From an uncultured Verrucomicrobiae bacterium (GTDB lineage Bacteria > Verrucomicrobiota > Verrucomicrobiia > Chthoniobacterales > UBA10450), in the NCBI GenBank assembly GCA_963726745.1, contig CAVSDR010000006.1:512001-576000 (forward strand): a DNA stretch of 64,000 nt. Direction: 5' to 3'. Under the pieces are notes generated by a model, which did not search any database, was not told where the DNA came from, and saw only the letters and a program-made list of their open reading frames with translations. The position numbers were made by a program, and so were the translations under genes. Of this stretch, positions 1 through 64,000 are shown in pieces; position 1 is the first letter of the stretch, and the number at the start of each line of letters is the position of its first letter.

Positions 1-415
1 ATCGGCGAAACAGACCGCCATGTGGCCGTCGGCGATTTGGTAGATCAAGAGGTGGACCGTGAGCGTATCCAGCGCCATGTGACTATCGATGCTGTTCGTG
101 CCACTGACGGTGTAGCTGTTGGCCAGCTCCAGCGCCATCTGGTCAAAGGCGCCGCCGGCATCCGACTGGACGATCCGGGCCGCTTTCGTGTTCGACCCGC
201 TGACAGGCGCGCGGGCCACGATCCAGGCGGTGATCGGCGAGACGCCTAACGAGCGAAAGAGCGGGCGGTTAACGCCGCGCCGGAGCGCTTCCTTGGGGAA
301 ACGAGGCAGCGTATTGATCGTGCGGGCATTCGCCGGCAGCGGAGACTTTCGGTGGACCGGCCTGGGCGGAAACTGCGCAGGCCGCGAGCGCGAGGAGCAG
401 GGCAAAGCGACGCAT
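1..415 (-). CDS. Secreted protein with TonB C-terminal-like segment (runs off window; apparent frameshift near 347)
   Basis: ATG at 415 gives signal peptide MRRFALLLALAACAVSAQA. After a 1-nt shift the frame reads PRFPKEALRRG...ARIVQSDAGGAFDQMALELA, which resembles TonB-C. Translated by hand, not in the ORF track. Confidence 0.5.
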
Positions 416-472
416 AAAACGGCGCCGAAGCTGGAAGAAATCCGCGCAAAAGGCAAGCCTGCGCCGCGGTCG

Positions 473-2826
473 TTAGGCACTTTCCCGCATCCGCACGGGC
501 GAGGCGGCGATTTTATCCAGCACGATCTCTCCTTGCCCATCGAAACGCCCAAAGGCCAGCACCCCCGTGGGGCATTCCTGCACGCAGGCGGAGCAGCGAA
601 CGCACTGCGGGTCTTCCATCGGTCGGCCTTTGTTCGCGAAGCTCATCACGTCGATCCCCTGGTGGCAGACCGAGGTGCAGACGTTGCAGGAGATGCACTT
701 CGATTTGTCCGGAAAAATCCGGTAGCGCGAGAAGCGCGTGTAGATGTGCATCAGCGCCGCCAGCGGACAGCCAAAGCGGCACCAGACCCGCCCGCTGAAC
801 CAAAAATAAAGGCCCACGCCGAGGATCCCGCCCATGAAGATATCGACGCTCCAGGCGTAGCTGAGGAACGGGATGCCCTCGAAAAGTTTGTGATACCAGG
901 CCGTGGCCCACGAGCCCTCGCCAAGCGCCCAGCCGGCGATGCGGAGCGCGAGGATGAGGAAGGCGAAAAGCAACGCCGCCTGGCCCGACCATGTTGACCC
1001 GATTCCAGACCGGGCCGTGCGGCATCTTTTCGCGGTGGGCGTCGCCCATGGTCTCGGCGAGCGCGCCGCAGGAGCAGATCCAGCCGCAGTAGGCGCCTTT
1101 GCCCCAGCGAAAAATAATCAGCGGGATGAGCACGAAAGTCTGGAGGAAGGAAATCCCCAGCCAAAGCCACATCGGATGATCGGTGAAGACGTTGTAGACG
1201 TTCAACGGGAAGGCGAGGATGAAGCCATAGGCCCGCCAGTAGGCGCGCTCGTGGCCTAACGAGCCGTCGTAGCTTTCGAAGAGCTGGTTCGCCAGCCAAT
1301 GTAAGCGGCTGCCCCGGTTCAAACCAGCCGTTGCGCCCCATCCACGGGAGAAGCAGTTCCGGCAAAATAAACAGCGGGATGCATTGCGACGCGATCAAGA
1401 CGCCGGTCTGCCACTTCACGTAAGGCGTGCGCCGCCGCTGAATCCGCCGGACGCCAAAGACAACCACGCAGGTGCAATAGGCCAGGGTGTAATAGAACGC
1501 CGGGTTCCCGAGGCCGCGCTTGATCGTATAAAGCAGGTTGCCCTCGCGGCTCGACCATTCCGCGAGCTTCCCGCCGGCCGCGCCGAAAAGAGCCGGCACA
1601 TTGTAAGGAAACGCCTGCGCCTGGCTGGCCCAGCGTTGCACCGGGAATTCCTGCGGGTGGTTGCTCTTCCAGTGATAAAGAACCACGCAGAAGAGCACAA
1701 AGGCCAGGCAGCTGATCCATGTGCGCGCGTTCCAATCGCCGCGCACTTTCAACCCGCTCCGGCGAAAAAACTCAAGCGGCGCTTCCCTCCCCAACATCGT
1801 AAAGACAACGTCGTTAGGCAGCGTTTTCTCGCTCCCATCTTGCAGGTAAACCTGGTCGGCCTCGATCCGCGTGACCTCGGTCCCGAGCGCCAGTTTGAGC
1901 GACCCGCAATCCTCGCAGCCAAGGCCATCGGTCATGGCCGCATTCACCCGGTCGGAGCTCGGCCGTTCCACCTCCACGTCCGCATGGCGATCGCGCGCCA
2001 GCGCCTCGATCTTGGTGATGTTCTCCGGCTTCGGGCGCGCGAATTCCTTTCTCCGATAACTCAGCGTTACCTCCGCGCCCGCGCGGGCCAACGCGATCGC
2101 GGTCTCCAAAGCCGAGTCGCCGCCGCCGACCACGAGCGCTTTCTGGCCGCTGAATTCATGCGGATCAAAAAGGCGATTCGAAACCTTCTCGAGCTCCTCG
2201 CCAGGGACGTTGAGCTTGCGGAAATTTCCGCTGCGCCCGATGGCCACAAGCACGCGCCGCGCGCGCAGCGGCTCGCCCTCGGCCAGGTGGAGCACGAGCT
2301 CGCCGCCAGTGCGCTCGACCCGCTCGACCCGCGCCGGGGTCACTTCCACGCCCGCGGCTTTTTGCTGCGCCTGCATCTCGCGCAGGAGGTCTTCCTTCAC
2401 CTCGGCTTCGAAATGCAGGCCGCCCTCGAGCTTCATTTCCGTGGGGTAGGTGTAGATCGGTTTGCGCTTCGGAAAGTTGATGACGGTCGAGAAGGTCTCG
2501 GTCGCTTCCAGGATCGCGAAGCGGAGCCCGGCCTTCTTCGCCTCGATCGCCGCGGAGATCCCGGCCACGCCGGCGCCGATGATCGCCAGGTCGAGCGTCT
2601 CGCCCTGGCCTTTCGAAAAATTGCCCTCGCGCAAGATCGCCCGGACCGCGCTCGCCCCGGTGTGCGATGAGAATTTAAGCAGCGGGATGCCGGTGAGATC
2701 TCCGACGATGCGGACGCCCGGAAGATTGGTCGCACCTTCCGCGCCGCTGACCGGGAGCTGCTCGACGGTGCCAGCCGGCCACTGCGTATGCAGCCAATGA
2801 GTGTATCGTCCCAGCAGTCCAGCCAT
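473..2826 (-). CDS. FAD/NAD(P)-dependent thioredoxin-reductase-like oxidoreductase fused to a polytopic membrane 4Fe-4S (NapH/MauN-like) domain; two apparent frameshifts (about 1302 and 985)
   Basis: GAGVAG and GGGDSA dinucleotide motifs in ORF 751..2826. YCGWICSCG in ORF 513..1322. WCRFGCP plus two CxxCxxCxxxC motifs in ORF 473..973. Confidence 0.8.
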
Positions 2827-4825
2827 GCCTGTATCTACTCCCGAAGCTCCTGAGGCGGAATCCTCTTCTTCCCGGCAACCCGGAGAGTCGCTCGCGCCTT
2901 CATCGGCGGCGGCCTCCGCACCTTTCGCCCGGCGTTATCCCATCGGCGCCGAGGTCACCGGCGACGGCCGCACGCATTTCCGCGTCTGGGCACCGAAGGC
3001 CCGGCGGCTGGCGGTGGTCCTGGAGGAATCGGCGGAGGTCGCGGCGGCGCGCAGTTTTCATGAACTCGAGCGGGAAGATGCGGGATACTTCGCTGGCTTT
3101 GCCCCGGCGGATGCAGGCGCGCTTTACCGCTTCCGGCTGGATGAGAACGATCACTTCCATCCCGACCCGGCGGCGCGCGCGCAGCCGGAAGGGCCGCACC
3201 GCTCCTCCCTGGTGGTCAACCCGGCGACCTTTTCCTGGACCGACCAGGCCTGGCCGGGCGTGGAGATCGCCGGGCAGGTGATCTACGAAATGCACGTGGG
3301 GACCTTCACCCCGGAGGGCACGTGGGCCGCGGCCGCGCGCGAGCTCGCAGAGCTGGCGGCGCTCGGCGTAACCGTGATCGAGATGATGCCGGTAGCGGAT
3401 TTTGCCGGCGACTTCGGCTGGGGCTACGACGGGGTGAATCTTTTCGCGCCCACGCGGCTCTACGGCTCGCCGGACGACCTGCGGGCGTTCATTGACACCG
3501 CGCACGCCCACGGCCTTGGGGTGATCCTCGATGTGGTCTACAACCATCTCGGGCCGGAAGGAAATTACCTGCGCGTCTTCGCGGAGGATTACTTCACCGA
3601 CCGCTACGAGAACGACTGGGGCGACGCGCTCAATTTCGACGGGCCGAACTCCGCCGCGGTGCGGGAGTTCTTCCTTACGAACGCACGCTATTGGATCGAG
3701 GAATTTCATTTCGACGGCTTCCGCTTCGACGCCACGCAGAACATCTGCGACGAATCGCCGGAATACATCGTCGCCGAAATCGGCCGGGTGGCGCGGGCCG
3801 CGGCCGGCCGGCGGCAGATCATCCTCGTAGCCGAGAACGAGCCGCAGAAAGCAGAGCTGGTGCGGCCGCTGGCCGAGGGCGGACACGGGCTCGATGCGGT
3901 CTGGAACGACGACCTGCATCACAGTGCGCTGGTTGCGCTGACCGGGCGAAACGAGGCCTATTACTCCGACTACCGCGGCCGTCCGCAGGAGTTCATCTCG
4001 GCGGCTAAATATGGCTACCTCTTCCAAGGGCAACCGTACACCTGGCAGGATGCGCCGCGCGGCGAGCCGACTTTCGGGGTGAACTCGCCGGCGTTCATCG
4101 GCTTCCTGGAGAACCACGACCAGGTGGCGAACTCGGCCTTCGGCGAACGCGTGCGCTTGCAAACCTCGCCGGGACGTTATCGCGCGCTGACCGCGTTGAT
4201 TTTGCTCGGGCCCTGGACGCCGATGCTGTTCCAAGGGCAGGAGTTCGGCGCGACCACGCCGTTTCTTTATTTCTGCGATGTCCCGGACGTGCGCGAGGCG
4301 GTGCGCGAAGGGCGTTTCAAATTCCTCGCGCAGTTCCCTTCGATCGCCAGCCAGGAGGCGCAGGCGCAACTTGCGCACCCGGGGGAACGCGACACCTTCA
4401 CGCGCTCGAAGCTCGATTTTTCCGAACGCGAAACCATGCAACCGATCTATCACCTGCACCGCGACCTCCTGCGGTTGCGCCGGGAAGATGCGCGTTTTAG
4501 CCAGCAACCTCAGCACGGCGTCGACGGCGCGGTCTTGAACGACGGGAGCTTCGTCCTGCGTTACCGGAGCGACGACCGGCAGGATCGTCTCCTGGTGGTG
4601 AACCTCGGTCCGCGGCGCGATCTCGGGCCGATTCCCGAGCCACTGCTCGCCCCGCCGGTGGGCCATCGCTGGGCGACGCTCTGGACGAGCGACTCGGTGC
4701 GCTACGGCGGCCATGGGCCCACGGAAGTCGCCAACGAGCAACGCTGGCTCCTGCCGGCGGAAGCCACCGTGGCCTTGCACCCGGTGCCGGAAACGCAGCC
4801 GCGCCGCCGGGCCCAAAAGCGCTAA
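2825..4825 (+). CDS. treZ: Malto-oligosyltrehalose trehalohydrolase (GH13)
   Basis: FRVWAP, IYEMHVGTFT, WGYDG, DVVYNHLGPEGNY, DGFRFDAT, NHDQVAN, PMLFQGQE motifs. Confidence 0.9.
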   Translation: MPVSTPEAPEAESSSSRQPGESLAPSSAAASAPFARRYPIGAEVTGDGRTHFRVWAPKARRLAVVLEESAEVAAARSFHELEREDAGYFAGFAPADAGALYRFRLDENDHFHPDPAARAQPEGPHRSSLVVNPATFSWTDQAWPGVEIAGQVIYEMHVGTFTPEGTWAAAARELAELAALGVTVIEMMPVADFAGDFGWGYDGVNLFAPTRLYGSPDDLRAFIDTAHAHGLGVILDVVYNHLGPEGNYLRVFAEDYFTDRYENDWGDALNFDGPNSAAVREFFLTNARYWIEEFHFDGFRFDATQNICDESPEYIVAEIGRVARAAAGRRQIILVAENEPQKAELVRPLAEGGHGLDAVWNDDLHHSALVALTGRNEAYYSDYRGRPQEFISAAKYGYLFQGQPYTWQDAPRGEPTFGVNSPAFIGFLENHDQVANSAFGERVRLQTSPGRYRALTALILLGPWTPMLFQGQEFGATTPFLYFCDVPDVREAVREGRFKFLAQFPSIASQEAQAQLAHPGERDTFTRSKLDFSERETMQPIYHLHRDLLRLRREDARFSQQPQHGVDGAVLNDGSFVLRYRSDDRQDRLLVVNLGPRRDLGPIPEPLLAPPVGHRWATLWTSDSVRYGGHGPTEVANEQRWLLPAEATVALHPVPETQPRRRAQKR

Positions 4826-4849
4826 GGCGCCGGCTCTCTTTCTTTCTCC

Positions 4850-6913
4850 ATGGAAGCCATCTCCCTAAACAAACCGGACCTGGTGCGGCGCATGCCGCGG
4901 CATCCGGCCGACAACGCCGGCGAAATCGCCCTCGAACGCGAATGGCTCGTGACCAACGGCCTCGGCGGTTACTCCTCCGGGACGGTCTCGGGGGCGATCA
5001 CGCGGAAGTATCACGGCATCCTCATCGCCGCCCTGCCCGCGCCGCTCGGGCGCATGGTCATGTGGAGTCATGTCTCGGAATTTCTCCGCTTCGCCGATGG
5101 GGAATCGGTCTCGTTAGGCGGCGAGGAACGGGCCCACGGGCAGCTCGACCTGCGCGGGGCCGATTACCTCCAGGAGTTCCGGCTCGAAGATGGACTGCCG
5201 AGCTGGACTTTTCGCGTGCGCGACGTGGTCCTCGAGAAGCGCATTGTCATGCCGCACCTGCAAAACACGGTGCACGTGATCTACCGCTTAAAAGGGCCGG
5301 CCGCTTTGCCCCGGCTGGAGCTGCGCCCGGCCTTCCAATTCCGCCACCATGAAGCGGCGGTCGATGAATCCCTTTCGGCGCCTTACCAAGTGACGGTGGC
5401 CGATGGCCGCTACGAGGTCGCGAGCACGCATGCGGATCTCCCGCCCTGCCGCCTCCAGTTGCATGGCTGCAAGTCGACTTTTCGGGTCGAGCCCGGCTGG
5501 ATCCAGCAGGTGATCTACCGCACGGAACAAGAACGCGGCTACGCCTTTGAAGGCGACCTTTGGACACCCGGGACTTTCGAGGTGGAAGTGCAACCGGAGT
5601 GCGCCGCGACCATGATCGGATCGACCGAGGACTGGGAAATTCCCGACGTCCTCCCGCCAAAGGCCGTCGAACGCGCGGAGGCGGAGCGCCGCGCCCGGCT
5701 CCTTGCGCAAGCCGCGCCCGAAGCGCGCGATGGTTTCCCGGCAGAGCTGGTCTACGCGGCCGATCAATTTGTCATCAAACCGGCTGGCCGGACGCGCGAT
5801 GAAGCGCGGGCGCACGCAGCCGGGGACGAGGTGCGGACGGTGATCGCGGGTTACCATTGGTTCACTGACTGGGGCCGCGACACCATGATCAGCCTGGAGG
5901 GTTTGACCCTAACGACTGGTCGCTGGGTGGAGGCGGGCTACATCCTGCGGACCTTCGCGCATTACGTGCGCGACGGCTTGATTCCAAACATGTTTCCCGA
6001 CGGGAAAAACGAAGGCCTCTACCACACGGCGGACGCGACCCTTTGGTTCTTCCACGCGCTCGGGCGTTACCTCCAGGCGACAGACGACGAGATCACGCTG
6101 CGGCTCCTCTTGCCCACGCTGGTGGAAATCGCGGAAGCGCATCTGCGCGGGACGAAATTCAACATCCACGTCGATCCGGCGGACGGCCTGCTCGCGCAGG
6201 GCGCGGAAGGCTACCAGCTCACCTGGATGGACGCGAAGATGGGCGACTGGGTGGTCACGCCGCGGCGCGGGAAAGCCGTGGAGCTGAACGCGCTTTGGTT
6301 TAACGCGCTCGCGCTTCTCTCGGGTTGGCTGGAACGGGTCCGGAACGCGCCCGACGCAGCGCGCTTCCGCGAGCATGCGCAGCGCGCGCGCGCGTCGTTC
6401 AACGCCCGCTTTTGGAATGAAAGTGCCGGCTATTTGTTCGACGTAGTCGACACTCCGGAAGGAACCGACGACGCCGCCTGCCGGCCGAATCAGATCTTCG
6501 CGCTCTCGCTCGAGCATCCGGTGCTGGACGAACAGCATTGGGCCGCGGTGCTCGCAGTGGTGCAGGAACGCCTGCTCACGCCGGTGGGCCTGCGCTCGCT
6601 TTCCCCGGAGAATCCGGACTACAAACCGACCTATCACGGCGATCTCCGGACGCGCGACGCGGCCTACCATCAAGGCACGGTCTGGGGCTGGCTCATCGGA
6701 CCATTCATCGATGCCTGGCAGAAAGTGCATCCGGACGACAAAGCCGGTGCGCGCCGCTTTCTCGAGCGCTTCCCGGCGCACCTGAGCGAGGCCGGCCTCG
6801 GCTCGATCAGCGAGGTCTTCGACGCGGAGGAACCGCACCGGCCGCGCGGCTGCATCGCGCAGGCGTGGAGTGTGGCGGAAGTGCTGCGCGCCTGGGTGGC
6901 GACGGCGAAGTAA
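4850..6913 (+). CDS. Glycogen debranching enzyme / amylo-alpha-1,6-glucosidase
   Basis: EWLVTNGLGGY N-terminal domain, AGYHWFTDWGRDTMISL, LTWMDAK, YHQGTVW, GCIAQAWSVAE. Confidence 0.9.
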   Translation: MEAISLNKPDLVRRMPRHPADNAGEIALEREWLVTNGLGGYSSGTVSGAITRKYHGILIAALPAPLGRMVMWSHVSEFLRFADGESVSLGGEERAHGQLDLRGADYLQEFRLEDGLPSWTFRVRDVVLEKRIVMPHLQNTVHVIYRLKGPAALPRLELRPAFQFRHHEAAVDESLSAPYQVTVADGRYEVASTHADLPPCRLQLHGCKSTFRVEPGWIQQVIYRTEQERGYAFEGDLWTPGTFEVEVQPECAATMIGSTEDWEIPDVLPPKAVERAEAERRARLLAQAAPEARDGFPAELVYAADQFVIKPAGRTRDEARAHAAGDEVRTVIAGYHWFTDWGRDTMISLEGLTLTTGRWVEAGYILRTFAHYVRDGLIPNMFPDGKNEGLYHTADATLWFFHALGRYLQATDDEITLRLLLPTLVEIAEAHLRGTKFNIHVDPADGLLAQGAEGYQLTWMDAKMGDWVVTPRRGKAVELNALWFNALALLSGWLERVRNAPDAARFREHAQRARASFNARFWNESAGYLFDVVDTPEGTDDAACRPNQIFALSLEHPVLDEQHWAAVLAVVQERLLTPVGLRSLSPENPDYKPTYHGDLRTRDAAYHQGTVWGWLIGPFIDAWQKVHPDDKAGARRFLERFPAHLSEAGLGSISEVFDAEEPHRPRGCIAQAWSVAEVLRAWVATAK

Positions 6914-6920
6914 GCGGCTG

Positions 6921-7388
6921 CTACTGCGCCGCGGGTTCGCGTTTTGGCTGCCGCTTCAGGAGCGTGATCTGCTTGATCCGCGCAGAGTCGTTCGGGCTCC
7001 AGGTGGCGACATCGGGATCGTCCTTGAACGCATTGTGCACGATGCGGCGCTCGTAGGAATTCATCGGCTCGAGCTGCATTGACCGCCCGCTCGCGCGCAC
7101 CCGCTCGGCCAGTTCGCGCACCCGCTGGACGATCTTGTCCTCGCGCATCGAGCGGTAATGCTCGCAATCGACGATCACCTTTTCCGCCTCGCGATCCTTC
7201 GTCTGGATGAGGCGATTGAGCAGGAACTGGATGGCCTCGAGCGTCTCGCCGTCGCGCCCGATCAGTCGGGCCTGTTCCTCGGTGTAAATTTGCAGGGTCA
7301 GGTTGCCGCCTTCGCCGCGTTGCTCGTCGATCTCGGTCACGAAACCGAGGTATCCGAGGATGGTATCGAGGAGTTCCTTGGGGGTCAT
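6921..7388 (-). CDS. jag: Jag/KhpB (EloR) KH-R3H RNA-binding protein
   Basis: LIGRDGETLEAIQ KH motif, PMNSYERRIVH R3H motif; directly downstream of yidC. Confidence 0.9.
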   Translation of the reverse strand: MTPKELLDTILGYLGFVTEIDEQRGEGGNLTLQIYTEEQARLIGRDGETLEAIQFLLNRLIQTKDREAEKVIVDCEHYRSMREDKIVQRVRELAERVRASGRSMQLEPMNSYERRIVHNAFKDDPDVATWSPNDSARIKQITLLKRQPKREPAAQ

Positions 7389-9133
7389 GAGCGTCCTTTC
7401 CGCGACCGTTTCCCGGGGAGCGCGACCTTCTCAATCGCCGGCGCCGGCTGCCGATTATTCTGCCACAGCTGCAGAATCGTGAACAGGTTCTGGGTCGTGT
7501 AATACAATGCCAGTGCCGCCGCGAAATTGTAGCAAAAAATCAAGAAGATCAGCGGCATGAACATCATCACGCGGCGCTGCATGGCGTCGCCCGTGTTCGG
7601 GGTCATGCGCATGAGCCAGACGTTGGTCGCGCCCATGATCAACGGGAGAATATTGATCGGCCAGCCGAGCCCGGGGAGGTGCGCGATCGTGTCCGGTTGC
7701 GCGAGATCGTGCACCCACAGGAAGGAGGCATTCCGCAATTCCGCGGCCTGCCCGAGCATGGAGAAGAGGCCGAAGAAGATCGGGATCTGGATCAGCATCG
7801 GGAGGCAGCCGCCGACCGGATTGACCCCGTTCTCCTTGTAGAGCTTCATCACCTCCTGGTTCATCCGGGTGGGATCGTCCTTGTACTTTTCCTTAAGCGC
7901 CTGCATCTTCGGCGCGAGCGCGGACATGCGGCGCATCGATTTGTTCGCCTTGTTCTGCAGCGGCCAGAGCACGCCCTTCACGCAGGCGGTGAGGAGGATG
8001 ATCGCGAGCCCGTAGTTCTTGACCCAGCCGTGGAGGAGATTAAGGAAATTCAGCAGCGCCTGGCTGACCAATTTGAAAAAGCCGAAGTTCATGATCTCGG
8101 CCTGGTCGTGCTCGAGTTTAGCCAGCCGATTGTAGAGTTTCGGCCCGGAGTAGATCTCCACCTGCAGACTGCTCGTTTGGCCCGGTTGCAGGGTAAACCC
8201 CGGCAGCCCGAGGGCGCCTTCCATGCCGTAGAGCGGCGCAGCGTTCTCCCGCGGAATCTCGAAGCGCGTGCCCCAGACAGCGCCGCCCTTGGTGTTCAGC
8301 GGCGTGAGGATGGTGGTGAAGAATTGATTGCTCATCGCGCCCCACTCGGCGCCGGTCACCTTCTCCTCGAAGAACGGCTGCGCGGCGCGCTTCTCGATCC
8401 CGACCAGCGGATAGCTTTGCGCGGCAAACCAGTTCACGTCCGTGCTCTTGGCCTTGCCGTCGAGGCACCAAACGAGGCGGGTGTAGGCGGCCATGTCGCG
8501 CGGATGCAAGGGCGTGGTCGCACCGAGCGTGAGGAAGTAATCAGGGCGCGTGTAGGGCTGCGTGCCGTCGTTGCGGAACTCCACCTCGAGCTGGGTGAGG
8601 TAGTTGTCGCGCGGCGCGGGGTTCGAGGGGAAGGAGTAGCGTTTCCGCACCTGGACGTTGCCCGGGAGTGTGCGCTGAAATTGCACGCTGCCATCCGGCT
8701 GTTTCGCGAGCTGGAATTCGCCCAGGTCTGGCGCGGCCGGCTTGTCGACCAGCGCGGCGATCGGCAGGTGATTCGAGGAATTGAGGACCACGTAGCCCGG
8801 TGGGAGATCGGCCTTGTGATTGAGCAGGTGGACTTCGCTGATCGCGCCGCCGCGATTCGTCAGGCGCAGCTCGACGTCGCCGTTGGAAAGGTTCTCGGTC
8901 TGCTCGACGAAGGACTGCGTCGCGGGCGCAGACTCGGCACCGGGCGCGGGAGCCGCAGCGGGCGCGGCCGGGGCGGCTGAAGTGGTCGGCTCAGCCGCCG
9001 CAGAAGCAGCGGGCGACGGCGAAGCGAGCACGGTCTTCGGCACCACCGGCGCCGGATGCTGGACCATGTAAACCTGCCAGCCGATCAGGCCGAGGACGCA
9101 TAGCGTGACGGCAATCCATGCTTGTCGATCCAT
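7385..9133 (-). CDS. yidC: Membrane protein insertase YidC
   Basis: NYGLAIILLT, LYKENGVNPVGGCLPMLIQIPIF, FLWVHDLAQPD. Confidence 0.95.
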   Translation of the reverse strand: MDRQAWIAVTLCVLGLIGWQVYMVQHPAPVVPKTVLASPSPAASAAAEPTTSAAPAAPAAAPAPGAESAPATQSFVEQTENLSNGDVELRLTNRGGAISEVHLLNHKADLPPGYVVLNSSNHLPIAALVDKPAAPDLGEFQLAKQPDGSVQFQRTLPGNVQVRKRYSFPSNPAPRDNYLTQLEVEFRNDGTQPYTRPDYFLTLGATTPLHPRDMAAYTRLVWCLDGKAKSTDVNWFAAQSYPLVGIEKRAAQPFFEEKVTGAEWGAMSNQFFTTILTPLNTKGGAVWGTRFEIPRENAAPLYGMEGALGLPGFTLQPGQTSSLQVEIYSGPKLYNRLAKLEHDQAEIMNFGFFKLVSQALLNFLNLLHGWVKNYGLAIILLTACVKGVLWPLQNKANKSMRRMSALAPKMQALKEKYKDDPTRMNQEVMKLYKENGVNPVGGCLPMLIQIPIFFGLFSMLGQAAELRNASFLWVHDLAQPDTIAHLPGLGWPINILPLIMGATNVWLMRMTPNTGDAMQRRVMMFMPLIFLIFCYNFAAALALYYTTQNLFTILQLWQNNRQPAPAIEKVALPGKRSRKGRS

Positions 9134-9150
9134 ACGCGTCTGATGGCCGC

Positions 9151-9444
9151 CTATTCACAAACCAGGCAGGCGTCCTTACTGGAGGAAAGTTGTGGGCGCT
9201 GCCCGGCGGCGGAGGCTTTCGGCACCGGGTCGTAACCTTGCCCGCCCCACGGCTGGCAACGCCCGAGGCGACGCAAACCGAGCCAGCTCCCGCGAAGCAG
9301 GCCATGCTCCTCAACCGCCCCGAGGAAGTAATGCGAACAGGTCGGCTGGAAGCGGCAACCCGAGCCCGGACCGCCCAAAAACGAGAGCACAGGCGAGATC
9401 GTCCACTGGTAAACGCGGACGAACATGCGGACGAAAAGGAGCAT
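9151..9444 (-). CDS. yidD: Membrane protein insertion efficiency factor YidD
   Basis: YQWTISP...CRFQPTCSHY...RCQPWGGQGYDPVP; ATG overlaps the rnpA TGA (TGATG). Confidence 0.92.
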   Translation of the reverse strand: MLLFVRMFVRVYQWTISPVLSFLGGPGSGCRFQPTCSHYFLGAVEEHGLLRGSWLGLRRLGRCQPWGGQGYDPVPKASAAGQRPQLSSSKDACLVCE

Positions 9445-9812
9445 CAGGGCGCTAGGATAGAAGCGCGCTTTGCGAGGCGCAACCACTCATCTTCCAGCGC
9501 GCGCGAGCTCGCGCGCGCGGCCGCTGGACGGGCGATCAAGACCAGCCAAAACCCGGTGCGCACCCCGTGCTGGTGCCGCCGCACGATCTCGCGCAGGCGC
9601 CGCCGGACCCGGTTCCGCACGACCGCTCCGCCGACGCGTTTACTGGTGACAAAACCGGCGCGGAACGGTGCCAAGGTGTCGGCTAATTCCAGCGTGCCGA
9701 GCACCAGAAAGGCGCCGCGCTGCACCCGCCCTTCCGTGCGCACGCGTGCAAAGTCGGCCGTGCGCTGGAGGCGGCGCTGGCGGGAGAAACGAAGCGGAGC
9801 GGCGGCGGTCAC
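9444..9812 (-). CDS. rnpA: Ribonuclease P protein component
   Basis: SKRVGGAVVRNRVRRRLRE RNR motif; synteny with yidD-yidC-jag. Confidence 0.93.
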   Translation of the reverse strand: MTAAAPLRFSRQRRLQRTADFARVRTEGRVQRGAFLVLGTLELADTLAPFRAGFVTSKRVGGAVVRNRVRRRLREIVRRHQHGVRTGFWLVLIARPAAARASSRALEDEWLRLAKRASILAP

Positions 9813-9842
9813 GGCGAAGGTCGGTGGGCCCGACAGTACAGC

Positions 9843-9877
9843 AAAAGTCTTCCCGCAGACGAGCTGCGGGAAGACTT
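9843..9877 (-). terminator. Probable intrinsic terminator of the lipoprotein gene
   Basis: Perfect 14-bp stem AAGTCTTCCCGCAG/CTGCGGGAAGACTT (9845-9877), 5-nt loop, ending in TTTT on the minus strand. Confidence 0.65.
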
Positions 9878-9904
9878 CGCAAGAGTTCGGTTTAGCCGAC
9901 GAAC

Positions 9905-10201
9905 TTACTGCTGGCCCGGGGTCGCCGTGGCCGTGGTCGTGGTGCTCTCCGTGGTCGTGCTCATCGCCGGAGTCATCGTCGCCGCCGGAGTCATGGCTGC
10001 CGCCGGGGTGCTGGGAGTGACCACGTGGGTGGTGTCCGTATGCGTGTTGCTGTGCGTGCTCGTCGCCGGGGAAGGATTCACGATCGTCGTGTTATGCTCC
10101 GTCTTCGGCTCTGCCGGGGAGGCAGGGGCCACGGTTTCGGTCTTTTGTTCGCAGGCCGCAAAAAGCGCGGCGCTGGCCAGGATGCAGATATATTTCTTCA
10201 T
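9905..10201 (-). CDS. Small Thr/Pro-rich lipoprotein
   Basis: MKK + hydrophobic stretch + lipobox FAAC; low-complexity tail with about 2.5 copies of an 18-bp unit (9965-10010, TPAAxM). Confidence 0.75.
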   Translation of the reverse strand: MKKYICILASAALFAACEQKTETVAPASPAEPKTEHNTTIVNPSPATSTHSNTHTDTTHVVTPSTPAAAMTPAATMTPAMSTTTESTTTTATATPGQQ

Positions 10202-10305
10202 GTTGTAATTAGGTTTCCCGTTGATGGGTAATATTTCAATCGAAGCGTCAAGGCTATTCGGCCTTCCGCGAGCAGTAATTCGACAGCGGCGAAGCTAACG
10301 AGCGC

Positions 10306-11403
10306 TTAAAAAGCGGCCTCGAAGGGCAGCCCGTGCGCTTCGCCCACCGCCTGCAGAGTCAACCGCCCATCGCGCGTGTTGATCCCGCCGAGTAACGTCG
10401 GCTGGCGCTTGACCGCGCCTTCCAATCCCAGATCGGCGAGCAACTCCACGTAGCGCGCGGTGCTGTTGCTCAAGGCCTGGGTCGAGGTGCGCGCGTAGGC
10501 GCCGGGCATGTTCGCCACGCAATAATGCGTCACGCCTTCCTCCACGTAGACCGGATCGGTGTGCGTGGTCGCGCGCGAGGTCTCGGCGCAACCGCCCTGG
10601 TCGATCGCAATATCCACGAAGACGCTGCCGGGCCGCATCATCCGCAGCATCTCACGCGTGACCAGCTTCGGCGCCTTCGCCCCGGGCACGAGGACGGCGC
10701 CGATGAGAAGGTCCGTGGTCGGCAGCATGTCGGCTAAATTGGCTTCGTTCGAGTAAAGCGTGTTCACGTTCGGCATCGTTAAATCAAGGAAACGCATCCG
10801 CTCGCCGTCCACTTCGAGGATGGTCACATGCGCCTTTAAACCGAGCGCCATGCGCGCGGCATTCACCCCGGAGGTGCCGCCGCCGATCACGACCACTTTA
10901 CCAGGCAAGACTCCGGGCACACCGCCGAGAAGCACGCCGCTGCCGCCATTGTGCTTCGCCAAATAATATGCCCCCATGACCACCGACATGCGGCCGGCGA
11001 TTTCGCTCATCGGTTCGAGCAGCGGCAATTTGTTGCCCACCTGGATGGTCTCGTAGGCCACGCCCGTGACGCCGGATTTCAAGAGCGCGTCGGTTAAAGA
11101 CTTGCTCGCCGCGAGGTGGAGGTAGGTGAAGAGAATCTGCCCGCGGCGCAGCAGCGAATACTCTGCCGGCAGCGGTTCCTTGACCTTCACGATCATCTCC
11201 GCCTGGCGAAACACCTCCTCGGCGGTCTCGATGATTTTCGCGCCCACCGCGGTGTAATCCTCGTCCGGAAAACCCGAACCGACGCCCGCGCTCTTCTGCA
11301 CGAGCACGGTGTGACCGCGGCGCGTGAGCGTCGAGGCGGTGGCCGGTACGAGACCGACGCGATGTTCCTGCTCCTTAATTTCCTTCGGGACGCCGATGAT
11401 CAT
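10306..11403 (-). CDS. ald: Alanine dehydrogenase
   Basis: MIIGVPKEIK, LFTYLHLAA, PMSEIAGRMS, DIAIDQGGC, HYCVANMPGA. Confidence 0.95.
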   Translation of the reverse strand: MIIGVPKEIKEQEHRVGLVPATASTLTRRGHTVLVQKSAGVGSGFPDEDYTAVGAKIIETAEEVFRQAEMIVKVKEPLPAEYSLLRRGQILFTYLHLAASKSLTDALLKSGVTGVAYETIQVGNKLPLLEPMSEIAGRMSVVMGAYYLAKHNGGSGVLLGGVPGVLPGKVVVIGGGTSGVNAARMALGLKAHVTILEVDGERMRFLDLTMPNVNTLYSNEANLADMLPTTDLLIGAVLVPGAKAPKLVTREMLRMMRPGSVFVDIAIDQGGCAETSRATTHTDPVYVEEGVTHYCVANMPGAYARTSTQALSNSTARYVELLADLGLEGAVKRQPTLLGGINTRDGRLTLQAVGEAHGLPFEAAF

Positions 11404-11436
11404 GCCGTTCCCTTTCGCCTAAGAATTCGCGCGAAG

Positions 11437-11997
11437 CTAGTTCAAAGAGGGATCGTCCGGCGCGGCGGCGAGCATCTTGTACCAAGGCCCGAGGCCGCGC
11501 ATGATCTCGAACCAGAGCTTCGGCAAGTGCGCCGGGTTGAGCGCCGCGCGCGTCGGCTTTTGCAGGATCCACGCGTTCTGTTTCATCTCCGCCTCGAGCT
11601 GGCCCGCGGTCCAGCCGGCATACCCGACAAAGGCACGCACCGCCGTCGGATCGGTCTCGGCAAAACCGTGCGCCTCGGCCGCGTCGACGTTGTGTTTCAG
11701 GCGCAGCCGCCCCGCATCCTCCCACTCGAAAGCGGCAAACATGAGCTGGTTCTTGCCTACCGGTCCGCCCAGGAACACCGGCACTTCCGCGAGCCCTTCG
11801 GGCGCCTCTTCGCTCACCAGATCGCAAACTTGTTTGTCGAGCGGGCGATTCAAAATGACCCCCATGGCGCCGTCCTGCGGGTCGTGAGCCGAGATGAAAA
11901 GGACCGCGCGGCGGAAATTTGGGTCGAGCATGCTCGGGTGCGCCACGAGCAACGAACCTGTGAAGTTCTGCGGTCCTTCCTCCCTCGGATTGCGCAC
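11437..11997 (-). CDS. YqgE/AlgH family protein
   Basis: LLVAHPSMLDPNF, GVILNRP, GGPV, GYAGWTAGQLEAE, DPSLN C-terminus. Confidence 0.9.
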   Translation of the reverse strand: MRNPREEGPQNFTGSLLVAHPSMLDPNFRRAVLFISAHDPQDGAMGVILNRPLDKQVCDLVSEEAPEGLAEVPVFLGGPVGKNQLMFAAFEWEDAGRLRLKHNVDAAEAHGFAETDPTAVRAFVGYAGWTAGQLEAEMKQNAWILQKPTRAALNPAHLPKLWFEIMRGLGPWYKMLAAAPDDPSLN

Positions 11998-12041
11998 GGA
12001 AAAACTAGAATCCCCCGCCGCCTTTTCTGCAAGGAGGAACC

Positions 12042-13091
12042 TCAGCGCCGCCGCACCTGCGCCTCGGCCACGTCAAAGACCGCACCGTCAATCGCGTTCT
12101 CCTGCCAGTCGAGGCTCGTGGCCGTGACCAGCTTCTGCGAGGCCGCCGGGAGCGCCGCAAGCAGGCGGTTCCGCCGGCCGGCATCGAGCTCGCCGAAAAT
12201 GTCGTCTATTAAAAGCAATGGCGGCGCCCCTTCCTCCGCCGCGAAAACCTGCGCCTGCGCCAGCTTCAGCGCGAGGGCCAGCGTCCGTTGCTGCCCCTCG
12301 GAAGCGAATTTCTCTGCCGCCAGACCGTTCACCTCCAGCCGGAGATCGTCGCGGTGCGGCCCCACCACTGTCTGCCGCAGCCGCGCTTCCTGCCCCTGCG
12401 TGCGCGCCAGGTCGGCCGCAAAATCCTCCGCGTTCCCCGGCGCAAAAGTCAGCTGCAACGTCTCCTGCTCCGCGCTGATCCCGGCATGTGCCACCGCGGC
12501 GCCCGGCGCCAGACTGCTCGTTAGGCGCGCGCGCATCCGCGAGAGTTTGTCCCCCTGCTCGAGCAGCGGCAAATCGTAAGCCGCGAGCTCGCGCGGGCGC
12601 GGCGTGGCCGATTTAAGCAGCGCATTGCGCGCCCGCAACGCTCGCTCGTAAGCGCGCAAAGTCGTTCGGTAGCCGGGCTCAATCTGTGTCCCGAGGAAAT
12701 CGAGAAAACGCCGCCGGCCCTCGGCGCCGCCGCGGATCAACTCGATATCGGTATTAGCCAGCGAGACGACCCGCGCGAGCCGCAAGTATTCCCCCGTGCT
12801 CGCCTGCTCCGCTTCGTCGAAGCGCAGCTTCCGGCGCAGCGTGCGGTAGGCAAACTCGAGCGCGTGCCCCTGCCACCGGCCGGCCACCGCGAAGCCCTTG
12901 TGCCCCAGCCTCACCAGTGGCGCGAGCGTTGCGCTCCGCTGCGATTGCAACCGCAAAAGGACGCAAGCCGCTTCCAGGATCGACGTTTTCCCCTGCCCGT
13001 TCCGCCCGATGAAGAAGTTAAAACCGGCCTCGCAGTCGACCCGCAGCGCTTCAAAGCAGCGGAAGTGGCGGAGCTTCAGTTCGGTCAGCAT
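12042..13091 (-). CDS. recF: DNA replication/repair protein RecF
   Basis: GRNGQGKTSILEA Walker A, GPHRDDL, SEGQQR signature, LLIDDIFGELD Walker B. Confidence 0.95.
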   Translation of the reverse strand: MLTELKLRHFRCFEALRVDCEAGFNFFIGRNGQGKTSILEAACVLLRLQSQRSATLAPLVRLGHKGFAVAGRWQGHALEFAYRTLRRKLRFDEAEQASTGEYLRLARVVSLANTDIELIRGGAEGRRRFLDFLGTQIEPGYRTTLRAYERALRARNALLKSATPRPRELAAYDLPLLEQGDKLSRMRARLTSSLAPGAAVAHAGISAEQETLQLTFAPGNAEDFAADLARTQGQEARLRQTVVGPHRDDLRLEVNGLAAEKFASEGQQRTLALALKLAQAQVFAAEEGAPPLLLIDDIFGELDAGRRNRLLAALPAASQKLVTATSLDWQENAIDGAVFDVAEAQVRRR

Positions 13092-13305
13092 ACAGGCAGT
13101 CGTTAGGGCAGTTTATCGCACGGGCGGAAAGATTTATCTTTCTTTCTCATTCTGCGTGCACTCGGCAAAAGTTTGATGCAAAATCATGAAATAGGTTGCG
13201 AGCGCGCAGAACTTCGCGTACTTCGTCCGCAGTTTTGGAAGATTGTTCTGGGGGGAACAGCCGCCCTTCATGTCCTTTGGACGTGGGGGGCGGTACTTTT
13301 TTGCC

Positions 13306-13989
13306 ATGAAACAGCCATCGCCGCCGCGCCGTCGCTTCTCCTGGGCACTCGCGTTCACGCTCGTCTTTCTCTTCGTGGCGGTGCTCCTCGCCTGGCTCTT
13401 TTGGCGCGTGGAAACCTGGCCGATGCGCTTCTTCGGCCAAACGAGTGTTGAACTCGAGCGAGTTGCGAATCACGTCGCCACCACTTTCGCCGGGCTGGCG
13501 CAATTGCAGCCGCGAGTCACGATCAACAACCGCGTTTACCTCGAGCAAACCAGCGCCGTGGCCGAGCTCGCGCTGGTTGCGCGCAAAGTCGAGGTCGAGC
13601 GCGAGTTTGAGCACACTTGGGCCGGGAGCACCAAGCGGGTGAAATTACACGGCACTTTCAACGTCAAGGCGGGCTTCGACTTGCGCGAGCCGGTCTCGGT
13701 CGATGTGCGCGAGAAGGCGATCGCCGTCCAGATGCCGCCGGCTAAACTTCTCGGGCTCGAGCAGGAGAACGTGGAGGTCCGCACGATGGAGAACGGCCTC
13801 TGGAATCGCGTCTCCGCCGCCGATCTCGAGGGCGAACTCAAACAGCTCCCGCGGCTGGCGCGCGAGAAAGCCGAGGCCGCCGGCCTAACGAGCGAAGCGG
13901 AGGCCAGCCTCCGCCGGCAATTGCAGGAACGTCTCGGCAGCGAGCGCCCGCTTGAGCTGACCTTTCAGGCGGCCACGCGGAAAGATTAG
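13306..13989 (+). CDS. Membrane-anchored DUF4230-like protein
   Basis: Single N-terminal TM helix; VKAGFDL...IAVQMPPAKLL pattern. Confidence 0.7.
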   Translation: MKQPSPPRRRFSWALAFTLVFLFVAVLLAWLFWRVETWPMRFFGQTSVELERVANHVATTFAGLAQLQPRVTINNRVYLEQTSAVAELALVARKVEVEREFEHTWAGSTKRVKLHGTFNVKAGFDLREPVSVDVREKAIAVQMPPAKLLGLEQENVEVRTMENGLWNRVSAADLEGELKQLPRLAREKAEAAGLTSEAEASLRRQLQERLGSERPLELTFQAATRKD

Positions 13990-13998
13990 CCAGCAACT

Positions 13999-16900
13999 TC
14001 AAGCCGCGAGCCACCGCGCCAGGCGCTGGCGCAATTCCATCGTCGCCTGCACCCGCAACTCCGCGCCCGCTTGCAGCCTAACGACTGCTCCATCGGCCCG
14101 CTCGAAGAGCAGCTGGACCGCGGTCGACCCGGGCGAGCCGGCCAGGATATCGCGCACGCTTTGCAGATCCGCCGGCGTGGCCGCGGGCGTGAAGCGCAGG
14201 ATCAACGGGGCCGGGCGCGACCCGGATTTGCTCGGGCGCGGGAGGTTGCTCGCTGTCCGGTTTCAGCGGCCGCGCTTTTTGCGCAGTCGCGCGCATGCTT
14301 TCGTCGCGCTTGTCGAGCGTCCCCTGGATCGCGATCACTTTTCCTGGGACCAGCTGCTCCGCGACCTTCACGTAGACTTCGTTCCAGATCACCACTTCCA
14401 GGTTGCCGGTTAAATCCTCCAGCCAGACGACCGCGAACGGTTTCCCCTCGCGCTTGGTGAATTTTTTGTCGACCTGCGCGAGCGCGCCAGCGACGCGAAA
14501 GGTCGCGCGGTCCTCCATTTCCCCTAACGAGGAGATGGTGTGATAGCCACCTGCGGCAATCGTCCGCGCGTAGGCATCGAGCGGATGGCCGGTGACGTAA
14601 AAGCCGAGCAGCTCCTTCTCGAACGACATCATCTCGTGCTGCGACCAGGGCGGAATCGGGACCGAGGTCGCCTTCGAGACCGGCGTCGGCAAATCATCAA
14701 ACAGCGAGACCTGCCCGCTGGCCCGGTCCTTATGCGAGGAGGACGCCGCCGCGAGCGACTCCTCGATGCAGGCGAAAAGCTCCGCGCGCTCGCGCCCGAC
14801 GAAGTCAAAGGCGCCGGCCTTGACCAGGCTCTCGAGCATTTTGCGATTCGCCACGCGCGCATCGAGTCGCCGGCAAAAATCCTCCAGCGAAGAAAACGCG
14901 CCTCCGCGATTCCGTTCGCCGATGGCCGATTCCATCGCCCCTTCGCCGACGTTCTTGATCGCGGCCAGTCCGAAACGGATCGCCATCTGGTCGGCTGATT
15001 TCTCCGGGATGAACTTGAGCGCGGAGCGGTTCACATCCGGCGGCAAAATCGGGATGCCCATGCGTTTGCACTCGCCCACGAAGATCGAAATTTTCTCGGT
15101 GTTGTTGATCTCGTTCGAGAGCAGCCCGGCCATGAACTCGACCGGGTAGTTCGCCTTCAGGTAGGCCGTCTGATAGCTGATCAACCCGTAAGCCGCGCTG
15201 TGGCTTTTGTTGAAGCCGTAGCCGGCAAACTTCTCCAGCAAATCGAAGATCGCGTTGGCTTTTTTCTCCGGGATTTTGTTCGTGGTCGCGCAGCCTTCGA
15301 TGAAGTTGACCCGCTCCTGGGCCATCTTCTCGCGGTCCTTTTTGCCCATCGCCCGCCGGAGCAAATCGGCGCCGCCTAACGAGTAGCCAGCGAGCTTGCT
15401 GGCCGCGGCCATGACCTGTTCCTGGTAGATCATCACGCCGTAGGTCTCGGCGCAGACTTCCTCGAGCAGCGGGTGCTCATACTTGATCTTGGTCAGCCCT
15501 TTCTTGCGCTTGATGTAATCCGGGATGAGCTCCATCGGGCCCGGCCGGTAGAGCGCGATCAAGGCGATGATGTCCTCGATCTTCTGGACATCGAAATTCT
15601 TGCAGAGGCTGGTCATGCCGCCGGATTCCAACTGGAAGACGCCGACGGTCTCGCCGCGGTTTAGGAGCGCGAAGGTCGCCTGGTCGTCGAAAGGGATTTT
15701 CGCGATCGCGAATTCCGGCTCGCGCTGGCGGATCAAGGTCATCGCGTCCTCGATCACGGTCAGCGTCTTCAGCCCCAGGAAGTCCATCTTGAGCAAGCCG
15801 AGCTCGCCCAGCGGGCCCATGTTGTACTGGCTCACGACTTCGTTGTCCTTGCTCCGGGTGAGCGGGATGTAGTCCGAGAGGTTGCGGTCGCTGATGACCA
15901 CGCCGGCCGCGTGCACCCCGGCGCCGCGCGAAAGGCCCTCGAGCACGGTCGCGTAATCCCAGAGCTGGCGGACCGAGGGCTCGCTCTCGATCGCTCGCTT
16001 CAGATCGGGCGTTTTCTCCGCGGCACTAGCCAGCGAGATGTTGAGCTCGTTCGGGATCATCTTCGCGATCCGGTCGGCCTCGCCATAGCTCAAGCCGATC
16101 ACGCGCCCGACATCGCGGACCACGCTCTTCGCGCCCAGCGTTCCGAAAGTCACGATCTGCGCGACCGCGCGCTCGCCGTATTTCCGGCGCACGTATTCGA
16201 TCACCTCGCCGCGGCGCGTCTGGCAAAAATCGACGTCGATATCGGGCGGCGAAACGCGCTCCGGATTGAGGAAGCGCTCGAACAGGAGATTGAACTGCAA
16301 CGGGTCGACATCGGTGATCCCGAGCACGTAGGCGACCATCGAGCCGGCGGCCGAACCACGCCCTGGACCCACCGGGATGCCGCGCTGTTTCGCGTAGTGG
16401 ATGAAATCCCAGACGATCAGGAAGTAGCTCACGAACCCGGTCCGCTCGAGCACATCGAGCTCGTAATCGAGCCGCGTGATCAGCTCGGTGCCGACGCGTT
16501 CGCCGTAGCGTTGATGCAGGCCTTGGTAGCAAAGCTCGCGCAAGTAGGCCTCGCGCGATTTCCCCTCCGGCACCGGGTATTCGGGATACTTCGACTTGCC
16601 GAACTCGAGCTCGAGATTGCAGCGTTCCGCGATCTCGAGCGTGTTCGTGATCGCCTCCGGGTGCTCGGGAAAGAGCGCCCGCATCTCGTCGGCTGATTTG
16701 AAATAAAGTTCCGGGGTGTAACGCATCCGGCGCTCGTCGTGCACCATTTTCCCGGTGCCGATGCAGATCATGACATCGTGCGCGTCGTGATGGCTCCGTT
16801 CGAGGAAATGCACGTCGTTCGCCGCGACCAACCCGAAGCCAAATTCCTTTGCCAGCGTCGGGAGCACGCGGTTGCACTTTGCCTGCGCCTCGATCCCGTG

Positions 16901-17437
16901 ATCGTGCAGCTCAAGGAAGAAATTCTCCCGGCCGAGAATGTCGCGAAACTCCGCCGCGCTCTGCCGGGCCTTGGCCAGATTATCCGACTGGATGGCCATG
17001 TTGATCTCGCCCTTCAGGCAGGCGCTCATCCCGATCAGCCCCTCGGAGTATTGCGCGAGCAGTTCCTTGTCGATCCGCGGGCGGTAATGCATCCCGTCGA
17101 GGTGCGCGTGCGAGATCAGCTTGACCAGGTTCCGATATCCCTGCGCGTCCTTCGCCAGGAGGGTGAAATGATAGGCCGCGTCGCGCATGTTGCTCGGGCG
17201 ATCCTTGATCGAGCCCGGCGCCATGTAGGCCTCGCAGCCGATGATCGGCTTGATCCCCGCCTTGGTCGCTTCCTGGTAGAATTCGATCGCGCCGTAGAGA
17301 TTCCCGTGGTCCGTGATTGCGACCGCCGGCATCCCGAATTCCTTCGCCTTTTTCATCAGCTCCTTCATCCGAATGGCGCCGTCCAGGAGCGAGTATTCGG
17401 TGTGCAGGTGGAGGTGAACGAAGGAGTCGCTGGGCAT
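13999..17437 (-). CDS. dnaE: DNA polymerase III alpha subunit (apparent frameshift about 14205 separates the C-terminal ~68 aa)
   Basis: FVHLHLHTEYSLLDG PHP domain, GRGSAAGS, PDIDVDF, YGFNKSHS, OB fold; C-terminus continues in ORF 13999..14205. Confidence 0.96.
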
Positions 17438-17445
17438 CGGGCGTC

Positions 17446-17451
17446 AGTATA
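17446..17451 (-). promoter_or_regulatory. Possible -10 hexamer (TATACT) for a leaderless or short-leader dnaE transcript
   Basis: TATACT lies 8 nt upstream of the dnaE ATG; no Shine-Dalgarno visible. Confidence 0.35.
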
Positions 17452-17555
17452 AACCGCGAGCTTTTGGCGGCAACATGCGCGCGCGGCGAAATGGGGGTTG
17501 CGCCACCGCCTAGCCGTTGATAAGACAGCGCGTGCCGCGGTCGCTTTTCCGATAA

Positions 17556-17924
<369 letters not shown>

Positions 17925-18007
17925 TTAGACAACCACTTCAGTCGTAGAAGCGTTGAATCGAGGGACCCTCGTTTCAGCGCTTCGCTGTTTCCAACCCACG
18001 CACTTCT

Positions 18008-19433
18008 ATGGCCCACGAAATTAAATCCCCCTCCGATGTTTCGAAGTTGATCAAGGACCGCGAGGTCAAGTTGATCGACTTCAAGTTCACCGACCTGCCG
18101 GGGAGCTGGCAGCATTTCACGACCACGCTCACGGAATACAACGAGGAGATCTTCAGCGAAGGCCTCGGCTTTGATGGCTCCTCGATCCGCGGCTGGCGCG
18201 CGATCAATGCCAGCGACATGCTCGTGATCCCCGATCCGTCGACGGCCTGGATCGATCCCTTCAACGCCGAGCCGACGCTCTCGCTCATCTGCACGATCGT
18301 CGACCCGATCACGCGCGAGCCCTACGACCGCGACCCGCGCGGTGTGGCCGAAAAGGCCGAGGCGTATTTGCAATCCACCGGCATCGCCGATGTCGCCTCC
18401 TTCGGGCCGGAGGCGGAGTTTTTCATCTTCGACGAAGTGCGATTCAACTACACGAACAACTCCTCGTTCCACCTGGTCGACAGCGTCGAAGGTCACTGGA
18501 ATAGCGGGAAAGAAGAGTTCCCGAATTTAGGCTACAAGATCCGCGCGAAGGAGGGTTATTTCCCGGTCTCGCCCGCGGATACCCAGCAGGACATTCGCAA
18601 CGAGATGTGCCTCGAGCTCGAGAAAGCCGGCATCCCGATCGAGCGCCAGCACCACGAAGTCGCCACCGCCGGCCAGGCTGAGATCGACATCCGTTTCGCC
18701 CCGATGAAGCAGATGGGCGACTGGATGCAGGTACTACAAATACATCATCCGAAACGTGGCCAAGCGGCACGGCAAAACCGTCACCTTCATGCCCAAGCCA
18801 CTCTTCGGCGACAACGGCTCGGGGATGCACACGCACATGTCGCTCTGGAAAGAGGGCCAGCCGCTTTTTGCCGGCAACGGCTACGCCGGACTCTCGGAGA
18901 TGGCGCTCTTTTTCATCGGCGGCATCCTGCGTCACGCGCCCGCGCTTACCTGCATTACCAATCCCACGACGAACAGCTACAAACGCCTCGTCCCCGGTTA
19001 CGAGGCACCGGTAAATCTGGCCTACTCCGCGCGTAATCGCTCCGCCGCGATCCGCATTCCGACTTACTCCTCGAACCCGAAGTCGAAGCGAGTCGAGTTC
19101 CGCACCCCCGATCCGGCGGCCAATCCCTACGTCGCCTTCGCCGCGCTCCTGCTCGCCGGCCTCGATGGCATCCAGAACCGCATCGACCCGGGCGATCCGC
19201 TGGACAAGAACCTCTACGAGCTGCCGCCGGAAGAACTGGCACAGGTTCCGAGCGTGCCGGACTCGTTAGGCGGAGCCGTGCAGGCGCTGCGCGACGATCA
19301 CCAGTTCCTGCTCAAGGGCGACGTTTTTAACAGCGATTTCATCAGCAACTGGTGCGAGATGAAGCAAAAGGAATACGACACGCTTCGTTTGCGCCCGCAT
19401 CCCTACGAGTTTGCGATGTATTTCGACGTCTAG
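18008..19433 (+). CDS. glnA: Glutamine synthetase type I (apparent frameshift about 18731)
   Basis: [28 protein letters not shown]; then [29 protein letters not shown] adenylylation site. Confidence 0.95.
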
Positions 19434-19487
19434 GCCGTCCGAGGGCACGCTTCCCAAGCGCCCGGCTTTAGCCTACAACCTCAAGAC

Positions 19488-19889
19488 ATGCCTTCGCCTC
19501 GCGCACTCGCTTTCCTCCTCCTGCTCGCCCTGGCCACGCCCGCTTTTGCCGGCGAGTTCCACTTCTTCCGGCCGCGCGATCCGCTCATGCCGCGCGACTC
19601 CTGGGGCGAGTTGCATCGCAGCCCAAACCTGAACGAGACCGACTTCGCACCGAAGGAAAGCTGGCGCCTCTTCTACTACAGCAAGTCGCGCAAGGTGCTG
19701 GCGAACGACGTCTACTACACCGCCCGCCTGCAGGAGGCGCTCCAGCGCAATGGCTACTTCTGCGGCGCGATCGATGGCATCTACAGCACCGATGTGAGCG
19801 AGGCGATCGCGCGCCTGCAAAAAAATTACAATATGAAAGTCACCGGCACCCTGACCGTGCCCGTGCGCCGCGCACTCTTCCTGCCCTGA
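19488..19889 (+). CDS. Secreted peptidoglycan-binding-domain protein
   Basis: Signal peptide; LQEALQRNGYFCGAIDGIYS...AIARLQ...VTG PG_binding_1 pattern. Confidence 0.8.
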   Translation: MPSPRALAFLLLLALATPAFAGEFHFFRPRDPLMPRDSWGELHRSPNLNETDFAPKESWRLFYYSKSRKVLANDVYYTARLQEALQRNGYFCGAIDGIYSTDVSEAIARLQKNYNMKVTGTLTVPVRRALFLP

Positions 19890-19943
19890 GCTGCGGCCGG
19901 TTAAAAGCCTTGCATCTTGCCCTCGCAGCCTGACTCTTGACCC

Positions 19944-20261
19944 ATGAGCACGCTCGCTTTCATGAACCTCGGCGGCCAGGAGTTGATTCTCATCCTTCTG
20001 ATCGTGCTGGTTCTTTTTGGCTCCAAGAAATTGCCCGAGCTGGCGCGCGGCATGGGCCAGGCAATCAAGGAATTTTCCAAGGCCAAGGACGAGTTTAGCG
20101 ACGAGTTGCACAAGGCCGGGAAAGATGACGTGGCCAAGGGGCCGGAAGTCCGGCCGGCACCCGCGGCGCTGCCGCGAATCGGCGATGCCAACGCGACCGC
20201 GATCGATCCCACGCGCGATCCCGCGCAGGCGCCGGTGACCGATCGTCCCGGGCAATCCTAG
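19944..20261 (+). CDS. tatA: Twin-arginine translocase TatA/E subunit
   Basis: [32 protein letters not shown]. Confidence 0.92.
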
Positions 20262-20334
20262 CAGCCCGCGCCGCCGGTTGACGCACGCCGCCGCTTACGA
20301 CACCTTGCGCGCTTCCGCGCCCGCTATTCCCATC

Positions 20335-20610
20335 ATGCCTGAGCCCGATCTCCGCCGCCAAATCAAGGACATGCTTGTGAAGAATCTCATGCTCCAGGTG
20401 ACCGCGGAGGAAATAACCGACGAGATGCCGCTCTTCGGCCCCGGCGGCCTCGGGCTGGATTCGATCGACGCCCTCGAGCTCGTCGTGAGCATGGAGAAAA
20501 CTTTCGGCGTCGGCGTGCCCAATTCCGAAGTCGCCGGCAAAGCGCTCCAGAATGTGAACACGATCCACGATTACATCGTGGAGAAACAGCAGACGCCGGC
20601 GCAGGCCTGA
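20335..20610 (+). CDS. Acyl carrier protein
   Basis: GLGLDSIDALELV phosphopantetheine site; acidic, about 91 aa. Confidence 0.88.
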   Translation: MPEPDLRRQIKDMLVKNLMLQVTAEEITDEMPLFGPGGLGLDSIDALELVVSMEKTFGVGVPNSEVAGKALQNVNTIHDYIVEKQQTPAQA

Positions 20611-20623
20611 GCGTTTCCGCTCG

Positions 20624-21700
20624 TTAGTCCGCGCGCTCCGCGAGGTTGATCGCATCGATCAACTGCCGGAAACGCGCGAAGCTCCGCCGGTGTGGGGCCA
20701 CGATCAGGCGCGGCAAATCCCAGATCGCCGGCTCATTTTTCTCCTGCCGCAACGCCGTGCCCTGGGCGATCTCGCCCGTGCGGATGATGTCGGCAAAATC
20801 GCGATTTAACTGCGCCACCGCCGCCGGTGTGAGCTGGTGCAACATCCGCAAAACCATCTGGTCGCCCACCCAGCGGGCCGATTGATAGTTGGTGTAGAAT
20901 TCCACGATCTCCGCGACCGCTTCCTCCGCGCTGTGCACGATCTTGAAGAAGTGGAAATCCTCCTCGCTGATCAGTCCCAGCTTCAACAAGTGGTCGGTTA
21001 AAAATTTCATCCACGTTTCCCAGTAGTGGCCGTTCGGCTCGTCGATCATGACCACGGGGATGATCCGCGCCTTGCCCGTCTGCATGAGCGTGAGCACCTC
21101 GAAGCCCTCGTCCATCGTCCCGAAGCCGCCGGGGAAAAGCGCGAGCGCGTGCGTTTCCTTCACGAAGTTGAGCTTGCGGGTGAAGAAGTAATTGAAGTTC
21201 ACCAGCTTCGAGTCGCCGTGAATGGTCTCGTTCGCGCGCTGCTCGAAGGGCAGGCGGATGTTCAACCCGAAGCTGTGCTCGCGCCCCGCGCCGCGCTGCG
21301 CCGCGCCCATGATTCCGTCGCCCCCGCCGGTGATGACCATGTAATTCTGCGCCACAATCTGTCGGGCGAATTCCTCCGCCACCTGGTAGTCCGGCGCCGA
21401 GGGGAGCGTGCGCGCGGAACCGAAGACGCAGACCTTCCGGAACTCGCGATAGCCCGCAAACATCTTCGCCGCGTAGCGCATTTCCTTGAGCGAGCGGTTC
21501 ATCAATTTCAGGTCCGCCGTGCCCATCTTGTCGCGCGCCATCTTCAGTGCGGTGATGATCATTTCCTCGACCAGCTCCGGGGATTTTGGCGCCCCCCAGT
21601 CGGCCACCAGTTGATGAATGCGTTCGTCCCATTCCGCGCCTAACGAGGACTGCCGGCGGGTGGGTTGGTCGTGCGTGATGCCTGTAGCGAAGTCGTCCAC
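20624..21700 (-). CDS. LOG family nucleotide monophosphate nucleosidase (long form)
   Basis: VFGSAR, TGGGDGIMGA, LPFEQ, FFTRK, PGGFGTMDE. Confidence 0.88.
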   Translation of the reverse strand: MDDFATGITHDQPTRRQSSLGAEWDERIHQLVADWGAPKSPELVEEMIITALKMARDKMGTADLKLMNRSLKEMRYAAKMFAGYREFRKVCVFGSARTLPSAPDYQVAEEFARQIVAQNYMVITGGGDGIMGAAQRGAGREHSFGLNIRLPFEQRANETIHGDSKLVNFNYFFTRKLNFVKETHALALFPGGFGTMDEGFEVLTLMQTGKARIIPVVMIDEPNGHYWETWMKFLTDHLLKLGLISEEDFHFFKIVHSAEEAVAEIVEFYTNYQSARWVGDQMVLRMLHQLTPAAVAQLNRDFADIIRTGEIAQGTALRQEKNEPAIWDLPRLIVAPHRRSFARFRQLIDAINLAERAD

Positions 21701-21743
21701 GGCGCGGATTTTCCGTGAGAAGCGCGTCCGCGCACAGCAAAAT

Positions 21744-22607
21744 CTAGCGGGCGGCGTCGAGCAGATCGCTCAGGATTTCGCTCATGTGTCGGATCGGGAG
21801 CGAATAATGCCCCGCTTCCGGCACGATCCGCAGCCGGCACTTTGGGAAGCGCGCGGCCACTTCCTCCGCGAGGCGAAAGGAGAACGCGCGATCGTGCGTC
21901 CCGTGCCACAGGCGCACCGGCACGCGGATTTCCTCCAGCGGGAAACCCCACGGCTGCGCGTAGATTTCCGCATCCGCGAGCACGCCCGCGACCGAGGCGC
22001 GCCAGGCGCGGCGCGAACTCTCGAAGCAGGCATTGAAGGCCTCGCGATCGCGCAGGACTTCCGCCTCCAGCGGTTGCAGCGTTCGCAGCATCATCGGCTG
22101 CGGCCAGCGAATCGCCGCCAACGGCCCGGCAACGTGAAAAAAGGCGCGCAGCAAACGTGGCGAACGCGCCTGCAGCGCGAGCAACCAGCGATACAAGCGC
22201 AAGAGGCCGGCGCGATCCTTCAACTCCGCGATCGGCGGCGCGCCGCTCACCAGTGCGATCGCCTCGACCGCCTCCGGCATCGCCCAGGCGGTCGCGCAGG
22301 CGTAGGGCGCCCCGCCGGAAATAGCCAGCACGCTCAGCCGTTCAATCCCGAGATGATCCATCAGCGCGCGCACCAGCGGCGGCCAGCCGAGGAGCGTGCG
22401 CCCCGGCTCGAAAGACGACTCGCTGATCCCCGGCCGGTCCGGCGAGAGGATGCGCACTCCGAGCGCCTCGGCCGCTGCACTCGTTAGGCGGGCCATCCCC
22501 CGCGAGCTCGGCCAGCCGTGGCAAAAGAGCACCGGCCGTCCCGCGGGATCGCCAAACTCCTCCCACGCGAGCTCTCGGCCGTGCGCGAGTTGCAGCTTCA
22601 CCGGCAC
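21744..22607 (-). CDS. Alpha/beta fold hydrolase
   Basis: HGWPSS, DRPGISES, ISGGAPY nucleophile elbow, HGTHD, AGHY. Confidence 0.88.
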   Translation of the reverse strand: MPVKLQLAHGRELAWEEFGDPAGRPVLFCHGWPSSRGMARLTSAAAEALGVRILSPDRPGISESSFEPGRTLLGWPPLVRALMDHLGIERLSVLAISGGAPYACATAWAMPEAVEAIALVSGAPPIAELKDRAGLLRLYRWLLALQARSPRLLRAFFHVAGPLAAIRWPQPMMLRTLQPLEAEVLRDREAFNACFESSRRAWRASVAGVLADAEIYAQPWGFPLEEIRVPVRLWHGTHDRAFSFRLAEEVAARFPKCRLRIVPEAGHYSLPIRHMSEILSDLLDAAR

Positions 22608-22708
22608 AGACTAAGGCCGCGTCAGAAAAGTTGCGCCCGCCGAATGCGGGTCGAAGTTTTCCGGACAAGGAGGCGAACAGGCTGCATCCCTGTTTCGTAA
22701 TAGTTGAT

Positions 22709-23095
22709 ATGAACGAGCAATCGCATTCGGATCTCGGGAGAATTTCGGTCCACGGCAATGGCATGGGCGCACCCACGCCGGAGATGGTCGAAAAGCGCGC
22801 GCGTGAGATCGCTTTGATCAACGAGCGCAAACCCGACGAATACACCGACGGCGATTGGGACCAGGCCCGCCTCGAGCTTCTCGGGCGCGCGCCCGCGGAG
22901 GACGCCGACGAATTAGCCGACCACTTGAGCGAGCGCGACGAGCAGCTCGGCGAGCACGGCCATCGCGCTCCGCGCAACGGCGGTTACGAGGACGAGGAAT
23001 CCATCGGCGAACAGCTCGTGAGCGATGGCGTCGAAGAAGCCGAGCACGACCAGATGGTCGAAGCCGCGCGCGAAGACCAGGAACAGGAAGGCTGA
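22709..23095 (+). CDS. Acidic hypothetical protein
   Basis: Fills the intergenic gap, very acidic; VEKRAREIA...DWDQARLEL is reminiscent of DUF2934. Confidence 0.65.
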   Translation: MNEQSHSDLGRISVHGNGMGAPTPEMVEKRAREIALINERKPDEYTDGDWDQARLELLGRAPAEDADELADHLSERDEQLGEHGHRAPRNGGYEDEESIGEQLVSDGVEEAEHDQMVEAAREDQEQEG

Positions 23096-23116
23096 TTCCG
23101 CTTGAGTGTTTCCCCC

Positions 23117-24421
23117 ATGGCGATGGCGCCCGCATCGGGCAAAAGCGAGCGCACGCTTGCTGCTCGCCGTGGAGACTTGATCGCGCGCTTCCGCGGCGTT
23201 CGCGATTTTTCCACGCGGCTCACACGCGGGCTGCAGCCGGAGGATTGCGTGGTGCAATCGATGCCCGACGCCAGCCCCACGAAGTGGCACCTGGCGCACA
23301 CCAGCTGGTTCTTCGAGACCTTCGTTCTCAAGACTTGGGCGCCCGACTACCGCTCGCTCGTCCCGGAGTATGCCTTCCTTTTTAATTCCTACTACAATGC
23401 CGCCGGCTCGATGCATCGGCGCGATCTGCGCGGGTTGATCTCGCGCCCGACCCTCGGCGAAACGCGCGAGTTTCGCGCCTCGATCGACGCCGCGGTAGTG
23501 CAGCTCTTGGAACAGGCGGACGAGGCTTTGCTCGCGGAAATCGAGCCCGTGCTTGTGCTGGGCTTTCACCACGAGCAGCAGCACCAGGAACTTCTCCTGA
23601 CCGACATCAAGCACGCCTTCGCGCAAAATCCGCTGCATCCGGTCTTCGAGGAAAGTGCGCAGGGACCGAAAGCGACGCCGGTGCCGCCGCTCCAGTTCGT
23701 CACCTTCGAGGAAGCGACCGTGCTCATCGGCCATCACGGCTCAGACTTTTCCTACGATAACGAAGGCCCGCGGCATCGTGCTTTAGTCGGCGCCTTCTCG
23801 CTCGCGACCCGCCCGATCACGAATGGCGAATGGATCGAATTCATCGAGGCGGGCGGCTACGAACGGCCGGAACTTTGGCTCTCGTTAGGCTGGACCACCG
23901 TGGGCGAGCAGCGCTGGGAGGCGCCGCTCTATTGGGAAAAACGCGACGGCGCGTGGTGGAATTTCACCCTCTCCGGCTTCCGCCCGGTCGCGCCGAACGA
24001 ACCCGTGACCCACATCAGTTATTTCGAAGCGGACGCCTTTGCGAACTGGCAAGGCGCGCGGCTCCCGACCGAATTTGAATGGGAACGCGCCGCGGCTGAG
24101 TTGGAAATAGCCGGCAACTTCGTCAACGGGCATCGCTTCCACCCCGCCCCGGTTTCGCCGGACGAAAACGGGGAGTTGCGGCAGATGTTTGGCGACGTTT
24201 GGGAGTGGACGCGCAGCGCCTACCTCCCCTACCCCGGCTACCGCGCCGCGCCCGGCGCGCTCGGCGAATACAACGGCAAATTCATGATGAACCAGATGGT
24301 CTTGCGCGGCGGTTCCTGCGCCACCTCGCGGGATCACCTCCGCGCGACCTATCGCAATTTCTTCCAACCGGAAAAACGCTGGCAATTCACCGGCCTGCGC
24401 CTCGCGCGCGACTTGCAATGA
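23117..24421 (+). CDS. egtB: Ergothioneine biosynthesis sulfoxide synthase EgtB (type II-like)
   Basis: QSMPDASPTKWHLAHT, FNSYY, HEQQHQE iron motif, FGE-sulfatase domain (DVWEWT, EYNGKFM, YRNFF). Confidence 0.93.
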   Translation: MAMAPASGKSERTLAARRGDLIARFRGVRDFSTRLTRGLQPEDCVVQSMPDASPTKWHLAHTSWFFETFVLKTWAPDYRSLVPEYAFLFNSYYNAAGSMHRRDLRGLISRPTLGETREFRASIDAAVVQLLEQADEALLAEIEPVLVLGFHHEQQHQELLLTDIKHAFAQNPLHPVFEESAQGPKATPVPPLQFVTFEEATVLIGHHGSDFSYDNEGPRHRALVGAFSLATRPITNGEWIEFIEAGGYERPELWLSLGWTTVGEQRWEAPLYWEKRDGAWWNFTLSGFRPVAPNEPVTHISYFEADAFANWQGARLPTEFEWERAAAELEIAGNFVNGHRFHPAPVSPDENGELRQMFGDVWEWTRSAYLPYPGYRAAPGALGEYNGKFMMNQMVLRGGSCATSRDHLRATYRNFFQPEKRWQFTGLRLARDLQ

Positions 24422-25392
24422 AGGCCGCCCATGGCCCCGCCGTGCTCGATCTGGAGCCGGCTTCCTCGGACTTTCTCGCCCAGGCGTTGGCTGGCCTTTC
24501 GGCCTCGCCGCGCACCCTGCCCTCGAAATTTTTCTACGATGAGCGCGGCTCGGATCTCTTCCTGGAAATTTGCGAACTGCCTGAGTATTACGTCACCCGC
24601 ACGGAGTTCGAAATCTTGCGCGCGCATGGCGCCGAGATGGCCGCATCCATCGGTGCAAATGCGGAGCTCGTCGGCTTCGGCACTGGCGCGGGCGCGAAGA
24701 CCCGGCTGCTGCTCGACTACCTGGAAAACCCGATCGCCTACCTGCCGGTCGATATCTCCAAGCAGCGCCTGACCGATTCTGCCGAGGAACTCAGCCGGGC
24801 GATGCCCGAGCTGGAGATTTTGCCCGTCTGCGCAGATTACCTGCAGCCGATTCAATTGCCGACGCCTTCGCGCGAGCCGGAGCATATCGCCGTCTATTTT
24901 CCCGGCTCGACCATTGGCAACCTCGAGCCGGAAGTCGCACGGGATTTTCTGCGGCGCGTTTGCCGGCTTTGCGGCCACAGCGGCGGCTTGATCATCGGGG
25001 TGGACTTGCAGAAGCCGCTCGAGATTCTCCTGCCGGCCTACAACGATGCCGCGGGCGTGACTGCGGCCTTCAATCTCAATCTGCTCGTTAGGGCAAATCG
25101 CGAACTCGGAGCCGATTTCGAGTTATCGCAATGGGAACATCGCGCGGTCTATCAGGCCGAGCTGGGCCGCATCGAAATGCATCTGGTCAGCCGTGTTGCG
25201 CAGTCGGTTCACCTCGGCGGACGCAGCTTCGAATTTCGCTGCAGGGCGAATTCATCATCACCGAGTATTCGCACAAATACACCGTCGAAGGCTTTGCAGC
25301 CGCTCGCTGCCACCGCCGGCTTCCGCCTCTCGCGCACCTGGACCGATCCGCAGAAGCTCTTCGCGGTTTTCCACTTTGTGACTTGCGATTGA
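24418..25392 (+). CDS. egtD: L-histidine N-alpha-trimethyltransferase EgtD (compensating indels about 25237-25295)
   Basis: [63 protein letters not shown] lies in an alternate frame; ATGA overlap with egtB. Confidence 0.93.
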
Positions 25393-26118
25393 GCGCGCTG
25401 GTTCAGCTCCGCGGCGTCAGCAAAACTTACGGCCCGCACACCGCGCTGCACCCCACCGACCTCAGCTTCGAGCGCGGCCTCACGACCGTGCTCCTCGGGC
25501 CAAGCGGCTGTGGCAAGTCGACCCTCCTGCGCCTGGTCATTCGTCTGCTCGTGCCGGACGGCGGCACCATACAATTTGACGGCGAAACAGTCACCGCCGA
25601 GAGCGTGCGCGCGTTCCGCCATCGCACCGGCTACGTCATCCAGGATGGCGGGCTTTTCCCGCACCTGACCGCGCGCGATAATATTCTCCTGCTCGCGCGC
25701 CACTTGAAAAAATCGCCGGCGCTCGAAGAACTCTGCGCGCTTACGCGCTTCCCGGCAGACGCCCTCGGGCGCTACCCCGCGGAGCTCTCCGGTGGCCAAC
25801 GGCAGCGCGTGGGCCTGATGCGAGCGCTCGTGCTCTCGCCCGAATTGCTCCTGCTCGACGAGCCGCTGGGCGCGCTCGATCCACTCGTTAGGGCGTCGCT
25901 CCAAGCAGGACCTGCGGGAGATTTTCCAGCGGCTCCGGCAGACCACCATCTTGGTCACGCACGATCTCGCCGAGGCCGCTTATCTGGGCGACCAGATTGT
26001 GCTGATGAATGAAGGCCGCGTGGTCCAGCAAGGCACCTTCGCTGAACTGCGGGACCAGCCGGCGAGTTCCTTTGTGACCGACTTCATCAACGCACAGCGC
26101 CGCGTGTTGCTCGCATGA
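25389..26118 (+). CDS. ABC transporter ATP-binding subunit, osmoprotectant/ergothioneine (OpuCA/EgtV-like); apparent frameshift about 25905
   Basis: [45 protein letters not shown] in the second frame; TTGA overlap with egtD. Confidence 0.88.
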
Positions 26119-27561
26119 AGGCGCTGCTTGTTTTCCTCCTCGCGGCCACGCCATCGGCGCAAACCATCACCGTTGGTTCGAAAAAATTTACCGAGTCCTA
26201 TGTGCTGGCCGAGATCGCGCAGCGCTCGTTAGGCGATGCGGGACTGGCCACGGAACACCGGCAAGGAATGGGCGGAACAATCATCCTCTGGCAGGCGCTG
26301 CGCAGTGGGCAAATCGATGTCTATCCGGAATACACCGGGACGATTGCGGAGGAAATTCTCCGGCGCGGCGGGCCGGTTTCGACGGAGGACCTGCGTGCCG
26401 CCCTGGCGCCGGAAGGCGTGGCGATGTCGCCCGAGCTCGGTTTCAACAACACCTATGCGCTGGTCATGCGCCGGGAAACCGCGGCCGCCAAAGGCATCCA
26501 CACCCTCAGCGACCTGCGCGCCCATCCGGAACTGGTCTTCGGTCTCACGCATGAATTCATCGAGCGCCGCGACGGCTGGCGGCCCCTGGCGGAGCGTTAC
26601 GGTTTCGCCGCGCGCGAGCTGCGCGGGATCGACCATGGGCTCGGCTACGCTGCGCTGCGGAACGGCTCGATTGACGTGAAGGACGCCTATTCCACGGATG
26701 CGAAAATTGCCGAAAACGATCTCGTGGCACTGGAGGACGACCTCCACTTTTTTCCGCAATACCAGGCGGTGTTCCTTTATCGGGCTGCGCTGCCGGCTGC
26801 GGCGCGCGCAGCCCTGGAAAAATTAGCCGGCACTTTGGACGAGCCGCGCATGATCCGGCTGAACGCCGAGGCCGAGCGCACGAAAAATTACGCGCGCGCC
26901 GCCGCGCTTTACTTTGGCAGCAACGACAAATTCGTTGCCGCCGGGCTCGCGGCCCAAGATCGCCCGCTGGACCGTGCGTCATCTCGAGCTGGCTGGCACG
27001 GCGCTGCTGCTCTCCATCGCCCTCGGCTTGCCGCTGGGCATCTGGGCCAGCCGCGGCGGTGCGGCCGGGCACGTGATTCTGTCCGTGACCAGCGCGGTGC
27101 AAACCATCCCGTCGCTCGCGCTCCTGGCGCTCCTCGTGCCGGTGCCGTTCTTCGGGATCAGCGCGCGCACCGCGATCGCCGCGCTCTTCCTTTACGGGCT
27201 GCTCCCGATCGTGCGCAACACCGCCAGCGGGCTGCAGGACATCGCGCCCGGCCTCCGCGAATCCGCCCGCGCCCTTGGCCTAACGAGCGGCGCGCGCCTC
27301 CGGCAAGTCTACCTGCCGCTGGCTTCGCGGACGATTTTAGCCGGCATCAAGACCAGTGCCGTGATCAACATCGGCACGGCCACACTCGCGGCCCTGATCG
27401 GCGCCGGCGGCCTGGGCGAGCCGATCATCAGCGGGCTGAACTTGAACGATCACGCCACCATCCTGCAGGGTGCGATCCCGGCTGCGGTGCTCGCGCTTCT
27501 GGTGCAGTGGTCGTTCGACTTGCTCGACCGCTTTTTGATTCCGCGGGGCCTGCGCTTATAG
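26115..27561 (+). CDS. Fused substrate-binding protein + permease of a betaine/ergothioneine-type ABC importer; apparent frameshift about 26940
   Basis: VGSKKFTES, YPEYTGT, GFNNTYAL, YSTDA, FFPQY (OpuAC-type SBP); QTIPSLAL, ESARALG, GAGGLG (permease) in ORF 26914..27561. Confidence 0.85.
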
Positions 27562-27567
27562 GAAATC

Positions 27568-28932
27568 ATGGCAATCGCCTCGATCAACCCGGCGACCGGG
27601 GAAACGCTGCGCAAGTTTGACTCGTTAGACGAGGACGCGATCGAGGAAAAGTTGGCCCGGGCAGCGGCCGCGTTTGCGGAACATCGACGGACCACCTTTG
27701 CCGCGCGCACCAAGGCAATGCACGCGGCTGCGGAGCTGATGGAAACGGAAAGCGATTCCTACGCGCGCACGATCACGCTCGAAATGGGCAAGCCGATCGC
27801 GGCCGCGCGCGCCGAGGTCGAGAAATGCGCCAGCGCCTGCCGCTACTACGCGACTCACGCGGAGGACTTCCTGCGGCCGAAAGAGCAGCTCGCGGTCACC
27901 GGCCGGAATTACGTGCGCTGCGATCCACTCGGCCCGGTGCTCGCGATCATGCCGTGGAATTTTCCCTTCTGGCAGGTGGTGCGATTTGCCGCGCCGGCGC
28001 TCATGGCCGGCAACGTCGGCCTCTTGAAACACGCCGCGAATGTTCCGCAATGCGCGCTCGCCCTGGAGGAGATCTTCCGGCGCGCCGGCTTCCACCGGGA
28101 CGCTTTCCAAGCGCTCCTGATCGAGTCCGACCAGACGGCCGCGGTGATCGACGATCCGCGGGTCAAGGCGGTCACGCTCACCGGCAGCGAGCGCGCCGGC
28201 GCGGCGGTGGCGAGTCGCGCGGCGCGCCAGCTCAAGAAGAGCGTGCTCGAGCTCGGCGGGAGCGATCCCTTCGTGGTTATGCCGAGCGCCGACCTGGAAA
28301 AGGCCGCCGCGATCGGGGTGAAATCGCGCACGGTCAACAGCGGGCAATCGTGCATCGCGGCCAAGCGTTTCATCGTCGCGGAAGCAATCTACGGGCGCTA
28401 CGTCGAGCAGTTCGTGGCGCAAATGCGGGCGCTAAAAACCGGCGACCCGATGGAGGAAACGACCGAGCTCGGGCCGCTGGCCACGGAGGAAATCCGCGAG
28501 GGCGTGCACGAGCAGGTGCAAAAAACGATCGAGGCCGGGGCGAAGCTCTTGTTAGGCGGCCGGAAGCTGGAAGGTGCTGGCTATTTTTATGCGCCCACCG
28601 TCCTGGTCGATGTGCCGCCCGATTCGCCCGCGGCGCGCGATGAAATCTTCGGCCCGGTGGCGGCTTTCTTTCGCGTGGCGAACCTGGAGGAAGCGATCGC
28701 GCGCGCGAACGACACGCCCTTCGGGCTCGGGGCGAACGCCTGGACAAATGACCCCGCGGAGCAGGAGCGTTTCGCGGTCGAACTGGAGGCCGGCCTGGTT
28801 TTCATCAATGGGATGGTCGCATCGCAACCGCACCTGCCGTTTGGCGGGGTGAAGCGTTCCGGCTTTGGGCGGGAGCTCGGGAGCGAAGGGATTCGCGAGT
28901 TTGTGAATGTGAAGACGGTCGTCGTAGCCTAA
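27568..28932 (+). CDS. NAD(P)-dependent succinate-semialdehyde dehydrogenase-like aldehyde dehydrogenase
   Basis: [59 protein letters not shown]. Confidence 0.9.
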   Translation: MAIASINPATGETLRKFDSLDEDAIEEKLARAAAAFAEHRRTTFAARTKAMHAAAELMETESDSYARTITLEMGKPIAAARAEVEKCASACRYYATHAEDFLRPKEQLAVTGRNYVRCDPLGPVLAIMPWNFPFWQVVRFAAPALMAGNVGLLKHAANVPQCALALEEIFRRAGFHRDAFQALLIESDQTAAVIDDPRVKAVTLTGSERAGAAVASRAARQLKKSVLELGGSDPFVVMPSADLEKAAAIGVKSRTVNSGQSCIAAKRFIVAEAIYGRYVEQFVAQMRALKTGDPMEETTELGPLATEEIREGVHEQVQKTIEAGAKLLLGGRKLEGAGYFYAPTVLVDVPPDSPAARDEIFGPVAAFFRVANLEEAIARANDTPFGLGANAWTNDPAEQERFAVELEAGLVFINGMVASQPHLPFGGVKRSGFGRELGSEGIREFVNVKTVVVA

Positions 28933-28939
28933 CGACCTC

Positions 28940-29515
28940 TTAGCCGGTGCGGAACTGGTCGTCCTTTTCCTTGAAGAGCACGTTGAAGGTGGTGAGCGAG
29001 CCGTAGCAGCGGGTGATGTATTGCTGCAGGTCGAACTTGTCGGCGTCGCTCAGTTTCTCGTTCGCGTTTACCTTCTGCTCGAGCACCCGGAGGTTGTTCC
29101 GGATCATGACGATCTTGTGGAAGAAGGTCTCCAGCGGGACTTCTTTCGGCTGCAAAGAGGAGTCGGCCGCTTGGAGGACGAGCGTGCCGCGCTGCCAGCG
29201 ATTAGCCAGCCCCTCGACGCTCTCGCTTTTCTCCAGGCCGAGCGCGGCCACGATGCTTTCCGCGGTCTGGCGAATGAGCGACTCCAGCGGCACCTGCAGC
29301 TCGCTCAAGGTCGCGGTCGGTTCCGCGGAAACCAGGTCGCTCGATTCCGGGGCGATGGTGCGCGGCGCGTCGTCGAAGGCGATTTCCGCGGTGTGCTCGG
29401 TGAGCGCGCGGACCTTGCCGACGCCGTAGCGCGGGTGCTGCACTTTCATTCCGATGCGGAGAGCGTCGATCGACAACATACCGACATGCTCCGGGCGCGT
29501 GCGCCTTCTTGGCAA
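28940..29515 (-). CDS. Conserved hypothetical protein with N-terminal Tudor/CarD-like motif
   Basis: GMKVQHPRYGVGKV; helical C-terminus FFHKIVMIRNNLRVLEQ...YITRCYGSLTTFN. Start uncertain. Confidence 0.7.
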   Translation of the reverse strand: MPRRRTRPEHVGMLSIDALRIGMKVQHPRYGVGKVRALTEHTAEIAFDDAPRTIAPESSDLVSAEPTATLSELQVPLESLIRQTAESIVAALGLEKSESVEGLANRWQRGTLVLQAADSSLQPKEVPLETFFHKIVMIRNNLRVLEQKVNANEKLSDADKFDLQQYITRCYGSLTTFNVLFKEKDDQFRTG

Positions 29516-29530
29516 GATACAATTCGCTGG

Positions 29531-30469
29531 CTATTTCCCTGGCCGGGGCGCGCCCTTTTGCAGGCGGTCGAGCACCGGGAAGAGTTGCTCCAAACTCTCG
29601 ACGTGGATGGCGTCGATCTCTTTCAGCAGGTCGGCGTAGCCATTGGCTGACCGGCCCCCGATGAGCAACGGGATGTCTGCCGGCAGAAGCGCACGCAGCT
29701 TCCGCAGATCGCTCCGCAGAACTTTGTCATCCGGCGGAAAGACCAGGCTCAAGCCGAGCGCGGTCGGCTTCAATTCGCGCAGCGCCCCGACGATCTCCTG
29801 CACCGGCAAAGCCACGCCCAGGTAAGTCGTGCGCCAGCCGTGGCTGCGCGCCGCGGCCGCGGCGAGAATCGCACCGAGCTCGTGGAATTGCCCCGGAGGC
29901 GTGGCCAGCAGGAGATGCCCCGCGGTGTTTTCGGGCGAAAAGGGACGCGCAAAAGTGGCGAGAAATTCCGCGATGCAACTCGTGGCGAAATGCTCGTGCG
30001 CGATGGTCAGCTCCGCCGAGCGCCAGAGCTCGCCGATTCGCTCGGTCAACGGGGCGATGAATTTTTGCAGGACCGCCGGCGAACCGAGCTCGACGGCGGC
30101 GCGTTCGAGCAACCGGGGAAAATTGTGCGCGTCGAAGGTGCGCACCATCTCAATCGATTGCTCGATCAAAGGCCCGATCGCGCCGGCCGGGGAATGTCTC
30201 CGCCGCCCGATCGCGGGTCGGCCAGCTTCGCGCGCGAGCCGCTGAAGCTCCTCCAGTGGCTCGCGCGCAATCCGACTGATGCCGTGGCCGGCCTCGGTCA
30301 GCTGGCGCAGGAGCGAGAGCCGCTCGACGTCTTCCTCGGTGTAAAGGCGCCGGTTATTCTCCGCGCGCACCGGCTGGATCGCGCCATAGCGCTTCTCCCA
30401 AACGCGGATGGTGTGGATGGAGAGACCGGTATGCCTCGACACAAAAGTGATGGTGCGGACCGGTTTCAT
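29531..30469 (-). CDS. MerR-family regulator with cobalamin-binding domain (CarH/LitR-like)
   Basis: HTIRVWEKRYG...RRLY MerR HTH; W-x9-EH (WRSAELTIAHEH); QxHxxG; YLG. Confidence 0.88.
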   Translation of the reverse strand: MKPVRTITFVSRHTGLSIHTIRVWEKRYGAIQPVRAENNRRLYTEEDVERLSLLRQLTEAGHGISRIAREPLEELQRLAREAGRPAIGRRRHSPAGAIGPLIEQSIEMVRTFDAHNFPRLLERAAVELGSPAVLQKFIAPLTERIGELWRSAELTIAHEHFATSCIAEFLATFARPFSPENTAGHLLLATPPGQFHELGAILAAAAARSHGWRTTYLGVALPVQEIVGALRELKPTALGLSLVFPPDDKVLRSDLRKLRALLPADIPLLIGGRSANGYADLLKEIDAIHVESLEQLFPVLDRLQKGAPRPGK

Positions 30470-30608
30470 CTCGGGAACGAAACGCCGAGAAAACGCGAAC
30501 GGATGCAAAAGCGGAAGGAGATAGTGCCCTCTGGGCGATGAAATTATGCGCGCCGGACGGTTTTTGATGTTGTCTCGTTTGCCGCCCTCCACGCATGCTC
30601 GCCGCGCC

Positions 30609-31976
30609 ATGGCAGCAGACGTTGTTCGACATTATCCGCCCGGCTTCCGCCCGCGCCGGGGACTGAACTGGGTCATCCTCGGGCTCATGTATGCCTCCTA
30701 TTACATGTGCCGTTACAACTTCCGCTTTGCCACGCCCGGCATGGTCGAGGAGTTCGGCTTCAATAACTTCCAGATCACCGGCATCCTCGCCTGGTGGTCG
30801 GTGGCCTACGGCACCGGGCAACTGGTTAACGGCCTCCTGTGCGATCGCATTGGCGGCAAAGCTTCGATGCTTATCGGCGCGGCGGGCACGATCGCGGTCA
30901 ACCTCGCTTTCGGCTTCGCTTCTTTTGCCGGCACCTTCAGCACCTTCGCGCTGATTTGGCTAATGAACGGTTACTTCCAGTCCTTCGGGGCGCCCGGGAT
31001 GGTGAAGATCAATGCCGCCTGGTTTAATCGCGACGAGCGCGGGACTTTTGCCGGCATCTTCGGGCTCATGATTCAGCTCGGGCAGGTCGCGATCAATCGC
31101 CTCGCGCCGATCATTCTCGCCGGCTTCACCATCGGCACGCTCGTGGTCGCGAAAGGCGACTGGCATTACCTCTTCCGCATTCCGCCGCTGGTCACCGCGG
31201 TCATGGCCGTGCTGGTGGCCTTCGTGCCCAAGGAGACGCCAGAGGAGGCAGGCTATCCGGGGTTGATCGAAGGCAGCAGCGAAGACACCGGCACGCGCGT
31301 GAGTTTGCGCGAATCTTTTGTGACCATCTTCACGCATCCGCTGGTCTGGTTTTACGCCGCGGCCTATGCCTGCACCGGCGCGGTGCGGCATAGCTCGGAT
31401 CAACTCTCGGTCCTCTTCTTCACGAAATATCTCCTGCTCGACCTCTCGACCAAACCCGTCTCGGTCGAGCGCACGTTCCTGATCGTGCCGCTCATCGCGG
31501 TCCTCGGGTCGTTCCTTTCCGGCGTGATTTCCGACAAGCTCTTTAAGGGTCACCGCTCGCCCGTGGCGATGCAGCTCTACTTCCTGCTCGCGCTCATCTG
31601 CGCCGCGGCTGCGACCATGATGTGGATCGGCTGGCTCGCGCCCGGCGGGATGGGCGTGTTCCTCAGCTGCCTCTTCCTCATCCTGGTGTCGTTCACCGTG
31701 AACGCGACCCACTCGCTCGTGGGCACGGCCGCGCCGATGGACATCGGCGGCCGGAAAATGGCCGGCTTTGCCTCCGGCGTGATCGATTCCTTCCAATACT
31801 ACGGCGCCGCCGTGACCCTGCCGCTGACCGGCTACCTGATCGATAAATACGGCTGGAACATGTGGTATCCGGTGATGGTCGTCTTCGGCCTGCTCGGCGG
31901 CACCGCGATGCTGCTGGTCATGCGGAAGCAGCGGCTAATGCACGCCGTCGGCGATCCTCGAGCAATCTCGCAGTAA
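30609..31976 (+). CDS. MFS transporter, organophosphate:Pi antiporter (GlpT/UhpC-like)
   Basis: YASYYMCRYNF, GQLVNGLLCDRIG, NGYFQSFG, WFNRDERGT; about 12 TM segments. Confidence 0.85.
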   Translation: MAADVVRHYPPGFRPRRGLNWVILGLMYASYYMCRYNFRFATPGMVEEFGFNNFQITGILAWWSVAYGTGQLVNGLLCDRIGGKASMLIGAAGTIAVNLAFGFASFAGTFSTFALIWLMNGYFQSFGAPGMVKINAAWFNRDERGTFAGIFGLMIQLGQVAINRLAPIILAGFTIGTLVVAKGDWHYLFRIPPLVTAVMAVLVAFVPKETPEEAGYPGLIEGSSEDTGTRVSLRESFVTIFTHPLVWFYAAAYACTGAVRHSSDQLSVLFFTKYLLLDLSTKPVSVERTFLIVPLIAVLGSFLSGVISDKLFKGHRSPVAMQLYFLLALICAAAATMMWIGWLAPGGMGVFLSCLFLILVSFTVNATHSLVGTAAPMDIGGRKMAGFASGVIDSFQYYGAAVTLPLTGYLIDKYGWNMWYPVMVVFGLLGGTAMLLVMRKQRLMHAVGDPRAISQ

Positions 31977-31978
31977 CG

Positions 31979-33067
31979 CTAGAGCAGGGCTAATTGCTCG
32001 TTAGGCCGGCGAAAGCCGGCGGTCGAGAGCGGCACGCGTTCGCCGATCCCGGCGCGGCGTTTCGCCACTTCGAACATGCTGGCTATTTGCTGCGCAAAGA
32101 CGCCTTCGCCGGTCTGCCGCACGCCCCAGCGCGCGTCGTAGACCTTCCCGTCGCCGCCGCGCAAGTCGCGGATGCGGCCGAGGACTTTCTCCTTCCGCCC
32201 GGGGAAGTGTTCCTCCAGCCAGCGCTCAAAAAGCGGCGCCACCGCCCAGGGCAACCGGAGCACGACATAGCCGGCAAACTTCGCCCCGGCCTCGCCGGAC
32301 GCTTTCAAAATTGCCGGCACTTCGTGGTCGGTAATGCCCGGGATGATCGGCGCGACCATCACGCCGGCAGGCACGCCCGCGGCGTTCAATTGCGCGACCG
32401 CCTCCAGCCGCGCTTCCGGCGAGGAGGTGCGCGGCTCGAGGATGCGCTGGAGCTTCCGGTCTAACGAGGTGATGGAAAGGTTGACCGCGATCGCCTGATG
32501 TTCCGCCAGCCGGCGAAAGAGATCGAGGTCGCGCGTGACCAGCCGATTCTTGGTCACGATGCCGACCGGGTTGCGGAATTTAGCCAGCACTTCGAGGCAG
32601 CGCCGGGTCAGCTCGAGCTTCCGCTCGATCGGCTGGTAGGGATCGGTCACGCCGCTCAGGACCACCGTCTGCGGCTTCCATTTTGGCGAGGAAAGCTCCG
32701 CCTCGAGCAGCTCGGGCGCGCGCTCCTTGACCATGATCTTGCTTTCAAAATCGAGCCCGGCGGAGAAGCCGAGATACTCGTGCGTCGGCCGCGCGAAACA
32801 GTAAGCGCAGCCATGCTCGCAGCCGCGGTATGGATTCACGCTCGTCTCGAAGCCAACGTCCGGACTCTGGTTGCGCGAGATGATTGTCTTCGTGCCGTCG
32901 CGAAAAAATTGCGAACGCAACGGCGGCCGCTCCTCCTCGGCGCCCGGCTCCACTGGGTCGAGCTCGACCTGCAACGCCTCGAAACGATTGGCGATATTCG
33001 CCGAGGCGCCGCGGCCTTTCGCGGCCTGGGGCGCACTGGTGAACTCTGCGCGAACCGGACGAAACAT
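31979..33067 (-). CDS. Radical SAM protein, PA0069/Rv2578c (SplB-like) family
   Basis: NPYRGCEHGCAYCFARPTHEY, SGVTDPYQPIE, VAPIIPG. Confidence 0.9.
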   Translation of the reverse strand: MFRPVRAEFTSAPQAAKGRGASANIANRFEALQVELDPVEPGAEEERPPLRSQFFRDGTKTIISRNQSPDVGFETSVNPYRGCEHGCAYCFARPTHEYLGFSAGLDFESKIMVKERAPELLEAELSSPKWKPQTVVLSGVTDPYQPIERKLELTRRCLEVLAKFRNPVGIVTKNRLVTRDLDLFRRLAEHQAIAVNLSITSLDRKLQRILEPRTSSPEARLEAVAQLNAAGVPAGVMVAPIIPGITDHEVPAILKASGEAGAKFAGYVVLRLPWAVAPLFERWLEEHFPGRKEKVLGRIRDLRGGDGKVYDARWGVRQTGEGVFAQQIASMFEVAKRRAGIGERVPLSTAGFRRPNEQLALL

Positions 33068-33170
33068 CCCGTATGTTCAACTGAACGCACCACCCTGTCC
33101 AGCCGGCGGGGCAATGTTTTCCGCGCCCCGGAGTTGCCCGAAGCCCAAGTTCAACGGAGGGAAAAGAGTC

Positions 33171-34532
33171 ATGGCTAAAACCACCCCCGCCCGGAGCAAG
33201 GGATCCCTGAGCGTGCTCGCCCGGCGTTCGCCATTCACCCGCCAGGTGGTCTTGCCGGCGGAGAACTTCATCCACAGCGAATCGATCAGCGCGCTCTTCC
33301 TGCTCGCGGCCGCGATCATCGCCCTGGCTTGGGCGAACTCGCCCTGGGCGCACTCCTACTTCGGCCTGCTCGAGACCGTGATCACGGTGAAGGTCGGGCC
33401 GCTCGACATCACCGAGACGGTCCACCATTGGATCAACGATGGCCTGATGACGCTCTTCTTTTTCGTCGTCGCCCTGGAAATCAAGCGCGAGCTCGTGCGC
33501 GGCGAGCTTTCCTCAGTCAAAAAAGCCGCCCTGCCGCTGGCCGGCGCCTTCGGCGGCATGCTCGTGCCGGTGATCATTTTTCTTGGCTTTAACTACGGGA
33601 AGGCGGGCGCGCATGGCTGGGGCATTCCCATGGCGACCGACATCGCCTTCGCCCTCGGGGTGCTCGCGCTTCTCGGGAACCGCATTCCGTTTGCGCTGCG
33701 CGTGTTCCTCCTGGCTTACGCGATTGCCGACGACATCGGCGCGATCCTGGTGATCGCGGTTTTCTACACCAACCACATCTCATACGTCGCGCTCGCCTGG
33801 GGTGCGGCGATCATTTTCGCGATCCAATGCGCCCGCGTCGCCGGCGTGCGCGACATCCCGGTCTACATCATCCTCGGCGCGCTCCTCTGGGTGGCCGTGC
33901 TCGAGTCGGGCATCCACGCGACCATCGCCGGCGTGCTCCTTGGCTTCATGACTCCGGCGAGCGCCTGGTTCGGCGCGCGGGAATCCACCCAGCAGATTCA
34001 CGATGCGCTCCCGGGTCTGGAGGATTCGGTGCAACAAAAGGACTACCCGCGCACGCAGGCGATTCTCGGCGAACTGGAAGTGCTCACCCACCACACGGAA
34101 GCGCCGCTGGAGCGAATCGAGCGAATCATGCATCCGTGGACCAGCTTCCTGGTGTTGCCGATTTTCGCGCTCGCCAATGCCGGGGTCGCATTCTCCCCGG
34201 AGATGGCGCGCTCGGCTCTCTCCAGCCCGGTCACGCTCGGGATTGCCGCCGGCTTGCTCGTGGGAAAACTGTTTGGCCTAACGACCTTTTCCTGGCTGGC
34301 AGTGAAGCTGGGCGCGGCCTCGCTCCCGAATGGCGTCGGCTGGCGCCACATCTGGGGCACGGCTTTCCTCGGCGCGGTCGGCTTTACCGTCGCCATCTTC
34401 ATCAGCGGGCTGGCCTACGACGACGCCCGCATGGTCGACCAGGCCAAGATCGGCATCCTCGCGAGCTCACTCGTGGCCGCGGTCGTCGGCTGGCTTTTCC
34501 TGCGCTTCGCCGTGCCGCCCGCGCGGGAATAG
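33171..34532 (+). CDS. nhaA: Na+/H+ antiporter NhaA
   Basis: WINDGLM, LEIKRE, GWGIPMATDIAFALG, AIADDIGA, FALANAG, GFTVAIFI. Confidence 0.95.
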   Translation: MAKTTPARSKGSLSVLARRSPFTRQVVLPAENFIHSESISALFLLAAAIIALAWANSPWAHSYFGLLETVITVKVGPLDITETVHHWINDGLMTLFFFVVALEIKRELVRGELSSVKKAALPLAGAFGGMLVPVIIFLGFNYGKAGAHGWGIPMATDIAFALGVLALLGNRIPFALRVFLLAYAIADDIGAILVIAVFYTNHISYVALAWGAAIIFAIQCARVAGVRDIPVYIILGALLWVAVLESGIHATIAGVLLGFMTPASAWFGARESTQQIHDALPGLEDSVQQKDYPRTQAILGELEVLTHHTEAPLERIERIMHPWTSFLVLPIFALANAGVAFSPEMARSALSSPVTLGIAAGLLVGKLFGLTTFSWLAVKLGAASLPNGVGWRHIWGTAFLGAVGFTVAIFISGLAYDDARMVDQAKIGILASSLVAAVVGWLFLRFAVPPARE

Positions 34533-34542
34533 CCGGCAACTT

Positions 34543-35844
34543 CTACTCGAAACGGAGCGCCTTCACCGGGTCGAGCCGCGCCGCGAAATAGGCCGGGATC
34601 AACGCGGCTAACGAGCAGATGAGGAACGCGCCGATGCAGATTACGGCGACGTCGTGCGGCACCACCTCCGCGGGAATCTGCGAAAATTGGTAGACCTGCC
34701 GCGGGAAGACTTCGATTCCAAACGTGCCGGAAAGCCATTGGCTGAATTCGTTCCGGAAACGGATCAGCGTCATCCCCAAACCCAGCCCGCTCAGCGTGCC
34801 GAACACGCCCACGACCATGCCCTGCGCCAGGAAAACCCAGACGATTTGCCAGATGTTTGCGCCGATCGCCTTCATGATCCCGATCTCGCGCGTCTTCTGC
34901 ACGGTCACGGTGATGAGCGTGTTCATGATCCCGAACGCCGCCACGATGATGATGAAAAAAAGCAGGAAGAACATCACCGTGCGTTCGAGCCGCACGGCTT
35001 CGAAATACTGCGAGTTCATGTCGATCCAGGTCTGCGCGTATTCCGGCGGCTTGAGGAATTTCGTGATCGATTGCTTCACGCTTTCGGCCGCATACGGGTC
35101 GACCGTCTTGACCGTGATCCCGTGGAGCGCGTCCTCCAGCCCGTAGAGTTCCTGCCCCACGTGCACTGGCACGAGCAGGAACTCCGAGTCATGCAGGTAA
35201 TGCCCGGTCTCGAAGATGCCGGTAATCGTCAGCTCCTTCGGCAGAACGACGTCGCGCAGTTGGTCGAGCGCGGCCTTGTCCGCCGCCGCGTCTTTCGACT
35301 CCAGCTTCTTCAAGCCGTCCATGATCTGGCTGAGATTTCCCGGCGAATAGACCGTCAGCTTGTCGCCTACATCAATCTGGAGTTTGCGCGCCAGTTCCAC
35401 TCCCAGAATCGCGTTGTCCCCCTCGAGGTCGAGCTTTCCGCGAATGATAAATTTAGCCAGCGGGATGACCTTCTCTTCCTCCTCCGGATCAATCCCACGG
35501 ATCAACGGCGCCAGCCGGCGGCTCTCGAATTCCACGATCACCGGACCTTGCACGTAGGGCGCGGTCGCGACCACGCCCGGCGTGTTCCGGATTTTCACCG
35601 TCAGGTCGCGCCAATCGCTCAGCACATCCTGCGTGCTCACGAGGATGTGCGCGTCGAAGTCGATCACCTTCTGCCGCAGCTCCCGGTCAAAGCCGGTCAT
35701 GACCGCGATCACGAGGATGAGCACGGTCACGCCCAGCGTCACCCCAAGCACGGAGATGAGCGTGATGATGGAAACGAAAGTCCGCTTCGGCCGCAGGTAG
35801 CGCAGCGCGAGGAAGAGGCTGAATGGCAGTTTCAAGTCGCGCAT
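34543..35844 (-). CDS. Lipoprotein-releasing ABC transporter permease LolC/E
   Basis: ALRYLR, VIAVMTGF, KTREIGIMKAIGA, PAYFAARLDPVKALRFE. Confidence 0.9.
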   Translation of the reverse strand: MRDLKLPFSLFLALRYLRPKRTFVSIITLISVLGVTLGVTVLILVIAVMTGFDRELRQKVIDFDAHILVSTQDVLSDWRDLTVKIRNTPGVVATAPYVQGPVIVEFESRRLAPLIRGIDPEEEEKVIPLAKFIIRGKLDLEGDNAILGVELARKLQIDVGDKLTVYSPGNLSQIMDGLKKLESKDAAADKAALDQLRDVVLPKELTITGIFETGHYLHDSEFLLVPVHVGQELYGLEDALHGITVKTVDPYAAESVKQSITKFLKPPEYAQTWIDMNSQYFEAVRLERTVMFFLLFFIIIVAAFGIMNTLITVTVQKTREIGIMKAIGANIWQIVWVFLAQGMVVGVFGTLSGLGLGMTLIRFRNEFSQWLSGTFGIEVFPRQVYQFSQIPAEVVPHDVAVICIGAFLICSLAALIPAYFAARLDPVKALRFE

Positions 35845-35886
35845 ACCGTCCGCAGAAACGCGGGCGAAGCCAGCGCGGAAATCGGA

Positions 35887-36011
35887 CGAACTAGACAGGA
35901 TTTACAGGATTAAGAAGATGAACAGGATCAAATGACTCAAAAGAAACCACGCGCCATCAGCCCACAGCAATCCTGTTCATCCTGAAAATCCTGTGAATCC
36001 TGTCTCGTTCG
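35887..36011. repeat. Long imperfect inverted repeat built from ~9-bp ACAGGAT(TT) units
   Basis: Left arm 35887-35928 CGAACTAGACAGGATTTACAGGATTAAGAAGATGAACAGGAT pairs with right arm 35970-36011 with 6 mismatches in 42 bp; 41-nt spacer; AT-rich relative to flanks. Confidence 0.9.
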
Positions 36012-36021
36012 CCCGACCCGT

Positions 36022-36378
36022 TCAGACCGAGTGCGCCTGCATCTCCTCCAGGCTGACAAACTCGAGCGCGCTCGAATGCGTCGCTTCGAGATCGATCTTC
36101 CCGCCGCGGCCGCGCTCCATCGCCGCTTTCCAGCGGGTCACGCAGACGCACCATTTGTCGCCCGGCTTCAAGCCGGGAAAGCCGTACTCCGGTCGCGGCG
36201 TCATCAGGTCGTTCCCGTCGAGCACCGAGAAATCGAGGAAGTCGCGGTCCACCTCCACGCAGACGGTGTGCAGGCCCACGTCCTCCGGCCCGGTGCGACA
36301 ATAGCCATCGCGGTAAAAGCCGGTGAGCGGATCGCGGCAGCAGCACTTCAATTCCGTTCCCAGCACATTCGTCGGCAT
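36022..36378 (-). CDS. DUF2237 family protein
   Basis: NVLG...PLTGFYRDGYC...HTVC...GNDLMTPRPEYGFPGLKPGDKWCVC...ATH. Confidence 0.9.
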   Translation of the reverse strand: MPTNVLGTELKCCCRDPLTGFYRDGYCRTGPEDVGLHTVCVEVDRDFLDFSVLDGNDLMTPRPEYGFPGLKPGDKWCVCVTRWKAAMERGRGGKIDLEATHSSALEFVSLEEMQAHSV

Positions 36379-36415
36379 GGTCGAAAAACGATTACAAACC
36401 GTGGCCGCGCAAGAG

Positions 36416-36914
36416 ATGATCGCATTCTGGCTGCTTCCGGCGCCGGCGGAGCGCGCGGTTTTCGCGGCGCTCATCCGCGACTTCGCGCAACGCTGCGACG
36501 GCCCGGTCTTTGAGCCGCATCTCACCCTCGGCGGCGGGGAGCTCGAGGTTAAATTAGCCAGCGAGATGTTCGCAAAACTGCTGCCAGCGGCGCCGTTGGC
36601 ACTGGAGATTGAGCAGATCGGCTGGAGCGCGGAATACACGAAAACGCTGTTCGTCGGGTTCCGCCGCACGGCCGCCGTGGATGCGCTCAGCCGCGCAAGC
36701 GGCGGCGGCGGCGAGGAGTTCCAGCCGCACCTCAGCCTGCTCTACGCGCATCTGCCGGCCGCCCGGAAAGCGGAATTAGCCAGCGAGATCTCCCTTCCCT
36801 TTCACCCGCGTCCACTTCAACGCCGCGCAGATGATTCGCACGGAATTTCCCCTAACGAGCGGTGCGCAAGTCGAAGCCTGGCAAACGCTCGCGACCGGTC
36901 CGCTTTCCGGATGA
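36416..36914 (+). CDS. 2H phosphoesterase / cyclic phosphodiesterase-like protein (apparent frameshift about 36803)
   Basis: Two HxT/S motifs: FEPHLTL and FQPHLSL; alternative ATG at 36377. Confidence 0.75.
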
Positions 36915-36996
36915 TGCGAGCATGACCGGCACCGACATCCTCCACCCAGACAAAGACTGACGGCCGCGCCGCTCCGGTCTAACTTCCCGGGAATTT

Positions 36997-38720
36997 ATGG
37001 ACGACATTGTGGGCATCGATCTCGGCACGACCAATTCGCTTATTGGTGTGATGGAAGCGGGCTTCCCGCTCCTGCTGGCGGATCGCGACGGGCGGCGGCT
37101 GACGCCTTCCGTGGTCCACTTTCCGAAGAGCGGCGCGCCGGTCGTGGGCCGCGCGGCGGAACGGATGCGCGTGCTCGACCCGGGGAACACGATCTACTCG
37201 ATCAAGCGCTTCATGGGCCTGCGCCCGGAGGAAATTTCCGCGACCGCGGCCGGCGTCGAATACTCGTTAGGCGAGCGCACGCCGGAAGAAATCTCCGCGC
37301 TCCTGCTCGCGAAATTGAAGGCGGACGCCGAGGCGGCGCTCGGGCGCAGCGTCAGCCGCGCGGTCATCACGGTGCCGGCGTATTTCAACGACGCCCAGCG
37401 CCAGGCGACGAAAACAGCCGGCGAATTGGCCGGCTTCACGGTCGAGCGAATCGTGAACGAACCAACCGCGGCCGCGCTGGCTTACGGTCTCGATAAACTC
37501 AAAAGCCGCGCAAAAATCGCGGTCTACGATTTTGGCGGCGGCACCTTCGACGTCTCGATCCTGGAGTTGAACCAAGGCCTCTTCGAGGTCCTCTCGACCA
37601 ACGGCAACACCCGTCTGGGCGGCGATGATATCGACCAGGCGCTCCTGGAGAAATTAGGCGACCAATCGAGCGCGCTGCGCGAAGCCGCGATCGCCGCGAA
37701 GCATCGTCTCTCGGAGGAGGAGACGGTCGCGATCGAGCTGCCGTTCCACCGCGGAACGGAGAGTTTTTCGCGCACGCTGACCCGCGCCGAACTGGAGGAA
37801 ATCGCGCGCCCGATCGTGGACCGCACCCGCGCGCATTGCCGCCGGGCGTTGGCCGACGCGAAGATTTCCGCCGGCGAACTCGACGAAGTCATCCTCGTCG
37901 GCGGAACCACGCGGATGCCGCTGGTGCAGCGGACGGTCGCAGGAAATTTTCGGCCGCGCGCCGAACCTTTCGCAGAATCCGGACGAAGCCGTCGCCCTCG
38001 GCGCGACCATTCAGGCCGGGATTCTCTCGGGCGCAATCAGCGACCTCGTGTTGCTCGACGTCACTCCGCTCTCGTTAGGCATCGAGACCTTCGGAGGATT
38101 AACCAGCGTGATCATCCCGCGGAATTCCACCATCCCGGTGAAAGCCGGCGAGATGTTTACCACCGCGGTGGCGAATCAGACGGCGATGCGGATCAAGGTC
38201 CTGCAAGGCGAGCGCGAGATGGCGCGGGACAACTGGCCGCTGGGCGAGATTCGAGCTCGAGTTCGCCCCGGCCCCGAAAGGCGTGGCCCGCGTGGGCGTG
38301 CAATTCGAGATCGACGCCAACGGCATCCTCCATGTGCTCGCGCGCGACACCCTCACTGGCCACGAGAAAACCGTGGAGATCAACAGTGCGGTCGATGTCT
38401 CCGACGAAGCGGTCGAGGCGATGCTGGCCGACTCCCTGGAACACGCTTTCGAGGACATGTCCGAGCGCGTCTGGACGGAGGCGAAACTGAAAGCCGACGA
38501 GTTGATCGCGGCGGTCGAGAGCGTTTTCGGAATTTTAGCCAGCGAGATCGACCCGGCGGAGAAGCAGCGGCTGGAGGAGTTGTTAGGCGAGGTGCGCACC
38601 GCCCTCGCCGCGGGGGAAGCGCAGCGCTTGAAGCGCGCCACGGCGACGCTCGACCAGGCAACCGAACCGCTGGCCGCGCGCCTGGTCGAGCGCGCGCTGG
38701 CCGCGGCTACGACTCGTTAG
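36997..38720 (+). CDS. Hsp70-family chaperone (short, HscA/DnaK-like); apparent frameshifts about 37948 and 38252
   Basis: [66 protein letters not shown] across three ORFs. Confidence 0.88.
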
Positions 38721-40500
38721 GCGAAGCGGCCGGCGATGGGCTGGCCACGGGGGCGGCCACTTTAGCCAGCGCCTCGTCGAGGAGCTTCTTTTCCTCGAGG
38801 AAAAGCGGGCCCTTCTGCGCCGCCTCGAGATATTCCGCCGCCGCCGGCGGGTCGTTATTATCGAGATAAAGCAGGGCCACGTAGACCGCGGCATGCGGGT
38901 CGCGCAATTCCTCCTTGGGCAATTTGCCGACCACTTCCAGCGCCTCCGCAGTGCGGCCGGAGCTGTAGAGCGCAAAGGCATAGATGACTGCGGCGTGCGC
39001 ATCCTCCGGCGCGGCCTGGTAGGTCTCGCGCGCGACGCGCTGGGCTTCCTCGGTATTAGGAGCAAGCAGGAGCGCGAGGCGCGCGTAATTCCAAGCCAGC
39101 GGAAGCTCGCGCGGGGAACTTTCGTGCAGTTGCCGCGCGATCAGGAGGAGCTCCGGGAGATCGTTGGCGGCGCGGGCGTTGCGGTAGAGATTGTCGAGCG
39201 CTTCGCGACGCAGCGGCGGATTCCGGGCCACCCGCGTCCAGAGATTCTTCGCCTCCGCATTCAAATTCCAGCGACTGGCGAGCCGCGCGAGCGTGGCCTC
39301 GCGCTCGGGGGCGTCGGCAGCGGCCTTCTCGGCGGCGTGCCAAAGCGAATCGGCTTCCGCGCCCGCGCTCGCCTGCTGCGCCTGGCGGGCAGCGTAGGAT
39401 TGGTAGGCCAGCCGGAGAAATTCCGCATCGCCCCACTGGCCGCTGCGCGTCCAACGTTTTAAGCGGGACCAGTTTTTCAAGGCGGCGAAACTCTCCGCGA
39501 TCGCGACGGCCGCGGGCGGCTTCGCGGCCAGTTCGGGCGGCAATTTATCCGTCCACTTGAGCGCTTCCGCGGCGAGGCTGTTGCGGTTGAGCCACTCGAC
39601 CAGGGCGCCGACATCGGCCGGCGTGCGCGCCGCGACCGGCTTCACTTTTTCCAGGAGCGCGCTGAATTTTTTCTCGTCCAGCTTCCGGTAAAACTCGAGG
39701 CAGAGCAGGAGGTCGTTGAAGGTGACCTGCTGGGTCATCTGCAGGTCCTGCGCGAGACGGTCGGCGCGCTCGAGATCGTTTCGCTGGATGGCGTCGTTCA
39801 GAAGCGCGCGGATCGCGCCGGTGCGATAGCCAGCGACTTTGCTCAAACGCTCCAGCGTCTCGCGGGCGCGGGTGTTTTTCTCGGGATCAGGCGAACGCAC
39901 CTGGAGGACGGCGAGGTTGAACTGGTAGAGATCGTTGGCTGGTTCCTGCTGGACCGCGGCGGCGAAATGCTTCTCCAGTTCGCCATCGTTTCCCTGCGCG
40001 CGCGCCAGCCAGCCGGCGACAACATGGTAGGCCGCGCGGTCGCGCTCTTCCGGGCGCACGCGGTCGAGCGCGCGCGCGGCCACGTCGAGCTGACCAAAGC
40101 GCAGCGCGGCGGAGGCGAGGTTGAGCTGCGCCTCGGCATTGCCCGGCAGGATGCGCGCGATTTGCGCCCGCCAGGCGACCGTCTCGGCGCGGTTTTGCTT
40201 CTCCGTGGCGTCGGCTAAAATCTGGTAAGCCGGGAGCGACTCCGGCGAAACCCGGAGCATCTGGTGCGCGGCCCGGCTGGCGCCTTCGAGGTCGCCTTTT
40301 TCCTGCAGGGCAACGGCGCGTTGCAGCAGACGGCTTTGACGCCAGCCGGTGTAGGCGCGCGGCGCATAGGTGGTGAAAAGCAGGCCCAACCCCAAACCGG
40401 CGACGATCGCGAGCGCGTAAAGCAGGTAACGCGTGCGCGCGGCGAGAGCGTGTCGACTGCGCTTGCGTTTACGCCGAACGCGTCTGACCTCCTTTGCCAT
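38707..40500 (-). CDS. Membrane-anchored TPR-like helical repeat protein
   Basis: Basic N-terminus + TM helix, Ala/Leu-rich TPR-like repeats; ATG at 40500 lies within ORF 38707..41013. Confidence 0.75.
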
Positions 40501-40541
40501 TGCCGCCGTCTCTATGCGTGAGCCGCTGGGGCTTTGCAACT

Positions 40542-41912
40542 CTAGGCGAGCGCTTCGCTTTTGGCCGGCTCCAGTTCCGGCGCCTCCTCCAGGATCTCCT
40601 CCACCTGCTCGCGCAAACGCGGGCCCCAAACATAGCGCGCCAGCAGCACCTTGATGGTGGCGGTTAAAGGCACCGCCAGGATCGGCCCGAGCAACCCGCC
40701 GATGAGCAAACCCCAGACGAAGATGGAGACGATCACGGTCATCGGATGGAGGCCGACGGAATTGCCGACAATCCGCGGGGCCACAAAGATGGCCTCGAGA
40801 TTTTGCACCCCGAAGAAGACCACGGTGATGAGCAGCGGATGCGTCCAATCGCCCCATTGCGCCGCGGCGATGAGGACCGCCGGCACCCAGCAAATCACGA
40901 TGCCGATGTAAGGGATCATGGTGAGCAGGACCACAAGCAAACCGATGAGCGGGGCGAAGTTTAGCCCAAGGAGCATGAGCGTGATGCCGATGAGGGTGCC
41001 GTCGACCAGGCAAACCAGGAGCTGCCCGCGAAAATAAGCGACGATGTAGCGATTGATTTGCCGAAGGACGGTCGCGACCTCGCTCTTAAACGGAGACGCG
41101 CGCAGCGGCAGGTATTCGGTCCAGTGCTCCTCGATCGCAGGCCGCTCCTTGAGCAGGAAAAAGAGATAGATCGGGACCATGATGAAGCTGAAAAGAAAGC
41201 CGGTGACGCCGAGAAAGCCGCCAATGCTGGTGCGCACGAGCGCCCAAACCTTCGCGGTCACGAGCGGAAGTTGATCCTGCAGATTCGGCAGCTGCTGCTC
41301 CACCCAGACCTGGATGCGCTCGCGCTCGGCGTTGCTGATGCGCGGCTGCGGCGGGCCGATGAAGTCGCTGGCAGCCGCCGAATCCTGAGCAGCGGGCTTG
41401 GCCTTTGGCCGGGGCGATGGCGAGGCCGCCGGCAGGAGCCAATCGACCAGGCTGGTGGCGACGGCATTGCGCGAGCTGCCGGCAAACGTGGTGTGGAAGA
41501 ATTGATTGTAACGAAAGATCAGGTCGACCGTGGAATCGCGCGCCTTGACCGTGTAAACGGGAAGCTCGCGCACGAAGGCGCCCGCCTGGAGCGAGACCGT
41601 GGGCACGAGCCAGCCCAAGAGCGCGACGAGCGCAAGGCCGGCGACGGCGAAGAGCAGCCAGATCGCCTTCGCCCGGCTCATCCGGCGACGGCTCAGGTGG
41701 GTGATCACCGGGTCGAGCAGATAGGCCAGGATCACGGCGATGGCTACCGGGATGAGGATTGGCTGGAGGAAACCAAGCAATCGCCCGAGCAACCAGACGC
41801 CGGAAGCGACGATGCCGACGAGCAGCACACCGAAGAGCGCCGAGAGCGCGGTCCACATGATCTTCCGCTGGGAGGCGGTGGGATACTGCGGCGACGATTC
41901 GTTAGGCGGCAT
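40542..41912 (-). CDS. AI-2E (PerM/UPF0118) family transporter
   Basis: ILAYLLDP, YFRGQ, IPYIG, PRIVGNSVGLHP, LAVPLTA. Confidence 0.88.
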   Translation of the reverse strand: MPPNESSPQYPTASQRKIMWTALSALFGVLLVGIVASGVWLLGRLLGFLQPILIPVAIAVILAYLLDPVITHLSRRRMSRAKAIWLLFAVAGLALVALLGWLVPTVSLQAGAFVRELPVYTVKARDSTVDLIFRYNQFFHTTFAGSSRNAVATSLVDWLLPAASPSPRPKAKPAAQDSAAASDFIGPPQPRISNAERERIQVWVEQQLPNLQDQLPLVTAKVWALVRTSIGGFLGVTGFLFSFIMVPIYLFFLLKERPAIEEHWTEYLPLRASPFKSEVATVLRQINRYIVAYFRGQLLVCLVDGTLIGITLMLLGLNFAPLIGLLVVLLTMIPYIGIVICWVPAVLIAAAQWGDWTHPLLITVVFFGVQNLEAIFVAPRIVGNSVGLHPMTVIVSIFVWGLLIGGLLGPILAVPLTATIKVLLARYVWGPRLREQVEEILEEAPELEPAKSEALA

Positions 41913-41926
41913 GATCGCAGCGAGCG

Positions 41927-43753
41927 CTAGGGCACCGGAGCCGGCTTCTCGCTCTTGCTCATGGTCGTGCGGGTGCTGTGGATCTTCTCGGCCAGCGCCT
42001 TGTTTCCCGGGTCGAGCGCGCTCGCTTTTTGCCAATATTCCAGCGCCTGCGGGATGCGATTCATTTTCGCATAAGTGTCGCCGATGTGCTCGAAGACCAC
42101 CGGATCGTCGTGCGAGATCGTCTGGGCCGCGCGCTGGAGATCGCGCAGCGCGTCCTCGTATTTCCCCTGGCGATACGAGAGCCAACCGCGGCTATCCAGA
42201 TAGGCACCGTTATCGGGATCGAGCTCGAGCGCTTTCCCGATCATTTCCGCGGCCTCGTCGAGACGCATGTTTTTATCCGCCCACATGAAGCCGAGATAGT
42301 TGTAAGCCTCGGCCGCTTTCGCCGGATCGAGCGCGATCGATTGGTGGAAAAGCTCCGCCGCTTTGTCGTAAAGCCCGGCCTGCTCCGCCGCCGCGCCGTA
42401 GTCGAAGTAGAAGCGCGCGTTCAGCATCTCGCCGGTGGCGGGCCCGGCCTCCTGGAGCGCTTCCTCGAAGGTGACCACGGCCTGCGCGGCGTGTTTCGCT
42501 TCGCGTTGCGCGATCGCGAGGAAGTAGCTGAACTCCGGCGATTGCGCGAAGCGTGCCCGCGCCTCGGTGAGGATGCGCTCGGCGCGCGCGGGATCGCGCA
42601 GCGGACTGATGAGCAACTCGGCCAGGCGCAGGTAGGTCTGGCCGCGGTTCGGATTGATCAGGAGACATTGCTCATAATTAGCCGCCGCTTTGGCGAATTC
42701 CGCCCGCGCTTCCTCGGTCTTCTTGGCGCGGAGGAGCGCGCGGCCTTCCTCGTCCTGAAGCTGCGCGAGCAATTCATAAGGCTGATATTTCTCCGGCGTT
42801 TCGGCGATGATTTGGCCGAGAAGCTCGATCGCTTTCGCGCGCTGGTTTGTGGCCGCGAAGCTGCTGGCTAATTTCTCCCGCACCTGCTGGTCGTCCGGCT
42901 GGAGCTCAAGCACGCGCAGGTAAAGCGGGATCGCCAAGGGAATTTGCTGCGAGGCGGCGTAGAAATCGGCCACCTCTTTGAGGATCGCCGGATCGTCGCC
43001 CGCGTGCTCGCTCGCGCGCTTGAAGATGGCGTCGACCCGCGAGAGGGCGGCGGGCGACTCCCCGGCTTCCGGCACGAGCAAGGTGGAGGCGAAGAGTTTG
43101 CCGAGCCGCGTCCAGAAGGTGGGGTTCGTGCTCGAAACCCGCGCAGCCCGCTCGAGCGTCTCCATCGCTTTCTCCGGATGGCCGCGGCCAAGCTCGATCT
43201 CGTAGATGCGCTGGTAGGCGTCGATATTTTCGGGGTCGAGCGCGAGCGCCTGGTTGGCGTACTTCAGCGCCGGCTCCGGCTTTCCAAGATAGCGGGCGTA
43301 GATGAAGGCAAGCTGGAGGAAAGGCGTGGTCTCGCGGCCGTTGGCCTTGATCGCATCGCGCAGGATATCGATCGCCAGCGGGAACTCCTCCTGCCGCACA
43401 AGGAGCGAAGCGACCCGCGAAGCGAGCTCGATCTCGCCCGGATCGACCGTGAGCACTTTCTGGTATTTCTCGAGCGCGTCCTCGACTTCCCCCGCTTCCT
43501 CGAGGCGCGCGCCCTCGACAAAATTAGCCAGCGCGTCGGCCTTGCGAATCGCGGCGGGCGCCAGCGCAAGGTCGGCCGCCGGCGGGAGCCGCAGGGAATC
43601 GTCGAGCTTTCCGCGCGCTCCCGGCAGCGACCGCACGGGCGCGGCGACCTGCTCCTTCGCCGGGCGCGACGGCCGGGCCTCGGCCATTCCGCCGAGCCCG
43701 AAAACGAGGGCCGCCGGAAGGAGAAACTGGACCGCGCGCGCGAGCCGATGCAT
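41927..43753 (-). CDS. Secreted tetratricopeptide repeat protein
   Basis: Signal peptide, many TPRs, C-terminal AYNYLGFMWAD...PDNGAYLDSRGW...EHIGD. Confidence 0.85.
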   Translation of the reverse strand: MHRLARAVQFLLPAALVFGLGGMAEARPSRPAKEQVAAPVRSLPGARGKLDDSLRLPPAADLALAPAAIRKADALANFVEGARLEEAGEVEDALEKYQKVLTVDPGEIELASRVASLLVRQEEFPLAIDILRDAIKANGRETTPFLQLAFIYARYLGKPEPALKYANQALALDPENIDAYQRIYEIELGRGHPEKAMETLERAARVSSTNPTFWTRLGKLFASTLLVPEAGESPAALSRVDAIFKRASEHAGDDPAILKEVADFYAASQQIPLAIPLYLRVLELQPDDQQVREKLASSFAATNQRAKAIELLGQIIAETPEKYQPYELLAQLQDEEGRALLRAKKTEEARAEFAKAAANYEQCLLINPNRGQTYLRLAELLISPLRDPARAERILTEARARFAQSPEFSYFLAIAQREAKHAAQAVVTFEEALQEAGPATGEMLNARFYFDYGAAAEQAGLYDKAAELFHQSIALDPAKAAEAYNYLGFMWADKNMRLDEAAEMIGKALELDPDNGAYLDSRGWLSYRQGKYEDALRDLQRAAQTISHDDPVVFEHIGDTYAKMNRIPQALEYWQKASALDPGNKALAEKIHSTRTTMSKSEKPAPVP

Positions 43754-43821
43754 TACCGCGAGTGTAACGGAGCGGTTCTCGGGGCGCAATGACCGTGGGC
43801 GCCAGCGAAGGGGAAACGTCC

Positions 43822-43926
43822 CTACGACTTGTAGCGGAGACGCTTCTTGTGGCGATTCTCCTTCATGCGCTTGCGGCGCTTGTGCTTGGAGATTTTCGCT
43901 TTACGACGTTTCTTCAGGGAGCCCAT
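43822..43926 (-). CDS. Small basic ribosomal protein bS22/mS38-like (AURKAIP1/COX24 domain), 34 aa
   Basis: Hand translation MGSLKKRRKAKISKHKRRKRMKENRHKKRLRYKS; below the ORF-track size cutoff. Confidence 0.85.
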   Translation of the reverse strand: MGSLKKRRKAKISKHKRRKRMKENRHKKRLRYKS

Positions 43927-44012
43927 GGGTAGTGATCAGCCGGTCGGTTAACCGGGCCGCAATGCAAGCATCGGTTGGGAGGCTCCGCAACTGACTTCTT
44001 CAAGCTTGCTGG

Positions 44013-44492
44013 CTAAAGCGCGAGCGCTTTTCGGAGCAGGTCGACATGCTCTTCCGGCTTCACTTTGCGGAAGACCTCGGCGATCCGGCCCGCGTCATCG
44101 ATCACGAAGGTGCTCCGCTCCGCGCCCATGTATTTCTTGCCATACATGCTTTTCTCCACCCAAACGCCGTAAGCCTCCACGAGCGCGTGTTCCGGATCGG
44201 CCAGCAGCGGGAACGGAAGCGCGTGCTTGCCGATGAACTTCTCGTGGCTTGCGACCGAATCCGGGCTGACGCCGAAAAGCTCGGCCGCACCGTCGAGCTC
44301 GCCCCAGTGATCGCGCAGGCTGCAGGCCTGCACGGTGCAGCCGGGCGTGTCGTCCTTCGGATAAAAATAGAGCACCACCCGGCGCCCGCGGAAGTCGCCT
44401 AACGAGACTTCTTTGCCGGCGCCGTATTTCCCGCCGACGGCGGTCGCGCGGAACGGGGGCGCGGCATCCCCGGCTTTCAGTTCAGTGGCCAT
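44013..44492 (-). CDS. bcp: Peroxiredoxin BCP/PrxQ
   Basis: VLYFYPKDDTPGCTVQAC, GVSPD, ERSTFVID. Confidence 0.93.
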   Translation of the reverse strand: MATELKAGDAAPPFRATAVGGKYGAGKEVSLGDFRGRRVVLYFYPKDDTPGCTVQACSLRDHWGELDGAAELFGVSPDSVASHEKFIGKHALPFPLLADPEHALVEAYGVWVEKSMYGKKYMGAERSTFVIDDAGRIAEVFRKVKPEEHVDLLRKALAL

Positions 44493-44504
44493 GTCCCCCG
44501 ACGA

Positions 44505-45210
44505 TCAGGTCTCCAGGAAGATAATCAAGACGCCCACCGTGCAGAGGAGCGCGCCGATGAGGCCGCTCTCGTATTTTTCGAGCACGCGAAGCTTGATCCG
44601 CTTGACGCCGTTGAGCGTGAGCCAGGTAAACAGCACCATCCCCGCGACCGTGCCGACGGAAAGGATCACCGTGAGGAGCGCGAAACCAAGCCAGCCATAT
44701 TGCACCCCCGAGGCATAGATCGGGAGAAACGCCTCGCACGGCGAAAAGGTCAAAAGAGCCAGCAGGCTGGTGATGGCCACCCGGTCCGAAGCCGCCGCCG
44801 GCGCGTGTGTGTGCTCTGCTGGATGTTCGTGCTCGTGCTCGTGCGTGCTCGCCATGGGAATGCGCATGCCCGCAAAACAGATGGTGGTGCGCATGTCCCC
44901 GGCCTGTGAGCTGCCGGTAAAGGTAAAACCCGCCCAAGACCAGAAGCGCGCCCCCGGCAATCCACGGGAACCACGCGCCCACGCGATGCGTCAGGGCGAT
45001 TCCGAAAAACGCGATCAGGAACCCAAGCAGCGCGGTAAAGATGACATGCCCGGAACCGGCGAGCGCGGTGACCGCGAGCGTCTTCGAGTGGCTCCAATTC
45101 TGCGCCCGTGCCGCGAGCACAAAGGGCAGCCAATGCGTCGGGATGGCCGCATGAAAGAAGGCCACCCCAAACCCAGTCAGCGCAATGGTCGTGAGGACGG
45201 CGTGGTTCAT
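44505..45210 (-). CDS. His-rich membrane protein, NiCoT/RcnA/UreH-like metal transporter (apparent frameshift about 44855)
   Basis: HAAIPTHW, GH in TM2, His-rich loop, FSPCE in the second frame. Confidence 0.75.
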
Positions 45211-45274
45211 CGGCCCGTGCCCTTAATCGCAAACGCGCCCGGAATCGAGCGGGCACCGCGAAAAAAGAATCTCA

Positions 45275-45348
45275 TCGGGCTGGCGGGATTCGAACCCGCG
45301 GCCTCTTCGTCCCGAACGAAGCGCTCTACCAAGCTGAGCCACAGCCCG
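45275..45348 (-). tRNA. tRNA-Pro (anticodon CGG), CCA not encoded
   Basis: CGGGCTG acceptor, GCTCAGCTTGGTAGAGC D arm, CTTCG-TTCGGGA-CGAAG anticodon arm, GGTTCGAATCC T arm. Confidence 0.95.
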
Positions 45349-45622
45349 TGATGATTCGCCGGAAGGCTCCGGCGAGCCATTACTTCGCATAAAGGGTGGC
45401 GCTGGCAAGCCGTTAAAAGCGCCTGCTCGGTGCGCCGCTGCCGCCTTGGTGGGCTAACAAACCGGTTGACAGTCCCCAGCCGCGCCCGCAAGGTCACCGT
45501 TCGTTTTTTCCACCCAATAAATGCTCGCCTCAAAGTCAGTCCCAGTGGGTGTTTCCGGCGATTCACCCACGATCGTCCAGTTCCCGATGGAAGGCGCGCG
45601 CGCGCCCCGTTCCCTACGCAAT

Positions 45623-45844
45623 ATGACCGCACAACTCCTCCAGGAAGCCGCTACCGTGATCCCGAATCAGCAGTTGCTGATCAACGTCGTTTCCAAACGT
45701 GTGCGTCAACTCGGGCTGGGACATCGCCCGTTGGTCGAGGCGACCCCGCGCGCCTCGCTCACCGACATCGCGCTCAAGGAAATCATTGCCGGCAAGCTCA
45801 CCTTTGAATTGATCGCGGACGACGTCGAGCCGGCCGCGGCCTGA
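45623..45844 (+). CDS. rpoZ: RNA polymerase omega subunit
   Basis: IPNQQLLINVVSKRVRQL...DIALKEIIAGKL; 73 aa. Confidence 0.82.
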   Translation: MTAQLLQEAATVIPNQQLLINVVSKRVRQLGLGHRPLVEATPRASLTDIALKEIIAGKLTFELIADDVEPAAA

Positions 45845-45896
45845 TTCCTCCCGAGCGCGCAGCCTCCCGGTCCCGCGGCTGGCGCTCCCCCGGGCC

Positions 45897-46358
45897 ATGG
45901 CGGCGGAAACCATTCTCAATCGCAAAGCGCTGCGCGATTTTCACATCCTCGACCGCTTCGAGGCGGGCGTGGAATTGAAGGGCAGCGAGGTGAAGTCGAT
46001 CCGCGCCGGGAAGGCGAACATCGGCGACGCCTTCGCCAAGATCGAGAAGGGCCAGGCCTTTCTCTACAACGCCGACATCCAGCCCTACGCGCAGGCCAGC
46101 ATCGAGGTGCCGCCGTCGAAACGCGTGCGCCGCCTCCTCCTCCATCGCCAGGAGATCGACAAGCTCTACGGCGAAACCGCCGTCGCCGGCCGCACCCTGG
46201 TGGTCCTGAAGCTTTACTGGAAAGGCGGCCGGATCAAAGCCGAGATCGGCGTTGCCACCGGCAAAGTGGCGCATGACAAACGCGCCGACCTGAAGAAGCG
46301 CGCGACCGATCGCGAGACGGAGCGCGAAGTCTCGCGTTTCAATCGTCGGCACGGCTGA
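45897..46358 (+). CDS. smpB: SsrA-binding protein
   Basis: NRKA, EAGVELKGSEVKSIR, RRLLLHRQEI, GKVAHDKR. Confidence 0.95.
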   Translation: MAAETILNRKALRDFHILDRFEAGVELKGSEVKSIRAGKANIGDAFAKIEKGQAFLYNADIQPYAQASIEVPPSKRVRRLLLHRQEIDKLYGETAVAGRTLVVLKLYWKGGRIKAEIGVATGKVAHDKRADLKKRATDRETEREVSRFNRRHG

Positions 46359-46408
46359 GGTTTTTCGCCCGTTCCGCGCGACGCCGCGCGTGCTAGCTTC
46401 CCCGCGAA

Positions 46409-47637
46409 ATGCCGCGCGCCCGTTCCCCGCTCCTGGTTCTCTTCCTCACCGTCTTCATCGATATGGTGGGCTTCGGCATCATCATCCCGGTGCTGCCGCT
46501 TTACGCGCTGCACTTCCATGCCTCGCCCATGACCATTGGGTGGCTCACCGGCATTTACTCCGGGATGCAGATCATCTTCACGCCCATTCTCGGGCAATTA
46601 TCCGACCGCTTCGGCCGGCGACCCGTGCTCATGATCAGCCTTTTCGGGACCGCGATCGGCTTCGTCCTCATGGGGCTGGCGCACACCGTTTTCCTGCTTT
46701 TCGTGGCGCGGATCATCGCCGGCATCACCGGCGGCAATATCTCCATCCCGCAGGCTTACATCGCCGATGTCACTACGCCGGAGACTCGCTCGAAACACAT
46801 GGGCATGCTCGGCGCCGCCTTCGGCCTCGGCTTCACTTTCGGTCCGATGATTGGTGGAACTCTCAGCCGCGTTTCTTATTCGGCGCCGTTCTACTTCGCC
46901 GCCGGCCTGGCCTTCTTCAACGTCGTCCTGCTTTACTTCATCCTCCCGGAGAGCCTCGCGAAGGAGCACCGCGCGCAGCCGCATGCGCGCGCCTCGATCC
47001 TGGAAGTCTTCCGCCATGGCAAGGGCGCCGCTCTTCGGCATGGTCGTCGCGACCTACTTCTTCCTCGTGGTCGGCTTTGCGATCATGACCACGCTTTTCG
47101 CGCTCTTCACCGAGCGCCGTTTCGGCTACGACGCGCGGGCCAACGGCTACCTCTTCGGCTTCATCGGCATCGCCACCGTCATCGTCCAGGGCGGGCTCAT
47201 CGGGCGATTGGTCAAGCGCTACGGCGAGCGGAATCTGGCGCGCGCGGGCCTCCTCTTCACCGCCGGCTCGCTCGCGCTGCTCCCTTTCTGCCACACCCTT
47301 CCGCTCCTGCTCGTCGCCTGCCTCGGCCTCTCGTTAGGCACCGGCCTGGCCAGTCCGCCGCTCAACGGTCTCGCCTCGCAAATGATCGACCAGAGCTGGC
47401 AGGGCCGCGCCCTCGGCGTGATGCAATCTGCCGGGAGCGTCGCCCGCCTGCTCGGCCCGCTCCTCGGCGGCAGCCTGCTCATGCTCGACCTCCATCGGCC
47501 GATCGCCGATTACGGCCGCACGCCCATTCCTGGTCGCTTCCGTCCTGTGCCTCATCGGTGCCGCGCTCGCTTTCTCGATCAAGAAACCGCGCGCCGACGC
47601 CATGCCCGAGACCATTCCCGTCGGCTCGACCGTGTAA
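46409..47637 (+). CDS. TetA-like (DHA1) MFS transporter; apparent frameshifts about 47030 and 47527
   Basis: DMVGFGIIIPVLP, GQLSDRFGRRP motif A, AYIAD, GFTFGP; C-half in ORF 46851..47783; ends at TAA 47635-47637. Confidence 0.85.
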
Positions 47638-47641
47638 AACG

Positions 47642-48181
47642 ATGCGGCTTTTCGCGGCGCTCGACCTGCCCGGGGAAATTAGCCGGCAACTTGGCGCCCT
47701 CGATCCTCACCTCCCGGGCGTTCGCTGGACCCGCCCGGAGCAGTTCCACCTCACCCTCGGCTTCTTCGGCAACGTCTCGTTAGCGCAACAGACTGCGCTT
47801 CAGGAACGCCTCGCAGCGCTCCGTTTCACCGCGTTCTTCCTCCCGCTTCAGGGCGTCGGCACTTTCCCGGCGAAAGGCGCACCGCGGATCGTCTGGCTCG
47901 GCGTTGGCTCCGGGCACCCGCAACTTTTCCACCTCCACCGGAAAGTGCAGGACGCCGCCCTCGGCGCCGGGCTCGAGGCTGACCTCCGGCCCTGGCATCC
48001 ACATCTAACGCTCGCTCGCTGCGGCGACGTTTCGGCGCGAGCACTCCAGCCGTTCCTGAAGAAACACGCCGCGCTCGATGCCGGGCTCATCCGCGTGGAA
48101 TCGTTCTGCCTCTATTCCAGCATCCCAGGGCCGCTCGGGTCGGCTTACACCCGCGAGCTCGCCGTCCCGGCCACTCGTTAG
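47642..48181 (+). CDS. thpR: RNA 2',3'-cyclic phosphodiesterase (2'-5' RNA ligase family)
   Basis: MRLFAAL, HLTLGFFG, PHLTLAR. Confidence 0.9.
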   Translation: MRLFAALDLPGEISRQLGALDPHLPGVRWTRPEQFHLTLGFFGNVSLAQQTALQERLAALRFTAFFLPLQGVGTFPAKGAPRIVWLGVGSGHPQLFHLHRKVQDAALGAGLEADLRPWHPHLTLARCGDVSARALQPFLKKHAALDAGLIRVESFCLYSSIPGPLGSAYTRELAVPATR

Positions 48182-49489
48182 GCCGCGATCGCCGTCGGCA
48201 CCAGAATCGCGTCGCGCATTCCGTGCAGCAGCTTTTTATCGGCCGGCACGATTGTGGCCAGCGCCCCGCGCAGCTTCGCTTTCCCTGCTTCCACGAAGTA
48301 ATACGGGCAAAGCCGCACGCGGCCGCGCATCGTCTGGAGCTCGTCGGAATCGTGCGGCCAATACGGCTGCTCGACCAGCCGCGCCTTGTGAAAGCGCTGC
48401 ATAATTTTCGGCCCTTGCGTGAAAGTTGCGAGCGCTTCCGCGATTCGTTCCTGCCATTCTGATTGCGGCAAATCCTGCCCCACCCAGACCCCGCGGCTGC
48501 CCCAACCGAGCGGCGAAAATCCGCTCACCTTCAGAAGCAGCTCGCGCTCTTTCTGGCTCAGTTTGCCGGCCTCGCGCCAATCGTGAATCTCCAGTCGAGG
48601 AATCACCGCATGCTGCGGCAGCGGCGTCGGGTCCATCAGCCAGGTGTAGGGGATGACTGCCTGCAGCTGGGTGAAATATTTGTCGCCCAGTTCACGCCGC
48701 CAAAACTCGCGTAGCGGCTGCAGCCAAAAGAGCGCAAACCACATCTTCTCCTCGAGGTAAGGCTTCATCGGCGGCGTGACCTGGACCGCGCCCTCCGCCG
48801 CCGCCTGCATCAGCTCGGCCACGCGCGGCAGGTTCGGCAGGTCGAACATTTCGAAAAAGCGGTAAACCTTGCGTCCTGCGACTGGCTGGTAAGTCTCGGC
48901 GGCTTCCACCCGCCACTCGTTAGGCGCGTGGCGCTGGTTGAGCTGCGCCGCCACCCAACTCATCTCGGGACGGTAAGTGCCAGCCTCCTCCGAAACGAGA
49001 ATGTCGCCTCCTTCCGGAAGCAGCGAGCGAAAGCCATCGAGCATTTCCTCGCGGCCTCCGATGACGTCCGCCCCTAACGAGGCGTAAGTCTGGTTTAACC
49101 AAGCAGTCAGGCCGATCCCGCCCGGCACCGAGTCGATCTCCGCAAGGGTGATTCCCTCTTCGGTCAGGATGACATCCGGCCGGATGACGTGCGGCAGTTC
49201 GTCGCGAAAAATTTTGGCGCGCGCAAACTCGACCAGCTCCGGCGGCTTGCCCGCGTCGAGGTATTGCGCCACCCAGGCCGGCTGCTTGCCTTTGACGCTC
49301 TGCTGGTAAAGCAAATTACCCGCGCGCTGGAAAACGTAGAGCTGATGACCCAGGCGCTCCAGAGTGCTGGCAAATTTCGCGTCGATCGCAAAAGGCTCCG
49401 GCGAAAGGAGCCAGTCCTTTTCCGCAAACAGACCGGCCGTGGGAAAAGCGGCGCGCAGAGCGGCGAGGCGAGTCGGTCGCGGCGGACAT
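48178..49489 (-). CDS. Hypothetical ATP-grasp-like protein (glutathionylspermidine synthase / circularly permuted type); apparent frameshift about 49471
   Basis: RPD...EIDSVPGG, LLKVSG...GSRGV, IMQRF, RLCPY; the frame extends upstream of 49314 to near ATG 49489. Confidence 0.6.
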
Positions 49490-49544
49490 CAGGATGGGAA
49501 CGTCGAATGTCCGACGCCTTCCGTCCAACGCTTCAACCACACGC

Positions 49545-50159
49545 TCACCGGCCCGCGGCGATCCGCTTCAACGCCTGCTTGACCAACTCCTCCGCGGTGG
49601 TGATCTCCGGCTGCCGTTCCTGCAAATCGCGCACGGTCTTGTGCGCATCGACCTGCTTGTAGCCCAGCGCAATCAAGGCAAGCACCGCTTCGTTCGCCTG
49701 CGATTCCTCCGCGCTGGGCGCGTGCGCCGCGCTGGCCGCTTCCCAAACGGCGGAGACGCCAAGTTTATCCTTCAACTCGAGCACGATTCGCTCCGCCGTT
49801 TTCTTGCCCAGGCCACTGATCTTCGAAAGCGAAGCGACGTCGTTATTCACCACCGCGCTCTTGAAACTGCCGACGCTCATCCCGCTGAGGACGGCGAGCG
49901 CGAGCTTCGGACCCACGCCGCTGACGTGATTCACCAGCAGGCGAAAAAGATCGCGCTCAGCCGGGCTCATGAAGCCGAAGAGCACGTGCGCATCCTCGCG
50001 CACGTGCAGGTGAGTAAGGATCTGGAGCGGCTGGCCGACCGCCGGAAGCCGGTCGTAACTCGAGAGCGGAATCAACAACTCGTAACCGACGCCGTGGACC
50101 TCGACGATGGCCTGCGTGGGCAACGCAGCGTGCAAGGTTCCGGCGAGGAAAGTGATCAT
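49545..50159 (-). CDS. ruvA: Holliday junction branch migration protein RuvA
   Basis: VHGVGYE, HVREDA, VSGVGPKLA, GLGKKTAERIVLELKDK, ALIALGY. Confidence 0.96.
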   Translation of the reverse strand: MITFLAGTLHAALPTQAIVEVHGVGYELLIPLSSYDRLPAVGQPLQILTHLHVREDAHVLFGFMSPAERDLFRLLVNHVSGVGPKLALAVLSGMSVGSFKSAVVNNDVASLSKISGLGKKTAERIVLELKDKLGVSAVWEAASAAHAPSAEESQANEAVLALIALGYKQVDAHKTVRDLQERQPEITTAEELVKQALKRIAAGR

Positions 50160-50174
50160 GCGGCTACAACCTGC

Positions 50175-51624
50175 TCAGGAAGATTTCAGGAGCAATGTGA
50201 GATCAATCGGACGGCCCCGGACGATCGCCAGCCCCTGGGTGCGGAAGCTCTTCCAGCCGGCCGGCAGTGTGGGGTAAAGCGTCTCCGCCAGAGGCGTGGG
50301 CACGACCATGAAACGCGCCCCCGGCCGGGCCATGAAGTCCCCGGCGTTGGTCTCATCGAGATCCTCCATGAAGCCGTCGACTTTCCCGCGAAAATACCAG
50401 ACCAGGCTGGGCTCGCGGAAGCGGACCGCGCCAAACTCCATCTCGCGGCGGAGATCGCCGCGCGCGGCCTGGAAAAGATGCCAGGAAGGAAAATAGGGCG
50501 CGAGGAAGAGCGAGGCCGTCGCCGCCACCACGACCAGCCCCGCCATGCCGATGGCGGTGCGGCGCGCGCTGCGCAACGCCGCAGGCTGGTGCTCCAGCGC
50601 CCGCGCCAGCAGGAGCGCGAGCAGCGGAAAAGCTGGCAGGGTGTAATGCGGCAGCTTCGTCTTCACGAGGGTGAACACGACAAAAATGACGCCGGCGCCG
50701 GCGAGCAGGTAGGTGTCGACTGGCGCTCGTTCTTTCCAGAGCCGGCGGAGCAGCCAGGGAAGCGCGAAGGCCCACGGGAAGAAGGCCCAGAAGACGGTCA
50801 CAAAGTAAAACGGCAGGCTCGCGAGATAGCCCCAGATCGAGCCGCTCCCGTGGCCTTCCATGGCCACGAGCGAACGCCCGACGACATGCTTGCCGAGGCC
50901 CACGCGGAGGAACTCGCCATCCGTCCGCAGAAGCGCGGGCACACCCCAAAGGGCGACGACGGCGACAGTCAAAGCCAGGCCGGCGAGGAAGTGAAAGCGC
51001 TGTCTAAACTCGAGGTCGCGCTCGGCAAAACTTTAGCGCCACAAGGGTGAGCAACGGCGCCCAACCGATCGGGCCCTTGGCCAGGAAGGCGCCGGCTAAC
51101 GAGAGGTAAAAGACCCACCACCAAACGCGCGCCGGCGGTGTTTTCTCCCTCGTTAGGCGATCCCGCAGGAGCTCGTAGCCGGCCCAGTGCGCCGCGGTTA
51201 CAAAAAGAACCAGCCACATGTCAGCCACGGCCGCGCGCGCATGCACGATCGCTTGCAGGCAGGTGGTAAAGATGATCGCCGCCCACCAGGCGACACGCTC
51301 ACTCCCGAGCCGCCGGCCCCACGCGAAAAGCAACAGCGCGGTGGCCGCGGCCGCGAGCGCCGAGGGCAGGCGGGCGGCAAAGTCGTTCACCCCGAGGAGG
51401 CGATAGCTCGCGACTTGAAACCAGTAAGTCAGCGGCGGCTTGTCGAAGCGGTAGCTGTTATTGAAATATGGCACCACGTAGTCGCCGCGCTGGAGCATTT
51501 CGCGGGAGGCCTCGGCGAAGCGCGGCTCGTCCCGGTCGATCAACGGCAGCGTCCACGAGCCGCCGAGCTGGAAGAGCAGCGCGAGCACGAAAACCAGGGC
51601 GAATTTGCGGTTTGCAGGTTGCAA
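50175..51624 (-). CDS. ArnT/PMT-like (GT83/GT39) membrane glycosyltransferase; indels about 51000-51030
   Basis: DRDEPRFAEASREM, DKPPL, ARLPSA, LAKGP; then FFPW, KLPHYTLP. Start uncertain. Confidence 0.85.
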
Positions 51625-51674
51625 GGGCGGAAAAGAAACTAGATGAGCGTGAAAGAGAAACTGGAATCTGCCTC

Positions 51675-52307
51675 GTGAAAGAGTCGCATCGTCTGCTTCG
51701 CTGGCTGTTTTGGCTAGTGCCAGCTGCGCTTCTGCTCGCGGGTGCTTTTTCGCTCGATGCGGCCGCACAGGCCTGGATGGCCCGCCACACCACGCCAGCA
51801 GGATTGCATTTCATGGCGCAGGTGAGCCGGTGGGGCGATTGGCCGGGGCTGATTGCGCTGGGATTAGCCGGCGCGCTCATCGCTTACGCGCTGGGCAATC
51901 GCCGCTGGCTGATGATCTGCGCCGCCATGATCATCGCCTGCGCCTTGGCTGGGTTGGTCAATCGCGTGATCAAGGTGAGCACCGGACGCGCGCGCCCGAG
52001 CGTGACCGTGGACGCGGGGTGGAATGGCCCGCGCTGGAATTCGAAATATCACGCCTTCCCCTCCGGACACACCGCCTCGGCGGTGGCGTTTTTCGTCACT
52101 CTCCTGCTGGCGCGTCGGCGGGTGGGATTGATCGTTTTGCCGGTGGCGTTCCTGATTGCCGCCTCGCGGATTTACCTGCGGGCGCATTTCCTGTCCGATG
52201 TCACCGCCGGAGCGCTGGTGGGCGCATTGTGCGCCGTCGTCACCTGGCGGGTGATCTCCGCGAACATGCTCGATACCCGGCCGCATCGACGCGCGCTGGT
52301 CGAGTGA
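51675..52307 (+). CDS. PAP2-family phosphatase
   Basis: KVSTGRARP, FPSGH, SRIYLRAHFLSDV; divergent from the ArnT-like gene. Confidence 0.9.
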   Translation: MKESHRLLRWLFWLVPAALLLAGAFSLDAAAQAWMARHTTPAGLHFMAQVSRWGDWPGLIALGLAGALIAYALGNRRWLMICAAMIIACALAGLVNRVIKVSTGRARPSVTVDAGWNGPRWNSKYHAFPSGHTASAVAFFVTLLLARRRVGLIVLPVAFLIAASRIYLRAHFLSDVTAGALVGALCAVVTWRVISANMLDTRPHRRALVE

Positions 52308-52346
52308 AACTGCGCGGTCCCGCAGCGGAGCCACCGCGGAGAGGTT

Positions 52347-52434
52347 TGGCGGAGGGGGTGGGATTCGAACCCACGAGGGCTTGCGCCCTGCCGGTTTTCA
52401 AGACCGGAGCCATCAACCACTCGACCACCCCTCC
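52347..52434 (-). tRNA. tRNA-Ser (anticodon TGA), CCA encoded
   Basis: GGAGGGG acceptor, CCGGT-CTTGAAA-ACCGG anticodon arm, long variable arm GGGCGCAAGCCC, GGTTCGAATCC, ends GCCA. Confidence 0.96.
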
Positions 52435-52488
52435 AGCGCGGCTAGAGTCTGGCATCCGCGATTCAATCAGCAAGTCCTTGCCGCTCCC

Positions 52489-53277
52489 ATGAAGTTCGCC
52501 GTGGCCCAGATCTCCTGTGTGGTCGGCGAGGTGGCCGCGAACGTGGCCAAGTTTGCCGCGCTCGCGGCGCAAGCCAAAGCCGCCGGCGCGGAGTGGCTCC
52601 TTCTCCCGGAAATGGCCGACACGGGTTACGTCATGCGGGTTATCCGGGAACGCGCCCAACCCTGGACCAGCGGCGCGGTCCCGGAGCTGCAACGGCTCGC
52701 GCGCGAGCACTCGTTAGGCATCGTCGCCGGCGTTTCCGAGCGGACCGCGGAGGCAATCTATAACACCCAGGTGGCGATCGATCCGCAGGGCGAAATCCGG
52801 GGCCGCTACCGGAAGACCCATCTCTTCGCGCCACCGCCGATCGAGGAGCAGCGCTGCTTTGCCCCGGGCGGGGAACTGGTCGCGCTCGACGCCGGGCCGT
52901 TTCGCTTCGGCCTCGGGATTTGCTACGACCTGCGCTTCCCGGAATTCCATCGCACCCTCGCCTGCGTGCACGGGGCCAATGTGCTGCTTGTTTCCTCGGC
53001 CTGGCCGTTCCCGCGGGTGGAACATCTGCGCACGCTCGCGACCGCGCGCGCGATCGAAAATCAATCCTACGTCTTGCTGTCTAATCGCGTGGGCACAGAC
53101 GACGGCGTGACCTTTTGCGGCAGCTCCGCGATCATCGATCCCGCGGGCACACTCGTGGCCGCGGCTTCGCCCGAGCGCGAGGAGCTGCTCGTGGCCACGC
53201 TTTCCGCGGAACGAAGTGCGCAGGTGCGCGCGGCCATGCCCGTCTTCGAGCATCGCCGGCCAGAGCTCTACCGCTAG
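52489..53277 (+). CDS. Carbon-nitrogen hydrolase (nitrilase/omega-amidase family)
   Basis: LPEM, YRKTHLF, ICYDLRFPE (E-K-C triad), ARAIENQ. Confidence 0.9.
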   Translation: MKFAVAQISCVVGEVAANVAKFAALAAQAKAAGAEWLLLPEMADTGYVMRVIRERAQPWTSGAVPELQRLAREHSLGIVAGVSERTAEAIYNTQVAIDPQGEIRGRYRKTHLFAPPPIEEQRCFAPGGELVALDAGPFRFGLGICYDLRFPEFHRTLACVHGANVLLVSSAWPFPRVEHLRTLATARAIENQSYVLLSNRVGTDDGVTFCGSSAIIDPAGTLVAAASPEREELLVATLSAERSAQVRAAMPVFEHRRPELYR

Positions 53278-53286
53278 CGGCCTGGG

Positions 53287-53433
53287 CTAGTAGCGCGTGC
53301 CGCGGGTGTGCCCGGTCGGGTCGTAGCCCGAATGCTGGGCCGCCATTTGCGACTCGGTGTAATGACCGCCATCGGCGCATCCGCCCAAGCCCAGCGCCAG
53401 CCCGACCAACAGAAGCAACGCGAAGAATTTCAT
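53287..53433 (-). CDS. Small lipoprotein, 48 aa
   Basis: MKFFALLLLVGLALGLGGC lipobox. Confidence 0.65.
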   Translation of the reverse strand: MKFFALLLLVGLALGLGGCADGGHYTESQMAAQHSGYDPTGHTRGTRY

Positions 53434-53485
53434 CCCGCCACTTTCTCGCGCCGCCTCCGTTTGTCCAACGGCGGAAAGGCCCGCG

Positions 53486-53917
53486 CTATTCGAAGAGGTC
53501 GCCCGGCAAATGATATTTCTCCTGCCAGACCTGAATCTCGGTGTCGGTCCCACCGAAGCGCCAGTGCACTACTTCCCACTCGCCTCCGCGCCGGCGCAGG
53601 AGCGCCTCGCCGCCGGCGTCGAACATTCCTTCGCGCTGCGCCTCGGCATACCGGGTTTTGCTGTAATCGATCTTGCTGCCATCGGGACGTTGCGGTTCCA
53701 CCCGGGCAAAGGCCCACGAGCCGGAGACGCGCAGCTGTCCGACGACAAAAGCGACCGGCTGGCCTAGATCTTTTTCCGCGGGGATGCGGAGCGCATCCAT
53801 GATCTCCTTCCGTTCGGCGCTGCCGGGTGGCGGCGTGCGCGTCTCGCCGGCAAAAACTCCCATCGTGCCCGCGCCGAGTAGCGCCAACAGCAGACCAAAC
53901 TTTTTCGTTATGCTCAT
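53486..53917 (-). CDS. Secreted hypothetical protein
   Basis: Signal peptide; TPPPGSAERKEIMDALR...LRVSGSWAF; ATG overlaps the upstream TGA. Confidence 0.75.
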   Translation of the reverse strand: MSITKKFGLLLALLGAGTMGVFAGETRTPPPGSAERKEIMDALRIPAEKDLGQPVAFVVGQLRVSGSWAFARVEPQRPDGSKIDYSKTRYAEAQREGMFDAGGEALLRRRGGEWEVVHWRFGGTDTEIQVWQEKYHLPGDLFE

Positions 53918-55167
53918 TCTTCCTTTAAGTAAGCGATCGGCATGATGCCGTCTTTCCGGGCTTCGTCGAGATCGATGATCTGAAACTCCGGGCTGTCCTC
54001 CTCCTCGAACTTGGCGGCGTTAGCCTGCAAATTGGCCGTGCCCGCGACGACCGCGGCGGCAAAGGTTTTCCAGGAATCGCTCGCGGCGATTTTCGGGCCG
54101 AGCTTCTTCTCGAGGTTGCGCAAGCCTTCGGGTAATTGCGCGGCGCTCTTCTCCGGCTTCGAGCCGAGGAGCGTGGTCTCGAGCGCGATTCGATCCTCCC
54201 CTTCCCCGTCGAGGTAAAAGCCCATGAACATGTGGCCTGGGACGATCACGAGAAAGGGCCGCATCCCGAGCTTCCGCAGAAGCGAGGCAAAAAGCACGCT
54301 GCCATCCACGCAATTCGCCTGCTCGTTGGCGACCGATTCGTCGACAAAACGCACATGCTGGCTCAGGACCGTCTCGGACGTCCCCGCGGTGGTGGTGATG
54401 TTGCTGTATTTGATCCCGCGTTTTTGCAGCGCCGTCCAAAGCGCCAGCACTTCGCGCACGACATCCTCCTGCCCGCCTTGATAGCCGGCGAAATGATCGA
54501 CCACTCCGGTGCGCAGCCCTTCCTTAAGCACCTGCTCGACGATTGGGCCGTTCTCGTTCACGTAGGCGGCGAACATCCAGCCCATGTCGGTATAGCCGGC
54601 ATCTTCTCCGCTCGGCGGCTCCTCCGAGGCTTTCCCCAGGCTCCCAGCGGCCGGCTCGTCGCGGATCGACTGCTCCTTGTCGGCCACGCCGAAGGGACAA
54701 TCATTGATCGTCCGCAAAGTCACCGTCTGCGTCTGTTCGCCCACGATTTTGCCAGCTACTTCCAAGCGAAAAGTCACGTTCAATGGGACCTGCTGGCGCA
54801 CCCGGCGGAGGGCGTCGAACTTGTAGTTAATCGTCGGCGCGACCCAGTATTCCACCTCCGCCTGGTCGAGCACACCGGACCAGCTGCTCTGGTTCATCAC
54901 GCTGTTTTCCAGCAGCGTCACCTTCACCGCCGTTTTCGGCGCGGGCGAGGTGATGGAAATGCCGACCGCGCCGTAGGCGTCGCCGAGAACTTCGGGATCG
55001 TTCTCCTCATCCGCCCCGGGCCGCACGGTCGCGGTTGCCAGCAGGAGCGAAGGAAAAAGCTGCGAATCCATGTTCGCATCGGGGTGCCACGAAAGCTCCG
55101 CGGCCGGCAGGGAAAGCGCGCTTGCGACCCAAGCGCAGGCAAGCAGGAAGGAGAGGTTTGGCTTCAT
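53914..55167 (-). CDS. Secreted transglutaminase-like (papain-fold) protein
   Basis: Signal peptide; ANCVDGSVLFASLL, PGHMFMG, ALETT (putative C-H-E triad). Confidence 0.7.
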   Translation of the reverse strand: MKPNLSFLLACAWVASALSLPAAELSWHPDANMDSQLFPSLLLATATVRPGADEENDPEVLGDAYGAVGISITSPAPKTAVKVTLLENSVMNQSSWSGVLDQAEVEYWVAPTINYKFDALRRVRQQVPLNVTFRLEVAGKIVGEQTQTVTLRTINDCPFGVADKEQSIRDEPAAGSLGKASEEPPSGEDAGYTDMGWMFAAYVNENGPIVEQVLKEGLRTGVVDHFAGYQGGQEDVVREVLALWTALQKRGIKYSNITTTAGTSETVLSQHVRFVDESVANEQANCVDGSVLFASLLRKLGMRPFLVIVPGHMFMGFYLDGEGEDRIALETTLLGSKPEKSAAQLPEGLRNLEKKLGPKIAASDSWKTFAAAVVAGTANLQANAAKFEEEDSPEFQIIDLDEARKDGIMPIAYLKEE

Positions 55168-55326
55168 CGGAAAGTCGGGAAGCATTCAGCAATCCGCGCA
55201 CCGGCGCGACCCGGAAATTTTCGATGCTCTCGTCCAGCGAGGACAAGGAATTCGCTTTCGGAAAAAGGTCACGTCCACGCGCGCGGCGAAAACGAATTGC
55301 TGCGGAAACATCATCGTTCCCCTCCC

Positions 55327-58161
55327 GTGAATCCAGCCGAATCCACCATTTCGCCGCCTTCGCTCGAGGAGAGTTTGCAGGAGAGCGAGGAACGCCTGCG
55401 CGCGGCATTTAGTCAATCCGTCACCGGGATGGTGATCACCGATCTGCATGGCGTGATCCAGCGGGCAAATGACGCCTTTTGCCGCATCGTTGACCGCCCG
55501 CGGGAAGAGTTGCTCGGGCGCACCTCGGATCACATGACCCCGCCGGACGACCAGAAAAATAACGTCACCGCCATCCGGGAATTGCGCGACGGACTGGTCA
55601 AGAGCGCCATCTTCCACAAGCGCTACCTCCGTCCCTCCGGCGAGGAAGTCTGCACGCGGATCAATCTCTCGCTCGTCCGCAACGCCGCCGGCACGCCGGT
55701 CAATCTCATGGCCACGGTCGAGGATGTGACCGCGCAGCGCCGCGTCCAGGCTGCCCTGGAAGAACGCGAGGAACGCCTGCGCCTCATCTTCGACAGCATC
55801 ACCGACTACGCCATCATCACGATCGATCCCGCCGGGGCGGTGATCGATTGGAATCCTGGAGCGCAGGAAATTTTCGGCTATCGCGCCGAGGAAATCATCG
55901 GGCAGCCATGGGAGGTGCTGTGGACATCGGAAGATCGCGCTGCGAAAGAGCCGGCCAAAGTCCAGACCGCGGCCTTGGCCTCGGGCCGCGCGCATAACGA
56001 GCGCTGGCACCTGCGGAAAGATGGCGGGCGCTTTTTTGCCAGCGGGATGCTGCGCCCGATTCGCACGAGCAATGGAGAGCTCCGCGGCTTTACCAAGATC
56101 TGTCGCGACGTGACGGCGCAACGCCAGGCCGAGAGCGAACTCGCGCAGGCGCGTCTGCAGGCCGAGCGCGCGCTCGAGGAGGAGCGCGCGCGCCTCGCGG
56201 AAGTTTTCCAGCATTCGCCCTCCTTCCTCGCGATTTCACGCGGGCCGGAGCACGTCTTCGAATTTGCGAACGAGCGGTATCTCGAGATCAGCGGACATCG
56301 CGACATCCTCCAGAAAACTGCGCGCGAAGCCTTCCCGGAGATCCAAGGCCAGGGCTTTTTCGAAATCCTCGATCGGGTCTACCAGACGGGCGAACCCTTC
56401 GAAGGCAAGGAGATGAGCGTCTACCTGCAACGGCAACCAGGGCAGCCGCCGGAGGAATGCTTCATCGACCTGGTTTACATGCCGATGCGCGATGCCACCG
56501 GCGCGGTCACCGGCATTTTCACTCACGGGATCGACATCACCGCGCGCAAGCTGGCCGAGGAGTCGCTCGAGCAACAGGCGCGCACCTTCGATGTCCTCCT
56601 GTCGTCCATCCAGGATTACGTCTTCCTTTTCGATCGCGAGGGCCGCTTCACCTACGCGAATAAAATGCTGCTCGATCTGTGGGGCGTCCCGGCCTCGCGC
56701 CTGCCCTTGTCGATGCTCGAGGATCTGCACTACGACCCCGAGCTCGAGCAATTTCTCATGAGCGATCTGCGCGCGGTCTTCCAGACGGCGCGACCGGTCA
56801 TGCGGGAAGTCCCTTACGTGAGCCCCACCGGCATCTCCGGGCACTACGAGTATATCCTCGCACCGGTGCTCAGCCCGGCCGGCGAAGTGCTGAGCGTCGC
56901 CGGCACCAGCCGCAACATCTCCGAGCGCAAGCGCGTGGAGCTGGAGCGCGAGCAGCTCCTCGCGAGCGAACGCGCCGCCCGCACTGAGGCCGAGCGCGCG
57001 AGCCAGATGAAGGACGATTTCCTCGCCACCCTCAGCCATGAGCTTCGCACGCCGCTCAACGCCATCCTGGGCTGGGCCAATCTCCTCGGGGCCGATGCCA
57101 ACCCGGCCGATGTGCGCGAAGGCGTGCAGGTGATCGAGCGGAACGCCCGCGCCCAGGCGCGCATCATTGACGACCTCCTCGACATGAGCCGGATCATGTC
57201 GGGTAAGATCCGCCTCGACGTGCAGCGCACCGATCTCGCGGCGGTCATTGAGTCCGCCCTCGAGACCGTGCGACCGGCGGCGCTCGCGAAAAAAATTCGC
57301 CTCCAGAGCATCCTCGATCCGCTGGCCCAGCCGGTCACTGGCGACCCGAGCCGGCTGCAGCAGGTCTTTTGGAATTTACTCAGCAACGCGGTCAAATTCA
57401 CCCCCGCCGGTGGGCGCGTGCAGGTGCTGCTCGAGCGGGTGAACTCCCACCTCGAAGTCAGCGTGGTCGACACCGGGGAAGGAATCTCCGCGCAATTCCT
57501 CCCGCATGTGTTCGATCGCTTCCGCCAGGCCGATGGCTCGACCACCCGCGCACACGGCGGCCTTGGCCTGGGCCTCGCGATTGTGAAGCAGCTCGTGGAA
57601 CTCCATGGCGGCAGCGTTTCCGTGCGCAGCGGCGGGCGCGACTGCGGCTCCACCTTTACCGTTTCGCTCCCGCTCGGCGCGGTGCGGCCGGAAGACCACG
57701 GCCCGCCCGAGCGCCGGCACCCACGCTCACCCGATGTCGTCCCGGTCGAGGCCGTGGCCGGGATCGATTTAGCCGGCATCATCGTCCTGATCGTGGACGA
57801 TGAAGCGGACGCCCGCTCCGTGGTCGCCCGCAGCCTGGAGAACGCCGGTGCCACCGTCCACGCGGCCCCGTCCGCGGCCGAGGCGCTGGCTCTTTTGGAG
57901 CGGGAACGGCCGCATGTCTTGATCAGCGACATCGGGATGCCGGGCGAAGATGGCTATGCCCTTATCCGAAGCGTCCGCTCGTTAGGCGCGGAACAGGGCG
58001 GCCACGTCCCCGCGATCGCGCTCACCGCTTATGCCCGCACCGAGGATCGGATGAAAGCCATCCTGGCCGGCTTCCAGATGCACGTGGCCAAGCCGGTCGA
58101 GATCGCGGAACTCCTCGCGATGGTCGCGAGCCTCGCGGGTCGCACCGGCCCCACGAGCTAG
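55327..58161 (+). CDS. Hybrid multi-PAS sensor histidine kinase / response regulator
   Basis: Four PAS/PAC segments, LSHELRTPLNAI, NLLSNAVKFT, DTGEG, GGLGLGL, receiver VDD...SDIGMP...KP; no TM segments. Confidence 0.92.
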   Translation: MNPAESTISPPSLEESLQESEERLRAAFSQSVTGMVITDLHGVIQRANDAFCRIVDRPREELLGRTSDHMTPPDDQKNNVTAIRELRDGLVKSAIFHKRYLRPSGEEVCTRINLSLVRNAAGTPVNLMATVEDVTAQRRVQAALEEREERLRLIFDSITDYAIITIDPAGAVIDWNPGAQEIFGYRAEEIIGQPWEVLWTSEDRAAKEPAKVQTAALASGRAHNERWHLRKDGGRFFASGMLRPIRTSNGELRGFTKICRDVTAQRQAESELAQARLQAERALEEERARLAEVFQHSPSFLAISRGPEHVFEFANERYLEISGHRDILQKTAREAFPEIQGQGFFEILDRVYQTGEPFEGKEMSVYLQRQPGQPPEECFIDLVYMPMRDATGAVTGIFTHGIDITARKLAEESLEQQARTFDVLLSSIQDYVFLFDREGRFTYANKMLLDLWGVPASRLPLSMLEDLHYDPELEQFLMSDLRAVFQTARPVMREVPYVSPTGISGHYEYILAPVLSPAGEVLSVAGTSRNISERKRVELEREQLLASERAARTEAERASQMKDDFLATLSHELRTPLNAILGWANLLGADANPADVREGVQVIERNARAQARIIDDLLDMSRIMSGKIRLDVQRTDLAAVIESALETVRPAALAKKIRLQSILDPLAQPVTGDPSRLQQVFWNLLSNAVKFTPAGGRVQVLLERVNSHLEVSVVDTGEGISAQFLPHVFDRFRQADGSTTRAHGGLGLGLAIVKQLVELHGGSVSVRSGGRDCGSTFTVSLPLGAVRPEDHGPPERRHPRSPDVVPVEAVAGIDLAGIIVLIVDDEADARSVVARSLENAGATVHAAPSAAEALALLERERPHVLISDIGMPGEDGYALIRSVRSLGAEQGGHVPAIALTAYARTEDRMKAILAGFQMHVAKPVEIAELLAMVASLAGRTGPTS

Positions 58162-58215
58162 CGCGCGCTTCCACCTTTCTCCGCCCAAGCGCCCATTCCC
58201 GGCGTATAGTGAGAG

Positions 58216-58491
58216 ATGAACTCTGCGCCTCCTGCCTATTCCCCGCCTGTGGTTACCGAAGCGGTCGCCTATCGGCGCGCCCACGCCGGCAAGCTCATGG
58301 TCATCCAGCGCGCCGAGGGGCGGGACCTGGTCGCAGCCGACTTTTTCCAGTTCGACTCCGTCGGCACTCACCCGACTGGCCTCTTCGTGACCGGCCTCTT
58401 CGGCGATGCGAAACTCCGGCACATGCTCTCCTCCACCGTGCGGCCCGCCTCCAACGACGAGATCGCCTGGCATAGCCAACAGGCTGGCTAA
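58216..58491 (+). CDS. Hypothetical protein, possibly leaderless
   Basis: 91-aa ORF filling the gap; TATAGT at 58205-58210, 5 nt before the ATG. Confidence 0.55.
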   Translation: MNSAPPAYSPPVVTEAVAYRRAHAGKLMVIQRAEGRDLVAADFFQFDSVGTHPTGLFVTGLFGDAKLRHMLSSTVRPASNDEIAWHSQQAG

Positions 58492-58503
58492 ATTTTAGCC
58501 AGC
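58483..58503. repeat. Perfect inverted pair of the WTTAGCCRGC motif
   Basis: GCTGGCTAAA-T-TTTAGCCAGC, overlapping the stop codon of 58216..58491. Confidence 0.85.
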
Positions 58504-58561
58504 GACTTCAGCCGCAAGCTGCCCGCGGCGTTTGGTCGTGGGAAGCTGGGGTCCGCTCCGC

Positions 58562-58951
58562 ATGCCCTGTCCCGACCCTGCCATCTGCCCGCTCTGCGGC
58601 GCGCCTAACGAGTGCCGGCTCGCCGCCGACCCGGGCGCAGCGATTGCCACCTGCTGGTGCGCCCGCGAAGATTTTCCCCCGTCGCTCCTGGAGCGCGCGG
58701 GGCAAAAAGAGTCGGCCGGCTGCATTTGTCGCCGCTGTCTCGTCCAAGCGCGTTTCGCGGAAGCGCGCACGCGCCCCGCGCCGCCGCTGCAGGCGGGCGA
58801 TGCCTACCTCGAGGGCGGCTTGCTTGTCTTCACGGCACAAGGTCACCGGCGTCGCGGCTATTGCTGCGGGAGCGGCTGCCGGCATTGCCCCTTCGATGCG
58901 CTGGAGCGCTCGGTCGCGGGCGCTCCGCCGCGACGCCCGGCTTCTCGCTAA
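58562..58951 (+). CDS. Cysteine-rich CWC-family domain fused to DUF5522-like domain
   Basis: CPLCGAPNEC...CWC...CICRRC, then YLEGGLLVFT...RRGYCCGSGCRHCPF. Confidence 0.8.
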   Translation: MPCPDPAICPLCGAPNECRLAADPGAAIATCWCAREDFPPSLLERAGQKESAGCICRRCLVQARFAEARTRPAPPLQAGDAYLEGGLLVFTAQGHRRRGYCCGSGCRHCPFDALERSVAGAPPRRPASR

Positions 58952-60393
58952 AGCGGATACGGCAAGGTCGCTCCGAGCACGGTCACCAGCACGAGAACCA
59001 CCGGCACGAGCACGAGGAAAACGATGAAGGTGTAGCCCATGACATCGCGCGCCCGCAATCCAAAGAGCCCCAGGATTGGCAGCATCCAGAAGGGCTGGAT
59101 TAAATTAGCCAGCGCCTCGCCCAGATCATAAGCCGCCACCACCCAGCCGAGGTGGACTTTTAATTCATGCGCCGCCGCCATCACATACGGCGCTTCCACG
59201 ACCCACTTCGAGCCGCCGGAAGGCACAAAGACTCCCAGCACCGCCGAGTAGGTGGCCACGATCGCCGGGAACGTTTTCGCATTCGAGACGCCGACAAAAG
59301 CGTGCGCAATCTGCTGGCTAAGATGCGTGGAGGTGATCACGCCTGCGATCCCGGCGTAGAACGGAAACTGCAGGATCACACCCCAGACCGCCGGCGTAGC
59401 CGCTTGCACCGCATGCATCAGCCGCGCCGGCGTGCGGTGCAGGAGGAAGCCTAACAAGAGGAAGGTGAGGTTCACGATGTTAAGCGTGATCGCGCTCAAA
59501 GGTTCGCCCGCCTGGAGGAAATAGCGCACGAGATAAGTCGCTCCCAGGAGCACGATCAGCCAGTTCAGAATCGGCGAATGCTCCAGCCACTGGCCCGGCG
59601 TCGGTCGCGCCACCGGCGCCGGCGGTTCCAGCTCCGACTTCCGGAGATCGATCCCAAGATCGCGCGCAGTTTTGCCGCTTCCGGCAGGCGGAGTAACCAG
59701 CCACATGACCGCGGTCACAAGCGCGATTTCCACCACTACTGAGGCCAGGCTTTGCCAGAGAAAAATCGTGTGCTGGAAGGAAATGATCCCGCCGGGAACG
59801 ATCCCGCCCTGGGCCACGATCTCGCGGATCTGCGGTTGCAGCGCACCCGGCGTGGCCATCTGCAGCGCGGCCGAGCCGCTCAAGCCTTGCGCCCAGATGC
59901 TCCCCAGCCCGAGGAAGCTGGCCGCGGCCAGCGCGCGGTAGTCGACCCCTTCCACCCGTCGCGCGATCTCCCGCGCCAGCACCGCGCTGAAGATTAAACT
60001 AAAGCCCCAGTTGAACCACGAGCTTGCCATGGCGAAAAACGCCACCAGCGCGACCGCCCCGCGCGGCGTCGCCGGCCAGGAAGCAAGCGCGCGGATCACC
60101 CGACCGACTGGCGCCGAGGTCGCGAGCACGTGGCCGGTGATAATAACCAGCGACATCTGGAGCGTGAAGGGAATCAATTCCCACAAGCCTTTCCCCCAGG
60201 CGTCCACCACCTCGGGGAAAGTCGAAGGCGTCAACGCAACTCCCGCCACCACCACGATGACCGTCGCCAGGAGCGCAAAGATGAATGCATCTGGCACCCA
60301 GCGCTCGGTCCACGCGGTCATCGCCAGGGCCAGGCGCGCGAGGAGGCCCAGCGGGTTCGCGGGGCTTTTCTCTGCGCCGGCCACGGAGCTCAT
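58948..60393 (-). CDS. atoE: Short-chain fatty acid transporter (AtoE family)
   Basis: ERWVPDAFIFA, QMSLVIITGH, NWG, QFPFYAGI, FVPSGGSKW, NLIQPFW. Confidence 0.88.
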   Translation of the reverse strand: MSSVAGAEKSPANPLGLLARLALAMTAWTERWVPDAFIFALLATVIVVVAGVALTPSTFPEVVDAWGKGLWELIPFTLQMSLVIITGHVLATSAPVGRVIRALASWPATPRGAVALVAFFAMASSWFNWGFSLIFSAVLAREIARRVEGVDYRALAAASFLGLGSIWAQGLSGSAALQMATPGALQPQIREIVAQGGIVPGGIISFQHTIFLWQSLASVVVEIALVTAVMWLVTPPAGSGKTARDLGIDLRKSELEPPAPVARPTPGQWLEHSPILNWLIVLLGATYLVRYFLQAGEPLSAITLNIVNLTFLLLGFLLHRTPARLMHAVQAATPAVWGVILQFPFYAGIAGVITSTHLSQQIAHAFVGVSNAKTFPAIVATYSAVLGVFVPSGGSKWVVEAPYVMAAAHELKVHLGWVVAAYDLGEALANLIQPFWMLPILGLFGLRARDVMGYTFIVFLVLVPVVLVLVTVLGATLPYPL

Positions 60394-60414
60394 GCTGCGG
60401 TCGAAAACGAAGCG

Positions 60415-60540
60415 CTACTGAAAAAGAGCCGGCAACTTGAGCACGGTATTATAGACGCCCCACGCGAGTGGGATTCCCACCACCGTCCAGGAAAGCAGGA
60501 GCATGAGGCCGTTGCCGGATGAAGTCCCTGTCTCGTTCAT
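60415..60540 (-). CDS. Small single-TM protein accompanying the OFA-family MFS transporter, 41 aa
   Basis: Hand translation MNETGTSSGNGLMLLLSWTVVGIPLAWGVYNTVLKLPALFQ; ATGA overlap with the MFS stop; not in the ORF track. Confidence 0.8.
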   Translation of the reverse strand: MNETGTSSGNGLMLLLSWTVVGIPLAWGVYNTVLKLPALFQ

Positions 60541-61889
60541 GAATGCTTCGCTCCCTGGAAATGGTGACGCTCATCCACTGGCCGCACCAGCAAATTGCAG
60601 ATCAAGCCGATGACCAGCAACCCCGCCATGAGATACATCGTCGGCGCGTAGAGGCCCACGCCGCTGGCGCCGCGGGCCTTCAGGTATTCGCGAATGTAAT
60701 TCACCAGCACCGGACCGAGCACCCCTGCGGCCGACCAGGCAGTGAGTAAACGTCCATGGATCGCGCCCACCTGCATGACACCGAACAAGTCTTTCAAGTA
60801 GGCCGGCACGGTGGCAAAGCCGCCGCCATACATGCTGATAATGACCGCGCAGACGGCGACAAAGAAAACCACATGCCCGCTCCGGCCAGCCAGCGGGATC
60901 AGGCAGTAAAGGATCGCGCCTAACAAGAGGTAGATCACGTAGACCGTCTTCCGCCCGAGGTAATCGCTTAGGGAAGACCAGATGAAACGCCCGGCCATGT
61001 TGAAAAGGCTCAGGAGCGCGACAAACCCACCCGCCGCCGCCGCCATTACCTTGCCCGGAAACATCTCCTGAATCATCGGTGAAGCCTGCTCGAGAATGCC
61101 GATGCCGGCGGTGACGTTGAAGCAAAGCACCACCCAAAGCAGCCAGAACTGCGGCGTGCGCACCGCCTGGCTCACGAGGACATTCGCGGTTGTGATCATC
61201 CGCCGCGGCTGCGTCGGCGCGACATAGCCTTCCGGCTTCCAGCCTTCCGCCGGCACGCGGATAATGAAGGAACCAAAGAGCATGTAGCAGAAGTAGATCA
61301 CGCCGAGCGCGAGGAAGCTCTCGGCCACGCCGGTGCTGGTCGCGGACTTAAAGGTATTCATCAGGAGCAGGCTAAGGTTCGACCCGATAAAAGCGCCCCC
61401 GCCGAAGCCCATGATCGCCATGCCCGTGGCCATCCCCGGCCGGTCCGGGAACCATTTCACCAGGGTCGAGACCGGCGAAATATATCCCAGTCCCAGCCCG
61501 CAACCGCCGAGCACTCCGTAGCCGAGATAGATCACCCAGAGCTGGTGCCACCAAACGCCGAAAGCGGAAATGACGAAGCCGCCGCCAAAACAACACGCCG
61601 CCGCCAGCATGGTTTTCCGCGGGCCCACGCGTTCAACCCACGTCCCAAAAACCGCCGCGGACGCACCCAGGAAAAGAATCGCGATGCTAAAGATCCAGGC
61701 GAGCTGCGGCTGCGTCCAATCGCCCGCGGCCGGCGCAGTGATCCCGAGGATGCGCGTCAGCGGGAGCTTGAAAACACTGAAGGCGTAGACCTGCCCGATG
61801 GAGAGATGGACCGCGAGCGCTGCCGGCGGGACCAGCCAGCGAGTGAACCCCGGCCTGGCTACGGTGTGTTCCCGGTCGAAAAAGCTCAT
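60537..61889 (-). CDS. OFA (oxalate/formate antiporter) family MFS transporter
   Basis: HLSIGQVYAFSVF, GYISPVSTLVKWFPDRPGMATG, YGGGFATVPAY, IHGRLLTAWS. Confidence 0.9.
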   Translation of the reverse strand: MSFFDREHTVARPGFTRWLVPPAALAVHLSIGQVYAFSVFKLPLTRILGITAPAAGDWTQPQLAWIFSIAILFLGASAAVFGTWVERVGPRKTMLAAACCFGGGFVISAFGVWWHQLWVIYLGYGVLGGCGLGLGYISPVSTLVKWFPDRPGMATGMAIMGFGGGAFIGSNLSLLLMNTFKSATSTGVAESFLALGVIYFCYMLFGSFIIRVPAEGWKPEGYVAPTQPRRMITTANVLVSQAVRTPQFWLLWVVLCFNVTAGIGILEQASPMIQEMFPGKVMAAAAGGFVALLSLFNMAGRFIWSSLSDYLGRKTVYVIYLLLGAILYCLIPLAGRSGHVVFFVAVCAVIISMYGGGFATVPAYLKDLFGVMQVGAIHGRLLTAWSAAGVLGPVLVNYIREYLKARGASGVGLYAPTMYLMAGLLVIGLICNLLVRPVDERHHFQGAKHS

Positions 61890-62821
61890 CAGTTTCCCTT
61901 TGCCTCCAGCTTCCACTTCTTCGGCAGCTTTTGTTTCAGCGTTAGCACCGGTTCGAAGAGGTCACCCACCTCCTCTACGCGCGCGAGCACCTGCTCGGGG
62001 GTGAAACTCAGCAGCGCCGGCTTCCTTTTCTTTCGGCACTGCTCGACCTCCTCCCAGCTTACCGGCGTGGAAACTGTCGGCTGCTCCTTCGCCCGGAGCG
62101 AGTAAACGCTCACCGTCGTCTTGTGCTCGTCGTTTTGACTCCAGTCGACCAGCACTTTTCCCTCGCGCAATTTCTTCAGCATCTTATGCACGACCAGCTT
62201 CGGGTGCGCCTGCTCCAGGTGCTCGGCGAGGGCTCGGGCCAGCGCCTTGGTCTGATCAAAAATAGCCGGCGAGTTCAGCGGCACGTAGACCTGGAGACCC
62301 TTCGAGCCGCTCGTCTTGGCAAAGCTCTCGAGCTTCATTTCGCCTAACAAGTCGCGCAGCAAAAGGCCCACCTCGCAGCATTGCACCATGTCCGCCGGCG
62401 CGCCCGGGTCGAGGTCGAAAACCATCATCGTGGGCTTGGCGACGTTCCGCTTCTTGGCCAGCGATGTGTGCAGCTCGATGTCCGCCAGGTTGGCCGCCCA
62501 GACGAGCGTCGGCAGATCCTGCGCCAGGCAGTAATACATGTCGCGCTGGTTCCCTTCGCTCCAGACCTTGGCTGTCTTCACCCAGCCTGGCCGATGCGAC
62601 GGGCAGTTCTTCTCGTAGAAAAACTCCTCCTCCACGCCATTTGGGTAACGCTTTAAGGTCAGCGGCCGGTCCTGCAGATGCGGGAGGAGCACCGGCCCGA
62701 TGCGGACGTAGTAATCGATCATCTCTCCCTTGGTGAATCCGGTCTTGGGCCAGAGCACCTTCTCCAGGTTCGAGACCGGCAGCTTCCGTCCCGCCACGAT
62801 CAATTCCGCTTTCGTACCCAT
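61889..62821 (-). CDS. Stand-alone LigD polymerase (primase-polymerase) domain
   Basis: SNLEKVLWP, RPLTLKRYPNG, VFDLDP, KTSGSKGLQV, DWSQN, YSLRA, STPVSWEE. Confidence 0.9.
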   Translation of the reverse strand: MGTKAELIVAGRKLPVSNLEKVLWPKTGFTKGEMIDYYVRIGPVLLPHLQDRPLTLKRYPNGVEEEFFYEKNCPSHRPGWVKTAKVWSEGNQRDMYYCLAQDLPTLVWAANLADIELHTSLAKKRNVAKPTMMVFDLDPGAPADMVQCCEVGLLLRDLLGEMKLESFAKTSGSKGLQVYVPLNSPAIFDQTKALARALAEHLEQAHPKLVVHKMLKKLREGKVLVDWSQNDEHKTTVSVYSLRAKEQPTVSTPVSWEEVEQCRKKRKPALLSFTPEQVLARVEEVGDLFEPVLTLKQKLPKKWKLEAKGN

Positions 62822-62961
62822 GCTTCAGCGAAAGAATCGCAGCCCACCGCGCCCCCGCGTGTCACCCTCGTCGAGACTAACCCGCCGGCTCGGGCCGATC
62901 GTGCAAAACATGGCGGACCGCGCGCTTAAGCATCCGCCCTTGAACGTTGCGGGCATTATGC

Positions 62962-63435
62962 CTAACGAGGCTTGCTCTGTCGGAATGTCCGGCAGCAGAA
63001 AACCGGCAAGGTGCGTGGCTCGCCTTCGAAGATCGTGGTGTTTGTCCGAATCTGCGTCGCTCCCATGCGCGCATAGAAGCCGGCGGCGTGCGGGTCCGAC
63101 TCAATCTCAAAACTCTCATAGCCCCATCCGTAGGCGGATCGCTGCGAGTGGAGAAAAAGCGCGCGCCCAATTCCGCGACCCATTTCCGCAGGTCTCACCC
63201 AAAGATGCTCGAGACGGAGCGCGCCGTCTTCCTGGATGAAGGCGGCAAACCCAAGGGTGCGCCCTCCCGTCCGCGCCACGAAAGTCTCGTGCGTCGCAAT
63301 AAACTCCGGCGTCACTGTCAGGAGCGTGTGCCATTGCCGCAGCCACGCTTCCGGGTATCCCCAGTGGCGCTTGGCCGCGAAGGCGATCTCCGTGAGGATT
63401 TCAGCCTCGGCCGGAAGCGCAGGCGTGATTTTCAC
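62962..63435 (-). CDS. GNAT N-acetyltransferase
   Basis: AKRHWGY, LWVRPAEMGRGIGRAL, SDPHAAGFYARMG. Confidence 0.88.
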   Translation of the reverse strand: MKITPALPAEAEILTEIAFAAKRHWGYPEAWLRQWHTLLTVTPEFIATHETFVARTGGRTLGFAAFIQEDGALRLEHLWVRPAEMGRGIGRALFLHSQRSAYGWGYESFEIESDPHAAGFYARMGATQIRTNTTIFEGEPRTLPVFCCRTFRQSKPR

Positions 63436-63707
63436 AAAAGGGTTGGACTACCTAACGAGACCCCAAGGCTCGAAGGGATCATGCGCCGCGCGCCGTCGAA
63501 GGAGCGCCCAATAAGAGGAGAGGCACGAGAAGAAACCCGCATCCAGGGCCAGAAGTCGTCCGCCAGGGTATCAGCCTTCTGCATCGTGATCACGACCCGG
63601 AGTAATCCGATCACCGGGAGGCACACGCCCACCATCCCGGCGGACACCGTAAAGATGTGGATGCAGAGGTCGTCTTCGAGAGGAATTCGTGATCCCGTGG
63701 GACGCAT
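63432..63707 (-). CDS. Hypothetical membrane protein, apparently frameshifted or truncated
   Basis: Hydrophobic HIFTVSAGMVGVCLPVIGLL segment; protein-like character is lost after about 63555. Confidence 0.4.
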   Translation of the reverse strand: MRPTGSRIPLEDDLCIHIFTVSAGMVGVCLPVIGLLRVVITMQKADTLADDFWPWMRVSSRASPLIGRSFDGARRMIPSSLGVSLGSPTLL

Positions 63708-63872
63708 GGTTAAAGGTGGAGCGCTTCGTCACGGGGTCAAAACAGACCACGTGCAGAACTGCGGAAGCAGGCAATGGAACAAGGCGCGGTTGTTCTTCGC
63801 TCGCTGCCCAATCCTGGCATTTTCGTTCCGGTAGTTCGCGCCATCCGGTCCAGGCATCAGACACGACCGCCA

Positions 63873-64000
63873 TCAGATGGGCTCACTCGGCCCGCGGTCG
63901 TCGCCCAATGCCATCACCAGTTCCACAATCCCATCCCCCTCGCCGGTCTCCTCGCGCACCGGACGGAAGCCGCACTTCTCGAGCACGCGAATTGAGGCGC
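63873..64000 (-). CDS. C-terminal part of a RimJ/RimL-type GNAT acetyltransferase (partial)
   Basis: Hand translation ASIRVLEKCGF...GIVELVMAL...TGA at 63873-63875. Confidence 0.7.
   Translation of the reverse strand, partial: ASIRVLEKCGFRPVREETGEGDGIVELVMALGDDRGPSEPI

What the first reader, a model, noticed from the sequence alone, without database searches (positions are those of the whole stretch)
245..63459. Dispersed non-palindromic 9-mer CTCGTTAGG embedded throughout coding DNA: candidate undescribed DNA-uptake-sequence-like signal
Seen: exact CTCGTTAGG on + at 5110, 12517, 19262, 22480, 23881, 25084, 25884, 26225, 31997, 37263, 38071, 38713, 47330, 48174, 48916, 51149, 52710, 57978 (18 copies). 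On - (CCTAACGAG) at 245, 1255, 13884, 14523, 15375, 21639, 27279, 36851, 44398, 49073, 58604, 62961, 63451 (13 copies). Fifteen further copies keep the core TCGTTAG (e.g. 469, 1810, 5908, 13099, 14077, 28928, 34277, 41898), and CCTAACAAG variants occur at about 59450, 60919 and 62343. A mononucleotide estimate at about 66% GC predicts roughly 0.4 exact copies per window, so enrichment is about 70-fold (rough hand calculation). It lies inside conserved genes (dnaE, recF, glnA, egtB, egtD, Hsp70, bcp) in different frames and strands: TCG-TTA-GGC (SLG), CTC-GTT-AGG (LVR), CCT-AAC-GAG (PNE), CTA-ACG-AGC (LTS). This imposes TTA, CTA and AGG codons otherwise rare here, so it is not a protein-level effect. 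Known: this is how Neisseriaceae DUS and Pasteurellaceae USS behave (non-palindromic, both strands, inside core genes). Cyanobacterial HIP1 is similarly abundant but palindromic. Inference: a self-DNA uptake tag, a nucleoid/partition protein site, or a modification-driven motif. I do not recognise it as described.
Basis: partly seen in the sequence, partly recalled or inferred. Interest (0 to 1): 0.9.

Follow-up and report, generated by a model that had tools for sequence, protein, structure and literature searches.

The report
Genome-wide self word in soil Verrucomicrobia
An uncultured soil bacterium has written the ten-letter DNA word CTCGTTAGGC thousands of times through its own genes against its codon habits, much like the DNA-uptake tags of Neisseria and Haemophilus; relatives carry the same or other such words, and this word is also one end of the family's integron cassette sites.

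Summary
All 31 exact CTCGTTAGG copies lie at the stated places, against 0.21 expected from shuffles, and 15 more copies keep the core. The full word is [C/G/T]T[C/T]GTTAG[G/c]C.

- **Abundance.** The genome holds 2,025 cores, and CTCGTTAGGC is its commonest 10-mer. In genes it is 47- to 71-fold above a synonymous-codon shuffle.
- **Placement.** It lies on both strands equally, without replication polarity. It is denser between genes and scarce in acquired islands.
- **Distribution.** The word is confined to one family of Chthoniobacterales and patchy within it.
- **Other words.** Other lineages of the family carry an unrelated word (AAGATCGACA). This genome also has a private third word (GYYGGCTAW). 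Some lineages have none.
- **Integron link.** The word equals one arm of the family's integron attC sites.

My best reading (confidence 0.38) is an uptake-sequence-like self tag read by an unidentified factor and built up by directional fixation. The rivals are a HIP1-like methylation-linked word, a recombinase-read site and a Chi-like tag.

My paper searches found no description of it. Earlier notes of this scan report CGTTAGGC in Gemmatimonadaceae and another motif in a Verrucomicrobiota genome; I did not test those reports.

The parts
245..253 (-). M1 copy, exact CTCGTTAGG; intergenic
470..476 (+). M1 core TCGTTAG (GTCGTTAGGC)
1255..1263 (-). M1 exact; in oxidoreductase gene 751-2826
1811..1817 (+). 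M1 core (GTCGTTAGGC)
5110..5118 (+). M1 exact; in glycogen debranching gene
5909..5915 (-). M1 core (GTCGTTAGGG)
10295..10301 (-). M1 core (CTCGTTAGCT)
12517..12525 (+). M1 exact; antisense in recF
13100..13106 (+). M1 core (GTCGTTAGGG)
13884..13892 (-). M1 exact; shared with relative L008
14078..14084 (-). M1 core overlapping the dnaE stop codon
14523..14531 (-). M1 exact in dnaE on a Ser-Leu; the same site carries the word in many word-rich relatives
15375..15383 (-). M1 exact in dnaE (Y-S-L-G); relatives read TCA CTC GCG and similar
19262..19270 (+). M1 exact in glnA region; Gly replaces the Ser/Arg of relatives
20621..20627 (+). M1 core at a gene boundary
21639..21647 (-). M1 exact
22480..22488 (+). 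M1 exact
23881..23889 (+). M1 exact in egtB-like gene; shared with L008 and L013
25084..25092 (+). M1 exact in egtD region; shared with L008
25884..25892 (+). M1 exact; shared with L008
26225..26233 (+). M1 exact; shared with L008
27279..27287 (-). M1 exact
27622..27628 (+). M1 core (CTCGTTAGAC)
28548..28556 (+). tolerated variant CTTGTTAGG
28929..28935 (-). M1 core at the end of the aldehyde dehydrogenase gene
31997..32005 (+). M1 exact
32461..32467 (-). M1 core (CTCGTTAGAC)
34278..34284 (-). M1 core (GTCGTTAGGC)
34608..34614 (-). M1 core (CTCGTTAGCC)
36851..36859 (-). M1 exact
37263..37271 (+). M1 exact in Hsp70 gene
38071..38079 (+). M1 exact in Hsp70 region
38713..38721 (+). M1 exact
41899..41905 (+). 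M1 core (TTCGTTAGGC)
44398..44406 (-). M1 exact
47330..47338 (+). M1 exact
47777..47783 (+). M1 core (CTCGTTAGCG)
48174..48182 (+). M1 exact; its TAG (48179-48181) is the stop codon of ORF 46409-48181
48916..48924 (+). M1 exact
49073..49081 (-). M1 exact
51096..51102 (-). M1 core (CTCGTTAGCC)
51149..51157 (+). M1 exact
52710..52718 (+). M1 exact
57978..57986 (+). M1 exact in PAS histidine kinase gene
58604..58612 (-). M1 exact
59450..59458 (-). tolerated variant (CCTAACAAG on +)
60919..60927 (-). tolerated variant (CCTAACAAG on +)
62343..62351 (-). tolerated variant (CCTAACAAG on +)
62961..62969 (-). M1 exact
63451..63459 (-). M1 exact

Best explanation
CTCGTTAGGC (invariant core T[C/T]GTTAG; here M1) is a genome-wide 'self word' of a clade inside one family of soil Chthoniobacterales. 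I read it as a site on double-stranded DNA, functional in either orientation, that an unidentified sequence-specific factor recognises. It has been written into resident DNA by directional fixation of word-creating changes. These changes are mostly synonymous (Ser-Leu becomes TCG TTA), some are conservative replacements, and some sit at stop codons. The most likely way this works is that of DUS and USS. The factor would belong to DNA uptake or transformation. Fragments that bear the word are taken up and recombined preferentially, so the word spreads by molecular drive (or by selection for exchange with kin), and DNA that arrived recently lacks it. Sister lineages use another word (AAGATCGACA), and this species has added a private one (A-N4-GYYGGCTAW). 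Integron cassettes of the family carry M1 in every attC site, which would make cassette DNA uptake-proficient. Shown: enrichment, codon cost, orientation independence, even spacing, island depletion, clade distribution, conservation among word-rich genomes, accelerated change against word-poor ones, and identity with the attC arm.
For: (1) Abundance. There are 960 exact 9-mers (433 +, 527 -), with the next base C in 85%. There are 1,312 TCGTTAGGC and 820 CTCGTTAGGC, the latter the commonest 10-mer. (2) Against a synonymous-codon shuffle in called genes, TCGTTAGGC is 908 against 19.3 +/- 3.2 and CTCGTTAGGC is 594 against 8.4 +/- 2.1. In an unbiased scan of all 8-mers the top words all belong to M1. 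(3) All four stop-free frames are used: 413, 81, 213 and 197. Of all TTA codons, 616 of 2,845 lie in M1. (4) There is no replication polarity: + and - are about equal whatever the sign of GC skew. Summed over the 31 word-rich genomes the strands hold 41,867 and 42,322 copies. (5) The word is denser outside genes, 0.72-0.81 per kb against about 0.51 per kb, and it favours the last tenth of genes (205 against about 137 per decile). The stop codon of 263 of 2,559 called genes lies inside it. (6) Close pairs are scarce: 2.5% of 1,305 gaps are under 200 bp against 7.5% expected. (7) Word-free stretches (10 of 7 kb or more, against 2.1 expected) are O-antigen/EPS clusters, a Gabija-like OLD+UvrD pair, a C5-methylase/Z1 island and secreted subtilases. 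(8) Distribution: 24 of 24 same-genus genomes are enriched, with 138-2,412 copies against 30-118 for the reversed word; 31 of 121 family genomes are at 3-fold or more; 298 genomes of other families of the phylum hold 18 copies or fewer. (9) Sites are shared with word-rich relatives: 7 of 14 with L008 against 18% for control 7-mers, and 6 of 8 for L024 with L026 against 21%. Sites are over-diverged against word-poor relatives: 0 of 15 with one mismatch or fewer, against 32%. (10) The core is sharp and the flanks are soft: single changes at T, G, T, T, A, G give 0-8 copies, while the flanks tolerate 54-237. (11) ComEC, DprA, a ComEA-like HHH_3 gene and three secretins are present. (12) Natural transformation feeds cassette recruitment by chromosomal integrons in Vibrio cholerae (PMC12614218, abstract read).
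Against: No uptake or competence has been shown for any member, and the organisms are uncultured. ComEC is found in 115 of 121 family genomes whether or not they are word-rich, so the machinery does not track the word. Three of four genomes sampled from the genera that showed neither M1 nor M3 have no hyper-abundant 9-mer at all. M1 and AAGATCGACA are unrelated words, not dialects differing by a few bases as in Neisseriaceae. One genus carries both at over 1 per kb, and G000 carries two, which needs more than one reader. Inverted pairs that could serve as terminators are not enriched: 22 within 200 bp against about 48 expected. The identity of M1 with the attC arm, and the report (untested here) of the same word in another phylum, are not predicted by a plain uptake model. 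No receptor candidate was identified.
Confidence: 0.38

Rival explanations
1. A HIP1-like word. A non-palindromic counterpart of the cyanobacterial Highly Iterated Palindromes, tied to an accessory DNA methyltransferase or another changeable DNA-reading enzyme. It would be created by a repair 'ratchet' that extends an inner enzyme site, and/or kept for a chromosome-level function.
For: Density and enrichment fall in the HIP1 range: HIP1 is at 0.2-2.73 per kb and 16- to 317-fold (PMC5861425, section 17 read), and here the words reach 1.58 per kb (M1, G089) and 1.71 per kb (M3, G090). HIP1 too has lineage-specific alternates and genomes with two words (PMC5861425, sections 17 and 25). In Elhai's survey each alternate HIP goes with a matching methyltransferase, and one-letter deviations sit at the outer positions (PMC4390886, abstract and passages). 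Here too the deviations sit at the outer positions, and near-cognate NCGTTAG is depleted, 96 observed against 282 in the null. Patchiness, word-free lineages, several words per genome and a species-private word are typical of accessory enzymes. The core TCGTTAG has an A at the last-but-one place, as MmeI/PglX-type sites do (recalled, not from a call).
Against: No cognate enzyme was found. G000 has no MmeI-type methylase domain and no Vsr. Its N6_N4 methylase is family-wide, in 114 of 121 genomes, and so does not track any word. The two HsdM-like genes look broken or truncated, and the C5 methylase sits in a word-free island. Specific words of 9-10 bp are longer than usual methyltransferase sites (general knowledge). 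Periodicity was not tested.
Confidence: 0.22
2. An integron-linked site. M1 is an R-box-type site (GTTRRRY plus three bases) read by the integron integrase or a related tyrosine recombinase. The dispersed copies would be products of recombinase-driven short-patch conversion, or would be kept as landing or docking sites for cassettes.
For: M1 contains GTTAGGC, a match to the integron core GTTRRRY (consensus named in the papers listed). The reverse complement of M1, GCCTAACGAG, is the conserved R'' arm of the attC-like sites of this family. It is in at least 16 sites of the G000 array at C6:736.3-744.9 kb. It is also beside intI in G139, G056, G140 and G051. These sites fold as R box, spacer and L box. 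Integron integrases pass the curated cut-off in 70 of 121 family genomes and in 0 of 14 control genomes. IntI can insert cassettes at genomic sites outside integrons (bioRxiv 10.1101/2022.09.11.507474, passages read). Earlier notes of this scan report the same word, again equal to the local attC core, in Gemmatimonadaceae (not tested here).
Against: G000 and G024 are word-rich, yet no IntI was found in them (best hit in G000 80 bits against a cut-off of 265). Word-poor G019 and G021, and most of g24 and g31, do have IntI. The dispersed copies have no attC-like flanks (logo) and no paired partner. The R' arm reads CTGGTTAGGC, a variant that is not enriched genome-wide (12 copies). The published attG consensus is only GWT. 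M2 and M3 show no convincing relation to attC, so this reading would leave them unexplained. No known recombinase chemistry writes a 10-bp word without indels.
Confidence: 0.15
3. A Chi-like self tag. The word attenuates a degradative helicase-nuclease, so that resident DNA is repaired and foreign DNA is destroyed.
For: The word is over-represented in resident DNA, scarce in acquired islands and lineage-specific. Equal numbers on both strands could suit two-ended breaks (inference).
Against: There is no replication-oriented skew. No RecC was found, and the only PDDEXK_1 hit is a 470-aa ORF, far shorter than AddA or AddB (genome 94.7% complete). Enrichment of 47- to 71-fold at a codon cost far exceeds that of known Chi sites (recalled).
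Confidence: 0.05
4. Not a DNA-level signal: a by-product of codon or peptide usage, a miniature mobile repeat, or an assembly or basecalling artefact.
For: SLG (TCG TTA GGC) is the commonest coding context, 413 of 904 genic copies.
Against: The synonymous shuffle removes the word. Antisense frames carry 410 of the 904 genic copies. The flanks carry no repeat consensus. The word is seen in dozens of independently assembled genomes.
Confidence: 0.01

Closest known systems
DNA uptake sequence (DUS) of Neisseriaceae (10-12 nt, dialects; receptor is the minor pilin ComP; recalled; PMC2397512 seen in search listing only)
   Same: A non-palindromic word of about 10 nt with an invariant core and soft flanks. 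It lies on both strands, inside core genes, and is denser between genes. It is scarce in acquired DNA and shared by a clade with variation between lineages.
   Different: No uptake has been shown. There are no inverted-pair terminators. The alternative words are unrelated rather than dialects. There are two words per genome, and some lineages have none. No ComP-like receptor was identified. The phylum is different.
Uptake signal sequence (USS) of Pasteurellaceae (9-nt core with flanks; recalled; PMC1939737 seen in search listing only)
   Same: A core of 7-9 nt with weaker extended context. The density is about one per 1.7-2.6 kb. Close pairs are scarce and the spacing is even. It is placed in permissive frames and at gene ends.
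   Different: The same differences as for DUS. In addition, the one-off core variants are nearly absent here.
HIP1 and alternate HIPs of cyanobacteria (PMC5861425 sections 17 and 25; PMC4390886 abstract and passages)
   Same: Hyper-abundance of 16-fold or more at 0.2-2.7 per kb, in genes and spacers. Sites are conserved between genomes. There are lineage-specific alternates, genomes with two words, and deviations at the outer letters.
   Different: HIPs are palindromes with known cognate methyltransferases. These words are asymmetric, and no cognate enzyme was found.
Integron attC R box (GTTRRRY / RYYYAAC) and genomic attG sites
   Same: M1 contains GTTAGGC and is identical to the R'' arm plus three spacer bases of this family's attC sites.
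   Different: The dispersed copies are single duplex words without a partner arm or hairpin. No IntI was found in G000. The published attG consensus is only GWT (bioRxiv 10.1101/2022.09.11.507474, passages).
Chi sites (RecBCD/AddAB; recalled)
   Same: A species-specific, over-represented short word that marks resident DNA.
   Different: There is no strand skew, no RecC or AddAB-size enzyme was found, and the enrichment is far higher.

Membership tests
DUS/USS-type uptake sequences | Short non-palindromic word, hyper-abundant on both strands of the resident genome | tested here: met
DUS/USS-type uptake sequences | The word increases uptake or transformation of DNA that bears it | not testable with these tools
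DUS/USS-type uptake sequences | A dedicated receptor (ComP in Neisseriaceae) | not tested
   Only the general uptake genes were looked for: ComEC, DprA, HHH_3 and secretins are present, and ComEC does not track the word
DUS/USS-type uptake sequences | Scarce in recently acquired DNA, shared by related species | tested here: met
   islands; clade
DUS (Neisseriaceae) | Frequent inverted pairs that act as terminators | tested here: not met
   22 convergent pairs within 200 bp against about 48 expected
HIP1-type words | Palindromic octamer | tested here: not met
   M1, M2 and M3 are all asymmetric
HIP1-type words | Enrichment of 16-fold or more at 0.2 per kb or more, in genes and spacers, with sites conserved between genomes | tested here: met
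HIP1-type words | A cognate methyltransferase is present when the word is abundant | tested here: inconclusive
   The one intact conserved methylase is family-wide (114 of 121). No MmeI-type domain and no Vsr. Enzyme specificities cannot be read from sequence
HIP1-type words | Periodic spacing over 10-90 kb | not tested
   Only gap statistics were computed
Chi sites | Orientation skewed with replication | tested here: not met
Chi sites | RecBCD or AddAB present | tested here: not met
   No RecC; one 470-aa PDDEXK_1 ORF only; genome 94.7% complete
Integron attC sites | R'' and R' boxes (RYYYAAC ... GTTRRRY) 50-150 nt apart that fold into a bulged hairpin | tested here: not met
   Not met by the dispersed copies. 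Met only by the array of at least 16 sites at C6:736.3-744.9 kb and a few others
Integron attC sites | An integron integrase in the genome | tested here: not met
   Best TIGR02249 hit in G000 is 80 bits against a cut-off of 265. 70 of 121 family genomes do have one

The most novel reading that the evidence does not exclude
A family of abundant soil Verrucomicrobia runs an uptake-sequence-like self-recognition system, the first outside Proteobacteria. Its word can be swapped (CTCGTTAGGC, AAGATCGACA), doubled or lost between lineages. The main word was taken from, or given to, the integron cassette site. In that case DNA uptake is tuned to the conserved arm of attC, and the cell preferentially scavenges gene cassettes and kin DNA, which couples natural transformation to integron cassette recruitment. 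The same coupling would explain the reported appearance of the same word in Gemmatimonadaceae.
Probability: 0.15. Interest if true: 0.93.

Novelty: new variant of a known kind. Interest (0 to 1): 0.78.

Why it matters
Genome-wide self words are known from very few groups: DUS, USS, HIP1 and Chi. After decades it is still debated what creates and maintains them.

This family offers a natural experiment within one lineage. It contains genomes with one word, with another word, with two words and with none, at densities up to 1.7 per kb.

The identity of the main word with the integron attC arm links two fields, uptake signals and integron cassette traffic, in bacteria that are among the most abundant in soil.

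In practice, the words are strong markers for binning, for spotting foreign DNA and for host assignment of cassettes in soil metagenomes.

Tried and rejected
- **Replication polarity (Chi or KOPS type).** Rejected.
- **Codon or peptide by-product.** Rejected.
- **Repeat element.** Rejected, because the flanks carry no consensus.
- **attC-like pairing of dispersed copies.** Rejected. My first attC finder was too strict and found nothing; reading the contexts directly showed the sites.
- **M3 as part of the attC arm.** Only the 7 letters CAAGATC are shared, and the M3 flanks do not continue the arm. I treat this as chance.
- **M1 and M2 as one composite site.** They are only mildly co-located: 7.1% against 2.7% within 30 bp, partly through the hybrid GGCTAACGAG. 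I treat them as separate words.
- **Tracking genes.** ComEC, IntI and the conserved N6_N4 methylase were each tested. None separates word-rich from word-poor genomes.
- **Public reads.** Only one run holds 8% of the sampled words, as short contigs of related soil organisms. Laying it gave nothing usable on polymorphism at the word.
- **Paper searches.** Searches for the words themselves returned only chance matches in primers and constructs.

Full report
**Observation.** The window holds 31 exact copies of CTCGTTAGG, 18 on + and 13 on -, at exactly the coordinates given. One hundred dinucleotide-preserving shuffles gave a mean of 0.21 and never more than 1. The window is G000:C6:512001-576000 of a 3.41-Mb, 7-contig, 64% G+C assembly that is 94.7% complete. 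CCTAACAAG lies at 59450, 60919 and 62343. Pfam supports dnaE, recF, glnA, an egtB-like gene, egtD and Hsp70 as hosts of copies; bcp was not checked.

**Anatomy of the word (M1).**
- Genome-wide there are 960 exact 9-mers (433 +, 527 -) on all seven contigs, at 0.19-0.48 per kb. The next base is C in 85%.
- TCGTTAGGC occurs 1,312 times and is the third commonest 9-mer. CTCGTTAGGC occurs 820 times and is the commonest 10-mer. The 7-mer core occurs 2,025 times.
- Single changes at the core letters T, G, T, T, A, G leave 0-8 copies each.
- Tolerated changes are the first letter (G 237, T 226), C to T before the G (93), the ninth letter (C 166, T 81, A 54) and the last (G 99).
- The word is therefore [C/G/T]T[C/T]GTTAG[G/c/t/a][C/g], with weak A/T preferences at -1 and -4 and no further flank consensus.
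- With M1 sites held fixed, near-cognate NCGTTAG is depleted, 96 observed against 282 in a codon shuffle.

**Null models.** I called genes with a crude codon-usage caller of my own: 2,559 genes covering 82% of the genome. In these genes a synonymous-codon shuffle gives 19.3 +/- 3.2 TCGTTAGGC against 908 observed. It gives 16.8 +/- 3.7 CTCGTTAGG against 681, and 8.4 +/- 2.1 CTCGTTAGGC against 594. In an unbiased scan of all 8-mers against that null, the top words all belong to M1.

**Placement.**
- Of the 1,312 TCGTTAGGC copies, 904 lie inside called genes. All four stop-free frames are used: sense S-L-G 413, sense L/V-V-R 81, antisense x-L-T-S/N 213, antisense P-N-E/D 197.
- The word holds 616 of 2,845 TTA codons and 291 of 1,477 CTA codons.
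- In 263 of the 2,559 called genes the stop codon lies inside the core: TAA 159 and TAG 104. Stop usage is unusual for this G+C content: TAG 914, TGA 850, TAA 795.
- Density is about 0.51 per kb in genes, with the last tenth of genes favoured (205 against about 137 per decile). It is 0.72-0.81 per kb in all three classes of spacer.
- Plus and minus copies are about equal along every long contig, whatever the sign of GC skew.
- Gaps under 200 bp make up 2.5% of 1,305 gaps, against 7.5% expected.
- Counting M1 and the second word together, 10 stretches of 7 kb or more are word-free, against 2.1 expected. The word-free stretches are O-antigen/EPS glycosyltransferase clusters (C7:60-95 kb, C6:413-438 kb), an OLD-nuclease plus UvrD pair (C2:1-7.9 kb), a C5-methylase/Z1 island (C5:211-219 kb) and secreted subtilases.

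**Who has it.**
- The nearest public records are soil MAGs labelled Chthoniobacterales or Verrucomicrobiota.
- All 24 sampled genomes of the same genus are enriched for TCGTTAGGC, with 138-2,412 copies against 30-118 for the reversed word. Sixteen genomes of other families of the order hold 1-19. Two of the 24, G001 and G008, are unpublished; without them the count is 22 of 22.
- In 121 genomes of the family the core is at 3-fold or more over the reversed word in 31 genomes of 8 genera, and at 2-fold or more in 43. The peak is 1.58 per kb in G089. Strand totals in the 31 are 41,867 and 42,322. Three of the 121 are unpublished (G042, G046, G053); none of them is among the 31.
- Within the genus, G002, G019 and G021 are at 0.7- to 1.6-fold.
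- Among 298 genomes of about 70 other families of the phylum, none has more than 18 copies.
- On a DnaE tree of 59 loci the word-rich loci form one clade, with uneven density inside it.

**Orthologous sites.**
- In dnaE and its neighbours the word sits on conserved peptides. At 15376, Y-S-L-G is TAC TCG TTA GGC, where other relatives read TCA CTC GCG or TCG CTG GCC. At 19263, Gly replaces a variable Ser or Arg.
- Sites are shared with word-rich relatives far above control 7-mers: L008 7 of 14 against 18%, L024 3 of 4, L026 3 of 3, L021 3 of 6. They are not shared with word-poor ones: L050 0 of 9, L001 0 of 5.
- These genomes are only 71-79% identical at the nucleotide level.
- Sites of the other family word (M3, described below) in L013 are more diverged from the word-poor L050 than control windows are. 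None of 15 has one mismatch or fewer, against 32% of controls. That points to directional change at these sites.

**More words.**
- G000 has a second family of enriched words: GGCTAATT 311 against 21.5, and GCTGGCTA 490 against 75. They resolve to A-N4-G-Y-Y-G-G-C-T-A-W (M2). There are 1,590 GYYGGCTAW copies, 1,304 of them with the A.
- M2 too is imposed on conserved peptides, for example V-S-L-A-N-T with GCT AAT where relatives have GCC AAT.
- GGCTAATT is enriched in G000 alone among the 121 genomes, 423 against 34. It is weakly enriched (about 2-fold) in G015 and in the unpublished G046.
- A third, unrelated word, (C)AAGATCGACA(W) (M3), stood out in loci L013 and L039. Family-wide it reaches 0.1 per kb or more, against a median of 0.033, in 42 of 121 genomes of 17 genera. 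The peak is 1.71 per kb in G090. Those genera are almost exactly the ones that lack M1. Only g42 has both (3 genomes).
- I took 100-kb samples of four genomes from genera with neither word. Three have no hyper-abundant 9-mer, and one (G064) has weak M1. The same script recovers M1 and M2 from the window.

**Integron link.**
- Notes of this scan pointed to integron sites, so I tested that lead here.
- G000 carries a cassette array at C6:736.3-744.9 kb, outside the window. It has at least 16 attC-like sites of about 120 bp. Their arms read (C/T)CTAACGAGAACAAGAT(G/C)AGCGAC ... GTTCGCT(G/C)CATCGC(C/A)TGGTTAG(G/A)N. They fold as R box, spacer and L box, although the folding z-scores are modest (-1.1 to -1.7).
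- The R'' arm GCCTAACGAG is the exact reverse complement of M1.
- The same attC type lies beside intI in G139 (g41), G140 (g44), G056 (g32) and G051 (g27). The last two are rich in M3 and poor in M1.
- Integron integrases pass the TIGR02249 cut-off in 70 of 121 family genomes and in 0 of 14 control genomes, but not in G000, G024 or G015. By genus: g1 7 of 9, g19 3 of 5, g41 7 of 8, g42 3 of 4, g34 5 of 6, g44 5 of 7, g22 1 of 8, g24 6 of 8, g31 6 of 8.
- The dispersed M1 copies are single words. Convergent pairs within 200 bp number 22 against about 48 expected. About 20 attC-like arms stand against 2,025 cores. The R' arm variant CTGGTTAGGC is not enriched (12 copies).
- The match of a 10-mer to a conserved attC arm is too specific for chance, but its direction is open.

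**Machinery.**
- Present in G000: ComEC, DprA, a 103-aa HHH_3 ORF and three secretins.
- ComEC is in 115 of 121 family genomes regardless of words.
- Not found: Vsr, RecC, an AddAB-size nuclease and an MmeI-type methylase.
- The methylases are two HsdM-like genes, one split across frames, a C5 enzyme in an island and an N6_N4 enzyme. The last is conserved in 114 of 121 genomes and therefore tracks no word.

**Interpretation.**
- The data establish a DNA-level, orientation-free, clade-restricted word. It is built up by directional change in resident DNA and kept where relatives are also word-rich. That is how DUS and USS behave, and equally how HIP1 behaves apart from symmetry.
- I favour an uptake-type self tag (0.38). 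Asymmetric words that are equal on both strands, evenly spaced, richer in spacers and at gene ends, and absent from imported DNA are its signature. Transformation is also known to feed cassette recruitment by chromosomal integrons (PMC12614218, abstract), which gives the attC identity a function.
- Against this reading stand the unrelated alternative words, the genomes with two words, the word-free lineages that keep ComEC, and the lack of any receptor.
- A HIP-like, enzyme-linked origin (0.22) fits the patchiness better but lacks an enzyme.
- A recombinase-read site (0.15) explains the attC identity, but not M2 or M3, nor word-rich genomes without IntI.
- A Chi-like tag (0.05) lacks both skew and enzyme.

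**Literature.**
- The words themselves return only chance primer matches.
- 'DNA uptake sequence' with 'Verrucomicrobia' gives three unrelated papers. 'Udaeobacter' with 'natural competence' gives one.
- I read sections 17 and 25 of PMC5861425, the abstract and passages of PMC4390886, passages of PMC2843746 and of bioRxiv 10.1101/2022.09.11.507474, and the abstract of PMC12614218.
- PMC1939737, PMC2397512, PMC13756078 and bioRxiv 10.1101/2024.09.10.611283 were seen in search listings only.
- Facts on ComP, USS spacing, Chi enrichment and MmeI/PglX sites are recalled. No supplements were consulted.

**Limits.**
- Gene calls are my own crude ones.
- Relatives are MAGs of 60-100% completeness.
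- The reversed-word control is poor for M3, because it contains CTAG, so I used the family median instead.
- The reports on Gemmatimonadaceae come from unchecked notes of this scan.

Noticed in passing
window, e.g. 9681 (+), 12754 (-), 13986 (-), 22913 (-), 26823 (-); 11 GGCTAATT and about 43 GGCTAA in the window: Second hyper-abundant word of this genome, A-N4-GYYGGCTAW(TT). There are 1,590 copies genome-wide. The diagnostic 8-mer GGCTAATT is enriched in this species alone among 121 family genomes.
   Followed up: yes
relatives: L013, L039 (dnaE loci); G066, G090, G107, G045 and others: Third, unrelated word (C)AAGATCGACA(W), at up to 1.71 per kb. It is enriched in 42 of 121 family genomes, almost exclusively those without M1. 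Genus g42 has both.
   Followed up: yes
G000:C6:736300-744900 (outside the window; L113 covers 738001-752000); also C4:150-151 kb and C2:59-60.5 kb: Integron-type cassette array with at least 16 attC-like sites and small cassettes, with no integron integrase found in the assembly (a CALIN). A weak integrase-like fragment lies at C2:58736-58894, next to two attC-like arms.
   Followed up: partly
family-wide: Integron integrases pass the curated cut-off in 70 of 121 genomes of this family (0 of 14 control genomes), often at contig ends. The family is very rich in integrons.
   Followed up: partly
genome-wide; window examples 14078-14084, 22485-22487, 48179-48181: Ten percent of called genes (263 of 2,559) end on a stop codon that lies inside M1. 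Stop usage is TAG 914, TGA 850, TAA 795, which is unusual for a 64% G+C genome.
   Followed up: partly
window 18008-19433 and 36997-38869: glnA and Hsp70 appear as two overlapping ORFs each (18008-19036 with 18756-19433; 36997-38490 with 38048-38869). This suggests frameshifts or assembly indels. The MFS and LigT domains are fused in ORF 46409-48181.
   Followed up: no
G000:C2:1-7900; C5:211601-219285: Word-free defence islands: an OLD-family nuclease plus a UvrD helicase (Gabija-like pair), and a C5 DNA methylase next to a Z1-domain protein.
   Followed up: partly
G000:C3:980948-982039: An N6_N4 DNA methylase conserved in 114 of 121 family genomes at about 60-75% identity; a core orphan methylase of unknown specificity.
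   Followed up: partly
genome-wide: CCAACGCCA (208 copies) comes from tandem CCAACG hexamer arrays, not from a dispersed word.
   Followed up: no
L075 (distant Verrucomicrobia MAG, dnaE locus): The words CCAATAGA (15 copies) and CTGACAAG/GCTTGTCA (13 copies) in 16.8 kb may be another lineage-specific word or a repeat.
   Followed up: no

Follow-up and report, generated by a model that had tools for sequence, protein, structure and literature searches.

The genome of this soil bacterium of the Chthoniobacterales is enriched in a word of ~18 bp, motif B (consensus RAWWTAGcCRRCRRnWTS). Its distribution is best explained, with moderate confidence, by a candidate second, lineage-specific tag of the DNA-uptake type that has spread by biased DNA acquisition. 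The statistics fit the second uptake-like dialect proposed in the first-pass annotation, while the protein reader, the drive and uptake as the biased step are what we infer. Motif B would be a tag read by a protein, and DNA bearing the word would be taken into the cell and recombined into the chromosome at a higher rate than DNA lacking it. Word-carrying DNA would be preferred, and therefore point mutations towards the word would spread wherever the protein tolerates them; this molecular drive, acting on the branch of this lineage, would accumulate motif B. The biased step would most likely be sequence-selective uptake by the tip of a type IV pilus, as for DUS and USS, and motif B would be a second specificity added to an older, family-wide motif A. 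To our knowledge, sequence-selective uptake has been described in only two proteobacterial families.

Abundance and form of motif B

Motif B is a real enriched word. The window (the whole stretch of 64,000 nucleotides that was analysed) has 23 copies of the 10-mer WTTAGCCRGC, the core of motif B, with 19 on the plus strand and four on the minus strand. The expectation is 0.30, and the maximum among 100 shuffles is 2. All 22 sites listed previously were confirmed in position and strand, and one further plus-strand copy was found at 4496. The five WTTAGCCGAC variants, earlier given without strand, are all present, with those at 9678, 10729 and 40210 on the minus strand and those at 9891 and 22912 on the plus strand. 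The features of the window are:

4496..4505, plus, motif B core, overlooked in the earlier listing
8117..8126, plus, motif B core, antisense in yidC
9678..9687, minus, motif B, GAC variant
9891..9900, plus, WTTAGCCGAC match, not called motif B by the mixture model
10729..10738, minus, motif B, GAC variant, in alanine dehydrogenase
12753..12762, plus, motif B core, antisense in recF
13737..13746, minus, motif B core
13985..13994, plus, motif B core whose TAG terminates ORF 13306-13989
22912..22921, plus, motif B, GAC variant
26822..26831, plus, motif B core
27336..27345, plus, motif B core
29201..29210, plus, motif B core
32579..32588, plus, motif B core
35452..35461, plus, motif B core
36553..36562, plus, motif B core
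36775..36784, plus, motif B core
38534..38543, plus, motif B core
38761..38770, plus, motif B core
40210..40219, minus, motif B, GAC variant
42863..42872, minus, motif B core
43523..43532, plus, motif B core
44008..44017, minus, motif B core
47678..47687, plus, motif B core
51863..51872, plus, motif B core
57768..57777, plus, motif B core
58483..58503, two motif B cores arranged back to back (minus at 58483-58492, plus at 58494-58503) with one common AT-rich flank, where ORF 58249-58491 ends
59104..59113, plus, motif B core
4000..62280 (span), 34 plus and 18 minus, 52 TAG-anchored motif B sites in the full ~18-bp form RAWWTAGcCRRCRRnWTS
245..63459 (span), 18 plus and 13 minus, 31 copies of motif A (CTCGTTAGG)

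Sites were called across the genome by a TAG-anchored mixture and by EM on a 4th-order background, which superseded a first unconstrained EM that had diverged (75,110 sites). The genome total is ~2,700-5,100 sites, or one per 0.7-1.3 kb throughout. Spacing is approximately Poisson (CV 0.96; 18 gaps of at least 10 kb, with 19.9 expected). The profile is graded over 18 bp, with near-fixed bases only at two C's and at the final position. The word is non-palindromic, its consensus shows no hairpin, and ~23 back-to-back dyads occur genome-wide. Like DUS and USS, motif B is thus a hyper-abundant, non-palindromic word found on both strands with near-random spacing.

Motif B is retained at the level of DNA. 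The null consisted of 10 per-gene synonymous shuffles of 2,532 genes, those left of 3,105 gene calls after removal of short or low-scoring ones. The 10-mer was observed 245 times in sense and 237 times in antisense, compared with 12.6 and 6.8 in the shuffles. The enrichment survives this codon-aware null at ~25-fold for the 10-mer, and it is 68-fold for the 15-mer. The full form is also kept between genes, where 91% of 180 sites have T at +12, and sites in each of five reading frames have the same flanks as intergenic ones. A codon or peptide artefact as the source of motif B is ruled out by the synonymous null together with the intergenic and multi-frame flanks. Rare codons lie inside the core, which accounts for 148 of 353 ATA codons (42%) and 747 of 2,622 TTA codons. 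Retention as DNA in several frames and at permissive codons is a property of uptake sequences.

The excess of plus-strand copies in the window is a local chance fluctuation. The first-pass annotation had read it as a possible Chi- or KOPS-like polar signal, and the bias does hold in genes of either orientation (8 plus and 2 minus for each). The skew has a binomial p of 0.0026 and is the most extreme among 50 non-overlapping 64-kb tiles, giving p ~0.13 once corrected for the 50 tiles. Plus and minus counts in the four adjoining tiles are 6/8, 7/7, 8/10 and 5/4. Within the window, the fuller 15-base pattern is split 17/12, and one model-based site set retains a plus lean (64/36). Heterogeneity among tiles is borderline for the 10-mer (p = 0.047), and p is 0.84 and 0.83 for two wider patterns. 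Because the leading strand of the window is the minus strand (KOPS 0 plus, 7 minus), the plus excess lies on the lagging strand.

The polar reading is refuted because the genome-wide strand ratio is ~1:1, with 350 plus and 341 minus copies of the 10-mer. By replichore there are 306 leading and 333 lagging copies (p = 0.30), the model-based set is divided 2,414/2,449, and neighbouring sites share a strand in 342 of 684 cases. Motif B does not invert where the skew switches, near C2:300 kb; over the same segments GGGNAGGG (KOPS) is polar (249/65). No dif-like arm was found near the skew switch. FtsK is encoded at C3:196,667-199,132, and an AddAB-like pair, named by a PD-(D/E)XK match and helicase motifs, at C3:775,699-781,719; RecC and RecD had no match in the genome. 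The resemblance to E. coli Chi that had been pointed out is incidental, since motif B is 18 bp long and GCTGGTGG tracks gene orientation, not replication.

Motif A and the age of the two words

Motif A is old and motif B is young. Motif A (TCGTTAGGC) is the older, family-wide word, and it coexists with motif B in this genome. Compared with orthologous positions in three congeners, 45 of 87 motif A sites are shared and 0 of 64 motif B sites. Motif B is strong in two of 251 genomes of the family and in two of 301 of the order; the only other sampled genome in which it is strong belongs to a different genus, and it is weak in two congeners. Codon alignments show that motif B sites were built by point substitutions and not insertions, and amino-acid identity to the congeners is 62% at the sites, compared with 72% in the flanks. 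Such placement at permissive sites is described as the pattern of uptake sequences in PMC2817400.

The two words overlap only in TTAGnC (5-6 positions), and their extensions run in opposite directions. In this genome motif B is not a decayed or converted motif A, because the congeners carry ordinary coding DNA at motif B sites. The idea that motif A is a decaying relic is unsupported, since its G-T-T-A-G positions have 0-3 single mismatches each against 199 perfect long copies, yet a fast drive on motif B could outrun neutral decay of motif A. In a 12.8-kb strain duplicate with few sites, motif A was kept in 4 of 4 cases, and 2 motif B sites were shared of 3 and 2. The two motifs do not differ in secreted-protein genes (p = 0.67).

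Both words are depleted in low-GC DNA, which is only a proxy for recently acquired DNA, where uptake sequences are scarce. The lowest-GC 3% of 5-kb bins have 0.06 motif A and 0.22 motif B sites per kb, while the upper three quarters of GC bins have 0.34-0.55 and 0.40-0.50, respectively. By this proxy, motif A occurs at ~15% and motif B at ~50% of the genome rate, and low-GC islands hold 22 motif B and 6 motif A sites (p = 0.007). Among public reads, the best run contains 0.14 of the words and yields short or distant pieces only. Literature searches found neither word described, nor any uptake sequences in Chthoniobacterales; supplementary tables (e.g. Table S1 of PMC3630211) may list other coexisting words.

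Known uptake systems and the search for a reader

Motif B shares many features with the USS of Pasteurellaceae (AAGTGCGGT core with T-rich flanks), as these are described in PMC3458573. Both are non-palindromic, occur in thousands of copies on both strands, consist of a core with A/T-rich flanks, lie mostly within genes at permissive sites and are scarce in foreign DNA. Motif B differs in being unrelated in sequence and phylum, in sharing its genome with a second strong word, and in that uptake is here a proposal from sequence. The DUS dialects of Neisseriaceae, read by ComP, are presented in PMC3630211 as lineage variants around a common short core, as motifs A and B are around TTAGnC. DUS and motif B also hold a stop codon in one frame, and the two co-occurring forms and overlapping dyads have a parallel in Simonsiella muelleri (PMC3630211). 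However, the S. muelleri dialects are one base apart in that account, and motifs A and B are far further apart. The same source reports inverted terminator pairs in all DUS genomes, whereas no excess is found here for motif B (19 and 26, with 17.6 expected each) or motif A (2 and 0, with 3.9 expected).

The genome has ComEC, DprA beside ssb, ComF, secretins, two PilT-like ATPases and PilC/M/N-like pilus genes. ComEA gave no match in the genome by TIGR00426. The SNase-HhH ComEA-like gene of the family is split between two contigs of this assembly, which is 94.7% complete and error-prone; it is frameshifted in relative G055 and full-length in many B-poor relatives. There are two ComZ-like tip-pilin cassettes with a pilin-pilin-large pilin layout, one of which adjoins dprA and ssb. 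Candidate loci for cassettes of the ComZ-like kind are C6:623,578-626,133, C3:584,422-586,936 and C3:1,029,969-1,034,730. The large pilin of the cassette next to dprA is predicted to have a pilin domain and a beta-solenoid, like Thermus ComZ/PilA2 (PDB 6qvi; PMC6561018), and ComZ is its best Foldseek match (E 1.8e-6; VIA Z 14.3, rmsd 10.3, 320 aligned). Identity is only 11-13%, and the solenoid part is matched better by ice-binding proteins (Z 16.6-18.7). Thermus ComZ is, according to PMC6561018, a DNA-binding tip pilin; it binds without sequence preference, and the cassettes here do not track motif B.

No reader co-varying with motif B was found among 19 pilins and three cassette types, and none of the pilins compared was recognised as a ComP-like reader. 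No pilin tracks motif B in the comparison with G055, G011, G044 and G150, the sets of the last two being partial. A DUF7305 cassette is closest to those of G015, G018 and G002 and was not found in G055 or G011; its protein had no match in a PDB sequence search. A prs-linked ComZ-like family was not found in this genome, and its tree (by a quick method) follows neither word. The large protein of a cassette, encoded at C3:1,029,969-1,032,461, has its closest relative in B-poor G074. A survey of paralogues found no motif B reader. The apparently broken ComEA-like gene, the lack of excess terminator pairs and the lack, among the genes compared, of a reader that tracks motif B stand against an uptake tag.

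Alternative explanations and implications

Rather unlikely is the same drive with the biased step inside the cell, where a sequence-specific factor would protect or recombine incoming or broken DNA from any entry route (AddAB acting at a non-polar Chi-like site, or a nuclease or loader specific for the site). This would account for every statistic that the drive accounts for, would make use of the AddAB-like pair and would not need ComEA. Known Chi sites are 5-8 nt long and leading-strand biased, but motif B is 18 bp, unbiased by strand and without a hairpin. AddA-like PD-(D/E)XK matches are found in four of five genomes, both B-rich and B-poor, and do not track motif B. Site-specific single-stranded DNA nucleases that affect transformation, as described in PMC11893778, count in favor of such a factor.

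It is quite unlikely that motif B is bound by an abundant protein that organises the chromosome, with weak direct selection at each site. The graded 18-bp profile resembles a protein footprint, and the coverage of the whole genome and the dyads would fit, but spacing is random and not even. Sites such as matS, SBS and parS have domain-specific placement, which motif B lacks, and a basic function is hard to square with its narrow range in family and order and its cost in rare codons.

Build-up in the manner of cyanobacterial HIP1, through an orphan methyltransferase and repair, is very unlikely. PMC4390886 ties HIP1 to methyltransferases, and a conserved orphan N4/N6 methyltransferase is encoded at C3:981,251-982,042; it is, however, found in one copy and with 66-77% identity whether genomes are B-rich or B-poor. 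HIP1 and motif B are both hyper-abundant, within genes and retained as DNA, but HIP1 is an exact palindrome of 8 bp with methylase sites inside it, while motif B is asymmetric and graded, with few near-fixed bases, unlike a methyltransferase site.

It is highly improbable that the word marks DNA for packaging, like a pac site, by a phage or gene-transfer agent, or that its copies are remnants of integron attC sites or of a mobile element. Patchy occurrence in separate genera would be in keeping with a mobile reader, and the end of motif A, GTTAGGC, resembles attC cores. However, terminases of family PF03237, the one family searched, are absent in five of five genomes, inverted A or B pairs and an integron integrase were not found (there are only two XerC/D-like recombinases), and the sites arose by substitution. 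A polar replication signal of the Chi/KOPS type, likewise an over-represented asymmetric word, is practically excluded despite the window skew and the FtsK and AddAB-like genes, since motif B is unpolarised, twice as long and accompanied by a separate, polar KOPS.

If motif B is a second uptake tag, a broader proposal is possible but doubtful. Soil Chthoniobacterales may have a modular code for uptake of self-DNA, in which exchangeable pilus-tip cassettes set the word and the motif B reader reached two genera separately; this genome would then carry two largely unrelated signals, the old one preserved and the new one still accumulating. Whatever its reader, motif B has reshaped codon use on one branch, and its B-rich and B-poor relatives form a natural contrast set for the reader search. 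An old and a new tag in one genome would show how an uptake code can be gained or switched, and such tags might render abundant, uncultured soil Verrucomicrobia transformable.

The two words and their codon background

The window holds 23 matches to WTTAGCCRGC, the core 10-mer of motif B (19 on the plus strand and 4 on the minus), against 0.30 expected. The 22 site coordinates of the first-pass annotation are all correct, with one further site (4496) overlooked; its five GAC variants are present on both strands (2+/3-). The host genome, G000, is 3.41 Mb in seven contigs (the window being C6:512,001-576,000), and the nearest named relatives of its DnaE are Chthoniobacterales, Verrucomicrobiota (80-83%). 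The enrichment passed the codon-aware check which that annotation had proposed. In the 2,532 of 3,105 genes used (from a purpose-written caller), the 10-mer count is 482 where per-gene synonymous shuffles give 19.4, and for the wider 15-mer the two figures are 826 and 12.2. The B core takes up 148 of the 353 ATA codons and 747 of the 2,622 TTA codons, with another 580 TTA in motif A.

A mixture model fitted to all 26,137 TAG-centred windows of the genome resolves two words.

Words resolved by the mixture model
Motif A: WSSACTCGTTAGGC, about 2,300 sites, 17 bits
Motif B: RAWWTAGcCRRCRRnWTS, about 2,700 sites, 19 bits including the fixed TAG

With TAG left free, B has about 5,100 sites, and three of its positions barely vary: both C's of CRRC and the final S. 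The 3' WTS and the 5' A/T run are kept in intergenic sites and in every usable frame, and therefore the B flanks are not codon effects. The two words have only TTAGnC in common, A extending left and B right, and they are not paired at any fixed distance. B spacing is Poisson, and about 23 back-to-back B dyads have one common A/T flank (for example 58483-58503). Another word, CAACGCCAA (209 copies), sits in 6-base periodic repeats; it is a peptide-level tandem repeat with no relation to A or B. GTAC and CTAG are strongly avoided (O/E 0.16 and 0.28), and either may be the target of an orphan N4/N6 methyltransferase (C3:981,251-982,042) that is conserved, in five of five genomes checked.

Distribution and age of the words

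The A 10-mer is found in all 34 genus genomes (51-1,749 copies, with varying enrichment, the lowest near background), and A enrichment extends through much of the family. The B word WWTAGNCRRCRNNWT has 1,167 copies in G000 against 16 for its reversed control. Counts in three other genomes are 189 against 20 (G055, from another genus), 78 against 20 (G015) and 77 against 21 (G011, where both A and B are present), while the remaining 247 of 251 family genomes are near the control. A related B pattern has 1,429 copies in G000 and 528 in G055, an unpublished genome on which all claims about it depend. Elsewhere this pattern is at background, both in the other 25 members of G055's 26-genome genus and in the remaining 299 of 301 order genomes, where the highest exception is G097 (48 against 22). 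Samples of the G055 form read TTAGCCRRCRCGATC, and in many of them the left flank is a CGT resembling that of A; CGTTAGCC occurs there 9 times against 1.1 expected, and A shows no excess (31 against 36 for its control). In G015 (loci L012-L018), an additional word is enriched around CACCGGCAC, with 28 copies of GTGCCGGT in 111 kb against 5.3 expected; it is possibly another dialect.

In codon alignments with three A-rich congeners (72-78% amino acid identity, some genes recurring across pairs), 45 of 87 A sites are conserved as A and 0 of 64 B sites as B. G000 and G055 have 1 of 15 B sites in common, though G055 has 12 within the same genes. Congener sequence at the B sites consists of ordinary codons, often synonymous. 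Given the unshared positions and ordinary codons, B arose through point substitutions along the G000 branch, and independently in G055. Amino acid identity to congeners is 62% at B sites and 72% in the flanks.

A is still sharp in G000. In the lowest-GC 3% of the genome, depletion affects A much more strongly than B (6 against 22 sites, p = 0.007), a difference also seen in the lowest-GC 10% (p = 0.039), and 13 A gaps are at least 11 kb long against 2.9 expected. This depletion and these gaps suggest that B fills new DNA faster than A; counter to this, no A/B difference was found in secreted-protein genes (p = 0.67).

Proposed uptake bias and the competence genes

Molecular drive via biased acquisition is the published route to such words, as PMC1939737 and PMC3458573 describe, and PMC2817400 places uptake sequences at poorly conserved residues and finds them absent from genes without homologues. 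B fits both this drive and the permissive-site pattern: biased acquisition of DNA carrying B would let molecular drive accumulate the word. We lean towards uptake bias as the explanation of B. The "second uptake dialect" of the first-pass annotation stands as far as the statistics, which are DUS/USS-like, but terminator-type inverted B pairs show no excess. B is kept out of the DUS/USS class because these pairs are missing and its uptake role and reader are putative.

G000 encodes ComEC, ComF, secretins, DprA with ssb, two PilT-like ATPases and PilC-, PilM- and PilN-like genes, and has 19 prepilin matches.

Pilin cassettes of G000
C6:623,578-626,133: two pilins and a DUF7305 protein, adjoining dprA
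C3:584,422-586,936: two pilins and a DUF7305 protein, paralogue of the first

The AlphaFold model of the dprA-side DUF7305 protein (pLDDT 78) has Thermus ComZ as its best Foldseek match (E 1.8e-6, TM 0.28). VIA-align places ice-binding solenoids at the top (Z 16.6-18.7) and ComZ fifth, but with the longest alignment (Z 14.3, 320 residues). According to PMC6561018, ComZ is a DNA receptor at the pilus tip and shows no preference for sequence. The DUF7305 cassettes vary from genome to genome, pilin cassettes lie within two of the ten longest gaps free of A, and none of the compared cassettes tracks B across genomes. Pilus-tip cassettes of ComZ-like or Verru_Chthon-like type fall into several families, which replace one another at fixed loci from genome to genome; a single genome has up to about five copies.

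Loci with ComZ-like or Verru_Chthon-like cassettes
L093:7579-10134
L094:6423-8937
L085:4970-9731
L181
L169

ComEA is the weak point of the competence gene set. In this family the ComEA-like protein joins a secreted SNase-fold domain to an HhH domain (loci L153, L154, L161), and its gene is full-length in many relatives, frameshifted in G055 and in two pieces in G000 (C4:17,248-17,874 and a remnant at C2:230,142-230,279). The split looks like a rearrangement because the pieces lie on different contigs with changed neighbours; an assembly error is possible, since other frameshifts exist in glnA and addA. In the window, glnA is broken over two frames (18008-19433) and more frameshifted-looking genes lie at 751-2826 and 26115-27620; these, like addA, are probably assembly errors. 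A 12.8-kb duplicate with 97% identity (C1:1-12,776 and C6:1,022-1,035 kb) probably represents the haplotype of a second strain within the bin. The window also contains egtB and egtD, for ergothioneine, adjoining an osmolyte ABC transporter (23102-25392), and a stand-alone LigD polymerase domain (61889-62821).

Other explanations and strand orientation

Among alternatives to uptake bias, an intracellular protect-or-recombine signal is unlikely, and a chromosome-organising site ranks behind it as improbable. Methylation as the origin of B is very doubtful, and a phage or mobile origin marginally more so.

A polar signal of the Chi/KOPS type can practically be dismissed. The suggested orientation with replication did not hold: the 10-mer counts 350+/341- genome-wide and 306 leading/333 lagging (p = 0.30) in seven segments oriented by GC skew and KOPS (GGGNAGGG), with C1 and C3 past 1.0 Mb excluded and C5 uncertain. 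The 15-base pattern (549/538) and model-based B sites (2,414/2,449) are likewise unbiased, and neighbouring B sites lie on the same strand in 342 of 684 cases. Motif A counts 479/419 (p = 0.049) and its 7-mer 982/933. In the same segments GGGNAGGG counts 249/65, a partly circular control that nevertheless persists inside each segment (85/21 on C6) and in head-on genes, where GGGCAGGG counts 56/6. None of the other 50 tiles compared is as skewed as the window (raw p = 0.0026), the adjacent tiles are balanced, and the wider B pattern in the window counts 17/12. The opposite lean comes from model-based B sites in the window (64+/36-), and 10-mer heterogeneity across tiles has p = 0.047. We attribute the window's skew to chance combined with how this window came to be selected. 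Of the proteins that the annotation had listed for checking, FtsK and an AddAB-like pair (C3:775,699-781,719, AddA spread over several frames) are encoded, but RecC and RecD have no match in G000.

KOPS itself is strongly polar (0+/7- in the window), and therefore E. coli-type KOPS appears functional in this Chthoniobacterales. Both GC skew and KOPS change direction near C2:287-304 kb, which is terminus-like, and at C3:980-991 kb; C5 carries a dnaA-like gene at 181 kb.

A literature search of main texts found no paper on A, B or uptake sequences in this order. A survey from 2025, spanning 177 genomes, still covers only two families (10.1101/2025.10.24.684340), and PMC3630211 describes two coexisting dialects, one base apart, in Simonsiella muelleri. 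The novelty lies in a second word, young and largely unrelated to the intact old one next to it, and in the separate rise of B in a second genus.
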